Shown here: piece after piece, positions 1 through 64,000 of the stretch | Position numbering within the stretch: the stretch's first letter is position 1 | How the letters are laid out: each line of letters begins with the position of its first letter | Assembly: GCA_964016885.1 (NCBI GenBank) | Contig: OZ024760.1 | Span: 3,038,001 to 3,102,000 of the forward strand | Reading direction: 5' to 3' | From: Eledone cirrhosa | Taxonomy: Eukaryota | DNA length: 64,000 nt | The notes under the pieces: generated by a model | The model's database searches: none | Seen by the model: only the letters and a program-made list of their open reading frames with translations | What the model was told of the DNA's origin: nothing | Program-made: the position numbers and the translations under genes

Positions 1-278
1 ATATACACCCAGTACACTCTGTAAAGTGGTTGGCAAATGATAAAGTTTTAAATCATTAATTAGCTATTTTGTCTAGACAACATAGAGTAGAGAGGAATGT
101 TTTGTCTTGTTGGGGCCCTGGAAACCCCTCTAGTGCTGGTGCCATGGTAAAATTCACCCTATACACTCTGTAAAGTAATTGGAGACGATGCAGGGCAAAG
201 AGGATTCTTTAGTTTTAGTCGAGACATGATAACTTTCCCTTTTCACAAATTGCTGGCCTTGTGCCAAAATTATAAACA

Positions 279-2017
279 ATCATCAGCATCATCATCATTA
301 AATTTATCATCATCACCATCACCATGATGACCATCAACATCATCACCAACACCAACATCATCACCAACGCCACCATCATCACCATCACCACCATCATCAT
401 CACCAACACCACCATTATTAACATCATCACCAACACCAACACCATCACCATCACCACCAACACCACCATCACCACCAACACCACCATCACCATCACCATC
501 ACCAACATCACCATTATTAACATCATCACCAACACCACCATCATCACCAACACCACCACCATCACCACCATCACCATCACCGCCACCACCATCACCACCA
601 GCATCACCAGCACCATCATCACCATCATCATCACCAAGATCATCATCATCACCATCATCACCATCACCATCACCAGCACCACCATCACCACCACCACCAT
701 CACCACCACCACCAACACCACCATCACCATCACCACCAGCACCATCACCATCACCACCATCACCACCAGCACCACCATCATCATCACCATCATCATCACC
801 AACACCACCACCAACACCACCATCACCATCACCACCACCATCACCACCACCACCACCATCACCACCACCATCACCCCCACCACCACCATCACCACCACCA
901 CCATCACCACCACCACCAGCACCATCATCACCACCAGCACCATCACCATCACCACCATCACCACCATCACCACCACCACCATCACCACCACCACCACCAC
1001 CAACACCACCATCACCATCACCACCATCACCACCACCAACACCACCATCACCATCACCACCAACACCACCACCACCACCAACACCACCACCACCATCACC
1101 ACCACCAACACCAACACCACCACCATCACCACCAACACCACCATCACCACCATCACCACCACCACCACCAACACCACCAGCACCACCAACACCACCACCA
1201 ACACCACCAACACCACCACCAACACCACCATCATCACCATCATCACTAATATTAATATATTATTGTTTCTGTCTTTGCAGGAAGAGATTGATAAAGAGAT
1301 GAACAATGGCTGCCTCTTCCTGGACAGCAGACTGGGGGAGAGTCAGTGGGGGAGGACTGTTGCCAAAATAAAGGACATTGGACACCTCTTTAGTCTTGGT
1401 AAGACTGTAATCATCATCACCATCAACATCATTGTTATCATCGTCAACGTCACCATCATCACCACCACCATCACCACCACCATCACCATCATCACCATCA
1501 TCACCACCATCATCACAATCATTGTTATCATCGTCACCATCACCATCATCACCATCATCATCATCACCACCACCATCACCACCATCATCACCATCATCAC
1601 CACCATCATCACCATCACCACCATCATCACAATCATTGTTATCATCGTCACCATCACCATCATCATCATCACCACCACCATCACCACCGCCATCATCACC
1701 ATCATCACCATCATCATCATCACCATCACCACCATCATCACAATCATTGTTATCATCGTCACCATCACCATCATCATCATCACCACCACCATCACCACCG
1801 CCATCATCACCATCATCACCATCATCACCACCATCATCACCATCATCACCAGCATCATCACAATCATTGTTATCATCGTCATCATCATCATCATCACAAT
1901 CACAATCGCAATCGTCATCATCACCATAATCATCATCATCACCATCATCAACATCACCACCATCATCATCGCAATCATCATCATCGTAATCATCATCATC
2001 ATCATCATCACCACCAT
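279..2017. repeat. (CAC/CAT/CAA)n degenerate triplet repeats flanking exon 1
   Basis: Visible directly at 279-1250 and 1409-2017. Confidence 0.95.
1281..1398 (+). CDS. ENPP: ENPP exon 1 in window (NUC domain): EEIDKEMNNGCLFLDSRLGESQWGRTVAKIKDIGHLFSL
   Basis: tttgcAG acceptor, G|GTAAG donor; 118 nt; resembles the ENPP NUC 'CLxxDxR...GxL' segment; phase fits next exon. Confidence 0.8.
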
Positions 2018-2060
2018 TTAATACCTACTTTTCAAATAGATACATAGATATGTGTGTGTG

Positions 2061-2099
<39 letters not shown>

Positions 2100-2133
2100 A
2101 ATGGCTTCTACAGGACTAGAACTGTTTCAATAG

Positions 2134-2184
2134 GGCTTCCTGATGATTTCTCCTGAATGAAACAGTTCTAGTCCTGTAGAAGCC
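2134..2184 (+). ncRNA. Type I hammerhead ribozyme
   Basis: GGCTTC-CTGATGA-tTTC tcct GAAt-GAAA-CAG ttctagtc CTG-TA-GAAGCC: stem I ggcttc/gaagcc, short stem II, stem III, GUA cleavage triplet. Confidence 0.82.
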
Positions 2185-2417
2185 ATTTCTATATTAAATA
2201 TTTATACTCTGCTATGTATTGAGTACTTCACTTACTGTGGTTACCCCCGATTGAACCGGGGATAAACTTATATATATATATATACACATATAAGTTTATC
2301 CCAAGTTCAATCAGGGGTAACCACAGTAAGCAAGGTACTCTCAAAAGCGTGAACCTAATAAACTCTTACTTGTACTGCCTCTCTGTTTTTCTTCCCATCT
2401 AAGTTTTAACTATATAT

Positions 2418-2897
2418 CATCATCATCATCATCATCATCAACGTTTAACGTCCGTGTTCCACGCTTGCATGGGTTTGGACGGGGGTAGTCCCACTTGAGG
2501 CAAGAGTGATTGTCTTGCTCGCATAGGACTGTCTGGCAGGTTTTCTACAGCTGGATGCCCTTCCTAACCACGTTTACAGTGTGGGACTGGGAGGTTTTTA
2601 CCGTGTTACCTACACGGCCACATTACAGCGTGGACTGTGTGTTTTTTTGTCGTGACACCTACACGATCTCATTTGTTTCGGCCTGGATGGCGCGGCACCA
2701 ACATAACTTTACATAGAACGGGGTGGTGTGGATGGGTTGGGGGTGGTGGTGGTGGGACGGGGTGTATTTTGTTAGAGATGCCTACTGGCTAGAGTAGGTT
2801 TTACTATATATTTAGGTAAGGCGGGTCTTCTCTGTTACTGAGTACCGCCAAAGGTCTCGGTCCAGTGACATTGTCTTGGAGAGGTGTAAGTGTGTGT
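2418..2897 (-). mobile_element. RTE family A 3' end
   Basis: Reverse complement of the 40200-40678 3' UTR, with (CAT)n on the + strand. Confidence 0.85.
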
Positions 2898-2926
2898 ATA
2901 TTCAAAAGTATTAAAGGAAACTCCCT

Positions 2927-2991
<65 letters not shown>

Positions 2992-3447
2992 GATAAATCT
3001 ACCAAAATGTACGGTAGTGTCCAATCCGTATGAAGAACTCAATGTAATCCGAATATCATGAAAAGAGAGGTATTAAAAAAAATTTTTTTTTTTTTTCTTC
3101 CGATGAAAAATACAGGAAAACAGAGTCAAGATAAATTAATAAAAATAATGAATAAAAACAAAGAAACAGTTCATTATATTAAAAAAATGTTTAATATAAG
3201 GAACTGTTTCTTTGTTTTATTCATTATTTTTATTAATTTATATATATATATATATTTATTTATTTATATTTATATATATATATTATCAAAGTGTTGTAGT
3301 TTGCTTGAAGCAATGTCGAATAAGAAAAACAAATTTAAATAAGTTTAAATATTTGGAAGCCCAACAATGCATGTGAGATTAAAAGTGCCAAGGTAATAGG
3401 AATTATAGAGAATAAAAGACTGATAAAAGAGTGAAAATGATTACTTT

Positions 3448-4847
3448 TTAACCTTTTAACATTCACATTAATTTGTCAAATGTCATATTTATCTATTCAC
3501 ATTATTTTCAGTTAATCATACTCAAGGGGGTTATCAATTTTACTTGTTTGTAATTTTCTTAATTTTCTATGTGCAGACTTGAAATTTTGTCAGTAGATGT
3601 TTAAATATCAATAATTTACAATTATATATTTTTACCTGATTTTTTTTGTTCAATTTGACTTTTATGGGCAGGCGAAATTAATTAACAGGAGCATTTGAAG
3701 TCTCAATCAGCTGCAAATATTGGTTTAATTTTAAATACCTTGTTTTGGGCATAATGCTTTATATCAGTGCTCCAGTAATTCCACAGCCTTGGAAATTGTT
3801 TTATACCAAACATAATATTTATGGTAAAAAATGCTTGCATTTCTGCAGCCTCTCTCGATCACCATAAAAGATCAGGTTTTCCTCAATTTGAAATCTGTTG
3901 TTGGGCATACCGATTAGTCTCGTCTGCCACAGCTTCAAAGAAAGTTTGTGACAAAAACAAAAAGAAATAATCCGGTGCTTTAGCATCGGGAGGTACTGTA
4001 TGTTGTGGACCAGTATTTTGAATAAAATCAGGAACATATATTGGTGTGGTATTTTTCAACCATGTTGCTGTAATATTTTCATTGGCGTCATGGAGATCTC
4101 CTTTGCTTTCACTTTCAAGACAACAATCATTGTCAGATGAAATTTCAGAAATATACACGCCTGTTTCATTTGAAGATAAATCATTAATATCTTTTGTTTC
4201 TTGTTCATTTTGAATGTCATCGTGTGTAAAACCTTCAAAGTTGGTATTGTTACTTTCACAAGCCATGTTGATACACATGTGTTGTTTCAAGTGGTTTTAC
4301 TATATTAAGTAGGCATCTCTAACAAAATACACCCCCGTCCCACCACCCCCGCCCCATCCACACCGCCCCTTTCAATGTAAAGTTATGTTGGTGCCACAAC
4401 ATCTAGGCCGAAATAAATGAGATCGTGTAGGTTTCACGACAAAAGAATACACAGTCCACGCTGTAATGTGGCCGTGTAGGCAACACGGTAAAAACCTACC
4501 AGCCCCACACTGTAAATGTGGTTGGTGTTAGGAAGGGCATCCAGCTGTAGAAAACCTGCCAGACAGTCCTATGCGAGCAGGACAACCACTCTTGCCTCAA
4601 GTGGGAAAACTCCCGTCCAAACCCATGCAAGCGTGGAACATGGACGTTAAACGATGATGATGATGATGATAAGTGTTAATTTTCGCGATAAAGGCCTAAT
4701 CTCACAGAAATCTCGAATTGAGATTTTGATGATGGTATTCTTTAATTTTAGGACGATATTTTAGTGTGGGTGTTGTTGGCCGGTTTGAACAAATAAAGGG
4801 GAAATAATTTTGGCTGGTTTTGGCCGTTTTGAATGCTAAAGGGTTAA
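3448..4847 (-). mobile_element. Internally deleted piggyBac element
   Basis: TTAA-CCTTTTAACATTCA left end and TGAATGCTAAAGGG-TTAA right end; ORF 3883-4290 has the PGBD4-like N-terminus (F...TGP...DYFxLF...VxETNRYAQQ). Confidence 0.8.
4308..4670 (+). mobile_element. RTE family A 3' UTR inserted in a piggyBac remnant
   Basis: Matches 40306-40678, ends in (GAT)n. Confidence 0.82.
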
Positions 4848-5495
4848 ATACCTACTCACGGGGGGGGGGGGGGTCAGTAAAATGACTATTTTGATTGACA
4901 AACATCAATAAAATAGTAACCCCATCTATCTTTGAAGTTATGAACTGTTGGAAAGGAGTTCAAGCATGTTAGGATGAGTTATCTCATCCATGGCAAGTTA
5001 TCTCGTGTATGGCACTGAAGAGATTAAATATATAGTAATTAAAGGGTTCCAAACCTATCCAGGGCCTTCTCACTCTTGTTGGAAGAACCCCTCTATGGTT
5101 GACCTCTACTGCTTTCTGTTTTGTTTTGGTCATGTCAGAGTTGTAGGCATATTTACCACACTTGGCTAATTGTGGTTAGGTGAGGCCATTTATCTCATTG
5201 TTGAGGTGGATGACCGTTGATTTTGAGGAGTTCATCCCCCCTTTATGCAGCTCGTTTTTTGTGCTGCTGGGGTTCCATTTACCCTCCACACCAGACCAAG
5301 GCTTAGTTGCCAACCACTCGACCATGAAGCAGGTTGTACTGGGTTTCATGGTACCAGCCACAAGCAGAAATAAATACTCTGAGGACTTCATCCATCCTTT
5401 TTACCACTTTTCTTTTATGTTGCTACAGTTAGTTATATCTAACTAAGAATATATGTTGATAGCCATCTATTTTGATGTTTTAATTCTCTTCTCAG

Positions 5496-5564
5496 ATTTC
5501 CTCAATGTCTCTGAAGCCATGCTCTCTACCAATATTGTCCCAATGACGGAATCATTCAAGAACG
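5496..5564 (+). CDS. ENPP: ENPP exon 2 (NUC): DFLNVSEAMLSTNIVPMTESFKN
   Basis: ctcAG acceptor, G|GTAATT donor; conserved 'EALLxTNIVPM' motif. Confidence 0.92.
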
Positions 5565-5646
5565 GTAATTTGATTTTTCATTTTTTTTTTTTTTAAATCT
5601 GGTATTAACACAAACTATTCGCTGTTGGTATAAGAAACACAAACAA

Positions 5647-5706
<60 letters not shown>

Positions 5707-6566
5707 TCATAATCATCACTGTTTCATGTCTATTTTCCATGCTTGCATGAGTTAGACTGGTCAGCCACTTCATGAGACAGGTCTAGCCAGTTGGCCACGA
5801 CATACCTTGCTCGGACAGAACTGTAAATTTGGCTGGATTCCCTTCCTAACACCAACCATGTTTACATTGTTGTGAGTATATCATTAATCTTAAAACATTA
5901 GTCTATGTAAACATATTACACTTCTCAAATAGAGAACAGAGGAAATATTTCATTCAAAGATGGCCTGCAAAGTCATTGTTATTTTTCCTGCAGACTGTTT
6001 CCGAATAATAAACACTTCAATGTTAACCACTGTGGGTAGGTTTGGCTTGGTGGGGGTTATGAGTTGGCGACAGAAATTCTCCTTTTCAAAGATACTGCTA
6101 TGATGTTAACGAGAACCAAGTGGTCAACTGTCACAAAGGTTAGGGGTATTAAATCCTATGTAAATATAACCAGGCCAAGAAAGACCAGTGAAGTGTGACA
6201 GTGTAGAACATCAGCTTGAAGGAGATATGTTCTATGAAGGTCAAGAGGCTTATAAAAAGTTATAAAAATTTACAAAGATTTTATAAAAAGTAATGGAAGC
6301 TGGATTGAATGTCATGTTAAATTAGTGAAGAGTAAATATAAATATATATTAGTAACAATCTTAGTGTCAATGTGTCATTAATATAATTGACTAACCCTTT
6401 AGCATTTACATTACTCTATATATACTATTATATTTTCATGGTAAAGGCTTTGTCTCACATAATATAGAATCTATGATCATGGTGATGGATTTTTAGGGGT
6501 GGATAAAAATGCAAGTATATATTTATATATATATATACATGTATACATACACATCCATATATACAT

Positions 6567-7228
6567 TAGATGTAGAAGAATGGCTTGTGAGAGAAGAGCA
6601 AGCTATGTACAGAGGAGCTGTCAGTAAAGTGAGAGTAGGAAATGAGTTGAGAGGGGAATTCATGGTACAGGTAAGAGTTCATCAAGGTTCAGTTCTTAGC
6701 CCACTGTTGTTTGTTCATCATAGCTATTCAGGCCATAACAGGAATTTAAAATAGGCTGCCCATGGTAGCACCTCTATGCAGATGATTTGGTCCTCCTAGC
6801 TGAAACCAAAAAAGAATTAGGAAATAAATTCCGATTGTGGAAACTAAATTTGGACATGCAAAGACTGGAGAGAAATGAAGTAACCATGTGACAGAAGGGT
6901 AGAGCTTGGATGAGCTGAGAGAGAAACTGGGCTAAAGGGGAATCCAAGATGGTGTGCAGGAGAGAAGACTGCATAGGTATGGACATGTGATGTGCATGGA
7001 CAATGACCGGTGGGTGAAGAAATGTCAGGAAATCCCAGTGGAATGAAACCGCAGTAGAGGATGACCAAGAAAGACCTGGGCAGAGGTTGTGAGACAGACC
7101 TCAAATCACTAACACTAAGACTAGCAGAGGAGATGACGAAGGAACACTACAAATAGAGAGATGCCGTGCTAAGAAGGACCTGTCCAACCCATGTAAGCAT
7201 GGAAAAGTGGATGTAAAAACAATGATGA

Positions 7229-7232
<4 letters not shown>
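6567..7232 (+). mobile_element. Decayed RTE LINE fragment
   Basis: VEEWLVR...VHQGSVLSPLLF, YADD, WYGHV-like remnants, RTE-type tail. Confidence 0.8.
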
Positions 7233-7271
<39 letters not shown>

Positions 7272-7499
7272 CACACACACATATATATAATCTTCATGCA
7301 CAGGCATTGCACAATAGCATTAATTGATAATTATTAATAATGTTATATCATGCAATGGCCATACTCGATAACGAGGGGGAAGCCATCATATATATATATA
7401 TGTATGTATATATATATATATATATGATGTATATATATATATATGTATATATAGAATTTTTCCTGTCTTTACCATTATTTTGTTCCAATATATTTTCAG

Positions 7500-7614
7500 G
7501 AATCTGGAGATTTGTATGGGCCACGATAAAGCAGTATGCTCAACAAGAAGAAATAGGGGTCATATTTGGACCCATCTTTGACAAGAACCAAAATGGACAT
7601 GCTGACAATGTTAG
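7500..7614 (+). CDS. ENPP: ENPP exon 3 (NUC, EF-hand-like loop): GIWRFVWATIKQYAQQEEIGVIFGPIFDKNQNGHADNV
   Basis: ttttcAG acceptor, AG|GTAAGC donor; GPIFD-x-N-x-NGxxD corresponds to the ENPP NUC Ca-binding loop. Confidence 0.93.
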
Positions 7615-7739
7615 GTAAGCTATCATGATCATCATCATCATCTTCATCGTCATCATCACCAACACCATCATCATAATGTTTGCCAGGAAAGTTATCATCA
7701 TCATGGCCTTTTTTTTTTTTTCATATTAGCATATATATA

Positions 7740-8262
7740 TATATTGTTATACTTGGGGAGGGTCATATTGTTGTAATAATATTGCCAGGAATAATAACAG
7801 AACACACTCACTGTTTGGTTGGTTTTTACTTCTGTATCTTTTATATCTCCACAGTTAATTCATTCAGTCCTCAATGTTTACCATTGACTGACCAACGGTC
7901 AAAAATACAGATATAATATAGATATAAACACATATATATAGTCTAACAAAAAATGGCGTAGATATACAATACAACAGGAGGAACATAATAGTACCACTGA
8001 TGATGTTGCAGATGTGCAACGAAAGACTTTGTTAGACTATATATATGTGTGTGTATATCTATATTATATCTGTATTTTTTACCGTTGGTCAGTCAATGGT
8101 AAACATTAAGGACTGAATGAATTAACTGTGGAGATATAAAAGATACAGAAGCGAAAACCAACCAAACATTGAGTGTGTTCTGTTATTACTTCTGGCAATA
8201 TTATTACAACAATATGACCCTCCCCAAGTATAACAATATTTGTTTCGACACACGATTTCATA
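7740..8262. repeat. Long inverted repeat of Penelope pLTR sequence (~200-bp arms)
   Basis: 7741-7945 is the imperfect reverse complement of 8033-8260; both match 34145-34345. Confidence 0.8.
7997..8024 (+). ncRNA. Partial hammerhead core (Penelope pLTR)
   Basis: CTGATGA-tGTTGCA gatg TGCAAC-GAAA; stems I and III not evident. Confidence 0.55.
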
Positions 8263-8618
8263 TCAAAAACCTCGCAAAACAAATTCATCGTCGTCATATA
8301 TATATAATAGTAATATTAATGAGAATAAATGATTAAATACCTTGTACTTTTAATTTTTGGTTTATAAGCACATTGTAACTATATAAATAATATATAAAAT
8401 GTTGTAGTTTGCTTGAAGCATTGTATATGATATGTAATGTGGAAAGAGATATATAAATCTAAACAATTTGGGGAAATATAGGACGGAAAAAACAACAGCA
8501 ACAACAAAAAACAAAGCAAAGATTACCAGGTAATTTAATTTTGTGTTACCTCATCTTACAGTCCATTTTGCATATATCACTTTTCACATTATATATATAT
8601 ATATATACATATATATAT

Positions 8619-8782
8619 AAGTTAATATATATTAATATATGATAAAAATATACGTGTTTGTATTGCAAAAGACGAAGTTAGCTAGAATGAAATAAACTAA
8701 TTAGTTTATTTCATTCTAGCTAACTTCGTCTTTTGCAATACAAACACGTATGTGTTTATCATATATTAATATATATTAACTT
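8619..8782. repeat. Near-perfect palindrome, ~82-bp arms, no loop
   Basis: Centre ctaa|ttag at 8700/8701; two mismatches by my reading. Confidence 0.9.
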
Positions 8783-9364
8783 GTATTTCACGGCTCAGAA
8801 ATACTTCTTTCTTTGAGCTAATTAATTGTAAATGACTTTGAGTTTAAACTCTAAATATAATATAATATATATATATATAACAAAGGAAGTGTGGTAAGGA
8901 ACCAGATGGACCATAATGCACCAGAGTACTCAATATTTAGGGTAGTAGAGTGGGTAATAGGAAAATGTTCAAGACCCCGACGGCAGAGCTCAAGCCGTTT
9001 CGACGGCTATTTCTGGACTATTCTGGACTATTACCTCGCATAATATTGAATCTATGAGATTTTGATATTATTTATTTTGAGAACAAAACCTTAACATCAG
9101 TATGAGTGCCCAGTTATGGCTGGTTTGAACAGAAAGAGGTGAGAGAATTCTGACTGGATTAATAATATTAAAATCTCATAGATTCGATATTTATGTGAGA
9201 TAATGTTGTGTGGTAAAGTCTTTACCATGAATTTACCGTGAAAATATAGAGTAATGTAAATGCTAAAGGGTTAACCCCAAAAAGGTTTCCCCCCAAAAAA
9301 ACTACTGCTCTTGTGCCTAAATTTAAAACATTTATTTATCCCATTTTTTCTTTTCTTCTTTCAG

Positions 9365-9500
9365 TTTTGAGGATTCAGCTCCACCACATCCAACACATTT
9401 CTTTGTTATTCTCCAGAGAAACCGCTTGAAGAAGTCTTCGAAAAATTTAGATATTCTAGCTTTTGTTCTTCCCCATTTACCAAAAGTAACCAATTGCATG
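9365..9500 (+). CDS. ENPP: ENPP exon 4 (NUC): SFEDSAPPHPTHFFVILQRNRLKKSSKNLDILAFVLPHLPKVTNCM
   Basis: Polypyrimidine tract plus AG, ATG|GTAAGA donor; PTHFF and LAFVLPH motifs. Confidence 0.93.
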
Positions 9501-9676
9501 GTAAGAATCTTGAGATTTGGGCAATTTTTGTGTGTGTATCCATGTATGTATATATGCTTCCAATGTAAACATGGTTGGTGTTGTTAGAAAGGACATCCAG
9601 CTGTGAAAACAACCAAAATACAGTTCTGTTTGAGCAAGGTACAGTACAGCCAACTGGCCAGACTTGTATGCATATA

Positions 9677-9714
<38 letters not shown>

Positions 9715-10177
9715 TGCGTGGCTGAGTGGTTAGAGAATTGGATTAACAATCCTGAGGCTGTGATTTCAATTTCCAGACTGGGCGATGTATTATGCCCTTG
9801 AGCAAGACACTTTATTTCACGTTGTTCTTTCTACCTGGTGTTGCGACCGACAGATAGTATTAGCAATTGAAAAGACCAAAGGAAACATTGTTTCCTCAGT
9901 CCAATTTGACGAGCACCACCCCACTCATTAAGTGAATGAGATATGGGATCCTGTTGAGAGACTATCAATATAAATATGGATGTTAAACGGGTGATATATA
10001 TATGAAAAGATTCAGGACCCGACTGCTGAGCTCAGTCTGTTTCGACAGTTAGAGCCAGATCTAGCTGTTGAAATAGCCATCAGGGTCCTGAATCTTTTCA
10101 TATTACCCACTCTACTACCCTAAGTATTGAGTACTCTGGTGGCTTATGGTCCATCAGGTATCTTACCACACCCTCTT

Positions 10178-10211
<34 letters not shown>

Positions 10212-10307
10212 TGCCCCGTCCAAACCCATGCAAGCGTGGAACACGGACGTTAAACGATGATGATGATGATGATGATGATATATATTATATAAGTTTTAAT
10301 ATAGATG

Positions 10308-10358
10308 AGATTCTACAGGACTGGAACTGTTTCATCCTTTAGAAATCATCAGGAATCT
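10308..10358 (-). ncRNA. Type I hammerhead ribozyme (inverted partner of 10390-10440)
   Basis: Reverse complement of the same motif, forming a palindrome over about 10293-10458. Confidence 0.78.
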
Positions 10359-10389
10359 GGCTTTCCAAAAACAAATGTTGTGGAAAGCC

Positions 10390-10440
10390 AGATTCCTGAT
10401 GATTTCTAAAGAATGAAACAGTTCTAGTCCTGTAGAATCT
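10390..10440 (+). ncRNA. Type I hammerhead ribozyme
   Basis: AGATTC-CTGATGA-tTTC taaa GAAt-GAAA-CAG ttctagtc CTG-TA-GAATCT; stem I covaries with the 2134 copy. Confidence 0.82.
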
Positions 10441-10554
10441 CATCGATATTAAAACTTTTATACTCTGCTATGTATTGAGTACCTTACTTACTGTGGTTAC
10501 CTCCGATTCAACCCGGAATAACTTACCTATATATATTATATATATATTATAATG

Positions 10555-10760
10555 TGAAGGCGTGTGGCTGAGTAGTTAGAGAATTGGATTCGCAATCGTA
10601 AGGTTGTGAGTTCGATTCCTGGACCAGGCAATGCGTTATGTCCTTGAGCAAGACACTTTATTTCACGTTGCTCCTTCTACCTGGAGTTGCGACCGATAGA
10701 TAGTATTAGCAATTGGAAAGACCGACGGAAACATTGTTCCCTCGGTCCGATTTGACGAAA
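10555..10760 (+). mobile_element. tRNA-derived SINE family D with CORE-like domain
   Basis: GGCGTGTGGCTGAGTAGTT A-box, GAGTTCGATTCC B-box, TGTCCTTGAGCAAGACACTTTATTTCAC core; related copies at about 9710-9915 and 36797-36975 (+), and 38600-38935, 49730-50030, 58095-58415 (-), the last three with an RTE-type tail. Confidence 0.8.
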
Positions 10761-10910
10761 GTCGATCGTTCCTCTATATATTATAATAATATAAAAGACT
10801 AAAACGGTTAATTATGTCTTATTTTAATTAATTAATGAATGTTTCATCCAATATTTTCAGTAGAAAATAATCTACTGAACGCTAAGAACTTAAATTCTTC
10901 CTTTTTATAG

Positions 10911-11095
10911 AATTTTGCAGATTACCTGCTTGACAACATTGTTAGCCTTCGAGATATAGAACGTCTAACGAACCTTAGATTTGACCGAAGCCTTACTGTG
11001 AAACAGAGGACCTACTTACCTAACAAACTGTGGAGTAGGTTCAATACCCAGCCATGGCTAGAACAACAATGTCCTGAAGAAAAGCCATGTGAAAG
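10911..11095 (+). CDS. ENPP: ENPP exon 5 (end of NUC plus linker into next PDE): NFADYLLDNIVSLRDIERLTNLRFDRSLTVKQRTYLPNKLWSRFNTQPWLEQQCPEEKPCE
   Basis: ttttatAG acceptor, AG|GTATC donor; 'RDIExLTxLxF...TYLP' is the usual ENPP C-terminus, followed without a stop by 'WLEQQCP..PC', like the PDE N-terminal segment. Confidence 0.88.
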
Positions 11096-11117
11096 GTATC
11101 AGATAGAGTTATATTTT

Positions 11118-11675
11118 CTAATAATTGTTTCTACTTTTGGCACAAGGCCAGCAATTACCCCAGTGCATTACTGGTACTTTATTTTATCGACCCCGTAAGG
11201 ATGAAAAGCAAAGCTAACCTCGGCGGGATTTGAACTCAGAATGGCAAGGGCCGTAACTCTATGCATCAAAGCATGGTGTCCAACCCTCTACCGATACTGC
11301 CAATTCACCACATAATAATAATAATTGTTTCTACTTTAGGCACAAGGCCAGCATTTTCCCAGTGTATTACTGGTACTTTATTTTATCGACCCAGTAAGGA
11401 TGAAAAGCAAAGCTAACCTCGGCGGGATTTGAACTCAGAACGTAAAGGACCAGGACTTTATGCTGCAAAGCGTGGTGTCTGATGCCCTACCGATTCTGCC
11501 AAACCACATAATAATAATAACTGTTTCTACTTTAGGCACAAGGCCAGCAATTATCCCAGTGTATTACTGGTACTTTATTTTATCGATCCCGTAAGGATGA
11601 AAGGCAAAGTCAACCTCAGCGGGATTTGAACTCAGAATGGCAAGGGCCGTAACTCAATGCATCAAAGTATTTTCT
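11118..11675 (-). mobile_element. Three tandem family C SINEs
   Basis: Reverse complement of the family C consensus repeated head-to-tail just after exon 5. Confidence 0.85.
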
Positions 11676-11699
11676 AATAATTGTATTATAGATAGCATG

Positions 11700-12470
11700 G
11701 TGCTGTTGTTGTTGTTGTTGTAGTTGTTGCTGTTGTTGTGGTTGATGCTGTTGTTGTTTTTTTTGGTGGAGGGAGGTTGTTGTTGTTGTAGTTATTGGTG
11801 TACTTGTTGTTATTACTGTAGTTGTTGTTGTTATTGCTGTTGTTGCTGCTGCTGCTAAACTTATTGTTGTTGTAGTTGTAGTTATTGGTGTACTTGTTGT
11901 TGTTGCTGTTGTTGTTGCTGCTGCTGCTAAACTTATTGTTGTTGTAGTTGTAGTTATTGGTGTACTTGTTGTTGTTGCTGTAGTTGCTGTTGTTATTGCT
12001 GTAGTTGTTGCTGCTACTGCTGTTGTTGTTGCTGCTGCTAAACTTATTGTTGTTGTAGTTGTAGTTGCTGTAGTTGTTGTTGCTGTAGTAGTTGTTGTTG
12101 TTGCTGTAGTTATAGTTGTTGTTATTACTGTAGTAGTTGTAGTTGTTGTTGCTATAGTTATTGTTGCGGTTGTTTCTGTTGTTTCTTTTTTTTTTTTGTT
12201 TGGTGTTGTAGTTGTTGAAGTTGTTGTTGTTGTTGTAGTTATTGTTGTTGTAGTAATTGTTGTTGGTGTTTTTTTTTGGGGGGGGAGTGCTGTTGTGGTT
12301 CTTGTTGTTGCTGTAGTTATTGTTGTAGTTGTGGCTATAACAGTTGTTGTAGTCGTTATAATTTCCCTTCCACCCCAAATTGCTGGCCTTGTGCCAAAAA
12401 TAGAAACAATTATGTTAAAAAGAATTGTTGTTGTTATTGTTATTGTTGTTGTTGTTGTTACTGCTGTTGC
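11700..12470. repeat. (GTT/GTA/GCT)n degenerate triplet repeat
   Basis: Visible directly. Confidence 0.9.
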
Positions 12471-12502
12471 CTTGATATTAATCCTTTTCTTTTCATTTTC
12501 AG

Positions 12503-12668
12503 AACTCCAATTCTGCTGCTAATATCCCTCCATAATTTTAGCCCTGATGACTTAAATCTTGTAAAAATGCCTGCTCTTGAGAAACTTCAGCGTTGTGGTG
12601 CTCATTCATCTACTATGCGGCCAGTTTATCCATATAAAAGTCAACCTAATCTGTACAGTATTGTCACA
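12503..12668 (+). CDS. ENPP: ENPP exon 6 (PDE catalytic region): RTPILLLISLHNFSPDDLNLVKMPALEKLQRCGAHSSTMRPVYPYKSQPNLYSIVT
   Basis: ttttcAG acceptor, ACA|GTAAGT donor; aligns to the canonical LLxSLDGF...CG....MRPVYPTKTFPNHYSIVT. Confidence 0.95.
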
Positions 12669-12828
12669 GTAAGTAACCCTTAACACCACAACTACTTTTG
12701 CCTCTAATTCTCCCACAGATTCAGCTATGAGGACTAGGTCATCAGCATACAGGGATTCCCATGGAGTGCCAGTTTAACCTCTTCAGTGCTACGGAGGAGG
12801 TAACTTGTCCTAACATGTTTGAATTCTT

Positions 12829-13066
12829 TTCCAACAGTTCATAACTTCAAAGTCATGAACTCGTTTCCAACAGTTCATAGCTTCAGAGTTATCAACTCGT
12901 TTCCAGCAGTTCATAACTTCAAAGTTATGAACTCGTTTCCAACAATCATAACTTCAAAGTCATGAACTCGTTTCCAGCAGTTCATATCTTCAAAGTTATG
13001 AACTCGTTTCCAACAATCATAACTTCAAAGTTATGAACTTCTTTCCAACAGTTCATAACTTCAAAG
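12829..13066. repeat. 36-bp minisatellite with an internal hairpin, ~6.5 copies
   Basis: Unit TTCCAACAGTTCATAACTTCAAAGTTATGAACTCGT; AGTTCATAACTT/AAGTTATGAACT is self-complementary. Confidence 0.9.
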
Positions 13067-14414
13067 CTAGATGGGGTTACTAGTTTATTGATGTGATGTT
13101 TGTCAATTATTCAAATATGTGTTGTTAATAAATGGCTGTTTAAAAAAATAGTCATTTAACTGAAAAAAAACTCGGCTCAGCAACTGTAGCTGTGTAAAAT
13201 ATATACAGCAGTCAACAGATTAATTTCATTGGAAATCATTACTAAGATATTAACTTTACATTTATTCTTAACCATCTCATCGCTGTATTTCTAATGATAC
13301 ACACTGTTTCAATTAATCAATGAAGAATTTGGGGGGGATTTACTAAAATTATTATTTCATTACTAACTTAACAATTGGTTATTAACCCTTACATGACCAC
13401 CTTTCTAATGGCATTCTCCCTATTTCAATACACTATTGAAGAATTTTGAGAGATTTATTAAAATTGTTTATTGGAAAGGAAGATAAACAAATACCGTGGA
13501 CTGTCCAGCCACTTCTTCTTTGTAGCGGTCGCCATCAAGACCTCAGGCATACTAAAACCCCACACTGTCAAGCTCCTCTACAAGATCAGACCGTCGACAG
13601 CCCATCTGAGGAAGGAGCCCCTTTGTTAAGTTATGTTCCAAAAATCAGCTTAATAATGAGAAAGTTTGGAGTAGTTTAGTAATCTAAACTGCTCCAAGCT
13701 TTATACGGTTTCCATTAGAAATATGGTATCGAAAAGGGTTAGTCTAGACATAAACGAATCTCAGAGGATTCTACATTTCTTAGTCATGGTGGATTATGAC
13801 ACTTCTTGAAAACGTATTTCATACAGCTCAACACTTTAGCATTTAAACCAGCCATATCTGGCCAGAATTCTCTCACCTCTTTCTGTTCAAACTGGCCGTA
13901 ACCAGTCACTCATACTGACGTTAAGGTGTTGTTCTCAAAATAAATAATATCAAAATCTTGTAGATTCGATATTATGTGAGATAATTTTGTGAGGTAAAGC
14001 CAAGAAAATACAATAGTATATATAGAGTTATGTAATTGTTAAAAGGTTAATGTATATCCACATGTATATACATGCCCACACATATTTTCATGTGCAAAAC
14101 AGTAGTTTAGTTTGTCATATTGGCTACGAGAATTGTATCTATTTGTTTACATATCATGTCATATCACATTGAAATATCCAACATATTAGTGAATATTCAT
14201 AAATGTATAGAATATTAATATCTTTGGCAAATTAAAAAACACACATTCTTTTACTAGAGTTCTATTGATTAGTTTGTGAGACACCAATACATGATGAAAC
14301 ACTGCTACGTGATAGTTTCCATGTATTGCTGGTGTTAGTATTCATGTTTGTGTGGTTGTGTGTATTAAAACTAAGTTACCAGTAGAGGTAGCAACAGTTT
14401 TTAGTACATGGTAT

Positions 14415-15560
14415 ACAGTGGTAGTGCTGATGCCAAAATATAATACACCCAGTATACTCTGTAAAGTGGTGGTGCTGATGCCATAATAAAATATACCCAG
14501 TACACTCTATAAGGTGGTAATACTGGTGTCACAATGAAATGTACCCAGTACACTCTGTAAAGTGGTAGTGCTGATGCCACAATAACATACACCCAGTACA
14601 CTCTGTAAAGTGGTAGTGCTGATGCCACAATAACATACACCCAGTACACTCTGTAAAGTGGTAGTGCTGATGCCACAATAACATACACCCAGTACACTCT
14701 GTAAAGTGGTGGTGCTGATGCCACAATAACATACACCCAGTACACTCTGTAAAGTGGTGGTGCTGATGCCACAATAACATACACTCAGTACACTCTGTAA
14801 AGTGGTAGTGCTGATGCCACAATAACATACACCCAGTACACTCTGTAAAGTGGAAGTGCTGATGCCACAATAACATACACCCAGTACACTCTGTAAAGTG
14901 GTAGTGCTGATGTCACAATAACATACACCCAGTACACTCTGTAAAGTGGTAGTGCTGATGCCACAATAACATACACTCAGTACACTCTGTAAAGTGGTAG
15001 TGCTGATGCCACAATAACATACACCCAGTACACTCTGTAAAGTGGTGGTGCTGATGCCACAATAACATACACCCAGTACACTCTGTAAAGTGGTGGTGCT
15101 GATGCCACAATAACATACACCCAGTACACTCTGTAAAGTGGTAGTGCTGATACCACAATAACATACACCCAGTACACTCTGTAAAGTGGTGGTGCTGATG
15201 CCACAATAACATACACCCAGTACACTCTGTAAAGTGGTAGTGCTGATGCCACAATAACATATACCCAGTACACTCTGTAAAGTGGTAGTGCTGATGCCAC
15301 AATAACATACACCCAGTACACTCTGTAAAGTGGTAGTGCTGATACCACAATAACATACACCCAGTACACTCTGTAAAGTGGTGGTGCTGATGCCACAATA
15401 ACATACACCCAGTACACTCTGTAAAGTGGTAGTGCTGATGCCACAATAACATACACCCAGTACACTCTGTAAAGTGGTAGTGCTGATACCACAATAACAT
15501 ACACTCAGTACACTCTGTAAAGTGGTGGTGCTGATGCCACAACAAAATATACCCAGCATA
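14415..15560. repeat. 48-bp minisatellite, ~24 copies
   Basis: Unit ACCCAGTACACTCTGTAAAGTGGTAGTGCTGATGCCACAATAACATAC. Confidence 0.95.
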
Positions 15561-15835
15561 TGTAAATATGGTTGGCATTATGGCATTAGGAAGGGCATCC
15601 AGCATAGAGCCCTAGCCAAAATATAGTCCTATATGAGTAAGACACAGTCACCTGATCTAACTTACCTCAAATGGGACGACCCACCTAACCCATGCCAGTG
15701 TGGAAAATGGATGTTAAATGATGATGATGATGATGATGATGGTGATCATACTCTGTAAAGTGGTGGTGCTGATGCCACAATGAAATATACCCAGTATGCT
15801 CTGTAAAGTGGTAGAACTGATGCATCAATAAAATG

Positions 15836-15866
<31 letters not shown>

Positions 15867-17004
15867 TTGTGTCCTGTAACTTAGCAGTTAGACAAAAAAG
15901 AGATTGATAAAATGAGGACCAGACTTGGAATAAGAAGAAATGTTTGTGTAAATATTATCAACAAGAATCCCTTTAAGGCTGTGCTCCAGCATGACCACAG
16001 TCTAATCGCTGAAAACCATTAAAAGAATATATTATATATTAATATGGAAACCAGTATGATTTTACATCTCTTTGTAAAACCTTGTTTGGCAAAATTTGGC
16101 AATATATATTAGTCTTCCATTTTTACTAATTTGTACAAAGCATACATTATATACATTTGTTCCAAGCTTTATACTATTTACACACGAGATATGTGATAAT
16201 GTTGCCAGTGAGATATTTTGTGTATAAACCAACAAATGTTCTTTTTTTTTCTTTTTCTGGAAATAATGTAAATAATAATGATTGTTTCTATATCTGGTAC
16301 AAGGCCAGCAATTTGAAGAGAAGAGGAAAGTTGATTAACCCATTAGCATTTACATTACATTACTCTATATATACTATTGTATTTTCATGGCAAAGACTTT
16401 ACCTCACATAATTATCTTACATAATATTGAATCTATGAGATTTTGATATTATTTATTTTGAGAACAATACCTTAAAGCTGGTATAAGGGGCAAGTTATGG
16501 CCGGTTTCACACAGAAAGAGGGAAAGAATTCTTGACGGATATGGCCGATTTAAATGTTAAAAGGTTAAGCCTTCATTTCACATTGCATTTCATGGTAGGA
16601 ACTAGGACCCCCAATGATTACCAACAAACCTCGTTGGAAGCCAGTTAACCCATTAGCAATTACATTACCCTATATTTACTATTGTATTTTCACGTTGAAC
16701 ATTTTACTTCACATAATTATCTAACATAATGAGATTTTGATATTATTCATTTTGAGAACAATACCTTAAAGTTAGTATGAGGAGCCAATTATGGCCGGTT
16801 TGAACAGAAAGAGGTGAGAGAATTCTGGCCAGATATGGCTGGTTTAAATGTTAAAGGGTTAAATGGACCATAGTGCATTACTGGTACTTTGTTTTATTGA
16901 CCCCGTAACGAGGAAAGGCAAAACTAATGCACTGGGGTCGATTTACTCAGCTTTCCCCTCCCCCGAAATTGCTGGCCTTGTGTCTAGATCAGAACCATTA
17001 TTGC

Positions 17005-17260
17005 ACTTTCCTCTTGAAAAGGAAAATCAGGGTGGAGATTCCAACCAGATGGGGTAGAGTGGTAAGCATGGTCCGAATGAATGAGCCTGCTCTGGGTATG
17101 CGCTTGTCAATTGAAGGAGGACATCTGGGAGATGGCATGTGCCCTAGCAATCAAAGTTACCATGGTGTTTTATGGGCTTTCTCCATGAGTGACCCTCAGA
17201 GGTCTCCATCCCCCACCCTTTTTGTTTGTTTGATTTTTAAATGTTTATTTTTTTTTAGTT
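17005..17260 (+). mobile_element. Tx1/L1-like LINE 3' fragment
   Basis: LKRKIRVE...RWGRVVSMVRM ORF end, then a 3' UTR related to 60081-60337. Confidence 0.5.
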
Positions 17261-17449
17261 TTTGTTACAACATTTTTACACACAAAAACCCACTCTTAAT
17301 TATCCTGTTCCATATTTATTTATGGACAGGAGAAATTAATTAGCAGGTGGATAAAAATTTTAATTTTATGTGCCTTACCTATTAGGTTTGTTACAAATAT
17401 TATCCAATAATGACCTAGATGTTGACTTCCAACAATTTCAGCACTTTTC

Positions 17450-17925
17450 TGAACAGGTGAATTAATTTAAAACGCAGGTATAATCAGTACAAGGTTTTAG
17501 TCTTTCTCTACATTCCATGTAAATATTTTCATTTAAAAAGAGCATAAAACCCTTCCACCAGTCAAAATAATGTTGGCAATGTACTCTTACACAATGTACT
17601 CTTACACAATGTACTGGGTAGATTTACATAACAGAATGTGCCGAATATATAAATTCATTAACAGGTGTGATGCAGGGGTTTTCGCATATAATGTGTTCCA
17701 ATATTTTTTTTTTAAATATTTTTTTCAATATTGTCAGACAATTGGCCAAAACACCCTCTACATATTGGCAAAAGGAACGCATAAAAGAAGTTTTGATTTG
17801 GTAACCTTCAGTGGTTTTTCTCTTTTGCAAAGAACACATTTGGCAAACCTTTTTCCTCCCATTAATTTTCTCTACGTGATATATTGAGCTTCTGAGATCA
17901 GGGACTGATCTGAGACCATGCTTCA
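17450..17925 (-). mobile_element. piggyBac transposase C-terminal Cys-rich remnant
   Basis: H..KINGRKKVCQMCSLQKRKTTEGYQIKTSF..SFC, typical of the PGBD4 C-terminal domain. Confidence 0.6.
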
Positions 17926-17975
17926 CCTAGCAACAAATTACAAGAGAAACTTTCAAAAGGGGAAAAAAAAATATT

Positions 17976-18006
<31 letters not shown>

Positions 18007-18442
18007 TCCCTGCCATCATCATCATCATCATCATTGTCATCATCTCTACCATTATCATCATCACTATCACCACCACCGCCATCATCATCACCACCACCAC
18101 CACCATCAACATCATCATCATTGTCATCATCTCTACCATTATCATCATCACTATCACCACCACCACCATCATCATCACCACCACCACCACCACCACCACT
18201 ATCATCAACATCATCATCATCATCCACACCCCACTAGCATGGAAAAACACGTACATTAACCCTTTAGCATGTACATTACTCTATATTTACTGTTATATTT
18301 TCACAGTGCCTTTCATGCATACAGGGTCGATAAAATAAAGTACCAGTAATGTACTGGGATAATTGCTGGCCTTGTGCAGAAACAATTATTTATTTTGAGA
18401 ACAATACCTTAACATTAGCATGAGTGGCCGGTTACAGCCAGT

Positions 18443-18715
18443 TTAACCCTTTAGCATTTACTTTACTCTATATTTACTATTATATTTTCATGGTAAAGGC
18501 TTTACCTCGCATAATTATCTCACATAATATCGAATCTATGAGATTTTGAAAGTATTTATTTTAAGAAGAATACCTTAACATCAGTATGAGTGGCCAGTTA
18601 CAGCCAGTTTGAACAGAAAGAAGTGAGAGAATTCTGGCCAGTTTTCGCCGGTTTGAACAGAAAAATATGAGAGAATTCTGGCCGGATGTGGCTGGTTTAG
18701 ATGCTAAAGGGTTAA
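18443..18715. mobile_element. piggyBac-type MITE (TTAA-CCCTTTAGCATTTA...TAAATGCTAAAGGG-TTAA)
   Basis: Terminal inverted repeats with TTAA; other copies at about 6391-6480, 9040-9274, 13834-14050, 16335-16568, 16646-16862, 18256-18442, 51763-52412, 54030-54252. Confidence 0.82.
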
Positions 18716-18762
18716 ATGATGACCCCCTATCAATATAATGAACATTATTTCTGTAATTTCAG

Positions 18763-18873
18763 GGTTTGTATCCAGAATCACATGGCATTATTGATGAGGA
18801 AATGTATGATCCAGTGGAAAACAAATCTTTTAAAGCCACAACCAATGAATCTTTCTGGTGGGGAGGAGACCCA
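18763..18873 (+). CDS. ENPP: ENPP exon 7 (PDE): [37 protein letters not shown]
   Basis: tttcAG acceptor, CCA|GTTAGT donor; [10 protein letters not shown] motif. Confidence 0.95.
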
Positions 18874-18917
18874 GTTAGTATTAACCGATATATTTTTTAT
18901 TATTATTATTATTATAT

Positions 18918-20650
18918 GAGGGCAGTGGATTGGGAGTATCGGTAGAGAGTCGGACACCATGCTTTGAAACACAGAGTTACGTCCCTTTACGATCTGAGTT
19001 CAAATCCCGCCGAGATTAACTTTACCTTTCATCCTTACGGTGTCGATAAAATAAAGTACCAGTAATACACTGGGTAATTGCTGGGCTTGTGCCAAAAGTA
19101 GAAACAATTATTATTATCCTCAGTGGATAATAATAATAAAGGGCGGTGGACTGGCAGTATCGGTAGAGGGTTGGATCGGACGCCATGCTTTGAAGCATAG
19201 AGTTACGGCCCTTGCCATTCTGAGTTCAAATGCCGCTGAGGTTAACTTTACCTTTCATCCTTACGGGGTCGATAAAATAAAGTACAGTAATACACTGGGT
19301 AATTGCTGGCCTTGTGCCAAAAGTAGAAACAATAATTGTTATTATCCGTTGCCTTTGCTCCCAAGTTTCAACCAGAAACAAATAAAGCAGTTAGGATATA
19401 TACTGGAATATATGCTGAGGAATATGTGACCAAATAATTGATGGTAGAATGGGAAAGGGATCAGCTTATATACGTCATCTAAACATTATCTTGATTAGCT
19501 CCCTTGGCTTATAAACAGGGTTTGGATTTTAGCCCATTTCTCAGATATAAAACTGACTTTTATCAGATCGGCTTATCTTTGAGTATATATAGTATTTATC
19601 TGATGCTCTACCGATTCTGCTGATTCGCCACCACCAAATTAATATTAGAAACAATATTTTTTTGATATTTGAATTTTTTATTTATTCTTTTTTTTTTATT
19701 AGATATGGGATGTCGCTGAAAAGCAAAACAAAACGTCATCAGTTTACTTTTGGCCAGGATTCAGTAAGTATTTTAAATATTTTATTATGCCATAATAACG
19801 AGGTGAAGGCATGCAGCCTAGTGGTAAGTGCACAGAGTAGAAATTATTATTGGATTGGCAGTATCGGTAGAGAGTCGGACTCCATGCTTTCCAACATAGA
19901 GTTAGTTACGTCCCTTTACGATCTGAGTTCAAATCCCGCCGAGGTTAACTTTGCTTTTCATCCTTACGGGATGGGGGGGGGCGGTCGATAAAATAAAGTA
20001 CCAGTAATACACTGGGATAATTGCTGGCCTTGTGCCAAAAGTAGAAACAATTATTATTGGTGATGTCTTGGCAGAATCATTTGAACATCAGACAAAACTG
20101 TTTATAGTCTTTGTTTCAGCCATTTATGCTTGGAGTCTAAATCCTGCTGGGGTTAGCGTTGCCTTTCATCTTTATGGGAGTTGGGGAGGTCGATAAAATA
20201 AAGTACCAGTAATGCACTGGGATCGATTTAATTGACTTTCCCCTCCCTCAAAATTGCTGGCCTTGTGCCTAACTCAGAAACTATTATTATTAATTGTTTC
20301 TTTCATCCTTACGGGATCAATAAAATAAAGTACCAGTAATGCACTGGGTAATTGCTGGCCTTGTGCCTAAAGTAGAAACAATTATTAATTGTTTCTATTA
20401 TTATTAATATTATGCAAGGTTAACTTTGCCTTTCATCCTTACGGGGTCGATAAAATAAAGTACCAGTAATGCACTGGGTAATTGCTGGCCTTGTGCCTAA
20501 AGTAGAAACAATTATTAATTGTTTCTATTATTATTAATATTATACAAGGTTAACTTTGCCTTTCATCCTTACGGGGTCGATAAAATAAAGTACCAGTAAT
20601 GCACTGGGATAATTGCTGGCCTTGTGCCTAAAGTAGAAACAATTATTAAT
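18918..20650 (+). mobile_element. Cluster of tRNA-derived SINEs (family C, Nin/Deu-like central domain) on both sides of exon 8
   Basis: A-box TGGCAGTATCGG, B-box GAGTTCAAATCC, GCCTTTCATCCTTACGGGGTCGATAAAAT core, TTGCTGGCCTTGTGCC..AAGTAGAAAC(AATT) tail; full copies at about 18918, 19141, 19850, 20066 and tandem 3' halves at 20300-20650. Confidence 0.85.
19703..19763 (+). CDS. ENPP: ENPP exon 8 (PDE): IWDVAEKQNKTSSVYFWPGF
   Basis: T-tract plus AG acceptor, A|GTAAGT donor; IW..A..Q......FWPG motif. Confidence 0.92.
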
Positions 20651-20815
20651 ATTATACAATCATTAAACCACAAAATTTATATGGTATTTCTAGTGTTCTT
20701 GGGAGAATTGGTAAATATCACGACTGTCTGCTGGTACTACTGCTGCTACTATTACTACTACTACTACTACTACTACTATCACCACTATTACTACTACTAC
20801 TACCACCACCACTAT

Positions 20816-20852
<37 letters not shown>

Positions 20853-20854
20853 TT

Positions 20855-21412
20855 CTAAGCCTGCTTTTTGGCCTTAATTGACTCCTCCACCTTACTGTTC
20901 CACCACCATGTTACTCTCCTCCTGCCTATAGGCCTGCTCCAGCCACAGACTTTGTCTGCCGCCATCAGCAGGTTTGCTTTCAGGAATTCCCACTGTTCCT
21001 CTATATTGTACGACTCTAAGTGCTCTTCCTTACTGTCGAAAGCATAAAGTAATATGCTTTGAAATTTATTTCTGGCTGTGGGGTCCTTTAGCTTCCATAT
21101 TTTTCTCCTGAGGATAGTCCTCTTCTGTTGTCGAGTACTTCTCGTCCTGACTATGAGGTCGCTAATTATCAGTCTATGTTGGGAGGTGCATTCTTCATGG
21201 GGGAGGGATTTAGTGTTTACAACAGACACTCTGTCACGTCTTCTGGTAAGGATATAATCTACCTGGCTGGTATGTTCCCTGATCTATAGGTGATCAAGTG
21301 ATTGTCTCGTTTTTTGAAGTTAGTGTTACAGATAGTTAGGTTATTTGCGTCACAGAATTCCAGGATTCTGGAGCCTTCCACATTTCTAGTACCAAACCCA
21401 TAGCCTCCGTGT
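20855..21412 (-). mobile_element. RTE LINE endonuclease/linker fragment
   Basis: GFG.RN.EG..IL.FC...NL...NT.F, QVDYIL, SQHRL, TWWWN motifs on the minus strand. Confidence 0.8.
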
Positions 21413-22028
21413 ATATATATATATCTGATGAGGGACTCATTTTATAACATGTTATCCATGTGCAACCATGCAGTATTCTTCTCCCCATATTTTTCACATA
21501 TATTTACCTAAACTGCGATTCTGTTTTTCTCTCTCTCTCTCTTACTGCTCCCTCGTTCTCTCTGTTTCTCTTACTTTTTTTCGTCCCCTCTGTCATGTCA
21601 GTTAACACTTTCTCTCTACTGACCTCTTCCTCGCACTTCCACTCACTCACTCACTCACTGTTTCTCCCCTTCTCACTTCCCCCCGTTCGCTGCGAAAACG
21701 ATTTTCCTTCTTTCTTGCATCGGATTCATCGCGAAAGGTCTATTTTCTACTCGCTCATATATTCACCCAGCTTATACTGATAGAATAACTATGTAGCTTG
21801 TGTTTCTTCCTATCTTCGGTTAGCTTTCCCCTGTGTTGTTTACTTGTCTCACTCGCTTTACGCGTTTTAATTGTCCTAATAACTTATTTTAGTTATTATT
21901 GCACCAACGTGAGGTATATGATTTTTAATGCAATGAAATACCAATGACCGTTGGCAAATCACTGATGAGGGACTCATTTTATAACATGTTATCCATGTGC
22001 AACCATGCAATATTCTTCTCCCCATATT

Positions 22029-22067
<39 letters not shown>

Positions 22068-22475
22068 TACATATAGGAAAATGTTAAACCCCGATGGCAG
22101 AGCTCAAGCCATTTCGATGGCTATTTCTGGACTGAACAGTCCAGAAATAGCCGTCGAAACGGATATGGCCAGTTTAAATGCTAAAGGGTTAAAACAGTCA
22201 AATGCTCTCAATGACAGCGTTGGATAAAAATGCCTCAGAGGACAGAAATCAGTGGCCATTGGTTAGTAGAGAGACAATCCCATGGATTGGCAGCATTTGG
22301 CTGTTTTAACAGCTGTTCTTGTGTTGAGTTTTCTCATTATTCTATGAATTCAAATATACTCATACGTAAATGGATGTTACTAGATGCCAGAAAGTTTGTT
22401 GTCCAATACTCTACCAATACTGCCAATCCTTCTATATATTAAAAATAATGGTTCCTTTTAAATTTCGAATTCCAG

Positions 22476-22509
22476 AAGATAAGAAGACAGGAAACAGGAT
22501 TTATGAAAG
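22476..22509 (+). CDS. ENPP: ENPP exon 9 (34-nt small exon): KDKKTGNRIYE
   Basis: ttccAG acceptor, AG|GTAAGC donor; supplies the phase 1-to-2 shift needed between exons 8 and 10; little sequence similarity on its own. Confidence 0.7.
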
Positions 22510-23169
22510 GTAAGCATTTTTGTTTTCATACATTTGTTTCTTCATATATCCTAGGAAGGACATCTGCTTCTATGTCAGCCTAGATCAGTGGCAAGCAAAA
22601 GTTTGGTAATTCCTAGCCCCAACTCTATTATTGTATGCCCCTAAAAACCAAACATAGGCCTAGTGCTAAGAAATGCAAGCCAGGCTCAGCAAAATATGTT
22701 GGTGAAATTCCCATGGCTAACTCCATTATTGTATGCCCTTAAAGGCTAAAACATAGGCCTATTACTAAGAAAAGTGAGCCAGGCACAGCAAAATATGTAA
22801 TTTATTACAATCCCTTTGAAAAAGTCTTTGTTTGATGTTCAGTGTTAAGTGTCATTGATCAATAACCTATGACACCAGCCAGCTTTAAGATTCACAGTCA
22901 TCCAGATTGTTCCACTAAGTTTAATACTAGATATTAATTTGTAGTGGATGCATGCAAGAGAAAAACTTGAATGTGTAGAAATCAGAAGGCCAGGAGAAAA
23001 CGATCTATTTAATAACAGCAGGCAAAGAAGACTACAAATTATAATCTCTTTTTATTTGCACTACCTAAGAGCATTTCATTACTATATTTTTAATGGAATA
23101 TATTAACTATGGTTTTCCATTATTAAGCCAGTATTTGGAACCTTACAAAGGTTCATAATAGTGATAATA

Positions 23170-24030
23170 CTGATTTCTAGTATAGGCAGAAGGCCAGTAA
23201 TTCGAGGTGAGGAGAAAGTCGATTAAATCGACCTCAGTGCGTGACTGGTATTTATTTTATCGACGCCATAAGGATGAAAGGCAAAGTTAACCTCAGTGGG
23301 TTTTGTCATAATAGTAATAATTGTTTCTACTTTAGGCACAAGGCCAGCAATTACCCAGTGCATTACTGGTACTTTATTTTATCGACCCCATAAGGATGAA
23401 AGGCAAAGTTAACCTCAGTGGGTTTTGTCATAATAGTAATAATTGTTTCTACTTTAGGCACAAGGCCAGCAATTACCCAGTGCATTACTGGTACTTTATT
23501 TTATCGACCCCATAAGGATGAAAGGCAAAGTTAACCTCAGCGGGTTTTGTCATAATAGTAATAACTGTTTCTACTTTAGGCACAAGGTCAGCAATTACCC
23601 AGTGCATTACTGGTACTTTATTTTATCGACCCCATAAGGATGAAAGGCAAAGTTAACCTCGGCGGGATTTGAACTCAGTAATAATGGTTTCTTATATAGG
23701 CACAAGGCCATCAATTTTGGGGGAGGGGGAAAGTGAATTAAATCGCCCCAGTGCGTGACTGGGACTTTATTTTATCGACCTGGTAAGGGTGAAAGGCAAA
23801 GTTAACCTCAACAGGTTAACTTTGCCTTTCATCCTTACGGGGTCGATAAAATAAAGTACCAGTAATGCATTGGGTATTTGCTGGCCTTGTATCAAATGTA
23901 GAAACAATTAATATTATTATTATCATTATTATTATTATAGCATTAGACAAATGCAGTATTGGTAGAGCGTTGGACACCATGCTTTGCAGCATAGAGTTAT
24001 GTCCCCTTCCTTCTGAGTTCAAATCCTGGA
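23170..24030. mobile_element. Tandem array of family C SINE 3' halves (~119-bp unit, minus strand), followed by + strand pieces
   Basis: Repeated ttgtttctactttaggcacaaggccagc...aaaggcaaagttaacctc. Further family C copies at about 36592-36782, 54291-54478, 58620-59050, 59492-59590, 61841-61960, 62295-62395. Confidence 0.82.
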
Positions 24031-24639
24031 TGATGCATTTCAAACTAATCCGGTCATAATTCATTTTAGTGCAGTTTGGGTTGATTAAAGTTCAAGAAGG
24101 AATTTAAAATTAATTAAATCTACCAGATAAACTAACAGATTAGATAAATATCTATTCCACCTCTAATTAACAATGAACAAATAATCATGGGAGAGAGAGG
24201 GATTGGGGATTGGGTGGGGAGGTGTTAAATGAGATCTTACCTGTAGTCTCCAAGTAAGTTTACCTGTAATCTCAGTGAAAAATCTTAAAAGACCTGCTAA
24301 TTATTTTTATCTTATTGCTTCGTACAACATGCATATTTTAATTGTCAATGTTAGCCAGAGCCAACACCAACTAACATGGAAGATCTTTGCAAGAGTTTAT
24401 TGATTCTTGAGATGATATTGGAAAAAAATTAAATTCTTATCTGATTCTGCAACAATCTATATAAAAATTTCTGCGATTCTGTCACAACACGTAAAGAGAG
24501 AGGAGTAGTTTGACTACCTCATACTACTCCTCTCTCTCTTTACGTCTGCTGCCTGCGTGAATGTATGTGTGTGTAAAAGGAAGGGAGGGGATGGTGAAAA
24601 AACTATAGCAAAATAGCGGCTGGTGTTTCATTTGTTATG

Positions 24640-25075
24640 TTGTGTATGTGTGTATGTGTTTGCGTGAATGTATTTGTGTTTGTGTGAATGTGTGTATGTG
24701 TTTGCGTGAATGTATTTGTGTTTGTGTGAATGTATGTGTGTGTTTGTGTGAATGTAAATGTGTGTTTGTGTGAATGTATTTGTGTTTGTGTGAATGTATG
24801 TGTGTGTTTGTGTGAATGTATTTGTGCTTGTGTGAATGTATGTGTGTGTTTGTGTGAATGTGTGTGTTTGTGTGAATTTATGCGTGTGTTTGTGTGAATG
24901 TATGTGTGTATTTGCGTGAATGTATTTGTGTTTGTGTGAATGTATGTGTATGTTTGTGTGAATGTGTGTGTTTGTGTGAATTTATGTGTATGTGTGTGTG
25001 AATGTATGTGTGTGTTTGTGTGAATTTATGTGTGTGTTTGTGTGAATGTATGTCTGTGAGTATGTATTTTTGTAA
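24640..25075. repeat. ~20-bp GT-rich minisatellite (TGTGTGAATGTATTTGTGTT)
   Basis: Visible directly. Confidence 0.85.
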
Positions 25076-25851
25076 GTGTGTCTGTGTTTGCACGTTTATA
25101 TTTATACACTCATACATATAAATGTATGCATATGCACATACACACACGCACACTCATATACACATATGCGTCAGCGTGTGGAAAATATATCCTAGTATTG
25201 TTTAAAATGCTGTCTTCACTCTGCAAATTTTGAATATAATATGTTTACTTATTTATTTTCATAAGAATTATTATTATTAAATGACTGATAAGCTTCAGAA
25301 AACCAAGTATAATGTGGTAAAAATATATAAAGGGCAAAAGGTGATAATTAACATAAAATAAAGTAATGTTTTACCCAGTTTTTTTCAACATGATATTTCA
25401 GGGTTATTACCCTTTTATCAAATATGAAACAAAAATGGTGCAAATTTAACAGCTTTTCTATGACTGATATGTATTTCAGAAAGCCAAGTACAATGTGGTA
25501 GAAATATATAAAGGGCAAAGGATGATAAATAAAATAAAACAAAACAAAATATGATGAGTTGTGGTGCACCTGAGCACTGTACACAATAATTTCATTATTA
25601 TTATTATTATTATTACAGCTGCATTTATCTTGCTTTATGTTCATACGAGTTATCACCAAGTCACAACCAGTGACCTCAAGAGACAACAAGGTCCACCATG
25701 TTCAAGAAAGAACATACATACTCACACATGCATCTTTAGTGTTTAGACTTGTGATGTACTTATATTGACAGAATCTTCCTTAGTATATGGGCAGTTCCCA
25801 TTAGTACTATCTTTTGTATTTCTCCTATACGCGGGTTTCCTGGGATTTGCG

Positions 25852-28800
25852 TATTATTATTATTATTATTGTTATTGTTATTCCTTGAATCTCAGTCATT
25901 GATGTTGGTTAACTGGAAAGTCCGTTGGATTGAATATCAAGCCACTACCTGCAGCCTCAGATATTCAGGACGTATCGGAGGGTTCTTGCCGTTCCAAGCA
26001 AGCATGCCTTTTGAAGCGTTCCAAAAAGCGTGAAGGGGCCGATTTTCTTTAACCATCCCTGGAAACCTTTGGAGATAGTCCCCAGTGCGCCTATGACAAT
26101 CGGGATCACTTTGACTTCATGGCAGTTCCAAATCCTTTTCACCTCCCACTTTAGGTCCTGGTATCGGTTAATTTTCTCCCTCTCCTTCTCTTGCACTCTC
26201 GTGTCGAACGGGCAGGCCACATCCACAATCAGGCACGATCTTTTTTCTTTGTCCACAACCACCAGGTCAGGTCTATTGTGTTCCAGTTTTTTGTCCGTCT
26301 GTATCCTAAAATCCCACAGCACCTTCACCTGACTGTTCTCCATCACCGCCTCTGGCCTATGCTCATACCATTTCTCAGAGTGTGGTAGATTGTTTACTTT
26401 GCACAGGTGCCAGTGGATCACCCTGCCCATCACATCGTGTCTCCAGCCCTTATAGTGGGTCTGGGCTAGGTGTTTACACTCGGACACAATGTGAGCCACA
26501 GTCTCCTCTCTCTCTCCACAGATCCTGCACAGTGGGCTAGCCTCCTCCTTGTAGATATGGTGCTTCAACCACTTCGTTTTGAGGGCCTGCTCCTGCGCAG
26601 CCATTAGCATTCCTTCTGTAGCCTTTTTGAGGTCTCCTCTTCTCAACCAGTTCCATGTCTGTGGATCTCTAAATTCAGTTTTCTCAAAGAAGGTACTATG
26701 AAGGGATTTTCCCTTAAGGCTGCTCTTCCTCCTTGATGTTATTTCCTCCTTGGGTATCCCCTGGCCTACTGTCCCCTCCTTCAGTACAGCTCTGAGCATT
26801 GGCTCCTTACTATAGGTCACGTATTTGTATAGGTTGTTTTTCTCCATCTGAACACAGTCCTCTATGCTGATAAGACCTCTTCCACCCTCAGATCTCCTTA
26901 GGTAGAGTCTATCGACATCACTCCTCTTGTGGAACATGTTGTAGATAGTCAATAGCTTCCTAGTCTTCCTATCCATTTCTTTTTGTTCAGCAACATTCCA
27001 TCTCAGAATTCCCGCACTGTACCTAATAATAGACACAGCTCGGGAATTTACTGCGCTTATGGCATTTCTGCTGTTCAGATGTGACTTCAATACGCTCCTT
27101 ACTCTCCGAATGTATTCAGTTCTTAACAATTCCTTCATTTTTTTGTTCTTTATGCCATCAGCCTCCAGAACGCCCAAATACTTGTATCCTTCCTCAGAGT
27201 CAATTTCCTTTATCATCTCACCTGTTGGTATCTGGATCCCGTTACTTCTGCTCAACCTACCCCTCCTCATCACAATGACTCCACATTTACCAATACCAAA
27301 CTGCATACATATATCACTGCTGAAAATACGGACAGTGTCAACAAGCACATCCAACTCCTTCTCACTTTTCCCGAAGAGCTTAAGATCGTCCATGAAGAGG
27401 AGGTGATTGATGGTAAGCTCTCCCCTTCCCAACTTGTATCCTGCTCTCACTTTTCGCAGCATAATGGTCAAGGGCATCAGGGCAAGGACAAACAACAGAG
27501 GGGACAGGCTATCTCCCTGGAAGATACCTCTCTTGATCTTCACGCTTCCCAAGGATACTCCAGTTGATGTCAACTCTGTCTCCCAGGACCCCATACTCCT
27601 GCCCAGCAACTGTCTGATGTTATCTGCCACCCTGAAGATCTCCAGGCTTTTGGTGATCCAGGAATGAGGCACCATGTCAAATGCCTTTCTGTAGTCTATC
27701 CATCCCATGGCAAGATCAGTGTGTCTCCTCCTGCAATTCCCCATTACCATCTTATCAATAAGCAACTGGTCCTTTGTACCACGTGACTTCTTTCGGCATC
27801 CTTTCTGTTCGTCCGGCAACAAGTTGTTTGTGTGGAGGTGATGGTAGATTTCCTCAGACACAATGCTCGTCAACAGTTTCCACATTACGGGCAGACATGT
27901 GATAGGTCTATAGTTGGTAACATCATTACCCTTGATTCGGTCTTTCATTATCAGAACTGTGGTACCTTTTGTCAACCACTCTGGCACCTCACCCGACACC
28001 AAGCAGTCATTGAACATGGCCGTCAGCTTCGGGTGGAGGGATGTTAAATGTTTAATCCAATACCCCTGCACACCATCTGGGCCTGGTGATTTCCAGTTGG
28101 TTAGCTTTTTGGCTTGCCCCTTAAGAGTTTCAACTGTGATACTCAAATAAGTCTGTTGCTGTGCCTGCTCACCGATCTCCCTCTGTACTGTCTCAATCCA
28201 CCCTGCCTGGGCATTGTGTCTAACATCCTCATCCCATATTCCTCTCCAGAATGTTTTAGCTTGTTCCCCCCCAGGGATCAAGTCGGTGCCTCTTTCTTTC
28301 CCCTCAAGCTGTCCAAACAGCATCTTCTGGTTGTTGTCGAACATGCGGTTCTGTTTATACTGACTGACTCTGTTCTCGTATCGCCTGATTTTGGCACTCT
28401 TTGCTACAATGCGTTGCTTCAATTCCTCTATGATAATATTTAGCTTTTTACTCCTAGTTTTGTATTTTATTTCCAGTCTATTTTTAGTGCCTATGTTTTT
28501 TAGTGTCCCATTCAGTAGTGACTCAAGCTTTCCTATGTCATTTCTCATTTCCCCGATTTGCCCACTCAGTCGCTTCTTCCACCACGGCTCTGCTCTTTCT
28601 TGTCTGTTGTTTCCTCTCGCTTTTATACCAAGTAGTTTCCTCACCGTATTTGCTGTTGCTTTGAGGATATTGTTGCACTGGTGAAGACTCCTCGCCTCAA
28701 GGTATGGGATGACTTTGTTTACCTTAGCTGTTGTTTCTTTTAACTTTTTCCTGTCTACAAATCTTAGGTTCATAGGTCTCCCACTATCATTGTTCAACTC

Positions 28801-30413
28801 ATCTACCACTAAATTTAGGATGTCAACCGAATCTTGTCCTAGCCCGTCAGCATTCATCTCCTCAGTGGCCGTATCTCTGTTCCAGGTATTATTTATCTCA
28901 GTATTCAGATCATTGTCTGCTTCGGGTGGTTCCTCCGCTCTCAGGACCTCCTCACCTTCATTTCCCGCCGGCTCGCTTGTCTGGCATACTACACCCGCCA
29001 TCTCCAAGCCATTCTCTCTGCTCAGTTCCTCCAGTTCCAGCTCGCTTATCCACCCATTAGTTCTTATTACCCGAGCCTGCCCGGCCAATTTTTGTTCATC
29101 TAATTTAAATAAACCAATCTCGTTCCAGATGTTATGCATCCGTCTCCTGTAGCCCCTCTCCTTGGGGTTACTTTTCAGGTAGCATTGCATAACAGTTCTA
29201 TTCAATTCTTTCGTCCAGTTGGTTCTGGCCCCTTTCCTTCTTCTTCTTCCTCCAACATCAGCAGTATTTCGTTGACAGTCAGGTTCCTGCTGCTGAGCCA
29301 GGGGGCACCTGTTGGGTGAGAGTCTGTCACATGATGTTCTAGTCTCCATTTCACCGTTATTCGAACTGTTTATGTTCGATATTTAAACACTCTTATCGAG
29401 GATTGGCGAATGTATGTTTACATAGCCATCTGTGGATCCGCCATCCCACTTGGCCCTTGTGTGGCATTATCACCACGCTGTATACGGACACACATAAACA
29501 AACAAACACACGGGCAGAAAGGGCCCCAAAAATGAATAAGCATAAGTTTCATTGTAATGTAGTATTCGAATGTCTGACTTAGTTTTTGTTTTTTAAGTTT
29601 TACTTTTTCCCCCCTCTTCTCTGTCCGTCCGCCTGCTTCTCTCTTCATTCTTATTTTCTTTACGTTTTTGGGGTTTCTTTTTTTGTTTTTGTTTTTCTCT
29701 GTTTTTCTCGTTTTTTACTGTTGTTGCTGTGCTGCTTTTGTTGTTTGTTTTTTCTTTTTTCTTTTGAGTCTATCTATATATTTTGATGCCTTCCTCTTTG
29801 TTAGTAGTAGGAATTCTATAATGTGGAAGTGGTAGCCAGCAGAGACTAGCGGCGTTGGCGATACTGAGACAGTGGTGGCGGTGATGTCGATACCGAGGCA
29901 GTGGTGGCGGTGATGCGACCGTATTACTGTAGTGATGGTGCTGTAGCGGTGGCAGCAGCAGTGAAGGAGTCAGGGGGTGGTGGCGGCGGTGATGGGATAG
30001 TGGTGGTAATGATGGCCGTAGTGAGCGGTGGCGGTGAAGGTGAAAATGCTGTTGTGTTTAGTGTACACAGATGATGGGGTGGGTGGTGTATCTAGTTTCT
30101 GGTGTTGGTGAGTTTCGCTGTCCTATATAGTGTAGCCAGAGGAGAGGAGGGGGGGGGTTCTTCTTCTTCCATTTATAGCCATTTTATTTTTTTTTTTTTT
30201 TTTGGATATACAGTGTACAATACAAAGTTGAATATTTGAATATTTGAGCCTTATAACAATATATTTTGGGTCCGAATTTTTTGGGGCTCAAGCCGGGTGC
30301 TTTACGTAGCATTTGTACTAAGAGTTGTTATTTCACAAATGATTTAAATATGTTAAAAATTCAAAACTTACGGGAGCGATTTCATGACCTCCGTCACCTC
30401 GTGCGTCTTCCTC

Positions 30414-30447
<34 letters not shown>
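25852..30447 (-). mobile_element. Full-length R4/Dong-like non-LTR retrotransposon, copy 1, flanked by (TTA)n
   Basis: Single 1130-aa ORF (RT + restriction-like endonuclease), about 1.05 kb 5' UTR, short 3' UTR, (TAA)n at both ends; near-identical to 44745-49337. Confidence 0.92.
25957..29349 (-). CDS. R4/Dong-like ORF: reverse transcriptase + CCHC zinc knuckle + restriction-like endonuclease
   Basis: KSPGPDG, NYRPITCL, IDYRKAFD, RGIFQGDSLSPLLF, FMDD, YKYLG; CRICGEREETVAHIVSEC; RHD; RPDLVVVD...IVDVACP...EKINRY. Confidence 0.95.
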   Translation of the reverse strand: METRTSCDRLSPNRCPLAQQQEPDCQRNTADVGGRRRRKGARTNWTKELNRTVMQCYLKSNPKERGYRRRMHNIWNEIGLFKLDEQKLAGQARVIRTNGWISELELEELSRENGLEMAGVVCQTSEPAGNEGEEVLRAEEPPEADNDLNTEINNTWNRDTATEEMNADGLGQDSVDILNLVVDELNNDSGRPMNLRFVDRKKLKETTAKVNKVIPYLEARSLHQCNNILKATANTVRKLLGIKARGNNRQERAEPWWKKRLSGQIGEMRNDIGKLESLLNGTLKNIGTKNRLEIKYKTRSKKLNIIIEELKQRIVAKSAKIRRYENRVSQYKQNRMFDNNQKMLFGQLEGKERGTDLIPGGEQAKTFWRGIWDEDVRHNAQAGWIETVQREIGEQAQQQTYLSITVETLKGQAKKLTNWKSPGPDGVQGYWIKHLTSLHPKLTAMFNDCLVSGEVPEWLTKGTTVLIMKDRIKGNDVTNYRPITCLPVMWKLLTSIVSEEIYHHLHTNNLLPDEQKGCRKKSRGTKDQLLIDKMVMGNCRRRHTDLAMGWIDYRKAFDMVPHSWITKSLEIFRVADNIRQLLGRSMGSWETELTSTGVSLGSVKIKRGIFQGDSLSPLLFVLALMPLTIMLRKVRAGYKLGRGELTINHLLFMDDLKLFGKSEKELDVLVDTVRIFSSDICMQFGIGKCGVIVMRRGRLSRSNGIQIPTGEMIKEIDSEEGYKYLGVLEADGIKNKKMKELLRTEYIRRVRSVLKSHLNSRNAISAVNSRAVSIIRYSAGILRWNVAEQKEMDRKTRKLLTIYNMFHKRSDVDRLYLRRSEGGRGLISIEDCVQMEKNNLYKYVTYSKEPMLRAVLKEGTVGQGIPKEEITSRRKSSLKGKSLHSTFFEKTEFRDPQTWNWLRRGDLKKATEGMLMAAQEQALKTKWLKHHIYKEEASPLCRICGEREETVAHIVSECKHLAQTHYKGWRHDVMGRVIHWHLCKVNNLPHSEKWYEHRPEAVMENSQVKVLWDFRIQTDKKLEHNRPDLVVVDKEKRSCLIVDVACPFDTRVQEKEREKINRYQDLKWEVKRIWNCHEVKVIPIVIGALGTISKGFQGWLKKIGPFTLFGTLQKACLLGTARTLRYVLNI

Positions 30448-30494
30448 TTAAAAAGTAATGTTTTACCCAGTATACTTCAACATGATATTTCAGG

Positions 30495-30677
30495 AAATCC
30501 AGACGGCACCTGTCAGACAGTTAAAAACGTCTGAGCAGATTTGTGAGGCTTTTACATCCTCCTCCCCTATCTGCTAATCCCACACAGTCCCAGCATGCAT
30601 TTAAGATCCTGTTCCAGTCACCCATTATCACTAAAGAGCAGGATGTTCCTAGGAAGGTCTCTAGTCACTGGAAGAAG
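30495..30677 (-). mobile_element. Isolated APE-endonuclease fragment of a Tx1/L1-type LINE
   Basis: Minus strand reads SLVIMGDWNRILNACWDCVG...LTNLLRRF*LSDRCRLD (GDxN motif); flanked by TCAGG on both sides. Confidence 0.6.
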
Positions 30678-30770
30678 TCAGGGTTATTACCCTCTTTTCA
30701 AATATAAAAGCAAAAATGGTGCAAATTTAACAGCTTTTCTATGACTATGTATTTCAGAAAGCCAAGTACA

Positions 30771-31229
30771 TCATCATCATCATCATCATCATCAACGTTT
30801 AACGTCCGTGTTCCACGCTTGCATGGGTTTGGACGGGGGTAGTCCCACTTGAGGCAAGAGTGATTGGGGGGGGGGGGGTATTTTGTTAGAGATGCCTACT
30901 GGCTGTAGTAGGTTTTACTATGTATTTAGGTAAGGCGGGTCTTCTCTGTTACTGAGTACCGCCAAAGGTCTCGGTCCAGTGACATTGTCTTGGAGAGGTG
31001 TAAGTGTGTGAGGTCGGAGTTTATCAGCTCGTCCCAGGTTTTTCTAGGTCTGCCTATTCCGTGGCTACCGTCTATCTTTATTGCCCTGCACTTTGTTATA
31101 CAGCTGTCGACTTTCATGCGCATCACGTGACCGTACCAACGTAGCCTTCTCTCGAGTAAACAACATCTGATCCCTCTTATTTCTAATTTTTTCCTTAGTT
31201 CGTTTATGCTTTGCCGTTCACGTATATTA
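30771..31229 (-). mobile_element. RTE family A 3' fragment (internally deleted 3' UTR)
   Basis: Encodes RMKVDSCITKCRAIKIDGSHGIGRPRKTW...TRLT; tail identical to other A copies. Confidence 0.88.
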
Positions 31230-31357
31230 CATGTAGTAAAAATATATAAAGGGCAAAAGATTACAAATAAAACAAAAAGTAATGTTTTACCCAGTATATT
31301 TCAACAATATTGATGCTAATTATGATGATGATGATGGTTATTTCAATGTCTTTACAG

Positions 31358-31472
31358 TCCTGTTGATTACATTAAAGGAATAAACATGATTCTAAGTGAC
31401 CTCAGCCTTCCTCCAGAAGATCGGCCAAATTTTATCGCAGCCTATTTGAAGACCCCTGACATCAAGCTACAT
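31358..31472 (+). CDS. ENPP: ENPP exon 10 (PDE): SPVDYIKGINMILSDLSLPPEDRPNFIAAYLKTPDIKLH
   Basis: tttacAG acceptor, CAT|GTGAGT donor; 'LxLP..DRPxF...Y...PDxxxH' motif. Confidence 0.9.
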
Positions 31473-32092
31473 GTGAGTTCCTCTATTTCATTCTTCATTC
31501 TGTCATTCTTTTAATCTGCTATTGTGTATATATATGTGTATATATATATATGTGCATATATATATGTATATATTGGGTCGTCAAGTATGAAATTTGTAGT
31601 GAGGCTTATGGTCATATGTTTTTTCTACAAATTTCATACTTGACGACCCAATATGTATGTGTATGTATATATATGAATGAATGTGTGTATATATATATAT
31701 CTTTGTGTATGTAGGTATGTATGTACGTAAATTTGGTATGTGTGTATGTATGTATGTACATTGGTATTTGTGTATGTATGTATGTAAATTGGTGTATATT
31801 ATGTGTATATTTATGTATGTACATAGATATATGTGTGTATGTATTTATGTATGTACATAGGTGTGCGTGTGTATGTATGCATGTATGTGTGTCTGTATGT
31901 ATATGTACGTACATAGGTATGTGTGTATATATATATATGTATGTCTATGCATGTATATATGATTACCTCCCCTCCCCCCTCCCGTCCACCATTGCTGTTA
32001 AGACTAATTGCCTTTGGTTTCCTAGCTATTTGATTGGTAGAGCTATACATGTTGATATTTTTGGTGTATATATCTTTTGCTCATCAATATAG

Positions 32093-32201
32093 ATTGAAGA
32101 CCAGCTAAACCTGATTGATAACGCAGTTGACCAATTGATGAATGGCATCAAAGAGCGCCATCTACAGAACTGTATCAACTTAGTTATTGTATCTGATCAT
32201 G
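32093..32201 (+). CDS. ENPP: ENPP exon 11 (PDE): IEDQLNLIDNAVDQLMNGIKERHLQNCINLVIVSDHG
   Basis: atAG acceptor, G|GTAAGT donor; LMxGxK...C.N....SDHG motif. Confidence 0.95.
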
Positions 32202-32258
32202 GTAAGTAACTGCTCTTTTTTCTGTGTAGATGGTGCTGTACTAATACACATGTTACAT

Positions 32259-32327
<69 letters not shown>

Positions 32328-32407
32328 TATTCCGGGTTGAATCGGAGGTAACCACAGTAAGTAAGCTACTCAATACATTGCAGAGTATAAAGGTTTTAAT
32401 ATAGATG

Positions 32408-32458
32408 AGATTCTACAGGACTAGAACTGTTTCATTCTTTAGAAATCATCAGGAATCT
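32408..32458 (-). ncRNA. Type I hammerhead ribozyme
   Basis: Reverse complement of the 10390-10440 motif. Confidence 0.8.
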
Positions 32459-33041
32459 GGGTATCAAAAAATAAATATGGTATTTATAGGTCTCTACAAG
32501 TGGTAGGAGAGGGTGGGGAGTGGGATGGGTGTAGGTCATTGGTTGATAGAAAAGGGAATTCATTAAAAGCTAATTCTACAAAGCTATAGTTTATTTTTAT
32601 TTTTATTAATTTTTGTTTTTAGAGTAACAAAGGCAGACAGAATTCTATAAACAGGTTCCGGATGGCATACCATTCCTTGTCATTAAGTTTCTCTTAAGCT
32701 AACAGATGTCTATAAGATCAGTGGGGGGTCAGTCATGGTAGATAGAATTAAAGGAAAGGGAGATTCTTTAAAAGCTAAATTCATTAAGGTTCTACTAAGT
32801 GACAAAGGTTTAGAGAATTCTGTAGACAGATTCAAAATACTGAGTGCATATCTTACAATTATCTTCGAACTTCTCTTAAACTAATCAACTATATGCCAAA
32901 AATCAACAGACACATTCACAAAAAAACACACTCACTCACACACTCACGCGCAACCATAAACACACATACACATACACACATACACATATACACACATAAA
33001 AACACACACACATATATAAATATATCTATATATATATACAT

Positions 33042-33118
<77 letters not shown>

Positions 33119-33405
33119 CACACATACATATATATACACACACACACACACACATATATACACATATATATACACTCACACACATACATACATACACACA
33201 ACTATACATGTGTATACATATACATATATATACACATACATATATACATATACACATATATATATATATATATATATATAATACATACATATACACACAT
33301 ATATATATATATACATAAACAAATATATACATATACATACACACACACACATACATACATATATATACACACACACACATATACACATATATAAGGAAAA
33401 AGCAC

Positions 33406-33503
<98 letters not shown>

Positions 33504-33757
33504 CACCATTCATACATATATTCATATATATATATATATATATATATATGTAGGAGGTGAGTTTTATTGTAGTACAATAAAGCAATGCAGATATCGGATA
33601 AGAAGCACTCTACAGTTTGTAGGACTGGAGTATACATAATATAAGATCAAAAGATGGTTAAAGGAGTTCCATGTATTTTATTATGCGCATTTCAATATGT
33701 TGATTTAAAACTGCACTATCCACAAGTGTTTTTTAGCCTTCATATCATGTTCTCCTG

Positions 33758-33824
33758 TTTTATCTGATGAAAACACAAATATTATTGCATGATGATGTTT
33801 GTTTTTGAAATGCGCATAATAAAA
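33758..33824 (+). ncRNA. Minimal type I hammerhead with palindromic stem III
   Basis: TTTTAT-CTGATGA-(aaacacaaat...tgtttgttttt, imperfect stem II)-GAAA-TGCGCA-TA-ATAAAA; ATGCGCAT palindrome replaces stem III, as in dimeric Penelope hammerheads. Confidence 0.75.
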
Positions 33825-34104
33825 TACATGGAACTCCTTTAACCATCTTTTGATCTTATATTATATATATATATATATATACACACATACACACACATAC
33901 ATACATACATACACAAATACATACACATATATACACACATATATATATATATATATATATACATATATATACACATATATACATATACACACACACACAC
34001 ACATACATACACACATACACACATACATACATACATATACAAATATATATACATATATACATATACATATATATATATATATATATAAATATATATATAT
34101 ATAG

Positions 34105-36480
34105 TTTAGCGAGGTTTTTTATATGAAATCGTGTGTCGAAACAGATATTGTTATATTTGGGGAGGGTCATATTTGCGTAATATTGCCAGAATTAACAACA
34201 GAACACACTCACTGTTTGGTTGGTTTTCGCTTCTCGCTGTCTTTTATATCTGCGATCTAACTTACTCGGTCCTCAATGTTGCCATTGACTGACCGGCTGT
34301 CAAAAATAATACAGATACAATATAGACACAAACACATATATATAGTTTACATAATTTACATAAATCTTTCGTTGCACATCTGCAACATCGTCAGTGGTGT
34401 TATATTCATTGTTCCTCCTGTTGTGTTGTATGTCTACGCCATTTTTTATTCAGTCTGTCTATATATTTATTTATTTATTTGCTTGTTTGTTTATCTTATT
34501 TTATTTTATTTTATTTACTTATTTATACTTCTCTTAGGTCAGTGTTGTTTGTTTCGGTGTTGTTGTTCCACTCATTCTTTCTGTTTAGCTTTGGTCTTCT
34601 AATTTCTATTTCACTGGCCTCTCTGATTTGCCTATCTGCTGGGTCATTCCTATGTTTAGATATTATTCTAATTTCTATGTTGTCTATGTTACCGTCATGT
34701 TGTTGTCTAGCATGTTCGTATAGTACTGACCCGTTTTTTCGTCCTTTTAGTTCCCCCCAGTGTTGGTCTATCCTTTCACCTATGCTACGAGCTGTCTCAC
34801 CTATGTATGTTGTTGTCATGTTTCTGCAAGTACCCTCTGTACATCTTATGCTATAGACTACGTTTCTAGTTTTACAGTTTATCCGGGGGTTCACCTTACA
34901 TATGATACATTTCCTATTGGTACAGTGGGTTTTCTTAAAAGGGTAGGTTTTGCTGATCAGGGATTTTATGGTGGTTCCTGGCTTTTCTACCACCTTTATT
35001 TTTAAGTGGGTCTTTCTCAGGGCCTTTCTACACTGGTTAGCTAATTTCCCTCCAGGGGTGGCGTCCACAAACATGACACTCTGATATCTCTGGTTGTCGT
35101 ACCATGATGTGGCCTTCCCTATCTTATGTCTAGCCCTATCTAAGCTATTCCATGATTTGCTCCTGTATAGTGGGCAAATTCCTTTCATGTCCAGTTCTAT
35201 GAGGGTCTTATACTTTTCCATGGCTCCTTCGTATACTCTGACTCTGTCTCTTTGGTTGTAGCCAGAGAACTGCATGCGGTTGATGAAGTGTTGGATGTGT
35301 CCTTCCATTTCTGTTGGGTCGCACATGCTGGACACATTCTTCATCACTCGTACCAAATCTGCGATCAGAATATTAAACTTAGCACTACTGGACATTGCTG
35401 AGTTTTTGAGTATCAGGTATTTGGAGGCCATGGGTTTAGCATAGTGTGAGTGGAGAATTTGGGCTCTCTCGTCTATAGTGTTAATCCAGAGTTCTGTGTC
35501 TAATACAGGTAGTCTATTGTTAGGGTGTTTGGAAGGGAAGTCGATAGTTACAGTTATACTCTGGTGTATGGAATTAGCTATCTGCTGGATGCTTTCCATC
35601 GTGCTACGTTCTAAATCAAACTTGTTAGTGCTCTCTAGTGGGGGTGTTCTTATAACTATATTGATATCGTCTACATAACAAGAGTACATGATGAGGTCTA
35701 TGGAGCTTTCATTAAGGAGATCTTTAAGTCTCCTTTCCCACCATACCATGAAAAGGTTGGCAACATCACCAGCTATGCTGACGCCGATGGCTGCTCCCTC
35801 ATTTTGGGTGTAGATTTTCTCATTGAACTTAAATATGTGGCCCTTTAGGGTAGTTTTGATACTAGCCCCTATTGCATGTGCGACCATTTTTCTTACCTGA
35901 TCAGTGTTTTGGGGGGTCCGTATAGCTTTGGTCCACCCAATCCACCTTCCTATGGGAGTCTTTTTAGCCATTGAGGTTATGGTGGGGGGTCTACCTCTTA
36001 TAGGTCTACTAGGGCAGAAACATCTAAGGTCATGGCTGTCTAGGTAGTCAGTGTCGTAGGTAAGTCTAAGTAGGAGGCCCAGTTTGTCTGTGTCGACGTC
36101 GCAGAACTCCACCTCACTCTCAATGATCATCTCCACACATCTTTTCACAGCAAAATCAATGTTAATGGATGAGTACAGTGACACCACATCCATGCTGCCT
36201 ATTATGCAGTTGGATAGGCTCCTGTTTTTGTTGCACTCACTGATTCTGCTGAGGAGGTCCTCTGTACTTTCACATACATCTGGGGACATCTTGATTATGG
36301 GGCGTATAACCATTGAGAGGAAGTAGGAGATCCTGTAGTTGCTAGCTATATTAGCTCCGCATACGGGTCTTGTTGGTGGTCCTGTTGTCGGGTCGTCGAC
36401 TGTCTTGTGGTCTTTGCGGAGCCCATACAAGGGTGGTATGCCATTGTTAGACACCTGGAAGTTGTTGGCAGTGCGTCTGC
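34105..36480 (-). mobile_element. Penelope-like element, 5'-truncated, with 3' pLTR-like segment
   Basis: ORF with PLE RT and GIY-YIG domains; downstream segment 34105-34450 carries a hammerhead core and recurs at 7740-8290. Confidence 0.88.
34367..34394 (-). ncRNA. Partial hammerhead core downstream of the Penelope ORF
   Basis: Minus strand CTGACGA-tGTTGCA gatg TGCAAC-GAAA, about 130 nt after the PLE stop codon. Confidence 0.58.
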
Positions 36481-36517
36481 TTGGCTTTATTTTCATATTT
36501 ATCAAAAATCTTTTCAT
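34523..36517 (-). CDS. Penelope-like RT + GIY-YIG endonuclease (Cys-rich linker, Neptune-like)
   Basis: LYGLRKDHK, RPVCGA, SMDVVSLY, GAAIG..IA..VANLFM, YVDD, LPVLD; linker CTNRKCIIC; NVVYSIRC...YIGETAR....R...H, REA, LN. First ~12 codons come from an adjacent tandem repeat. Confidence 0.9.
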   Translation of the reverse strand: MKRFLINMKIKPSRRTANNFQVSNNGIPPLYGLRKDHKTVDDPTTGPPTRPVCGANIASNYRISYFLSMVIRPIIKMSPDVCESTEDLLSRISECNKNRSLSNCIIGSMDVVSLYSSINIDFAVKRCVEMIIESEVEFCDVDTDKLGLLLRLTYDTDYLDSHDLRCFCPSRPIRGRPPTITSMAKKTPIGRWIGWTKAIRTPQNTDQVRKMVAHAIGASIKTTLKGHIFKFNEKIYTQNEGAAIGVSIAGDVANLFMVWWERRLKDLLNESSIDLIMYSCYVDDINIVIRTPPLESTNKFDLERSTMESIQQIANSIHQSITVTIDFPSKHPNNRLPVLDTELWINTIDERAQILHSHYAKPMASKYLILKNSAMSSSAKFNILIADLVRVMKNVSSMCDPTEMEGHIQHFINRMQFSGYNQRDRVRVYEGAMEKYKTLIELDMKGICPLYRSKSWNSLDRARHKIGKATSWYDNQRYQSVMFVDATPGGKLANQCRKALRKTHLKIKVVEKPGTTIKSLISKTYPFKKTHCTNRKCIICKVNPRINCKTRNVVYSIRCTEGTCRNMTTTYIGETARSIGERIDQHWGELKGRKNGSVLYEHARQQHDGNIDNIEIRIISKHRNDPADRQIREASEIEIRRPKLNRKNEWNNNTETNNTDLREV

Positions 36518-36577
36518 ATTATCTAAAATCTTTTCATATTTATCTAAAATCTTTTCATATTTATCTAAAATCTTTCC
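36490..36577. repeat. ~21-bp tandem repeat x4 (TTTTCATATTTATCTAAAATC) at the Penelope 5' truncation
   Basis: Visible directly. Confidence 0.85.
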
Positions 36578-37848
36578 ATCATAAATGTAACAACTGTTTC
36601 TACTTTTGGCACAAGGTCAGCAATTATCCCAGTGTATTACTGGTACTTTATTTTATCGACCCCGTAAGGATGAAAGGCAAAGTTAACCTCGGCAGTATTT
36701 GAACTCAGAATGGCAAGGGCCGTAACTCTATGCGCCAAAGCATGGCATCCGACACTCTACCAATACTGCCAATCCACCGCCTATATATATATAATGTGTG
36801 AAGGCGCATGGCTGAGCAATAAGAGAATTGGGACTCGCAATCGTGAGTTTGTGAGTTTGATTCCCCGATCGCGCGATGCATTATGTCTTTGAGCAAGATG
36901 CTTTATTTCATGCTAGATAGTATTTCATGGTAGATAGTATTAGCATTTGGAAACATTGTTTCCTTGGTCCAGTTTGAGGAGGTCTAGGATCTTGTCGATA
37001 TATGTATATATAATATATATATATATAAACAGAAAATTGTGAAGGATAATCAAAACACACTAACCAACATGAAATATTCCTTACATTATGTTTCATCTAG
37101 ATCAAAAAATCCAAATTGTGTCTACAGAATAGAATTGAATTTGATCTGAAATCACCAATAGATGCATCTCGATCTAGAATCGTCAGAGGAAATTACAAAA
37201 GTTTATAATGATATCAAAAAAGGATAAAGATGAACTTTACCTTTTGCAACCTAACAAAAAAGCTTTGCTTTTGAATAAGGCATCTAATATAATATATCAT
37301 ACTATCCTCTCCTGCAAATTTATGCTATAATACTTCTTTTTTTGATATATATATGTATATATATAACCTGTCACAACACAAACACTAAATGTACGAAGAT
37401 ATCTCATTAATTCGTCCAACCTGCAGGAGATTGAGATCTGAAGAGCACATTTTAACATTTGTGACCTGTTCACTTTCATCTATTCTTTTTCCTTCAAGTC
37501 AACTCACATCTAGTCACTGATCTCTGTCCTTCGAGGTAATATTTTCCCCAACACTGTTCTAACAGCTTCCATACACCGAGTTTTCCCAATTTCCTGAGAA
37601 TTCTAATACACTCGCATCTCAAAACTCTATTTTTTTAGTTAATTTGAATATATATATATATATATATATTCAAATTAACTAAAAAATATATATATATATA
37701 ACAAAGGAAATGTGGTAAGGAACCACATGGACCATAACACACCAAAGTACTCAATACTTAGGGTAGTAGAGTGGGTAATAGGAACGAGTAGCACCCCGAC
37801 GGTTGAGCTCAAGCCGTTTCGACGGCTATTTCTGCACTAAAAAAAAAA

Positions 37849-37880
<32 letters not shown>

Positions 37881-38498
37881 AGTCCAGAAATAGCCGTCGA
37901 AACGGCTTGAGCTCAGCCGTCGGGGTGCTACTCGTTCGTTCCTATATATATAAATATATATATATAAATATATATATATAAATATATAAATATATAAATA
38001 TATATATATAAATATATAAATATATAAATATATATATATATATATTGGAAAATGTGTGAGATCCTTGGTACGGTTAGGTATATTTGAAAAATAGGAAAAG
38101 AATGACTTCACTTGTAGTGTTAAAAAATTTATGATTTAATGTTATAATATAATATTATAATATTATGAGTTGGTAGATCCGGTAAGTTCTTTGTTAACTT
38201 GGGTTGGAGAACTTTCTCGCATTCGTCTGTCTGTGGTGATTATCAAACCGAGATCAGGTTGTGTTGTGATGTGTGACTATATATAAGAGAGAGATTTGGA
38301 TGTCTCTGGGGTGTGGCGTGCGGTGTTAATGAGTGTTGATGATGATGAAGGTCCGGAGGAATTAAAGTATACATACACACACACACATATATATATATAC
38401 ACTGATAAAATGGTGAGGTTGTAAGATAAGGGTGTTTGAGAAGGTGGTCGTAAACCTACTCTCCTGCTGGTTTTATTTCATTAGCTGACCTTTGATGA

Positions 38499-38534
<36 letters not shown>

Positions 38535-38934
38535 CGGATCTAGCTGTTGAAACAGCCAGAGCTCAGCTGTCGGGTTGCTGACTTATTTCCTATATATCAT
38601 CATCATCATCATTTCATTTTTCGTCCGCTTTTCCCTGCTTGCAAGGGTGGGACGGGAACTGATTCTGGCTTGATTTCTACAGCTGGATGCCCTTCCTAAC
38701 ACCAACCTCATTTACAGTGAGTGCTGGGTGCTTTTTTGCCGTGGCACCTCCACAACCACTTTACAGTGGAATGATAGGGACCCGAGTCCCTATCATCTCA
38801 TTTCTACAGCTGAGTAAACTGGAGCAATGTGAAATAAAGTGTCTTGCTCAAGGAAACAACACATCACCCGGTCTGAGAATTGAACTCACAACCTTTCGAT
38901 TGCAAGGCCAATGCTCTAACCACTAAGCCATGTG

Positions 38935-40678
<1,744 letters not shown>

Positions 40679-40982
40679 ATATATATATTAAAATAACAGA
40701 TTAAAGTTTAAGCAAAGAATCACTGCTTTCACCCCTAACGGGATCTTTTAAAAAGCGGGATATTTTAATAAATATTTGCTCTAGGGTTCTTATATATTTG
40801 ATATATATTTATCCTTATCGAGCCCTCTTTGCATTTTTGTCTTCATATTTATTATTATTACTATATATATATGTGTATATATATAAATGTAAGTATGCAC
40901 AGCTGATACGTATGCATACTTACATTTATATATATACACATATATATATAGTAATAATAATAATATATATATATGTATGTAA

Positions 40983-41056
<74 letters not shown>

Positions 41057-41158
41057 CTATCTAGGGCGGGTAAAATCCCCGAGATCCATGCTGCCATGTC
41101 CTACGTCTCCAACGTGTATGTGTATATATATATATATACATATATATACATATATATG

Positions 41159-41194
<36 letters not shown>

Positions 41195-41202
41195 CATATA
41201 TA

Positions 41203-42170
41203 TCATCATCATCACCGTTTTACGTCCGTTCTTCCACGCTAGCATGGGTTAGACGGGTTGTCCTGTTGTGGGCAGTGTCTGGTCGGCTAACCATGCCTTG
41301 CTCATACAGGAACTGATCTGGCTTGATTTCTACAGCTGGATGCCCTTCCTAACACCAACCTCATTTACAGTGAGTGCTGGGTGCTTTTTCGTGGCGCCTA
41401 CACGTCCACTTTACAGTGTGGGCTGGGTGCTTTTTTGCCGTGGCACCTCCACGACCACCTTGCGGTGGGGGGGGGGGACATATTGTTTATATGCTTCAGC
41501 ATGTACCCATGGGAGGTCGGGTACCCTGTATTACTGCGTGACGCCAGAAGTCACGGTCGTGTGTCATTGACTTTGAGAGGTGTAGTTGGGTAAGGTCGGC
41601 TTTTATCACCTCATCCCAAGTCATCTTGGGTCTCCCCACTCCGCGGTTTCCATCAACTTCTAGTGCTCTGCACCTTTTTATGCAGCTGTCATCCTTCATA
41701 CGCATCACATGTCCATACCAGCGTAACCGCCTCTCCTGCACGCAGCATTTGATTCCTCTTATGCTCAGTCTCTCTCTCAATTCATTTATGCTTTGTCGTT
41801 CACGTATATTACTGTTACACATCCATCGGAGCATGCAGGCTTCGTTTCTCTCTAATCTACATAAGTCTTCCACCTTTAGCGCCCAGGTCTCACTACCATG
41901 CAACATCGCTGTTCGGATACACGCATCATACAGTCTGCCTTTCATTCTGAGGGAGAAGCCTTTTGCAGCTAGCAGTGGTAGTAGTTCCCTAAACTTCTTC
42001 CATCCCGTTCTTACCCTAGTTATTGTACTTTCTGAGCACCCACCTCCGTTGCTAATTCGGTCACCTAGGTAGCAGAAGCTGTCTACTGTTTCTACAGAGC
42101 CCTCCCAGAGATTGGTGGTACTTGTTTCCTGTGGCTGTTTGCTTGCTGTTTCAGCACAGCTGCTGCATGC
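41203..42170 (-). mobile_element. RTE LINE family B, 5'-truncated
   Basis: SFCYLGDRI...MLHGSETW...[11 protein letters not shown]...; 3' UTR distinct from family A; matches 55115-56155. Confidence 0.88.
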
Positions 42171-42201
42171 ATATATATGCATATATATACATATATATAT
42201 G

Positions 42202-42244
<43 letters not shown>

Positions 42245-42298
42245 GTATATATATGTATATATATATATGTATATATATATGTATATATATGTATATAT

Positions 42299-42344
<46 letters not shown>

Positions 42345-42362
42345 GTATATATATGTATATAT

Positions 42363-42414
<52 letters not shown>

Positions 42415-42435
42415 GTATATATATGTATATATATA

Positions 42436-44415
42436 TGTCGGAAGTGGAAGATCTCCAGGTATGGATGGCATACATGCTGAGCTCCTACAATATGGTGGTG
42501 AGAGACTCCTGCAACATCTTCACTCTCTGTTTGGAGGGATATGGGCTAATGAATCCGTGCCTGAGGACTGGAGAGATGCAGTAATGGTGGTCTTGTACAA
42601 GGGAAAGGGTAACAGGAATGATTGTGGGAACTACAGAGGTATATCATTGCTTTCTGTCGTGGGGAAAGTTTTATGTAGGGTGCTTCTGGACCGTCTGCTG
42701 ACACACATTGCAGATTGTGTCCTTCCTGAAAGTCAATCTGGTTTTCGTGTTGGACGCGGCACTACTGATATGATCTTCTCAGCTAGACAGCTCCAGGAGA
42801 AGTGCATTGAACAGGGCTTGGATCTGTATCAGGTTTTTGTCGATCTGACAAAGGCTTTCGATACTGTCAACAGAGATGCATTATGGAAGGTTCTCCAGAA
42901 ACTTGGTTGCCCTGATAAGTTCCTTGCTTTAGTTAGGTCTTTCCATGACGACATGAAGGCTTGGGTTAATGTCGGAGGTAATATGTCGGAGCCTATCTCA
43001 GTAAAAAATGGAGTGAAACAGGGGGATATTCCAGCACCGACACTGTTTGCCATATACTTTGCAATGGTTTTCTGTATTGCATTCAGGAATTGCGAGCATG
43101 GTGTTTACATCCGATATCGAACCTCAGGCAGCATATTTAACATCAGGCGCTTTGCTGCGAAGACAAAGGTATTTACATCGGTCATAAGAGACCTCTTGTA
43201 TGCAGATGATTGCGATCTTGTAGCGCACACAGAGAGTGATATGCAGCACATTTTGAATGTATTTTCTGACGCTTGCACTGCCCTGGGTTTGACTGTCAGT
43301 CTCAAGAAAACCGTCGTCATGTACCAACCTGCACCTGGTAGGCAGTACACTGAACCAAACATCTATGTGTATGGCAGACGACTTGGAGTGGTTGATCAGT
43401 TTGTCTACCTGGGAAGCACTGTCAATCGATACGGCAACCTTGGCAGTGAAATCTCACTTAGGATTAGGAAAGCAAGTGATGCTTTCGGAAAGCTAGAAAG
43501 GCGACTCTGGGGTCGGCGAGACATATGCAGGAGGACAAAGGTAAGGGTGTACAGGGCATGTGTACTCTCTTGTCTTCTTTATGCCTGCGAGACCTGGGTC
43601 ACATATCGACGCCACCTTAAGCAATTGGAGCGTTTCCATCAGATGTGTCTCAGACGGATACATGGCGTTCGCTGGAGGGACCACATCAGTGATGTCGAGA
43701 TTTTGGAAAGCTCTATGTGTGACAGTATAGAAGCTCTTGTGCTTAAGCAGCGACTCCGTTGGAGTGGTCACCTTGCCAGGATGAAGGATTCTAGAATACC
43801 AAAACAACTCTTCTATGGAGAGTTGGTTAAAGGAAAACGACCGCCACATAAACCAAAAAAGAGGTATAAGGATTCCTTGAAAGCCTCTCTGAAAGACGCT
43901 AACATCTCTGCTGATACATGGGAAAATATTGCTGCTGATCGTAATAAATGGAGAAAGACTGTATATGAGGGAAAAGTTGCCTTTGAGGCATCTCGAATCG
44001 CACACGAGAAAGTAAAGCGGGACGTGAGGAAGGGTATTGCTGTTGCACTTCCAGACGGCGAGGGTCCTCCTGTGTTTCTGACATGCAGCGTCTGTGCGAG
44101 ACTCTGCCTAAGCAAAGCTGGACTCGAAAGTCATCTTCGCAGTCATAAAGTAAGACCAGTGGTTGACTACCAGGCTGCTGTTGGAGATGCTACTCATCAT
44201 GCTTGCCAAACATGTGGTAGAGAATGTAAATCAGCAGGAGGACTCAAGCGACATGCAAAAGTACACGAACTCCAACCACAGCCGACTATTCCCAGTAAAT
44301 GTTTTGGTTGCCGACTCTATGCAAGACATTTTAGATCATTGGCTGGGCTAAAAAGCCACATTCGATCGCAGCACTGTTAGTTGCTATCGTGTGTTTGTGT
44401 GTGTGTGTGTGTGTA
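42436..44415 (+). mobile_element. 5'-truncated RTE (BovB-like) LINE, intact RT, three C-terminal C2H2 zinc fingers, (GT)n tail
   Basis: [70 protein letters not shown]; CxxC..H...H fingers. True ORF begins about 42437; the N-terminal YI repeat in the ORF track is microsatellite. Confidence 0.9.
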
Positions 44416-44499
44416 GATATGCTTATGTGCGTGCGTGTGTGTGTATATATATATGAATATGTATATTATTATTGTTGTTGTCGTTATTATTATTATTGC

Positions 44500-44551
<52 letters not shown>

Positions 44552-44673
44552 GTTATTAATGTATGTGTGTATATATGTGTGAGTGTATGTGTATGTATGT
44601 GTGTGTGTATATATGTATGTATATGTATGTATGTGTATGTGTATATATATGTGTATGTATATATGTATGTATA

Positions 44674-44706
<33 letters not shown>

Positions 44707-44744
44707 CTTTTCCCTTTTTTTTTTTTTTTTTTTTTTTTTTATTT

Positions 44745-47700
44745 ATTTATTATTATTATTATTATTATTGTTATTGTTATTCCTTGAATCTCAGTCATTG
44801 ATGTTGGTTAACTGGAAAGTCCGTTGGATTGAATATCAAGCCACTACCTGCAGCCTCAGATATTCAGGACGTATCGGAGGGTTCTTGCCGTTCCAAGCAA
44901 GCATGCCTTTTGAAGCGTTCCAAAAAGCGTGAAGGGGCCGATTTTCTTTAACCATCCCTGGAAACCTTTGGAGATAGTCCCCAGTGCGCCTATGACAATC
45001 GGGATCACTTTGACTTCATGGCAGTTCCAAATCCTTTTCACCTCCCACTTTAGGTCCTGGTATCGGTTAATTTTCTCCCTCTCCTTCTCTTGCACTCTCG
45101 TGTCGAACGGGCAGGCCACATCCACAATCAGGCACGATCTTTTTTCTTTGTCCACAACCACCAGGTCAGGTCTATTGTGTTCCAGTTTTTTGTCCGTCTG
45201 TATCCTAAAATCCCACAGCACCTTCACCTGACTGTTCTCCATCACCGCCTCTGGCCTATGCTCATACCATTTCTCAGAATGTGGTAGATTGTTTACTTTG
45301 CACAGGTGCCAGTGGATCACCCTGCCCATCACATCGTGTCTCCAGCCCTTATAGTGGGTCTGGGCTAGGTGTTTACACTCGGACACAATGTGAGCCACAG
45401 TCTCCTCTCTCTCTCCACAGATCCTGCACAGTGGGCTAGCCTCCTCCTTGTAGATATGGTGCTTCAACCACTTCGTTTTGAGGGCCTGCTCCTGCGCAGC
45501 CATTAGCATTCCTTCTGTAGCCTTTTTGAGGTCTCCTCTTCTCAACCAGTTCCATGTCTGTGGATCTCTAAATTCAGTTTTCTCAAAGAAGGTACTATGA
45601 AGGGATTTTCCCTTAAGGCTGCTCTTCCTCCTTGATGTTATTTCCTCCTTGGGTATCCCCTGGCCTACTCTCCCCTCCTTCAGTACAGCTCTGAGCATTG
45701 GCTCCTTACTATAGGTCACGTATTTGTATAGGTTGTTTTTCTCCATCTGAACACAGTCCTCTATGCTGATAAGACCTCTTCCACCCTCAGATCTCCTTAG
45801 GTAGAGTCTATCGACATCACTCCTCTTGTGGAACATGTTGTAGATAGTCAATAGCTTCCTAGTCTTCCTATCCATTTCTTTTTGTTCAGCAACATTCCAT
45901 CTCAGAATTCCCGCACTGTACCTAATAATAGACACAGCTCGGGAATTTACTGCGCTTATGGCATTTCTGCTGTTCAGATGTGACTTCAATACGCTCCTTA
46001 CTCTCCGAATGTATTCAGTTCTTAACAATTCCTTCATTTTTTTGTTCTTTATGCCATCAGCCTCCAGAACGCCCAAATACTTGTATCCTTCCTCAGAGTC
46101 AATTTCCTTTATCATCTCACCTGTTGGTATCTGGATCCCGTTACTTCTGCTCAACCTACCCCTCCTCATCACAATGACTCCACATTTACCAATACCAAAC
46201 TGCATACATATATCACTGCTGAAAATACGGACAGTGTCAACAAGCACATCCAACTCCTTCTCACTTTTCCCGAAGAGCTTAAGATCGTCCATGAAGAGGA
46301 GGTGATTGATGGTAAGCTCTCCCCTTCCCAACTTGTATCCTGCTCTCACTTTTCGCAGCATAATGGTCAAGGGCATCAGGGCAAGGACAAACAACAGAGG
46401 GGACAGGCTATCTCCCTGGAAGATACCTCTCTTGATCTTCACGCTTCCCAAGGATACTCCAGTTGATGTCAACTCTGTCTCCCAGGACCCCATACTCCTG
46501 CCCAGCAACTCTCTGATGTTATCTGCCACCCTGAAGATCTCCAGGCTTTTGGTGATCCAGGAATGAGGCACCATGTCAAATGCCTTTCTGTAGTCTATCC
46601 ATCCCATGGCAAGATCAGTGTGTCTCCTCCTGCAATTCCCCATTACCATCTTATCAATAAGCAACTGGTCCTTTGTACCACGTGACTTCTTTCGGCATCC
46701 TTTCTGTTCGTCCGGCAACAAGTTGTTTGTGTGGAGGTGATGGTAGATTTCCTCAGACACAATGCTCGTCAACAGTTTCCACATTACGGGCAGACATGTG
46801 ATAGGTCTATAGTTGGTAACATCATTACCCTTGATTCGGTCTTTCATTATCAGAACTGTGGTACCTTTTGTCAACCACTCTGGCACCTCACCCGACACCA
46901 AGCAGTCATTGAACATGGCCGTCAGCTTCGGGTGGAGGGATGTTAAATGTTTAATCCAATACCCCTGCACACCATCTGGGCCTGGTGATTTCCAGTTGGT
47001 TAGTTTTTTGGCTTGCCCCTTAAGAGTTTCAACTGTGATACTCAAATCAGTCTGTTGCTGTGCCTGCTCACCGATCTCCCTCTGTACTGTCTCAATCCAC
47101 CCTGCCTGGGCATTGTGTCTAACATCCTGCTCCCATATTCCTCTCCAGAATGTTTTAGCTTGTTCCGCCCCAGGGATCAAGTCGGTGCCTCTTTCTTTCC
47201 CCTCAAGCTGTCCAAACAGCATCTTCTGGTTGTTGTCGAACATGCGGTTCTGTTTATACTGACTGACTCTGTTCTCGTATCGCCTGATTTTGGCACTCTT
47301 TGCTACAATGCGTTGCTTCAATTCCTCTATGATAATATTTAGCTTTTTACTCCTAGTTTTGTATTTTATTTCCAGTCTATTTTTAGTGCCTATGTTTTTT
47401 AGTGTCCCATTCAGTAGTGACTCAAGCTTTCCTATGTCATTTCTCATTTCCCCGATTTGCCCACTCAGTCGCTTCTTCCACCACGGCTCTGCTCTTTCTT
47501 GTCTGTTGTTTCCTCTCGCTTTTATACCAAGTAGTTTCCTCACCGTATTTGCTGTTGCTTTGAGGATATTGTTGCACTGGTGAAGACTCCTCGCCTCAAG
47601 GTATGGGATGACTTTGTTTACCTTAGCTGTTGTTTCTTTTAACTTTTTCCTGTCTACAAATCTTAGGTTCATAGGTCTCCCACTATCATTGTTCAACTCA

Positions 47701-49288
47701 TCTACCACTAAATTTAGGATGTCAACCGAATCTTGTCCTAGCCCGTCAGCATTCATCTCCTCAGTGGCCGTATCTCTGTTCCAGGTATTATTTATCTCAG
47801 TATTCAGATCATTGTCTGCTTCGGGTGGTTCCTCCGCTCTCAGGACCTCCTCACCTTCATTTCCCGCCGGCTCGCTTGTCTGGCATACTACACCCGCCAT
47901 CTCCAAGCCATTCTCTCTGCTCAGTTCCTCCAGTTCCAGCTCGCTTATCCACCCATTAGTTCTTATTACCCGAGCCTGCCCGGCCAATTTTTGTTCATCT
48001 AATTTAAATAAACCAATCTCGTTCCAGATGTTATGCATCCGTCTCCTGTAGCCCCTCTCCTTGGGGTTACTTTTCAGGTAGCATTGCATAACAGTTCTAT
48101 TCAATTCTTTCGTCCAGTTGGTTCTGGCCCCTTTCCTTCTTCTTCTTCCTCCAACATCAGCAGTATTTCGTTGACAGTCAGGTTCCTGCTGCTGAGCCAG
48201 GGGGCACCTGTTGGGTGAGAGTCTGTCACATGACGTTCTAGTCTCCATTTCACCGTTATTCGAACTGTTTATGTTCGATATTTAAACACTCTTATCGAGG
48301 ATTGGCGAATGTATGTTTACATAGCCATCTGTGGATCCGCCATCCCACTTGGCCCTTGTGTGGCATTATCACCACGCTGTATACGGACACACATAAACAA
48401 ACAAACACACGGGCAGAAAGGGCCCCAAAAATGAATAAGCATAAGTTTCATTGTAATGTAGTATTCGAATGTCTGACTTAGTTTTTGTTTTTTAAGTTTT
48501 ACTTTTTCCCCCCTCTTCTCTGTCCGTCCGCCTGCCTCTCTCTTCATTCTTATTTTCTTTACGTTTTGGGGGTTTCTTTTTTTGTTTTTGTTTTTCTCTG
48601 TTTTTCTCGTTTTTTACTGTTGTTGCTGTGCTGCTTTTGTTGTTTATTTTTTCTTTTTTCTTTTGAGTCTATCTATATATTTTGATGCCTTCCTCTTTTT
48701 TAGCAGTAGGGATTCTATAATGTGGTGGCAGCAGCCAGCTAAAAGAAGAAGTGGGAGACTGGCGGCGGTAGCGATACTGAGACAGTGGTGGTGGTGATGT
48801 CGATACCGAGACAGTGGTGGCGGTGATGTGACCGTATTACTGTAGCGATGGTGCTGTAGCGGTGGCAGCAGTGAAGGAGTGAAGGGGTGGTGGCGGCGGT
48901 GATGGGATAATGGTTGTAATGATGGCCGTAGTGATCGGTGGTGGTTTAGTGTACACAGGTGATAGGGTGGGTGGTGTATCTAGTTTCTGGTGTTGGTGAG
49001 TTTGGCTGTTCTATATAGTGTATACAGAGGAGGAGGGGGGGGGGTTCTTCTTCCATTTATAGCCATTTTCTTTTTTGGATATACAGTGTACAATACAAAG
49101 TTGAATATTTGAATATTTGAGCCTTATAACAATATATTTTGGGTCCGAATTTTTTGGGGCTCAAGCCGGGTGCTTTACGTAGCATTTGTACTAAGAGTTG
49201 TTATTTCACAAATGGTTTAAATATGTTAAAAATTCAAAACTTACGGGAGCGATTTCATGACCTCCGTCACCTCGTGCGTCTTCTTCCC

Positions 49289-49337
<49 letters not shown>
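44745..49337 (-). mobile_element. Full-length R4/Dong-like non-LTR retrotransposon, copy 2, flanked by (TTA)n and poly-T
   Basis: Same structure as copy 1 with different flanking DNA. Confidence 0.92.
44856..48248 (-). CDS. R4/Dong-like ORF (RT + RLE), copy 2
   Basis: 1130 aa, intact; differs from copy 1 at six residues by my comparison (G/A, D/E, E/Q, Y/D, Q/E, T/R). Confidence 0.95.
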   Translation of the reverse strand: METRTSCDRLSPNRCPLAQQQEPDCQRNTADVGGRRRRKGARTNWTKELNRTVMQCYLKSNPKERGYRRRMHNIWNEIGLFKLDEQKLAGQARVIRTNGWISELELEELSRENGLEMAGVVCQTSEPAGNEGEEVLRAEEPPEADNDLNTEINNTWNRDTATEEMNADGLGQDSVDILNLVVDELNNDSGRPMNLRFVDRKKLKETTAKVNKVIPYLEARSLHQCNNILKATANTVRKLLGIKARGNNRQERAEPWWKKRLSGQIGEMRNDIGKLESLLNGTLKNIGTKNRLEIKYKTRSKKLNIIIEELKQRIVAKSAKIRRYENRVSQYKQNRMFDNNQKMLFGQLEGKERGTDLIPGAEQAKTFWRGIWEQDVRHNAQAGWIETVQREIGEQAQQQTDLSITVETLKGQAKKLTNWKSPGPDGVQGYWIKHLTSLHPKLTAMFNDCLVSGEVPEWLTKGTTVLIMKDRIKGNDVTNYRPITCLPVMWKLLTSIVSEEIYHHLHTNNLLPDEQKGCRKKSRGTKDQLLIDKMVMGNCRRRHTDLAMGWIDYRKAFDMVPHSWITKSLEIFRVADNIRELLGRSMGSWETELTSTGVSLGSVKIKRGIFQGDSLSPLLFVLALMPLTIMLRKVRAGYKLGRGELTINHLLFMDDLKLFGKSEKELDVLVDTVRIFSSDICMQFGIGKCGVIVMRRGRLSRSNGIQIPTGEMIKEIDSEEGYKYLGVLEADGIKNKKMKELLRTEYIRRVRSVLKSHLNSRNAISAVNSRAVSIIRYSAGILRWNVAEQKEMDRKTRKLLTIYNMFHKRSDVDRLYLRRSEGGRGLISIEDCVQMEKNNLYKYVTYSKEPMLRAVLKEGRVGQGIPKEEITSRRKSSLKGKSLHSTFFEKTEFRDPQTWNWLRRGDLKKATEGMLMAAQEQALKTKWLKHHIYKEEASPLCRICGEREETVAHIVSECKHLAQTHYKGWRHDVMGRVIHWHLCKVNNLPHSEKWYEHRPEAVMENSQVKVLWDFRIQTDKKLEHNRPDLVVVDKEKRSCLIVDVACPFDTRVQEKEREKINRYQDLKWEVKRIWNCHEVKVIPIVIGALGTISKGFQGWLKKIGPFTLFGTLQKACLLGTARTLRYVLNI

Positions 49338-50097
49338 TTTTTTTTTTTTTTTTTTTTTTTTTATTGTGCAATGGCCATACTCGATAACGAGGGGGCAGCC
49401 ATCATATGTATATATATATGTATATATATATGTATATATATATGTATATATATATGTATATATATATGTATACATATATATGTATATATATATGTATATA
49501 TGTATGTATATATATATACATATATATATATATAACCAAAGATTAATATGGTTCATTGAATATAGTTTTACAATAGATTAAAAGCACTCTACAAAAAAGT
49601 TTTCTGGAGTTATTATTATTCAGAATAATAAAAAATGAAGACATTCACATAATCAAAATATATGTTTTATTATATACATTTCGAAGGTACTGTGCTGTTT
49701 CAACATCATCATCATCATCATCATCATCATTTTTACGTCTGCATTTCCCTGCTTGCAAGGGTGGGACGGGAACTGATTCTGGCTTGATTTCTACAGCTGG
49801 ATGCCCTTCCTAACACCAACCTCATTTACAGTGAGTGCTGGGTGATTTTTTGCAGTGGAATGATGGGGACCCCAGTCCCTATCATCTCATTTCTACAGCT
49901 GAGTAAACTGGAGCAATGTGAAATAAAGTGTCTTGCTCAAGGAAACAACACATCACCCGGTCTGAGAATTGAACTCACAACCTTTCGATTGCAAGGCCAA
50001 TGCTCTAACCACTAAGCCATGTGCCTCCATGTGCCTCCATGTTTATATATTATATATAGCAATTATTCTTCTTTGTATCTCTCCTCTTTCTATTCAG

Positions 50098-50247
50098 GTA
50101 CAAAAGTGAACTCTTGTGGGAGACTTGTTGATTTGTCTGACGTTGTGAATATAACATCTCTGGTGTTTGATGGTGAAGCCACACGGATTGATACACGGTT
50201 TAAAGATGTCGGCCAGGATATTGTACCACAATCAGAAGGTGTGCAAA
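50098..50247 (+). CDS. ENPP: ENPP exon 12 (PDE): GTKVNSCGRLVDLSDVVNITSLVFDGEATRIDTRFKDVGQDIVPQSEGVQ
   Basis: Strong pyrimidine tract plus ttcAG, A|GTAAGT donor; phase 1-1 fits neighbours; corresponds to 'GM....C.....L'. Confidence 0.85.
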
Positions 50248-50316
50248 GTAAGTACTGAAATGTATATAATGTATATAATTCTGAAGGTCCATGGCTTAGT
50301 GGCTAGGGTGTTGAAC

Positions 50317-51417
50317 TATATATACACTTTAATATACACTATATATATCATACACTATATATACACATTATCATACACTATATATATATTATATATTCAC
50401 TATATATCATACACTATATATACACTATATCATACACTATATATCTATATATATACACTATATCATACACTATATATACACATTATCATACACTATATAT
50501 ACACTATGTCATACACTATATATATATACACTATATCATGCACTATATATATACAGACTATATCATACACTATATATACACATTATCATACACTATATAT
50601 ATACTATACATTCACTATATATCATACACTATATATACACTATATCATACACTATATATCTATATATATACACTATATCATACACTATATATACACATTA
50701 TCATACACTATATATACACTATGTCATACACTATATATATATACACTATATCATGCACTATATATATACAGACTATATCATACACTATATATACACATTA
50801 TCATACACTATATATATACTATACATTCACTATATATCATACACTATATATACACTATATCATACACTATATATCTATATATATATACAGACTATATCAT
50901 ACACTATATATACACATTATCATACACTATATATATACTATATATTCACTATATATCATACACTATATATACACATTATCATACACTATATATATATTAT
51001 ATATTCACTATATATCATACACTATATATACACATTATCATACACTATATATATACTATATATTCACTATATATCATACACTATATATACACATTATCAT
51101 ACACTATATATACACATTATCATACACTATATATATATTATATATTCACTATATATCATACACTATATATACACATTATCATACACTATATATATATTAT
51201 ATATTCACTATATATCATACACTATATATACACATTATCATACACTATATATATACTATATATTCACTATATATCATACACTATATATATATATATATTC
51301 ACTATATCATGCACTATATATATACAGACTATATATATCATACACTATATATACACATTATCATACACTATATATATATTATATATTCACTATATAGCAT
51401 ACACTATATATACACTA
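50317..51417. repeat. AT-rich compound minisatellite (ATCATACACTATATATAC...)
   Basis: Recurrent ~24-nt subunits with higher-order repetition, filling most of intron 12. Confidence 0.9.
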
Positions 51418-51532
51418 CGAAAGCGAACGGCATTTGGCCAATGAAAGAAATTACTCTAAATTTGATAACATTGTTTTGAGATGAGGGAGAGGGTCTTAAA
51501 AAAAAATAAAGAGATTTACTATTTATTTTCAG

Positions 51533-51689
51533 AGAAAGAATACCTTGATATCTCAACGAAGATCAACTGTGCCAATAGACATATTTCCATATTTAATCCA
51601 AGAACTCTTCCACACCGATTCCACTATACACACAACCAACGTCTTGGAGATCTCGTTCTTGTTGCCGATGATGGTTGGATGGTTGCTAA
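51533..51689 (+). CDS. ENPP: ENPP exon 13 (PDE): KKEYLDISTKINCANRHISIFNPRTLPHRFHYTHNQRLGDLVLVADDGWMVA
   Basis: ttttcAG acceptor, AA|GTAAGT donor; LPxRxHY..NxR.......D.GW motif. Confidence 0.93.
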
Positions 51690-51901
51690 GTAAGTCTGGT
51701 GATTTTTCTTTCATAATTTTGATTTATTTTTTAATTTATTTTTTATTTTATTTATTTGTTTGTTAACCCTTTAGTATTTAAACCAGCCATATCTGACCAG
51801 AATTTTCTTACTTCTTTCTGTTCAAACCGGCTGTAAGTGGCTGCTCATATTGTATGCGATAATTATTTGAGGTAAAGCCTATACCACAAAAATGCAATAG
51901 T

Positions 51902-52192
51902 ATCATCATCATCATCGTTTAACGTCCATGTTCCACGCTTGCATGGGTTTGGACAGGAGTTTTCCCACTTGAGGCAAGAGTGGTTGTCTTGCTCGCATAG
52001 GACTGTCTGGCGGGTTTTCTACAGCTGGATGCCCTTCCTAACACCAACCGCATTTACAGTGTGGGACTGGGAGGTTTTTACCGTGTTGCCTACACGGCCA
52101 CATTACAGCGTGGACTGTGTGTTTTTTTGTCGTGACACCTACACGATCTCATTTGTTTCGGCCTGGATGTTGTGGCACCAACATAACTTTAC
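51902..52192 (-). mobile_element. RTE family A 3' UTR inserted in a piggyBac-type MITE
   Basis: Matches the family A 3' UTR; MITE sequence continues on both sides. Confidence 0.82.
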
Positions 52193-52886
52193 ATATATAT
52201 AGAGTAATGTGTTAAACTGCCCATGTCCAGCCAGAATTCTTTCACCTCTTTCTATTCAAACAGGCTGTAACTGGGCGCTCATACTTATGTTAATGTATTA
52301 TTCTCAACATATATAATATCAAAATCTTGTAGATTCGATATTATGTAAGATAAATCCTTTACCACAAAATTACAATAGTATATATAGAATAATGTAAATG
52401 CTAAAGGGTTAATGGTTTTGTCCTGCCAGCCCAGGTATTGGGTATTTTAGTCCTAACAATGTTTGACCATATCTCACTATCTTACTACAGTGGAATTCCC
52501 AGGTATTCTTCTTCTTCTGCTACTGCTGGTGTTGTTGTTGTTGTTGTTGTTGTTAATGGTGGTGGTGCTTTCTTGGAGATGGTTGCTCATACAGAACTGA
52601 TTTGGGCCTGGTTTCTACAGCTGGATGCCTTTCCTAATGTCAACCACTTTACAGTGTGGACTGGGTGCTTTTTGTTGTGACACCTACACGACCACTTTAC
52701 AGTATGATCTGGATGCTTTTTGTTGTGTTGGCATCATGATATATATATATATTTCTCTACCACGCCTGTGTCTCCCTGACACCATTATATTATACCTCTA
52801 TGTAGGAAGTTGTGGAGGAAGGTAACAGAGGGAATAAATTAATTTACATAGTAACTTTTCTTAATTATCTTTTATTTTTGCAATAG

Positions 52887-52941
52887 GTCATCCGACACTA
52901 AGTGCAGAAAAGTCAATTTTGATCTCGACAACAGTAAACAG
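52887..52941 (+). CDS. ENPP: ENPP exon 14 (PDE): KSSDTKCRKVNFDLDNSKQ
   Basis: aatAG acceptor, CAG|GTAAGG donor; phase 2-0 fits; C-x7-DN spacing matches canonical C.xGxHGxDN but without the His. Confidence 0.8.
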
Positions 52942-54029
52942 GTAAGGATCATGTCGTTGAGGTTACATTAACATTACTTTATCACTCTGTATATAATATG
53001 ATTTGAGTATAAGACCCCAGTTTCTGAAGTTAAAAAAAGAAATAAAGTATATACTCGTGTATAAAATGGTTTGAATATAAAACCCTATTTCTGAAGCAAA
53101 AAAAAAAGAGGAATAAAGAACATCCTTGTGTATAAACATGATATAAGACCTCAGTTTCTGAAGCTAAAAAAAAAAACAAGAATAAACATCCTTGTGTATA
53201 ATCCTTGTGTATAACCAGATTTTAGTATAAGATCCCAGGAATAAATTATATCATTGTGTATAAAATAAAAGCAGTACTCGTGTATAAGTTACCTTTAATT
53301 TTGTTGAAAATTTCTCATACTATACACAAGAACATATAGTTATAAGTGGTTGGTGAAACTTTCGTTTTAGGTAGCTATGATGTAAACAATGTGACTTCTC
53401 CCACTCTCAACAATGGTGGTATGGTCCCTTAACTCCTGATGGAGTCGTAGGGACACCATATTGTCATACAGCGTTTCTTGGGCATTTTAAGCCTGGCGGA
53501 GTCCATCCCTCTCCGGGTCTGAGTAACATCAGATCTCTTCGAGAGAAAGATAGAAAGTGAGAGAGAGGAAAGGGGAAAGAGATATAGAGGAAGAATCGAC
53601 CCCAGTACTAGACTGGTACTTTTTTTATCAACCTCGAAAAGATGAAAGGCAAAGTTGACCTCGGCGGGATTTGAACTCAGAGAGCAGAGAGCTGGAACGA
53701 ACACCATAAAGCATTCTATCTGATATTCTAATGACTCTGCCAATTGATTGCCTTATCAACAGTGGTGACCATGGTGCTATTGTGGAATCAAATCATGACA
53801 TCATACTCAACAGCAAATGTCTGTAAACTCAGTAAAAATTTTGCAAAAATATGTATTTGTGCATAATTTGTGCTAAATTTTGTTCAAAGTTTCTTGCAAT
53901 ATCCACAGTACTGGACTTACCTATATGCTAAATAAACTATAGCTTAGGGCCATACACCCTCGTGAGCCTCGTTTTGAAAAATATATGTTTATTTTTCTAT
54001 GCGGCAAATGGAATAAATGAATTAATTAT

Positions 54030-54252
54030 TTAACCCTTTATCATTTACATGACTCTATATTTACTACTATATTTTCATGGTAAAGTCTTTACCTTACATC
54101 TCACATAATATCTAATCTGTGAGATTTTGATATTATTTATTTTGAGAACAATACCTTAACATCAGTATGAGAAGCCAGTTACAGCCAGTTTAAACAGAAA
54201 AAGGTGAGAGAATTCTGACCAGATATGGCCAGTTTAAATGTTAAAGGGTTAA
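54030..54252. mobile_element. piggyBac-type MITE, complete copy
   Basis: TTAACCCTTTATCATTTA ... TAAATGTTAAAGGGTTAA. Confidence 0.82.
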
Positions 54253-54789
54253 AACGAACATTTTGTAACTAATTTAATTTTGTAATCATTAATTGTTTCT
54301 ACTTTAGGCACAAGGCCAACAATTATCCAGTATATTACTGGTACTTTATTTTATCGACCCCGTAAGGATGAAAGGCAAAGTTACCTTGGCAGGATTTGAA
54401 CTCAGACTGTAAAGGGACGTAACTATGCTAGAAAGCATGGCGTCCAACCCTCTACCGATACTGCCAATTCACCGCCCTTAATCATTAATGTAATCATTAT
54501 TGTAATCATTAATGAATTATAATCATGTATGATTCTTTTTTAATTTTTTACCTGAAATTATTTTAGAGAAGGGCCTCAAATTTCATATAACTTAGGGCCT
54601 CAGTAGGTGAAAATCTGGCGCTGTCTGTACATGAGAAAGTAGGGTTGGTGAACTTTCATTTTAGTTAGATGCAATGTAAACAAAACAGTTTCATCCACTT
54701 TTGACAGTGGAAAGGTGGTGGCATACTGGGGGGGGGGGGGGATCTGCGGCACCATACTTGATTACAAATACGCAAGGTTTGATTCCAAG

Positions 54790-55078
54790 ATTCTTCTTCT
54801 TCTTCTTCTTCTTCTTCTTCTTCTTCTTCTTCTTCTTCTTCTTCTTCTTTGTGAGAGGGTTGTGGAGGAAGAGTCCTCAAACACTCCTTCCAATGGGTCC
54901 TGTCGGAAGCAACTGTCTCCAGTTGATCCGGGTAGATCCCCAAGCGAGTCCAGCCAAGCTCATGGATCTTATCCAACCATCTTGCTCGGAGTCTATCGCG
55001 GGGTTTACTGCCAGTTGGTTTTTTCCCATAAAATCTGTCCAGCGTTTCTTACCTGAGACATTCTAAGAGCTCTGATAC
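54790..55078 (-). mobile_element. LINE (RTE-like) 3' end with (GAA)n tail
   Basis: Remnant ORF ...LGWTRLGIYPDQLETVASDRTHW...LPPQP running straight into (GAA)n. Confidence 0.65.
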
Positions 55079-55114
55079 TATGGTCATGTGGTTCTAAGAT
55101 ACGATAATATAATT

Positions 55115-56155
55115 ACAAGAGATGTAGCGGGATCTCAGGAAGCTTAATTAAGAATGTAGGCTTCACATGCAGCAGCTGTGCTGGGACAGCAAGCAGCAAA
55201 CAGCCACAGGAAACAAGTACCACCAATCTCTGGGAGGGCTCTGTAGAAACAGTAGACAGCTTCTGCTACCTAGGTGGCCGAATTAGCAGCAGAGGTGAGT
55301 GTTCAGAAAGTACAATAACAAGGGTAAGAACGGCATGGAAGAAGTTTAGGGAACTACTACCACTGCTAGCTGCAAAAGGCTTCTCCCTCAAAATGAAAGG
55401 CAGACTGTATGATGCATGTATCCAAACAGCGATGTTGCATGGTAGAGAGACCTGGGCGCTGAAGGTGGAAGACTTACATAGATTAGAGAGAAACGAAGCC
55501 TGCATGCTCCGATGGATGTGTAACAGTAATATACGCGAACGACAAAGCATAAATGAATTGAGAGAGAGACTGAGCATAAGAGGAATCAAATGCTGTGTGC
55601 AAGAGAGGCAGTTGCGCTGGTATGGACATGTGATGCGTATGAAGGATGACAGCTGCATAAAAAGGTGCAGAGCACTAGAAGTCAATGGAAACCGCGGAGT
55701 GGGGAGACCCAAGATGACCTGGGATGAGGTGATAAAAGCCAACCTTACCCAATTACACCTCTCAAAGGCGATGACACACGACCGTGACCTCTGGCGTCAC
55801 GCAGTAATACAGAGTACCCGACCTCCCATGGGTACAAGCTGAAGCATATAGACAATATGTCCCCACACCCCCCACTGCAAGGTGGTCGTGGAGGTGCCAC
55901 GGCAAAAAAGCACCCAGCCCACACTGTAAAGTGGACGTGTAGGCGCCACGAAAAAGCACCCAGCAGTCACTGTAAATGAGGTTGGTGTTAGGAAGGGCAT
56001 CCAGCTGTAGAAATCAAGCCAAATCAGTTCCTGTATGAGCAAGGCATGGTCAGCCGACCAGACACTGCCCACAACAGGACAACCCGTCTAACCCATGCTA
56101 GCGTGGAAGAACGGACGTAAAACGGTGATGATGATGATGATGATGATGATGATGA
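55115..56155 (+). mobile_element. RTE LINE family B, 5'-truncated
   Basis: Same family as 41203-42170; starts within the PHD finger (KRCSGISG...FTCSSC); (GAT)n tail. Confidence 0.88.
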
Positions 56156-56269
56156 CTGATTCCAATGCTGACAAAATAAAAGAAAATTCTAATGTTAAGG
56201 AATGGAGATAATTCTTTTGTTTAAAATGTGACTGTCTGGAGAGGCCGGTGAAGAATGGAGCATTGGTCA

Positions 56270-56930
56270 TGGTTGGTGGTGGTGGTGGTGGTTGGTGGTG
56301 GTGGTTGTGGTGCTGGTGGTGCTGGTGTCTGTGGTTGTAGAGGTGGTAGTATAGTGGTAGTGATGATGTTGTTTGTGGTGCTACTGCTGGTGGTCAGTGA
56401 AGTGGTGGTGGGGTGGGGTTGTTTGTGGTGGTGATGGTGGTGGTTGTGGCGGTGATGGTGGTGGTGCTGGTGTCTGTGGTTGTAGAGGTGGTAGTATAGT
56501 GGTTAGTGATGGTGGGATGGGGCTGTTTGTGGTGCTACTGCTGGTGGTCAGTGAAGTGGTGGTGGGTGGGGTTGTTTGTGGTGGTGATGGTGGTGGTTGT
56601 GGTGGTGATGGTGGTGGTGCTGGTGTCTGTGGTTGTAGAGGTGGTAGTATAGTGGTTAGTGATGGTGGGATGGGGCTGTTTGTGGTGCTACTGCTGGTGG
56701 TCAGTGAAGTGGTGGTGGGGTGGGGTGGGGTTGTTTGTGGTGGTGATGGTGATGACAGTGGTCTTGGTGATGATGGTGGTGGCAGGCAGCAGTAAGACAG
56801 TGGTAGTGATGCTATGGTGGTGTTGGTGGTGTTACTGTTGATGGTTGGCATAGTTGTTGTTGGTGGTGGTGGTGGTGGTGGTGGTGGTGGTGGTGGTGGT
56901 GGAAGGTGGGGAGGAGGAGGAGGAGGAGAA
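56270..56930. repeat. (GGT)n-rich region with ~153-bp higher-order repeats
   Basis: ggtgctggtgtctgtggttgtagaggtggtagtatagtgg...gtcagtgaagtggtgg occurs three times. Confidence 0.85.
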
Positions 56931-59213
56931 AACTGTTAATTTCCTCTCCGGAAATTAACAAAGAAGAATCAAGTGTAAAAGCTGGAAACTGAACAAACAC
57001 TGGAGTTTATTGGGTTCTATAGAGATGGTATGTAATGGTGGGGGAGAGGAGGGGTTGAAAAGAATGGAAATGGTGTTGATGGCTAGTGGTTGTCGTGATG
57101 ATGATGCTGATGGTGTGGAACTGGGTGGCGAGTGTTATGAAAAGAAGGGAAATAGTGTCGGTGATGGTGTCCGTGCTGGTAGTGTTGGTGTCCATGGTGG
57201 TGGTGATGCTGCTGCTGCTGAGGAGGAGGGTGGTGGTGGTGGTGGTATTTTTGAAAAAAAAAAACTAACCCACTGCACATACCCAAGGCACATAGAGCCG
57301 TGCTCACTTGTGCAATAAGAACACACAATAAGTCTGTTATTGAAAAATAAGCAGGAAATAATGAAAATATATTTTGTTTTGTTTTTTTTTCTGTTATTTT
57401 CTCTTCTGTTTTTGTTTTTTTATTCCTTTTATCCATGAATTTTCTGTTGTTTTTATTGCTTTTTTTTTATTTTTTTTTTGTCTGTTTTTCATTAAATTTC
57501 ATAACAATCCTATTTGTCACGATTTACCAAAGAGTTGATGATTTAATACCTCAAAGTCATTATCTAATTACAAATATAGCTTCCTATATCCTTAATGGTT
57601 TAGCATTTAGTTTTTAATTAACGGTCATCATGAAGACAGTGAATTGGCAGAGTCGTTATGCTTTACGGTATTCGTCCCACCTCATTGTGTGCTCAGAGTT
57701 CAAATCCCACCAAGGTCAACTTTGCCTTCCATCCTTTCGAGGTCGATAAAAAAAAGTACCAGTCTAGTACTGGGGCCAATTCTTCCTCTATAGTAAAAAT
57801 CAGCTGTGTTCAGACCTGGAGAGGGTTGGGCGTCTCCAGGTTTAAAAGTGCCCTAGACACACCGTATGACGGTGCCTCTACAACTCCACAAGGAGTTATG
57901 GGATCTTTATCCTTATCCATCGTGAATCATATACAGCGGAACCTTGGTTCATCAACTTAATTTGTTCCTGAATGTCGTTTGTCACCCGAAATGTTGAAAT
58001 ATTTCACCATATGAAATATTGAGAAAGAAAAATAAAACAGTGAGAGAGAGAGAAAGTGTGTGAAAGACAGATAGATATCATCATCATCATCATCATTTTA
58101 CGTCCACTTTCTCTGCTAGCAAGGGTGGGACGGGAACTAATTCTGGCATGATTTCTACAGCTGGATGCCCTTCCTAACACCAACCTCATTTACAGTGAGT
58201 GATGGGTGCTTTTTTGCCGTGGCACCTCCACAACCACTTTGCAGTGGAATGATAGGGACCCCAGTCCCTATCATCTCATTTCTACAGCTGAGTAAACTGG
58301 AACAATGTGAAATAAAGTGTCTTGCTCAAGGAAACAACACATCACCCGGTCTGAGAATTGAACTCACAACCTTTCGATTGCAAGGCCAATGCTCTAACCA
58401 CTAAGCCATCTGCCTCCATCATAGTAACTAAGTACACAGCAAGATACTCCCAGCTTGTCACCAACCATTGTTGCCGGTTTGTGTGTTTGTTACTCAAGAC
58501 ACTGTTCGTCAACCAAGACGTTTTATGTTTGGAAAATTGTTCATGAACCAATTTGTTGGTGATGGGAGGGGTTCGTGAACTGAGGTTCCACTGTATTGCG
58601 GTTCTAATTATTTACTAATTAATTGTTTCTTCTTTAGGCACAAGGCCAGCAATTTCCCCCAGTGCATTGCTGGTACTTTATATTAACAATCCTGTAAGGA
58701 TGAAAGCAAAGCTAACCTCGGCAGGATTTGAGCCTAGACCGTAAAGGGCCGTAACTCTGTGCCACAAAGCATGTTGTCTGATACTCTACCAATACTGTCA
58801 ATCCACCGCCCTTTTGTTGTTGAATAATGGTTTGGGATTTAGGCACAAGGCCAGCAATTTTTGGGGGGTGAGAGTGGAAAGTCGATTTAATTAACCCCAG
58901 TGCATTACTGGTGCTTTATTTTATCAACCCCGTAAGGATGAAAGGCAACGCTAACCCCAGCAGGATTTGAACTCAGAACGTAAAGGGCCATAACTCTATG
59001 TCGCCAAGCATGGTGTCCGGGGCTCTACTGACTCTGCCAATCCACCGCTTAATTATTTACTAATTAGTGATTTATAGCTGGTAATTATCAGTAATTTATT
59101 ATTATAAATGAGCTTCCTCCCGCCTGTCTTTGAGACACTACAAACAATTAATTCTTCATCACAGTACAACACATGGTCCCTAGTGGGAAACTTTCATTGT
59201 TGTATTTTTCTTG

Positions 59214-59246
<33 letters not shown>

Positions 59247-59582
59247 TTTATGTCCACTTTTCCCTGCCAGCATCTCTCCACTTGTCTCGGTCCTTCGTCA
59301 TCTCCTCCGTGAACATCAGCAATCTGAGATCAGCTCTAACACCTCCACCCATGTTTTTGTTTATATATTGTTTAATCGATTTTTGTATACCCCCACCCCC
59401 ACCCCACTGTCCCTGTCCCTGTCTATTGGATTGTCCCCTATATGTGTTCCCCTAGTTGCCAATAAAGAAATTATTATTATTATTATTATTATTAACTTTG
59501 CCTTTCATCCTCACGGGGTCGATGAAATAAAGTACCAGTAATGCACTGGGTAATTGCTGGCCTTGTGCCAAAAGTAGGAACA

Positions 59583-59630
<48 letters not shown>

Positions 59631-59631
<1 letters not shown>

Positions 59632-59718
59632 TCTTTTTCCTTGCATCTGGGCCAGACTTTGTGAACAGCACTATCCCCGAATCCTTCGATAATATTGAAT
59701 TATACAATATGATGGCAG
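59631..59718 (+). CDS. ENPP: ENPP exon 15 (PDE): VFFLASGPDFVNSTIPESFDNIELYNMMA
   Basis: ttcAG acceptor, G|GTAAGT donor; F.A.GP.F......F.NIELYN motif. Confidence 0.95.
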
Positions 59719-59784
59719 GTAAGTAACTTCACTTGCTTTTAATTCATTGAGAGACGACTTCTTCACCATGTATACAATGTATAG

Positions 59785-59815
<31 letters not shown>

Positions 59816-60080
59816 ACAGTTTGATGTCACATCATCATCAATTTACTAAACACTCTCTTTCTTCCTTCCCATATTTTATTTTTCCATTTCTACCTCATAT
59901 TATATTCATCTATCTTTCTATTTCTTCTTTTACTTTTGATGAAGGACTAACATCCGAGTGGTTAAAATTCTTTTCCTTCTATATCAAACATTGAACTAAT
60001 ATATATATCTTCATTGGACTGTATCATTCTGCTATGTTGCATTTCCATCTGGATTTTTCACACACACACATATATATAAC

Positions 60081-60337
60081 TGGAAAACTGGGAGAGGGCA
60101 CTTGCCCTGGTGGTCAGGGTCACCGTGGCTTTTTTAATGGGCTTTCTCCACGATGGTCCTCGGAAGTCTCCTCCCTATTGGGGAATTTTTCATTGTTCTT
60201 TTTTTGTTACATCCTCTGTTTTGGGGTTTTTTTTACATGCAGAAATGTCCATTTGTACCATCCTGTATTGTCCTGTACTGTCCTTAATGTCTACTTTGTG
60301 TAAACCCTTGTGGTTAATAAAGAAAGCATTATTATTA
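60081..60337 (+). mobile_element. LINE 3' UTR (Tx1-like) ending AATAAA...(TTA)n
   Basis: Shares 'tgccct....caccgtgg...tgggctttctcca' with 17140-17200; abuts the RTE-A copy, so ORF 60110-61129 is chimeric. Confidence 0.5.
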
Positions 60338-61510
60338 TGGCCATGCTCAGTGTGTAGGAAAGGCGTAGGTAGAAATTCCATTTTATGTCCCAAATGCAAA
60401 GTATGGGTGCATAAAAGATGTAGTGGGATCACAGGTAAGCTAACTAAGAACTTAGATTTTACATGTGGGCGGTGCTCTGGTGCACTAAGTAGCAGCAAGT
60501 GCCCACAAAATACTAACTCTTTCAATTGCGCAGAGGGCTCTATAGAAATAGTGGACAGCTTCCGTTACCTGGGTGACAAAATCAGCAGTGGGGGAGGGTG
60601 CTCCGAAAGTACAGTAGCTAGAGTCAGAACTGGATGGAAAAAGTTCAGAGAGCTTATACCACTATTAGCCGCTAAAGGGTTCTCCCTAAAAATGAAAGGC
60701 AGGTTGTATGATGCCTGCATACGAACAGCAATGTTGCATGGCAGTGAGACCTGGGCATTTTGCACAGAGGATATACGCAGACTAGAGAGGAACGAAGCTT
60801 GCATGCTCCGCTGGATGTGTAATAGTAATATACGTGAACGGCAAAGCATAAACGAACTAAGGAAAAAATTAGAAATAAGAGGGATCAGATGTTGTTTACT
60901 CGAGAGAAGGCTACGTTGGTACGGACACGTGATGCGCATGAAAGTCGATAGCTGTATAACAAAGTGCAGGGCAATAAAGATAGACGGTAGCCACGGAATA
61001 GGCAGACCTAGAAAATCCTGGGACGAGCTGATAAACTCCGACCTCACACACTTACACCTCTCCAAGACAATGTCACTGGACCGAGACCTTTGGCGGTACT
61101 CAGTAATAGAGAAGACCCGCCTTACCTAAATACATAGTAAAACCTACTACAGCCAGTAGGCATCTCTAACAAAATACACCCCCGTCCCATCACCCACACC
61201 CCCATCCACACCACCCCCTCCTATGTAAAGTTATGTTGGTGCCACAACATCCAGGCCGAAACAAATGAGATCGTGTAGGTGTCACGACAAAAAACACACA
61301 GTCCACGCTGTAATGTGGCCGTGTAGGCAACACGGTAAAAACCTCCCAGACCCACACTGTAAATGTGGTTAGTGTTAGGAAGGGCATCCAACTGTAGAAA
61401 ACCTACCAGACAGTCCTATGCGAGCAAGACAATCACTCTTGCCTCAAGTGGGAATACCCCCGTCCAAACCCATGCAAGCGTGGAACACGGACGTTAAACG
61501 TTGATGATGA
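60338..61510 (+). mobile_element. RTE LINE family A, 5'-truncated at the PHD finger
   Basis: Near-identical to 39490-40670; in-frame RT C-terminus, 3' UTR and (GAT)n tail. Confidence 0.9.
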
Positions 61511-61531
61511 TTTATGCATTTCTCTTACCAG

Positions 61532-61680
61532 AACTGTTGAAAATTAAACCGTCACCAAATAATGGCACGGAGGGAGCACTAAATACCAAACTACTGCAGA
61601 ATGTGTCATCTGTTCAGGAACGAAGCAACTACACACTGTGTCAGTGGGTAAACGTGTCTGAAACAAATGGTTGTCCTCGG
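61532..61680 (+). CDS. ENPP: ENPP exon 16 (end of PDE, linker): ELLKIKPSPNNGTEGALNTKLLQNVSSVQERSNYTLCQWVNVSETNGCPR
   Basis: ttaccAG acceptor, CGG|GTAAGT donor; LLxIxPxPNNGTxGxLN motif. Confidence 0.93.
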
Positions 61681-62635
61681 GTAAGTATTGCCAGGTGGAA
61701 CAGTAGAAATCTGAGCAAACTAGAGATGGTCTCTGCATCACCATCAACAGCATCATCATCAACAGCATCATCATCAACAGCATCATCATCATCAACTTCT
61801 GCATCAGCACTATCATCATTATCATAATCATAATCAACATCTGAGTTCAAATCCCGCCGAGGTTGACTTTGCCTTTCATCCTTTACGGGGTCGATAAAAT
61901 AAAGTACCAGTAATGCACTGGGTAATTGCTGGCCTTGTGCCTAAAGTAGAAACAATTATCATCATCATCATCATCAGCAGCAGCAGCAGCATCACTATCA
62001 TCATCATCATCAACATCATCACCATCATCATCATTTCATCTTCATCGACATCAGCAACATCAACATCTTCATTTTATCTCAGCTTTCCATGCCGTCATGG
62101 GCTGGACAGGTCTTCACAGGTCAGAGTGACCAAATATCAAGCTATAGCCATAGCTTCTAAAAATAATGGAAAAAGTTGACTGGGTTCATTGGTGTAATGG
62201 TAACATACTTATCCAGCAAACGAGAGGTGTGAGTTCAATACCATGTGTGCTGATACCCATCTTTTTCCATTCAATGGGTTTATACACCCCCCATTGAGGT
62301 TAACTTTGCCTTTCATCCTTACGGGGTCAATACAATAAACTACTAGTAATGTACTGAGCAATTGCTGGCCTTGTGCCAAAAGTAGAAACAGTTATTAGAC
62401 TATGATATTTAGTTAATGTTACAGTGAAGCTTCTGTTTCTATTTTGATTCAAGAATTTTCTTTTTTCATTTGTTAAACTTTATTCATAGTTTTTATAACA
62501 AAATGGTGTCAAGCTTTTGAGAAAATTCTACACAGCTTCTAAATTTTATTAAGGCATAACTGTCAACATAATATTACAAATAGAAAGAGAAAAAAAAAGA
62601 AAGAAAAGCAAAAGGGAAAAGAAAAGAGAAAAAAA

Positions 62636-63772
62636 TGCACAAGCAGGTAATACATACATCTAGGACGACATACAACATACAAGCAGGTAATACTCACATC
62701 TAGAATCACATACAACATACAAGCAGGTAATACATACATCTAGGACCACATACAACATACAACATACAAGCAGGTAATACATACATCTAGAACCACATAC
62801 AACATACAAGCAGCTAATACATACATCTAGAACCACATACAACATACAAGCAGGTAATACATACATCTAGGACCACATACAACATACAAGCAGGTAATAC
62901 TCACATCTAGGATAACATACAACACACAAGCAGGTAATACATACATCTAGAACCACATACAACATACAAGCAGGTAATACTCACATCTAGGACCACATAC
63001 AACACACAAGCAGGTAATACATACATCTAGGACCACATACAACACACAAGCAGGTAATACATATATCTAGGACCACATACAACACACAAGCAGGTAATAC
63101 ATACATCTAGAACCACATACAACATACAAGCAGGTAATACTCACATCTAGGACCACATACAACACACAAGCAGGTAATACATACATCTAGGACCACATAC
63201 AACACACAAGCAGGTAATACATACATCTAGAACCACATACAACATACAAGCAGGTAATACTCACATCTAGGACCACATACAACACACAAGCAGGTAATAC
63301 ATACATCTAGGACCACATACAACACACAAGCAGGTAATATACACATCTAGGACCACATACAACACACCAGCAGGTAATACATACATCTAGGACCACATAC
63401 AACACACAAGCAGGTAATACATACATCTAGAACCACATACAACATACAAGCAGGTAATACTCACATCTAGGACCACATACAACACACAAGCAGGTAATAC
63501 ATACATCTAGGACCACATACAACACACAAGCAGGTAATATACACATCTAGGACCACATACAACACACCAGCAGGTAATACATACATCTAGGACCACATAC
63601 AACACACAAGCAGGTAATACATACATCTAGGACCACATACAACACACAAGCAGGTAATACATACATCTAGAACCACATACAACACACAAGCAGGTAATAT
63701 ACACATCTAGAACCACATACAATACACAAGCAAGTAATACATACATCTAGGACCACATACAACAAAAGCAGG
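62636..63772. repeat. 40-bp minisatellite, ~28 copies
   Basis: Unit CAAGCAGGTAATACATACATCTAGGACCACATACAACAYA. Confidence 0.95.
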
Positions 63773-63963
63773 TGAAAAAGGTGGACAAATGAACTGCTGC
63801 CAAAACAAAAGATAATAATATCGCAAGGAACGCTGGGAAACCTCTCTAATAATTTTTTATGCAAGCCAGCATGCTCACAGAATTACCTTGAGTGATGGCG
63901 AGGCTGATGCACTGGAACAGCCAAGTTTTGTATTTATTTTATTTTATATTTTATATTTTGCAG

Positions 63964-64000
63964 TTACTCTCAAACTATTCCCAGGTTTATGTTGATTCTT
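63964..64000 (+). CDS. ENPP: Probable ENPP exon 17 (runs off window): LLSNYSQVYVDS...
   Basis: Long T-rich tract ending ttttgcAG at 63963; open in phase 0 as exon 16 requires; too short for motif confirmation. Confidence 0.5.

Follow-up and report, generated by a model that had tools for sequence, protein, structure and literature searches.

A probably non-catalytic ENPP phosphodiesterase module in a three-module octopod membrane protein

Introduction

ENPP1 and ENPP3 consist of a single unit in which a phosphodiesterase (PDE) domain is followed by a nuclease-like (NUC) domain (PF01663 and PF01223). The PDE-NUC interface of ENPP3 is held by residues (PMC6052110) that are the counterparts of C480 and N585 by a residue correspondence drawn in this analysis. 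The octopus-type protein described here differs from ENPP1 and ENPP3 in carrying three such units in tandem.

In tandem enzymes, a dead copy beside a live copy is common. Carboxypeptidase D domain III, receptor PTP D2 and the N-terminal half of hexokinase I are duplicated non-catalytic domains kept folded beside a live copy, in other families and with tested regulatory roles. Lactase-phlorizin hydrolase, in which the N-terminal part is an intramolecular chaperone (PMC6412902), offers an analogy only: it too is a membrane ectoenzyme with tandem homologous domains, but its fold is unrelated, its anchor is C-terminal and its profragment is cleaved off.

Public molluscan multi-module ENPPs include XP_029649912.1 (Octopus sinensis), XP_014771948.1 (O. 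bimaculoides) and OWF35917.1 (Mizuhopecten). Searches of the open-licence literature retrieved no description of a molluscan ENPP with three or four modules, nor of tandem or pseudo-ENPP modules. Reports of ENPP5 in a snail (PMC4460706), of an ENPP that rises in mussel plasma after poly I:C (PMC7148315) and of venom-PDE-like transcripts in octopus glands (PMC12607849) contained, in the portions available, no tie to the octopus gene.

Gene structure and module layout

Eleven PDE exons were located between 12503 and 61680 on the plus strand of the window, the whole 64,000-nucleotide stretch analyzed (Table 1). All have AG/GT ends, and the spliced product is an open ENPP catalytic domain; with five upstream NUC exons the model comprises 16 exons and 606 aa without a stop. 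The PDE introns sum to 47,983 bases. The claim of the first-pass annotation that the frame is intact over 11 PDE exons was thus confirmed by GT-AG splicing, and its motif places were right, but its end at 52941 takes in only nine of the 11. Three of the four window exons scanned matched PF01663. The spliced PDE was 36% identical over 420 columns (E 3e-75) to a 925-aa ENPP1 (P0013, named Pan paniscus), whose numbering agrees with that used earlier; residue numbers are those of human ENPP1.

Table 1. Exons of the 16-exon model in the window, with the residues of interest, their codons and first codon positions
Feature	Position	Strand	Residues
Exon, NUC domain of module 1 (NUC1)	1281..1398	+	
NUC1 exon	5496..5564	+	
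NUC1 exon, EF-hand-like motif	7500..7614	+	
NUC1 exon	9365..9500	+	
Exon, NUC1 end and Cys-containing linker to PDE2	10911..11095	+	
PDE2 exon 1	12503..12668	+	H218 (CAT, 12531), S256 (AGT, 12639), Q257 (CAA, 12642)
PDE2 exon 2	18763..18873	+	E277 (GAG, 18796)
PDE2 exon 3	19703..19763	+	W322 kept
PDE2 exon 4, 34 bases	22476..22509	+	Y340 kept
PDE2 exon 5, 3' end is the site of the missing 8-residue loop	31358..31472	+	K373, D376 (GAC, 31458), H380 (CAT, 31470)
PDE2 exon 6	32093..32201	+	D423 (GAT, 32195), H424 (CAT, 32198)
PDE2 exon 7, in O. sinensis, absent from O. bimaculoides model	50098..50247	+	C431 kept
PDE2 exon 8	51533..51689	+	C480 kept (PDE-NUC disulfide cysteine)
PDE2 exon 9, 3-residue deletion	52887..52941	+	F535 (TTT, 52918)
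PDE2 exon 10	59631..59718	+	
PDE2 exon 11, linker to NUC2	61532..61680	+	N585 glycan site kept

The window PDE forms the second module of a membrane protein with three units, (PDE-NUC)x3, and is 77% identical to its O. sinensis counterpart; the 16-exon model is 73% identical to residues 577-1186 of the O. sinensis protein (P0272). The full layout, seen in relatives only, is an N-terminal membrane anchor, as in ENPP1 and ENPP3, followed by degenerate PDE1-NUC1, degenerate PDE2-NUC2 and canonical PDE3-NUC3. The order of PDE then nuclease-like domain is that of ENPP1-3, with C480 and N585 kept; NUC2 comes next in P0272 and lies beyond the window here. No somatomedin-B match was found in P0272, unlike ENPP1 and ENPP3. 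A quick tree of 71 of the 126 rows, near-duplicates and partial models left out, grouped the window module with octopod module 2 (support 100), with cuttlefish module 2 as sister (99).

Upstream, the window holds the NUC domain of module 1 without its PDE. The upstream PDE had been proposed as a control, but module 1 is itself degenerate in relatives (G218, S256, V376, E380 and S535 in Octopus) and the canonical module, number 3, lies beyond the window on the downstream side.

Catalytic residues of module 2

The rewired active site described in the first-pass annotation was recovered, with all six motifs on the plus strand. The changes are D218H, T256S, F257Q, N277E, H535F and an 8-residue loop deletion; four of the eight catalytic residues are replaced, and two loops carry deletions. 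The Thr nucleophile and phosphate-binding Asn of active NPPs are absent, with S256 and E277 in their places. The Zn2 ligands (D218, D423, H424) are incomplete, with H218 in all four octopods and D423/H424 kept. Almost all modules, whether dead or alive, have D423/H424, which are therefore no sign of catalysis. The Zn1 ligands (D376, H380, H535) are also incomplete: across the four octopods position 376 is D, D, N and N (N in both Octopus species), 380 is H, N, H and H (N in Argonauta) and 535 is F in the window and Y in Octopus. The reported retention of D376/H380 and D423/H424 thus holds in the window and, for 376 and 380, fails in relatives. H218, S256 and E277 are the same in all four octopods, an agreement shared by 118 of 190 columns and 11 of 20 derived positions, while the fourth residue whose conservation had been at issue, F535, is not fixed. 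The N-glycan site N585 and C241, C415, C431, C480 and C530 are kept.

In mouse ENPP1, alanine at five of the six zinc ligands, including the equivalents of 218 and 535, gave protein inactive on ATP and cGAMP, and mutation of N259 (human 277) inhibited activity on both (PMC9173814); those mutants are alanine and module 2 carries His, Ser, Glu and Phe. In module 2, D218H would deprive the zinc that activates the nucleophile of its carboxylate ligand, and an acidic residue in place of the phosphate-binding N277 would repel substrate. Zn1 would be unable to bind, given F or Y at 535, drift at 376 and 380 and the apparent loss of the helix carrying these two positions. One structural zinc may stay on H218/D423/H424.

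Replacement of catalytic residues while fold residues are conserved points to a likely dead structural module rather than new chemistry, which favors the dead scaffold or binding reading of the two first proposed. We consider it likely (probability about 0.7), from the residue pattern and predicted fold, that module 2 is a catalytically dead structural module, which would act as a folded, glycosylated stalk holding module 3 off the membrane. Module 3, canonical in relatives, is likely active and lies beyond the window. The stalk role is likely, argued from module layout alone. As a duplicated domain kept folded, probably without catalysis, beside a probably live copy, module 2 resembles the domains of carboxypeptidase D, receptor PTP and hexokinase I named above.

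The other original proposal, an altered-metal hydrolase with a Ser nucleophile, fared worse. An alkaline-phosphatase-like Ser hydrolase combines a Ser nucleophile with two zinc sites and an Arg that binds phosphate, and the superfamily has one-metal members. Module 2 has the Ser, but its Zn1 site is incomplete and the positions examined show no conserved basic residue. An active octopod-only hydrolase with one metal, a Ser nucleophile and His for Asp would fit the fixation of H/S/E in all four octopods and has a parallel in two Acanthaster modules with S256 and the other seven catalytic sites canonical. Such an enzyme is nevertheless improbable on these sequences: the Zn1 ligands drift and the helix bearing them is gone in the model, position 535 holds F or Y and position 257 Q or L, and the phosphate-binding position is acidic with no conserved Lys or Arg instead (Argonauta has P in place of K373). 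Octopus module 1, which is clearly degenerate, carries S256 too, and the sister cuttlefish module, broken at other residues (S218/N256/K277, with K256 and S259 in a second cuttlefish sequence), lacks the nucleophile.

Predicted structure

The structure prediction suggested by the first-pass annotation was made with AlphaFold2 for the O. sinensis module 2 orthologue (N376, Y535), folded without metals. The model (pLDDT 89.7) keeps the ENPP fold, with a TM of 0.86 to both ENPP3 and ENPP1. The 376-380 stretch was coil, as opposed to helix in a canonical control folded by the same procedure, and pLDDT of the 535 loop block was 67 vs. 97 in the control. By descent and modeled fold, module 2 is a member of the ENPP/NPP family, like ENPP1 and ENPP3 in overall identity, structural cysteines, glycan site and PDE-NUC pairing.

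Selection on the fold

Columns conserved across the family were the same in the window and O. sinensis in 79 of 86 cases, compared with 97 of 141 variable columns. Substitutions avoided the conserved columns (P 6e-6; simulation P 0.0005 and 0.0025); neutral simulation gave a mean of 67.7 of 86 identical against the 79 observed (P 0.0005). Branch lengths of module 2 (0.65/0.58) matched those of module 3 (0.69/0.52), and identity to cuttlefish was 154/345 for PDE2 and 186/384 for PDE3. The conserved-column test, the simulation and the branch lengths agree with the proposal of purifying selection on a non-canonical domain. These results bear on neutral decay, in which a redundant copy drifts within an essential gene and the reading frame alone is protected. 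In octopod module 2, 13-15 of the 53-86 non-catalytic conserved residues scored are gone (the window keeps 71 of 86), against none in the three scallop modules, as decay would have it, but losses are as numerous in the canonical Octopus module 3 (73/89 and 76/88 kept). Together with the avoidance of conserved columns and the matching branch lengths, this makes decay very unlikely.

By residue pattern and modeled structure, module 2 fits a pseudo-enzyme domain, with its catalytic residues gone and its fold still under selection. The fold may be selected because misfolding of a single module would keep the entire chain from being exported, and because stalk length or surface is useful.

Alternative exons, assembly and RNA

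An assembly error, hidden exons or A-to-I editing could in principle restore a canonical site, and coleoids recode many transcripts. We regard this as the most remote of the readings. The same substitutions occur in three other species, and neither tblastn (18 queries) nor a six-frame motif scan found a canonical alternative exon in the window, such as the first-pass annotation had raised. The only new credible tblastn matches were two NUC1 exons; the other matches had E values no better than 0.01, and several of them lay on the minus strand or contained stops. The editing once envisaged as a rescue fails at the codon level, as none of the codons CAT, AGT, GAG and TTT becomes one for D, T, N or H by A-to-G change. 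A micro-exon restoring the 8-residue loop was ruled out, the loop being absent in all four octopod proteins. Read contigs from three runs of one sample matched 12472-12744, which includes exon 1, with no differences, although the sample may be the assembly's own and the match is then not independent. A search for Eledone cirrhosa RNA returned 24 rows, 21 with a share of 0.05 and three good ones that continue through the intron and so behave as DNA; no usable RNA was found.

Molluscan modules and repeated loss

The octopus gene and the other molluscan multi-module ENPPs belong to one gene family. Nearly every module in bivalves, gastropods and chitons is canonical, with 79 of 82 unchanged at covered catalytic sites and separate single losses in Mactra, Dreissena and Patella, whereas module 3 alone is canonical in the three full-length cephalopod proteins, module 1 being degenerate in each. 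All six multi-module molluscan proteins with a degenerate module keep a canonical one too; in the window and the Argonauta fragment one module is visible. With modules 1 and 2 lost in coleoids and substitutions repeated, the family forms a natural experiment in which non-catalytic roles of the ENPP fold become testable. Database labels of "venom phosphodiesterase" on fragments of the multi-module gene may denote inactive modules.

Module 2 could be dead but ligand-binding or regulatory: H218/D423/H424 would hold a single zinc, with S256 or E277 as its cap, and this putative site together with the retained aromatic slot would bind a nucleotide, lipid or partner protein and tune module 3. W322 and Y340 are kept in all four octopods and Y371 in three, H218/S256/E277 and adjoining derived residues are fixed, and position 277 is acidic in five of seven independent changes (expected 0.18 per change; P about 0.003, picked post hoc). 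The nucleotide-slot wall F257 is now Q or L, however, K373 is replaced in Argonauta, and the cuttlefish module has G340, H371 and another residue set; we hold this reading to be possible but doubtful. Equally tentative is a fuller version in which octopods rebuilt module 2 around a putative single-zinc site (His218, Asp423, His424, with Ser256 and Glu277 as a cap). This site would sense or bind a ligand outside the cell, or else cleave a substrate other than a nucleotide, and the octopus protein would be a sensor-plus-enzyme. Separately, and just as tentatively, the G218/D277/S535 modules would form a second class of binding pseudo-ENPP that arose three times.

H260L was rejected as a marker of death, as it is also present in a row named frog autotaxin. 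The combination G218/D277/S535 recurs in independent dead modules of coleoids, a clam and a limpet, and a single origin of these modules was rejected in a quick tree of 38 of the 126 rows (p-AU 0.013).

Gene model and identity of the module

All six motifs named in the first-pass annotation, which had proposed a PDE with a rewired active site, were found on the + strand where it had placed them. The 11 exons of this domain (PDE2) have AG/GT ends and splice into an open frame with 36% identity to a 925-aa ENPP1; with five upstream exons, which encode the NUC domain of the preceding module, they give a 16-exon model (NUC1 + PDE2) of 606 residues and no stops. The residues read directly from this model, in human ENPP1 numbering, are H218, S256, Q257, E277, K373, D376, H380, D423, H424 and F535; residues 381-388 are absent and the domain is three residues short after 535. 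That these substitutions are an artefact is extremely improbable: the first PDE2 exon had no differences to the contigs of one sample (three runs), which may be the assembly's own; a search of the window for a canonical alternative exon found none; and A-to-I recoding cannot restore the site, since A-to-G changes do not make the canonical residues from CAT, AGT, GAG and TTT.

Coordinates of PDE2 and of repeats in the window
Feature	Window coordinates	Remarks
PDE2 exons	12503-61680	
34-base exon	22476-22509	Recovered only by scanning for splice sites with the Argonauta peptide as guide
4.6 kb element, copy 1	25852-30450	Intron; 97.9% identity between copies; probably a recent LINE
4.6 kb element, copy 2	44751-49326	A second intron
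1.2 kb repeat, copy 1	39491-40666	
1.2 kb repeat, copy 2	60337-61511	
Tandem repeat, about 48-base unit	14403-15556	Intron
Tandem repeat, about 40-base unit	62639-63773	Intron

A search with the first exon returned one relative among four candidates, a partial Argonauta hians protein, and further searches uncovered a family of long proteins in molluscs, built of three and sometimes four PDE-NUC units in tandem. Five of these proteins were scanned for hydrophobic segments and each had one, near the N-terminus. The window model is 73% identical to residues 577-1186 of the Octopus sinensis three-module protein (P0272), and the PDEs share 289 of 375 residues. Two quick trees (71 and 38 of 126 rows; Argonauta in the first only) grouped the window with Octopus module 2 (support 100) and made the octopod clade sister to module 2 of the cuttlefish protein P0289 (support 99), which by sequence identifies its PDE as the second of three modules in an octopod ENPP. 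The cuttlefish label of P0289 rests on a named Sepia pharaonis protein in the same cluster, many members of which lie on 6.7-7.1 kb contigs resembling transcripts, the only sign of expression and one from a relative rather than Eledone. The newer Octopus bimaculoides annotation splits the gene into P0268 and P0125 at about window 32202-50097 and the older one omits the 150-base exon corresponding to window 50098; both are likely annotation errors at the long intron.

Public databases label the family proteins uncharacterised or 'venom phosphodiesterase-like', and no account of the tandem ENPP layout or of dead ENPP modules was found in the open-licence literature searched. Pseudo-enzyme domains within tandem enzymes are already known, and this module would be a further case.

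Canonical and degenerate modules

All eight catalytic residues were present in 95 of 126 module rows. Non-cephalopod molluscs (82 modules, 27 proteins) had 71 canonical modules, 8 with canonical residues at the sites covered, and 3 that were degenerate (Mactra module 3, Dreissena module 2 and Patella module 1). The 11 cephalopod modules comprised three copies of module 3, all canonical, and eight copies of modules 1 and 2, all degenerate. Every multi-module protein having a degenerate module retained a canonical one (6/6). The number of modules varies between 2 and 4 in the proteins of molluscs, annelids, a priapulid and nematodes; the Haliotis, Mya and Littorina proteins (P0273, P0274 and P0275) each have four, every one canonical. 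Five crustacean single-PDE proteins (P0158, P0299, P0108, P0296 and P0298) with degenerate zinc ligands, such as M376/A380/N535 in Macrobrachium and G218/N256/V376/Q380/F535 in Armadillidium, are possibly stand-alone pseudo-ENPPs.

Constraint on the fold

Purifying selection on a non-canonical domain, as first suggested from the open frame, was borne out by protein-level tests, in which the fold was constrained above neutral simulation. The window matched O. sinensis at 79 of the 86 columns conserved in the family and at 97 of the 141 that vary. When neutral change was simulated to reach the same overall identity, an average of 67.7 of the 86 stayed identical (P 0.0005), and 2.8% of runs ended with an open frame. 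Module 2 diverges at about the rate of canonical module 3, as judged by identity to cuttlefish (154/345 vs. 186/384), branch lengths (0.65/0.58 vs. 0.69/0.52) and differences between two cuttlefish sequences (28/357 vs. 22/383). Module 2 also retains the glycan site at N585 and five structural cysteines. The conserved columns, the divergence rate and these retained sites make neutral decay of module 2 highly unlikely.

Catalytic residues

The changes affect the nucleophile and three positions (218, 277, 535) among the zinc ligands and phosphate-binding Asn. In the mutant data reported for mouse ENPP1, activity on ATP and cGAMP was abolished when any of five of the six zinc ligands, among them the D218 and H535 equivalents, was replaced by alanine; H362A (human H380) was the only zinc-ligand mutant retaining ATPase activity, and mutation of N259 (human N277) inhibited both activities (PMC9173814); these are alanine mutants, unlike the residues in the octopod module. 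One account of NPP structures describes the two zincs and the N277-equivalent Asn as absolutely conserved (PMC6052110).

D376 and H380, noted as kept, are indeed present in the window but drift in relatives. In the order window, Argonauta, O. bimaculoides, O. sinensis, the residues are D/D/N/N at 376, H/N/H/H at 380 and Q/L/L/L at 257; both Octopus species have Y at 535, where the window has F. When O. sinensis module 2 was modelled with AlphaFold2 (pLDDT 89.7; TM 0.86 to ENPP3 and ENPP1), 376-380 came out as coil; this stretch is helical in a canonical protein modelled from the same set of relatives. D423 was retained in 123/123 and H424 in 122/123 covered rows, dead or alive, so their retention is no evidence of catalysis. 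Cuttlefish module 2 (P0289) retains the Zn1 ligands and carries S218, N256 and K277; since octopod and cuttlefish modules are broken at different residues, the sister lineages have no alternative active site in common. The second cuttlefish sequence (P0308) has K256 and S259, so that the nucleophile position differs (N vs. K) between close sequences.

The Ser-nucleophile, altered-metal hydrolase first proposed is not supported, given the Zn1 drift and the helix missing from the model, and new chemistry is unlikely given the drift and the cuttlefish module. Fixation of H218, S256 and E277 in 4/4 octopods speaks for it and would count against a dead module; 118/190 columns and 11/20 derived positions are likewise fixed. 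Two Acanthaster modules (P0297) have S256 with the other seven sites canonical, so a Ser at this position is not by itself necessarily fatal to activity; they are better candidates than the window for a real Ser-nucleophile NPP.

Proposed role

We favor a dead module acting as a structural stalk (probability about 0.7). The Zn1 site would be lost in octopod module 2, the acid at 277 would block the phosphate site, and any zinc left on H218/D423/H424 would be structural. Given the N-terminal anchor, modules 1 and 2 would sit between the membrane and the sole canonical module, a layout observed in relatives, and for that reason likely form a rigid glycosylated stalk. Their folding is likely needed for export of the whole chain; the lactase profragment, with its tandem homologous domains, is described as an intramolecular chaperone (PMC6412902), an analogy only.

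A dead module that binds a ligand or regulates is a less likely role, with a modest chance, and is kept alive by the recurrence of acid at 277. This position became acidic in 5/7 independent changes vs. an expectation of 0.18 for each change (P about 0.003, in a test chosen post hoc), a hint that certain states are preferred in the pockets of dead ENPPs.

G218, D277 and S535 are common to coleoid module 1 (P0269/P0272/P0289), Mactra module 3 (P0287) and Patella module 1 (P0009), with N rather than D at 277 in O. sinensis module 1. A single clade for these modules was rejected (p-AU 0.013; quick tree, 38/126 rows), so convergence accounts for at least part of this pattern.
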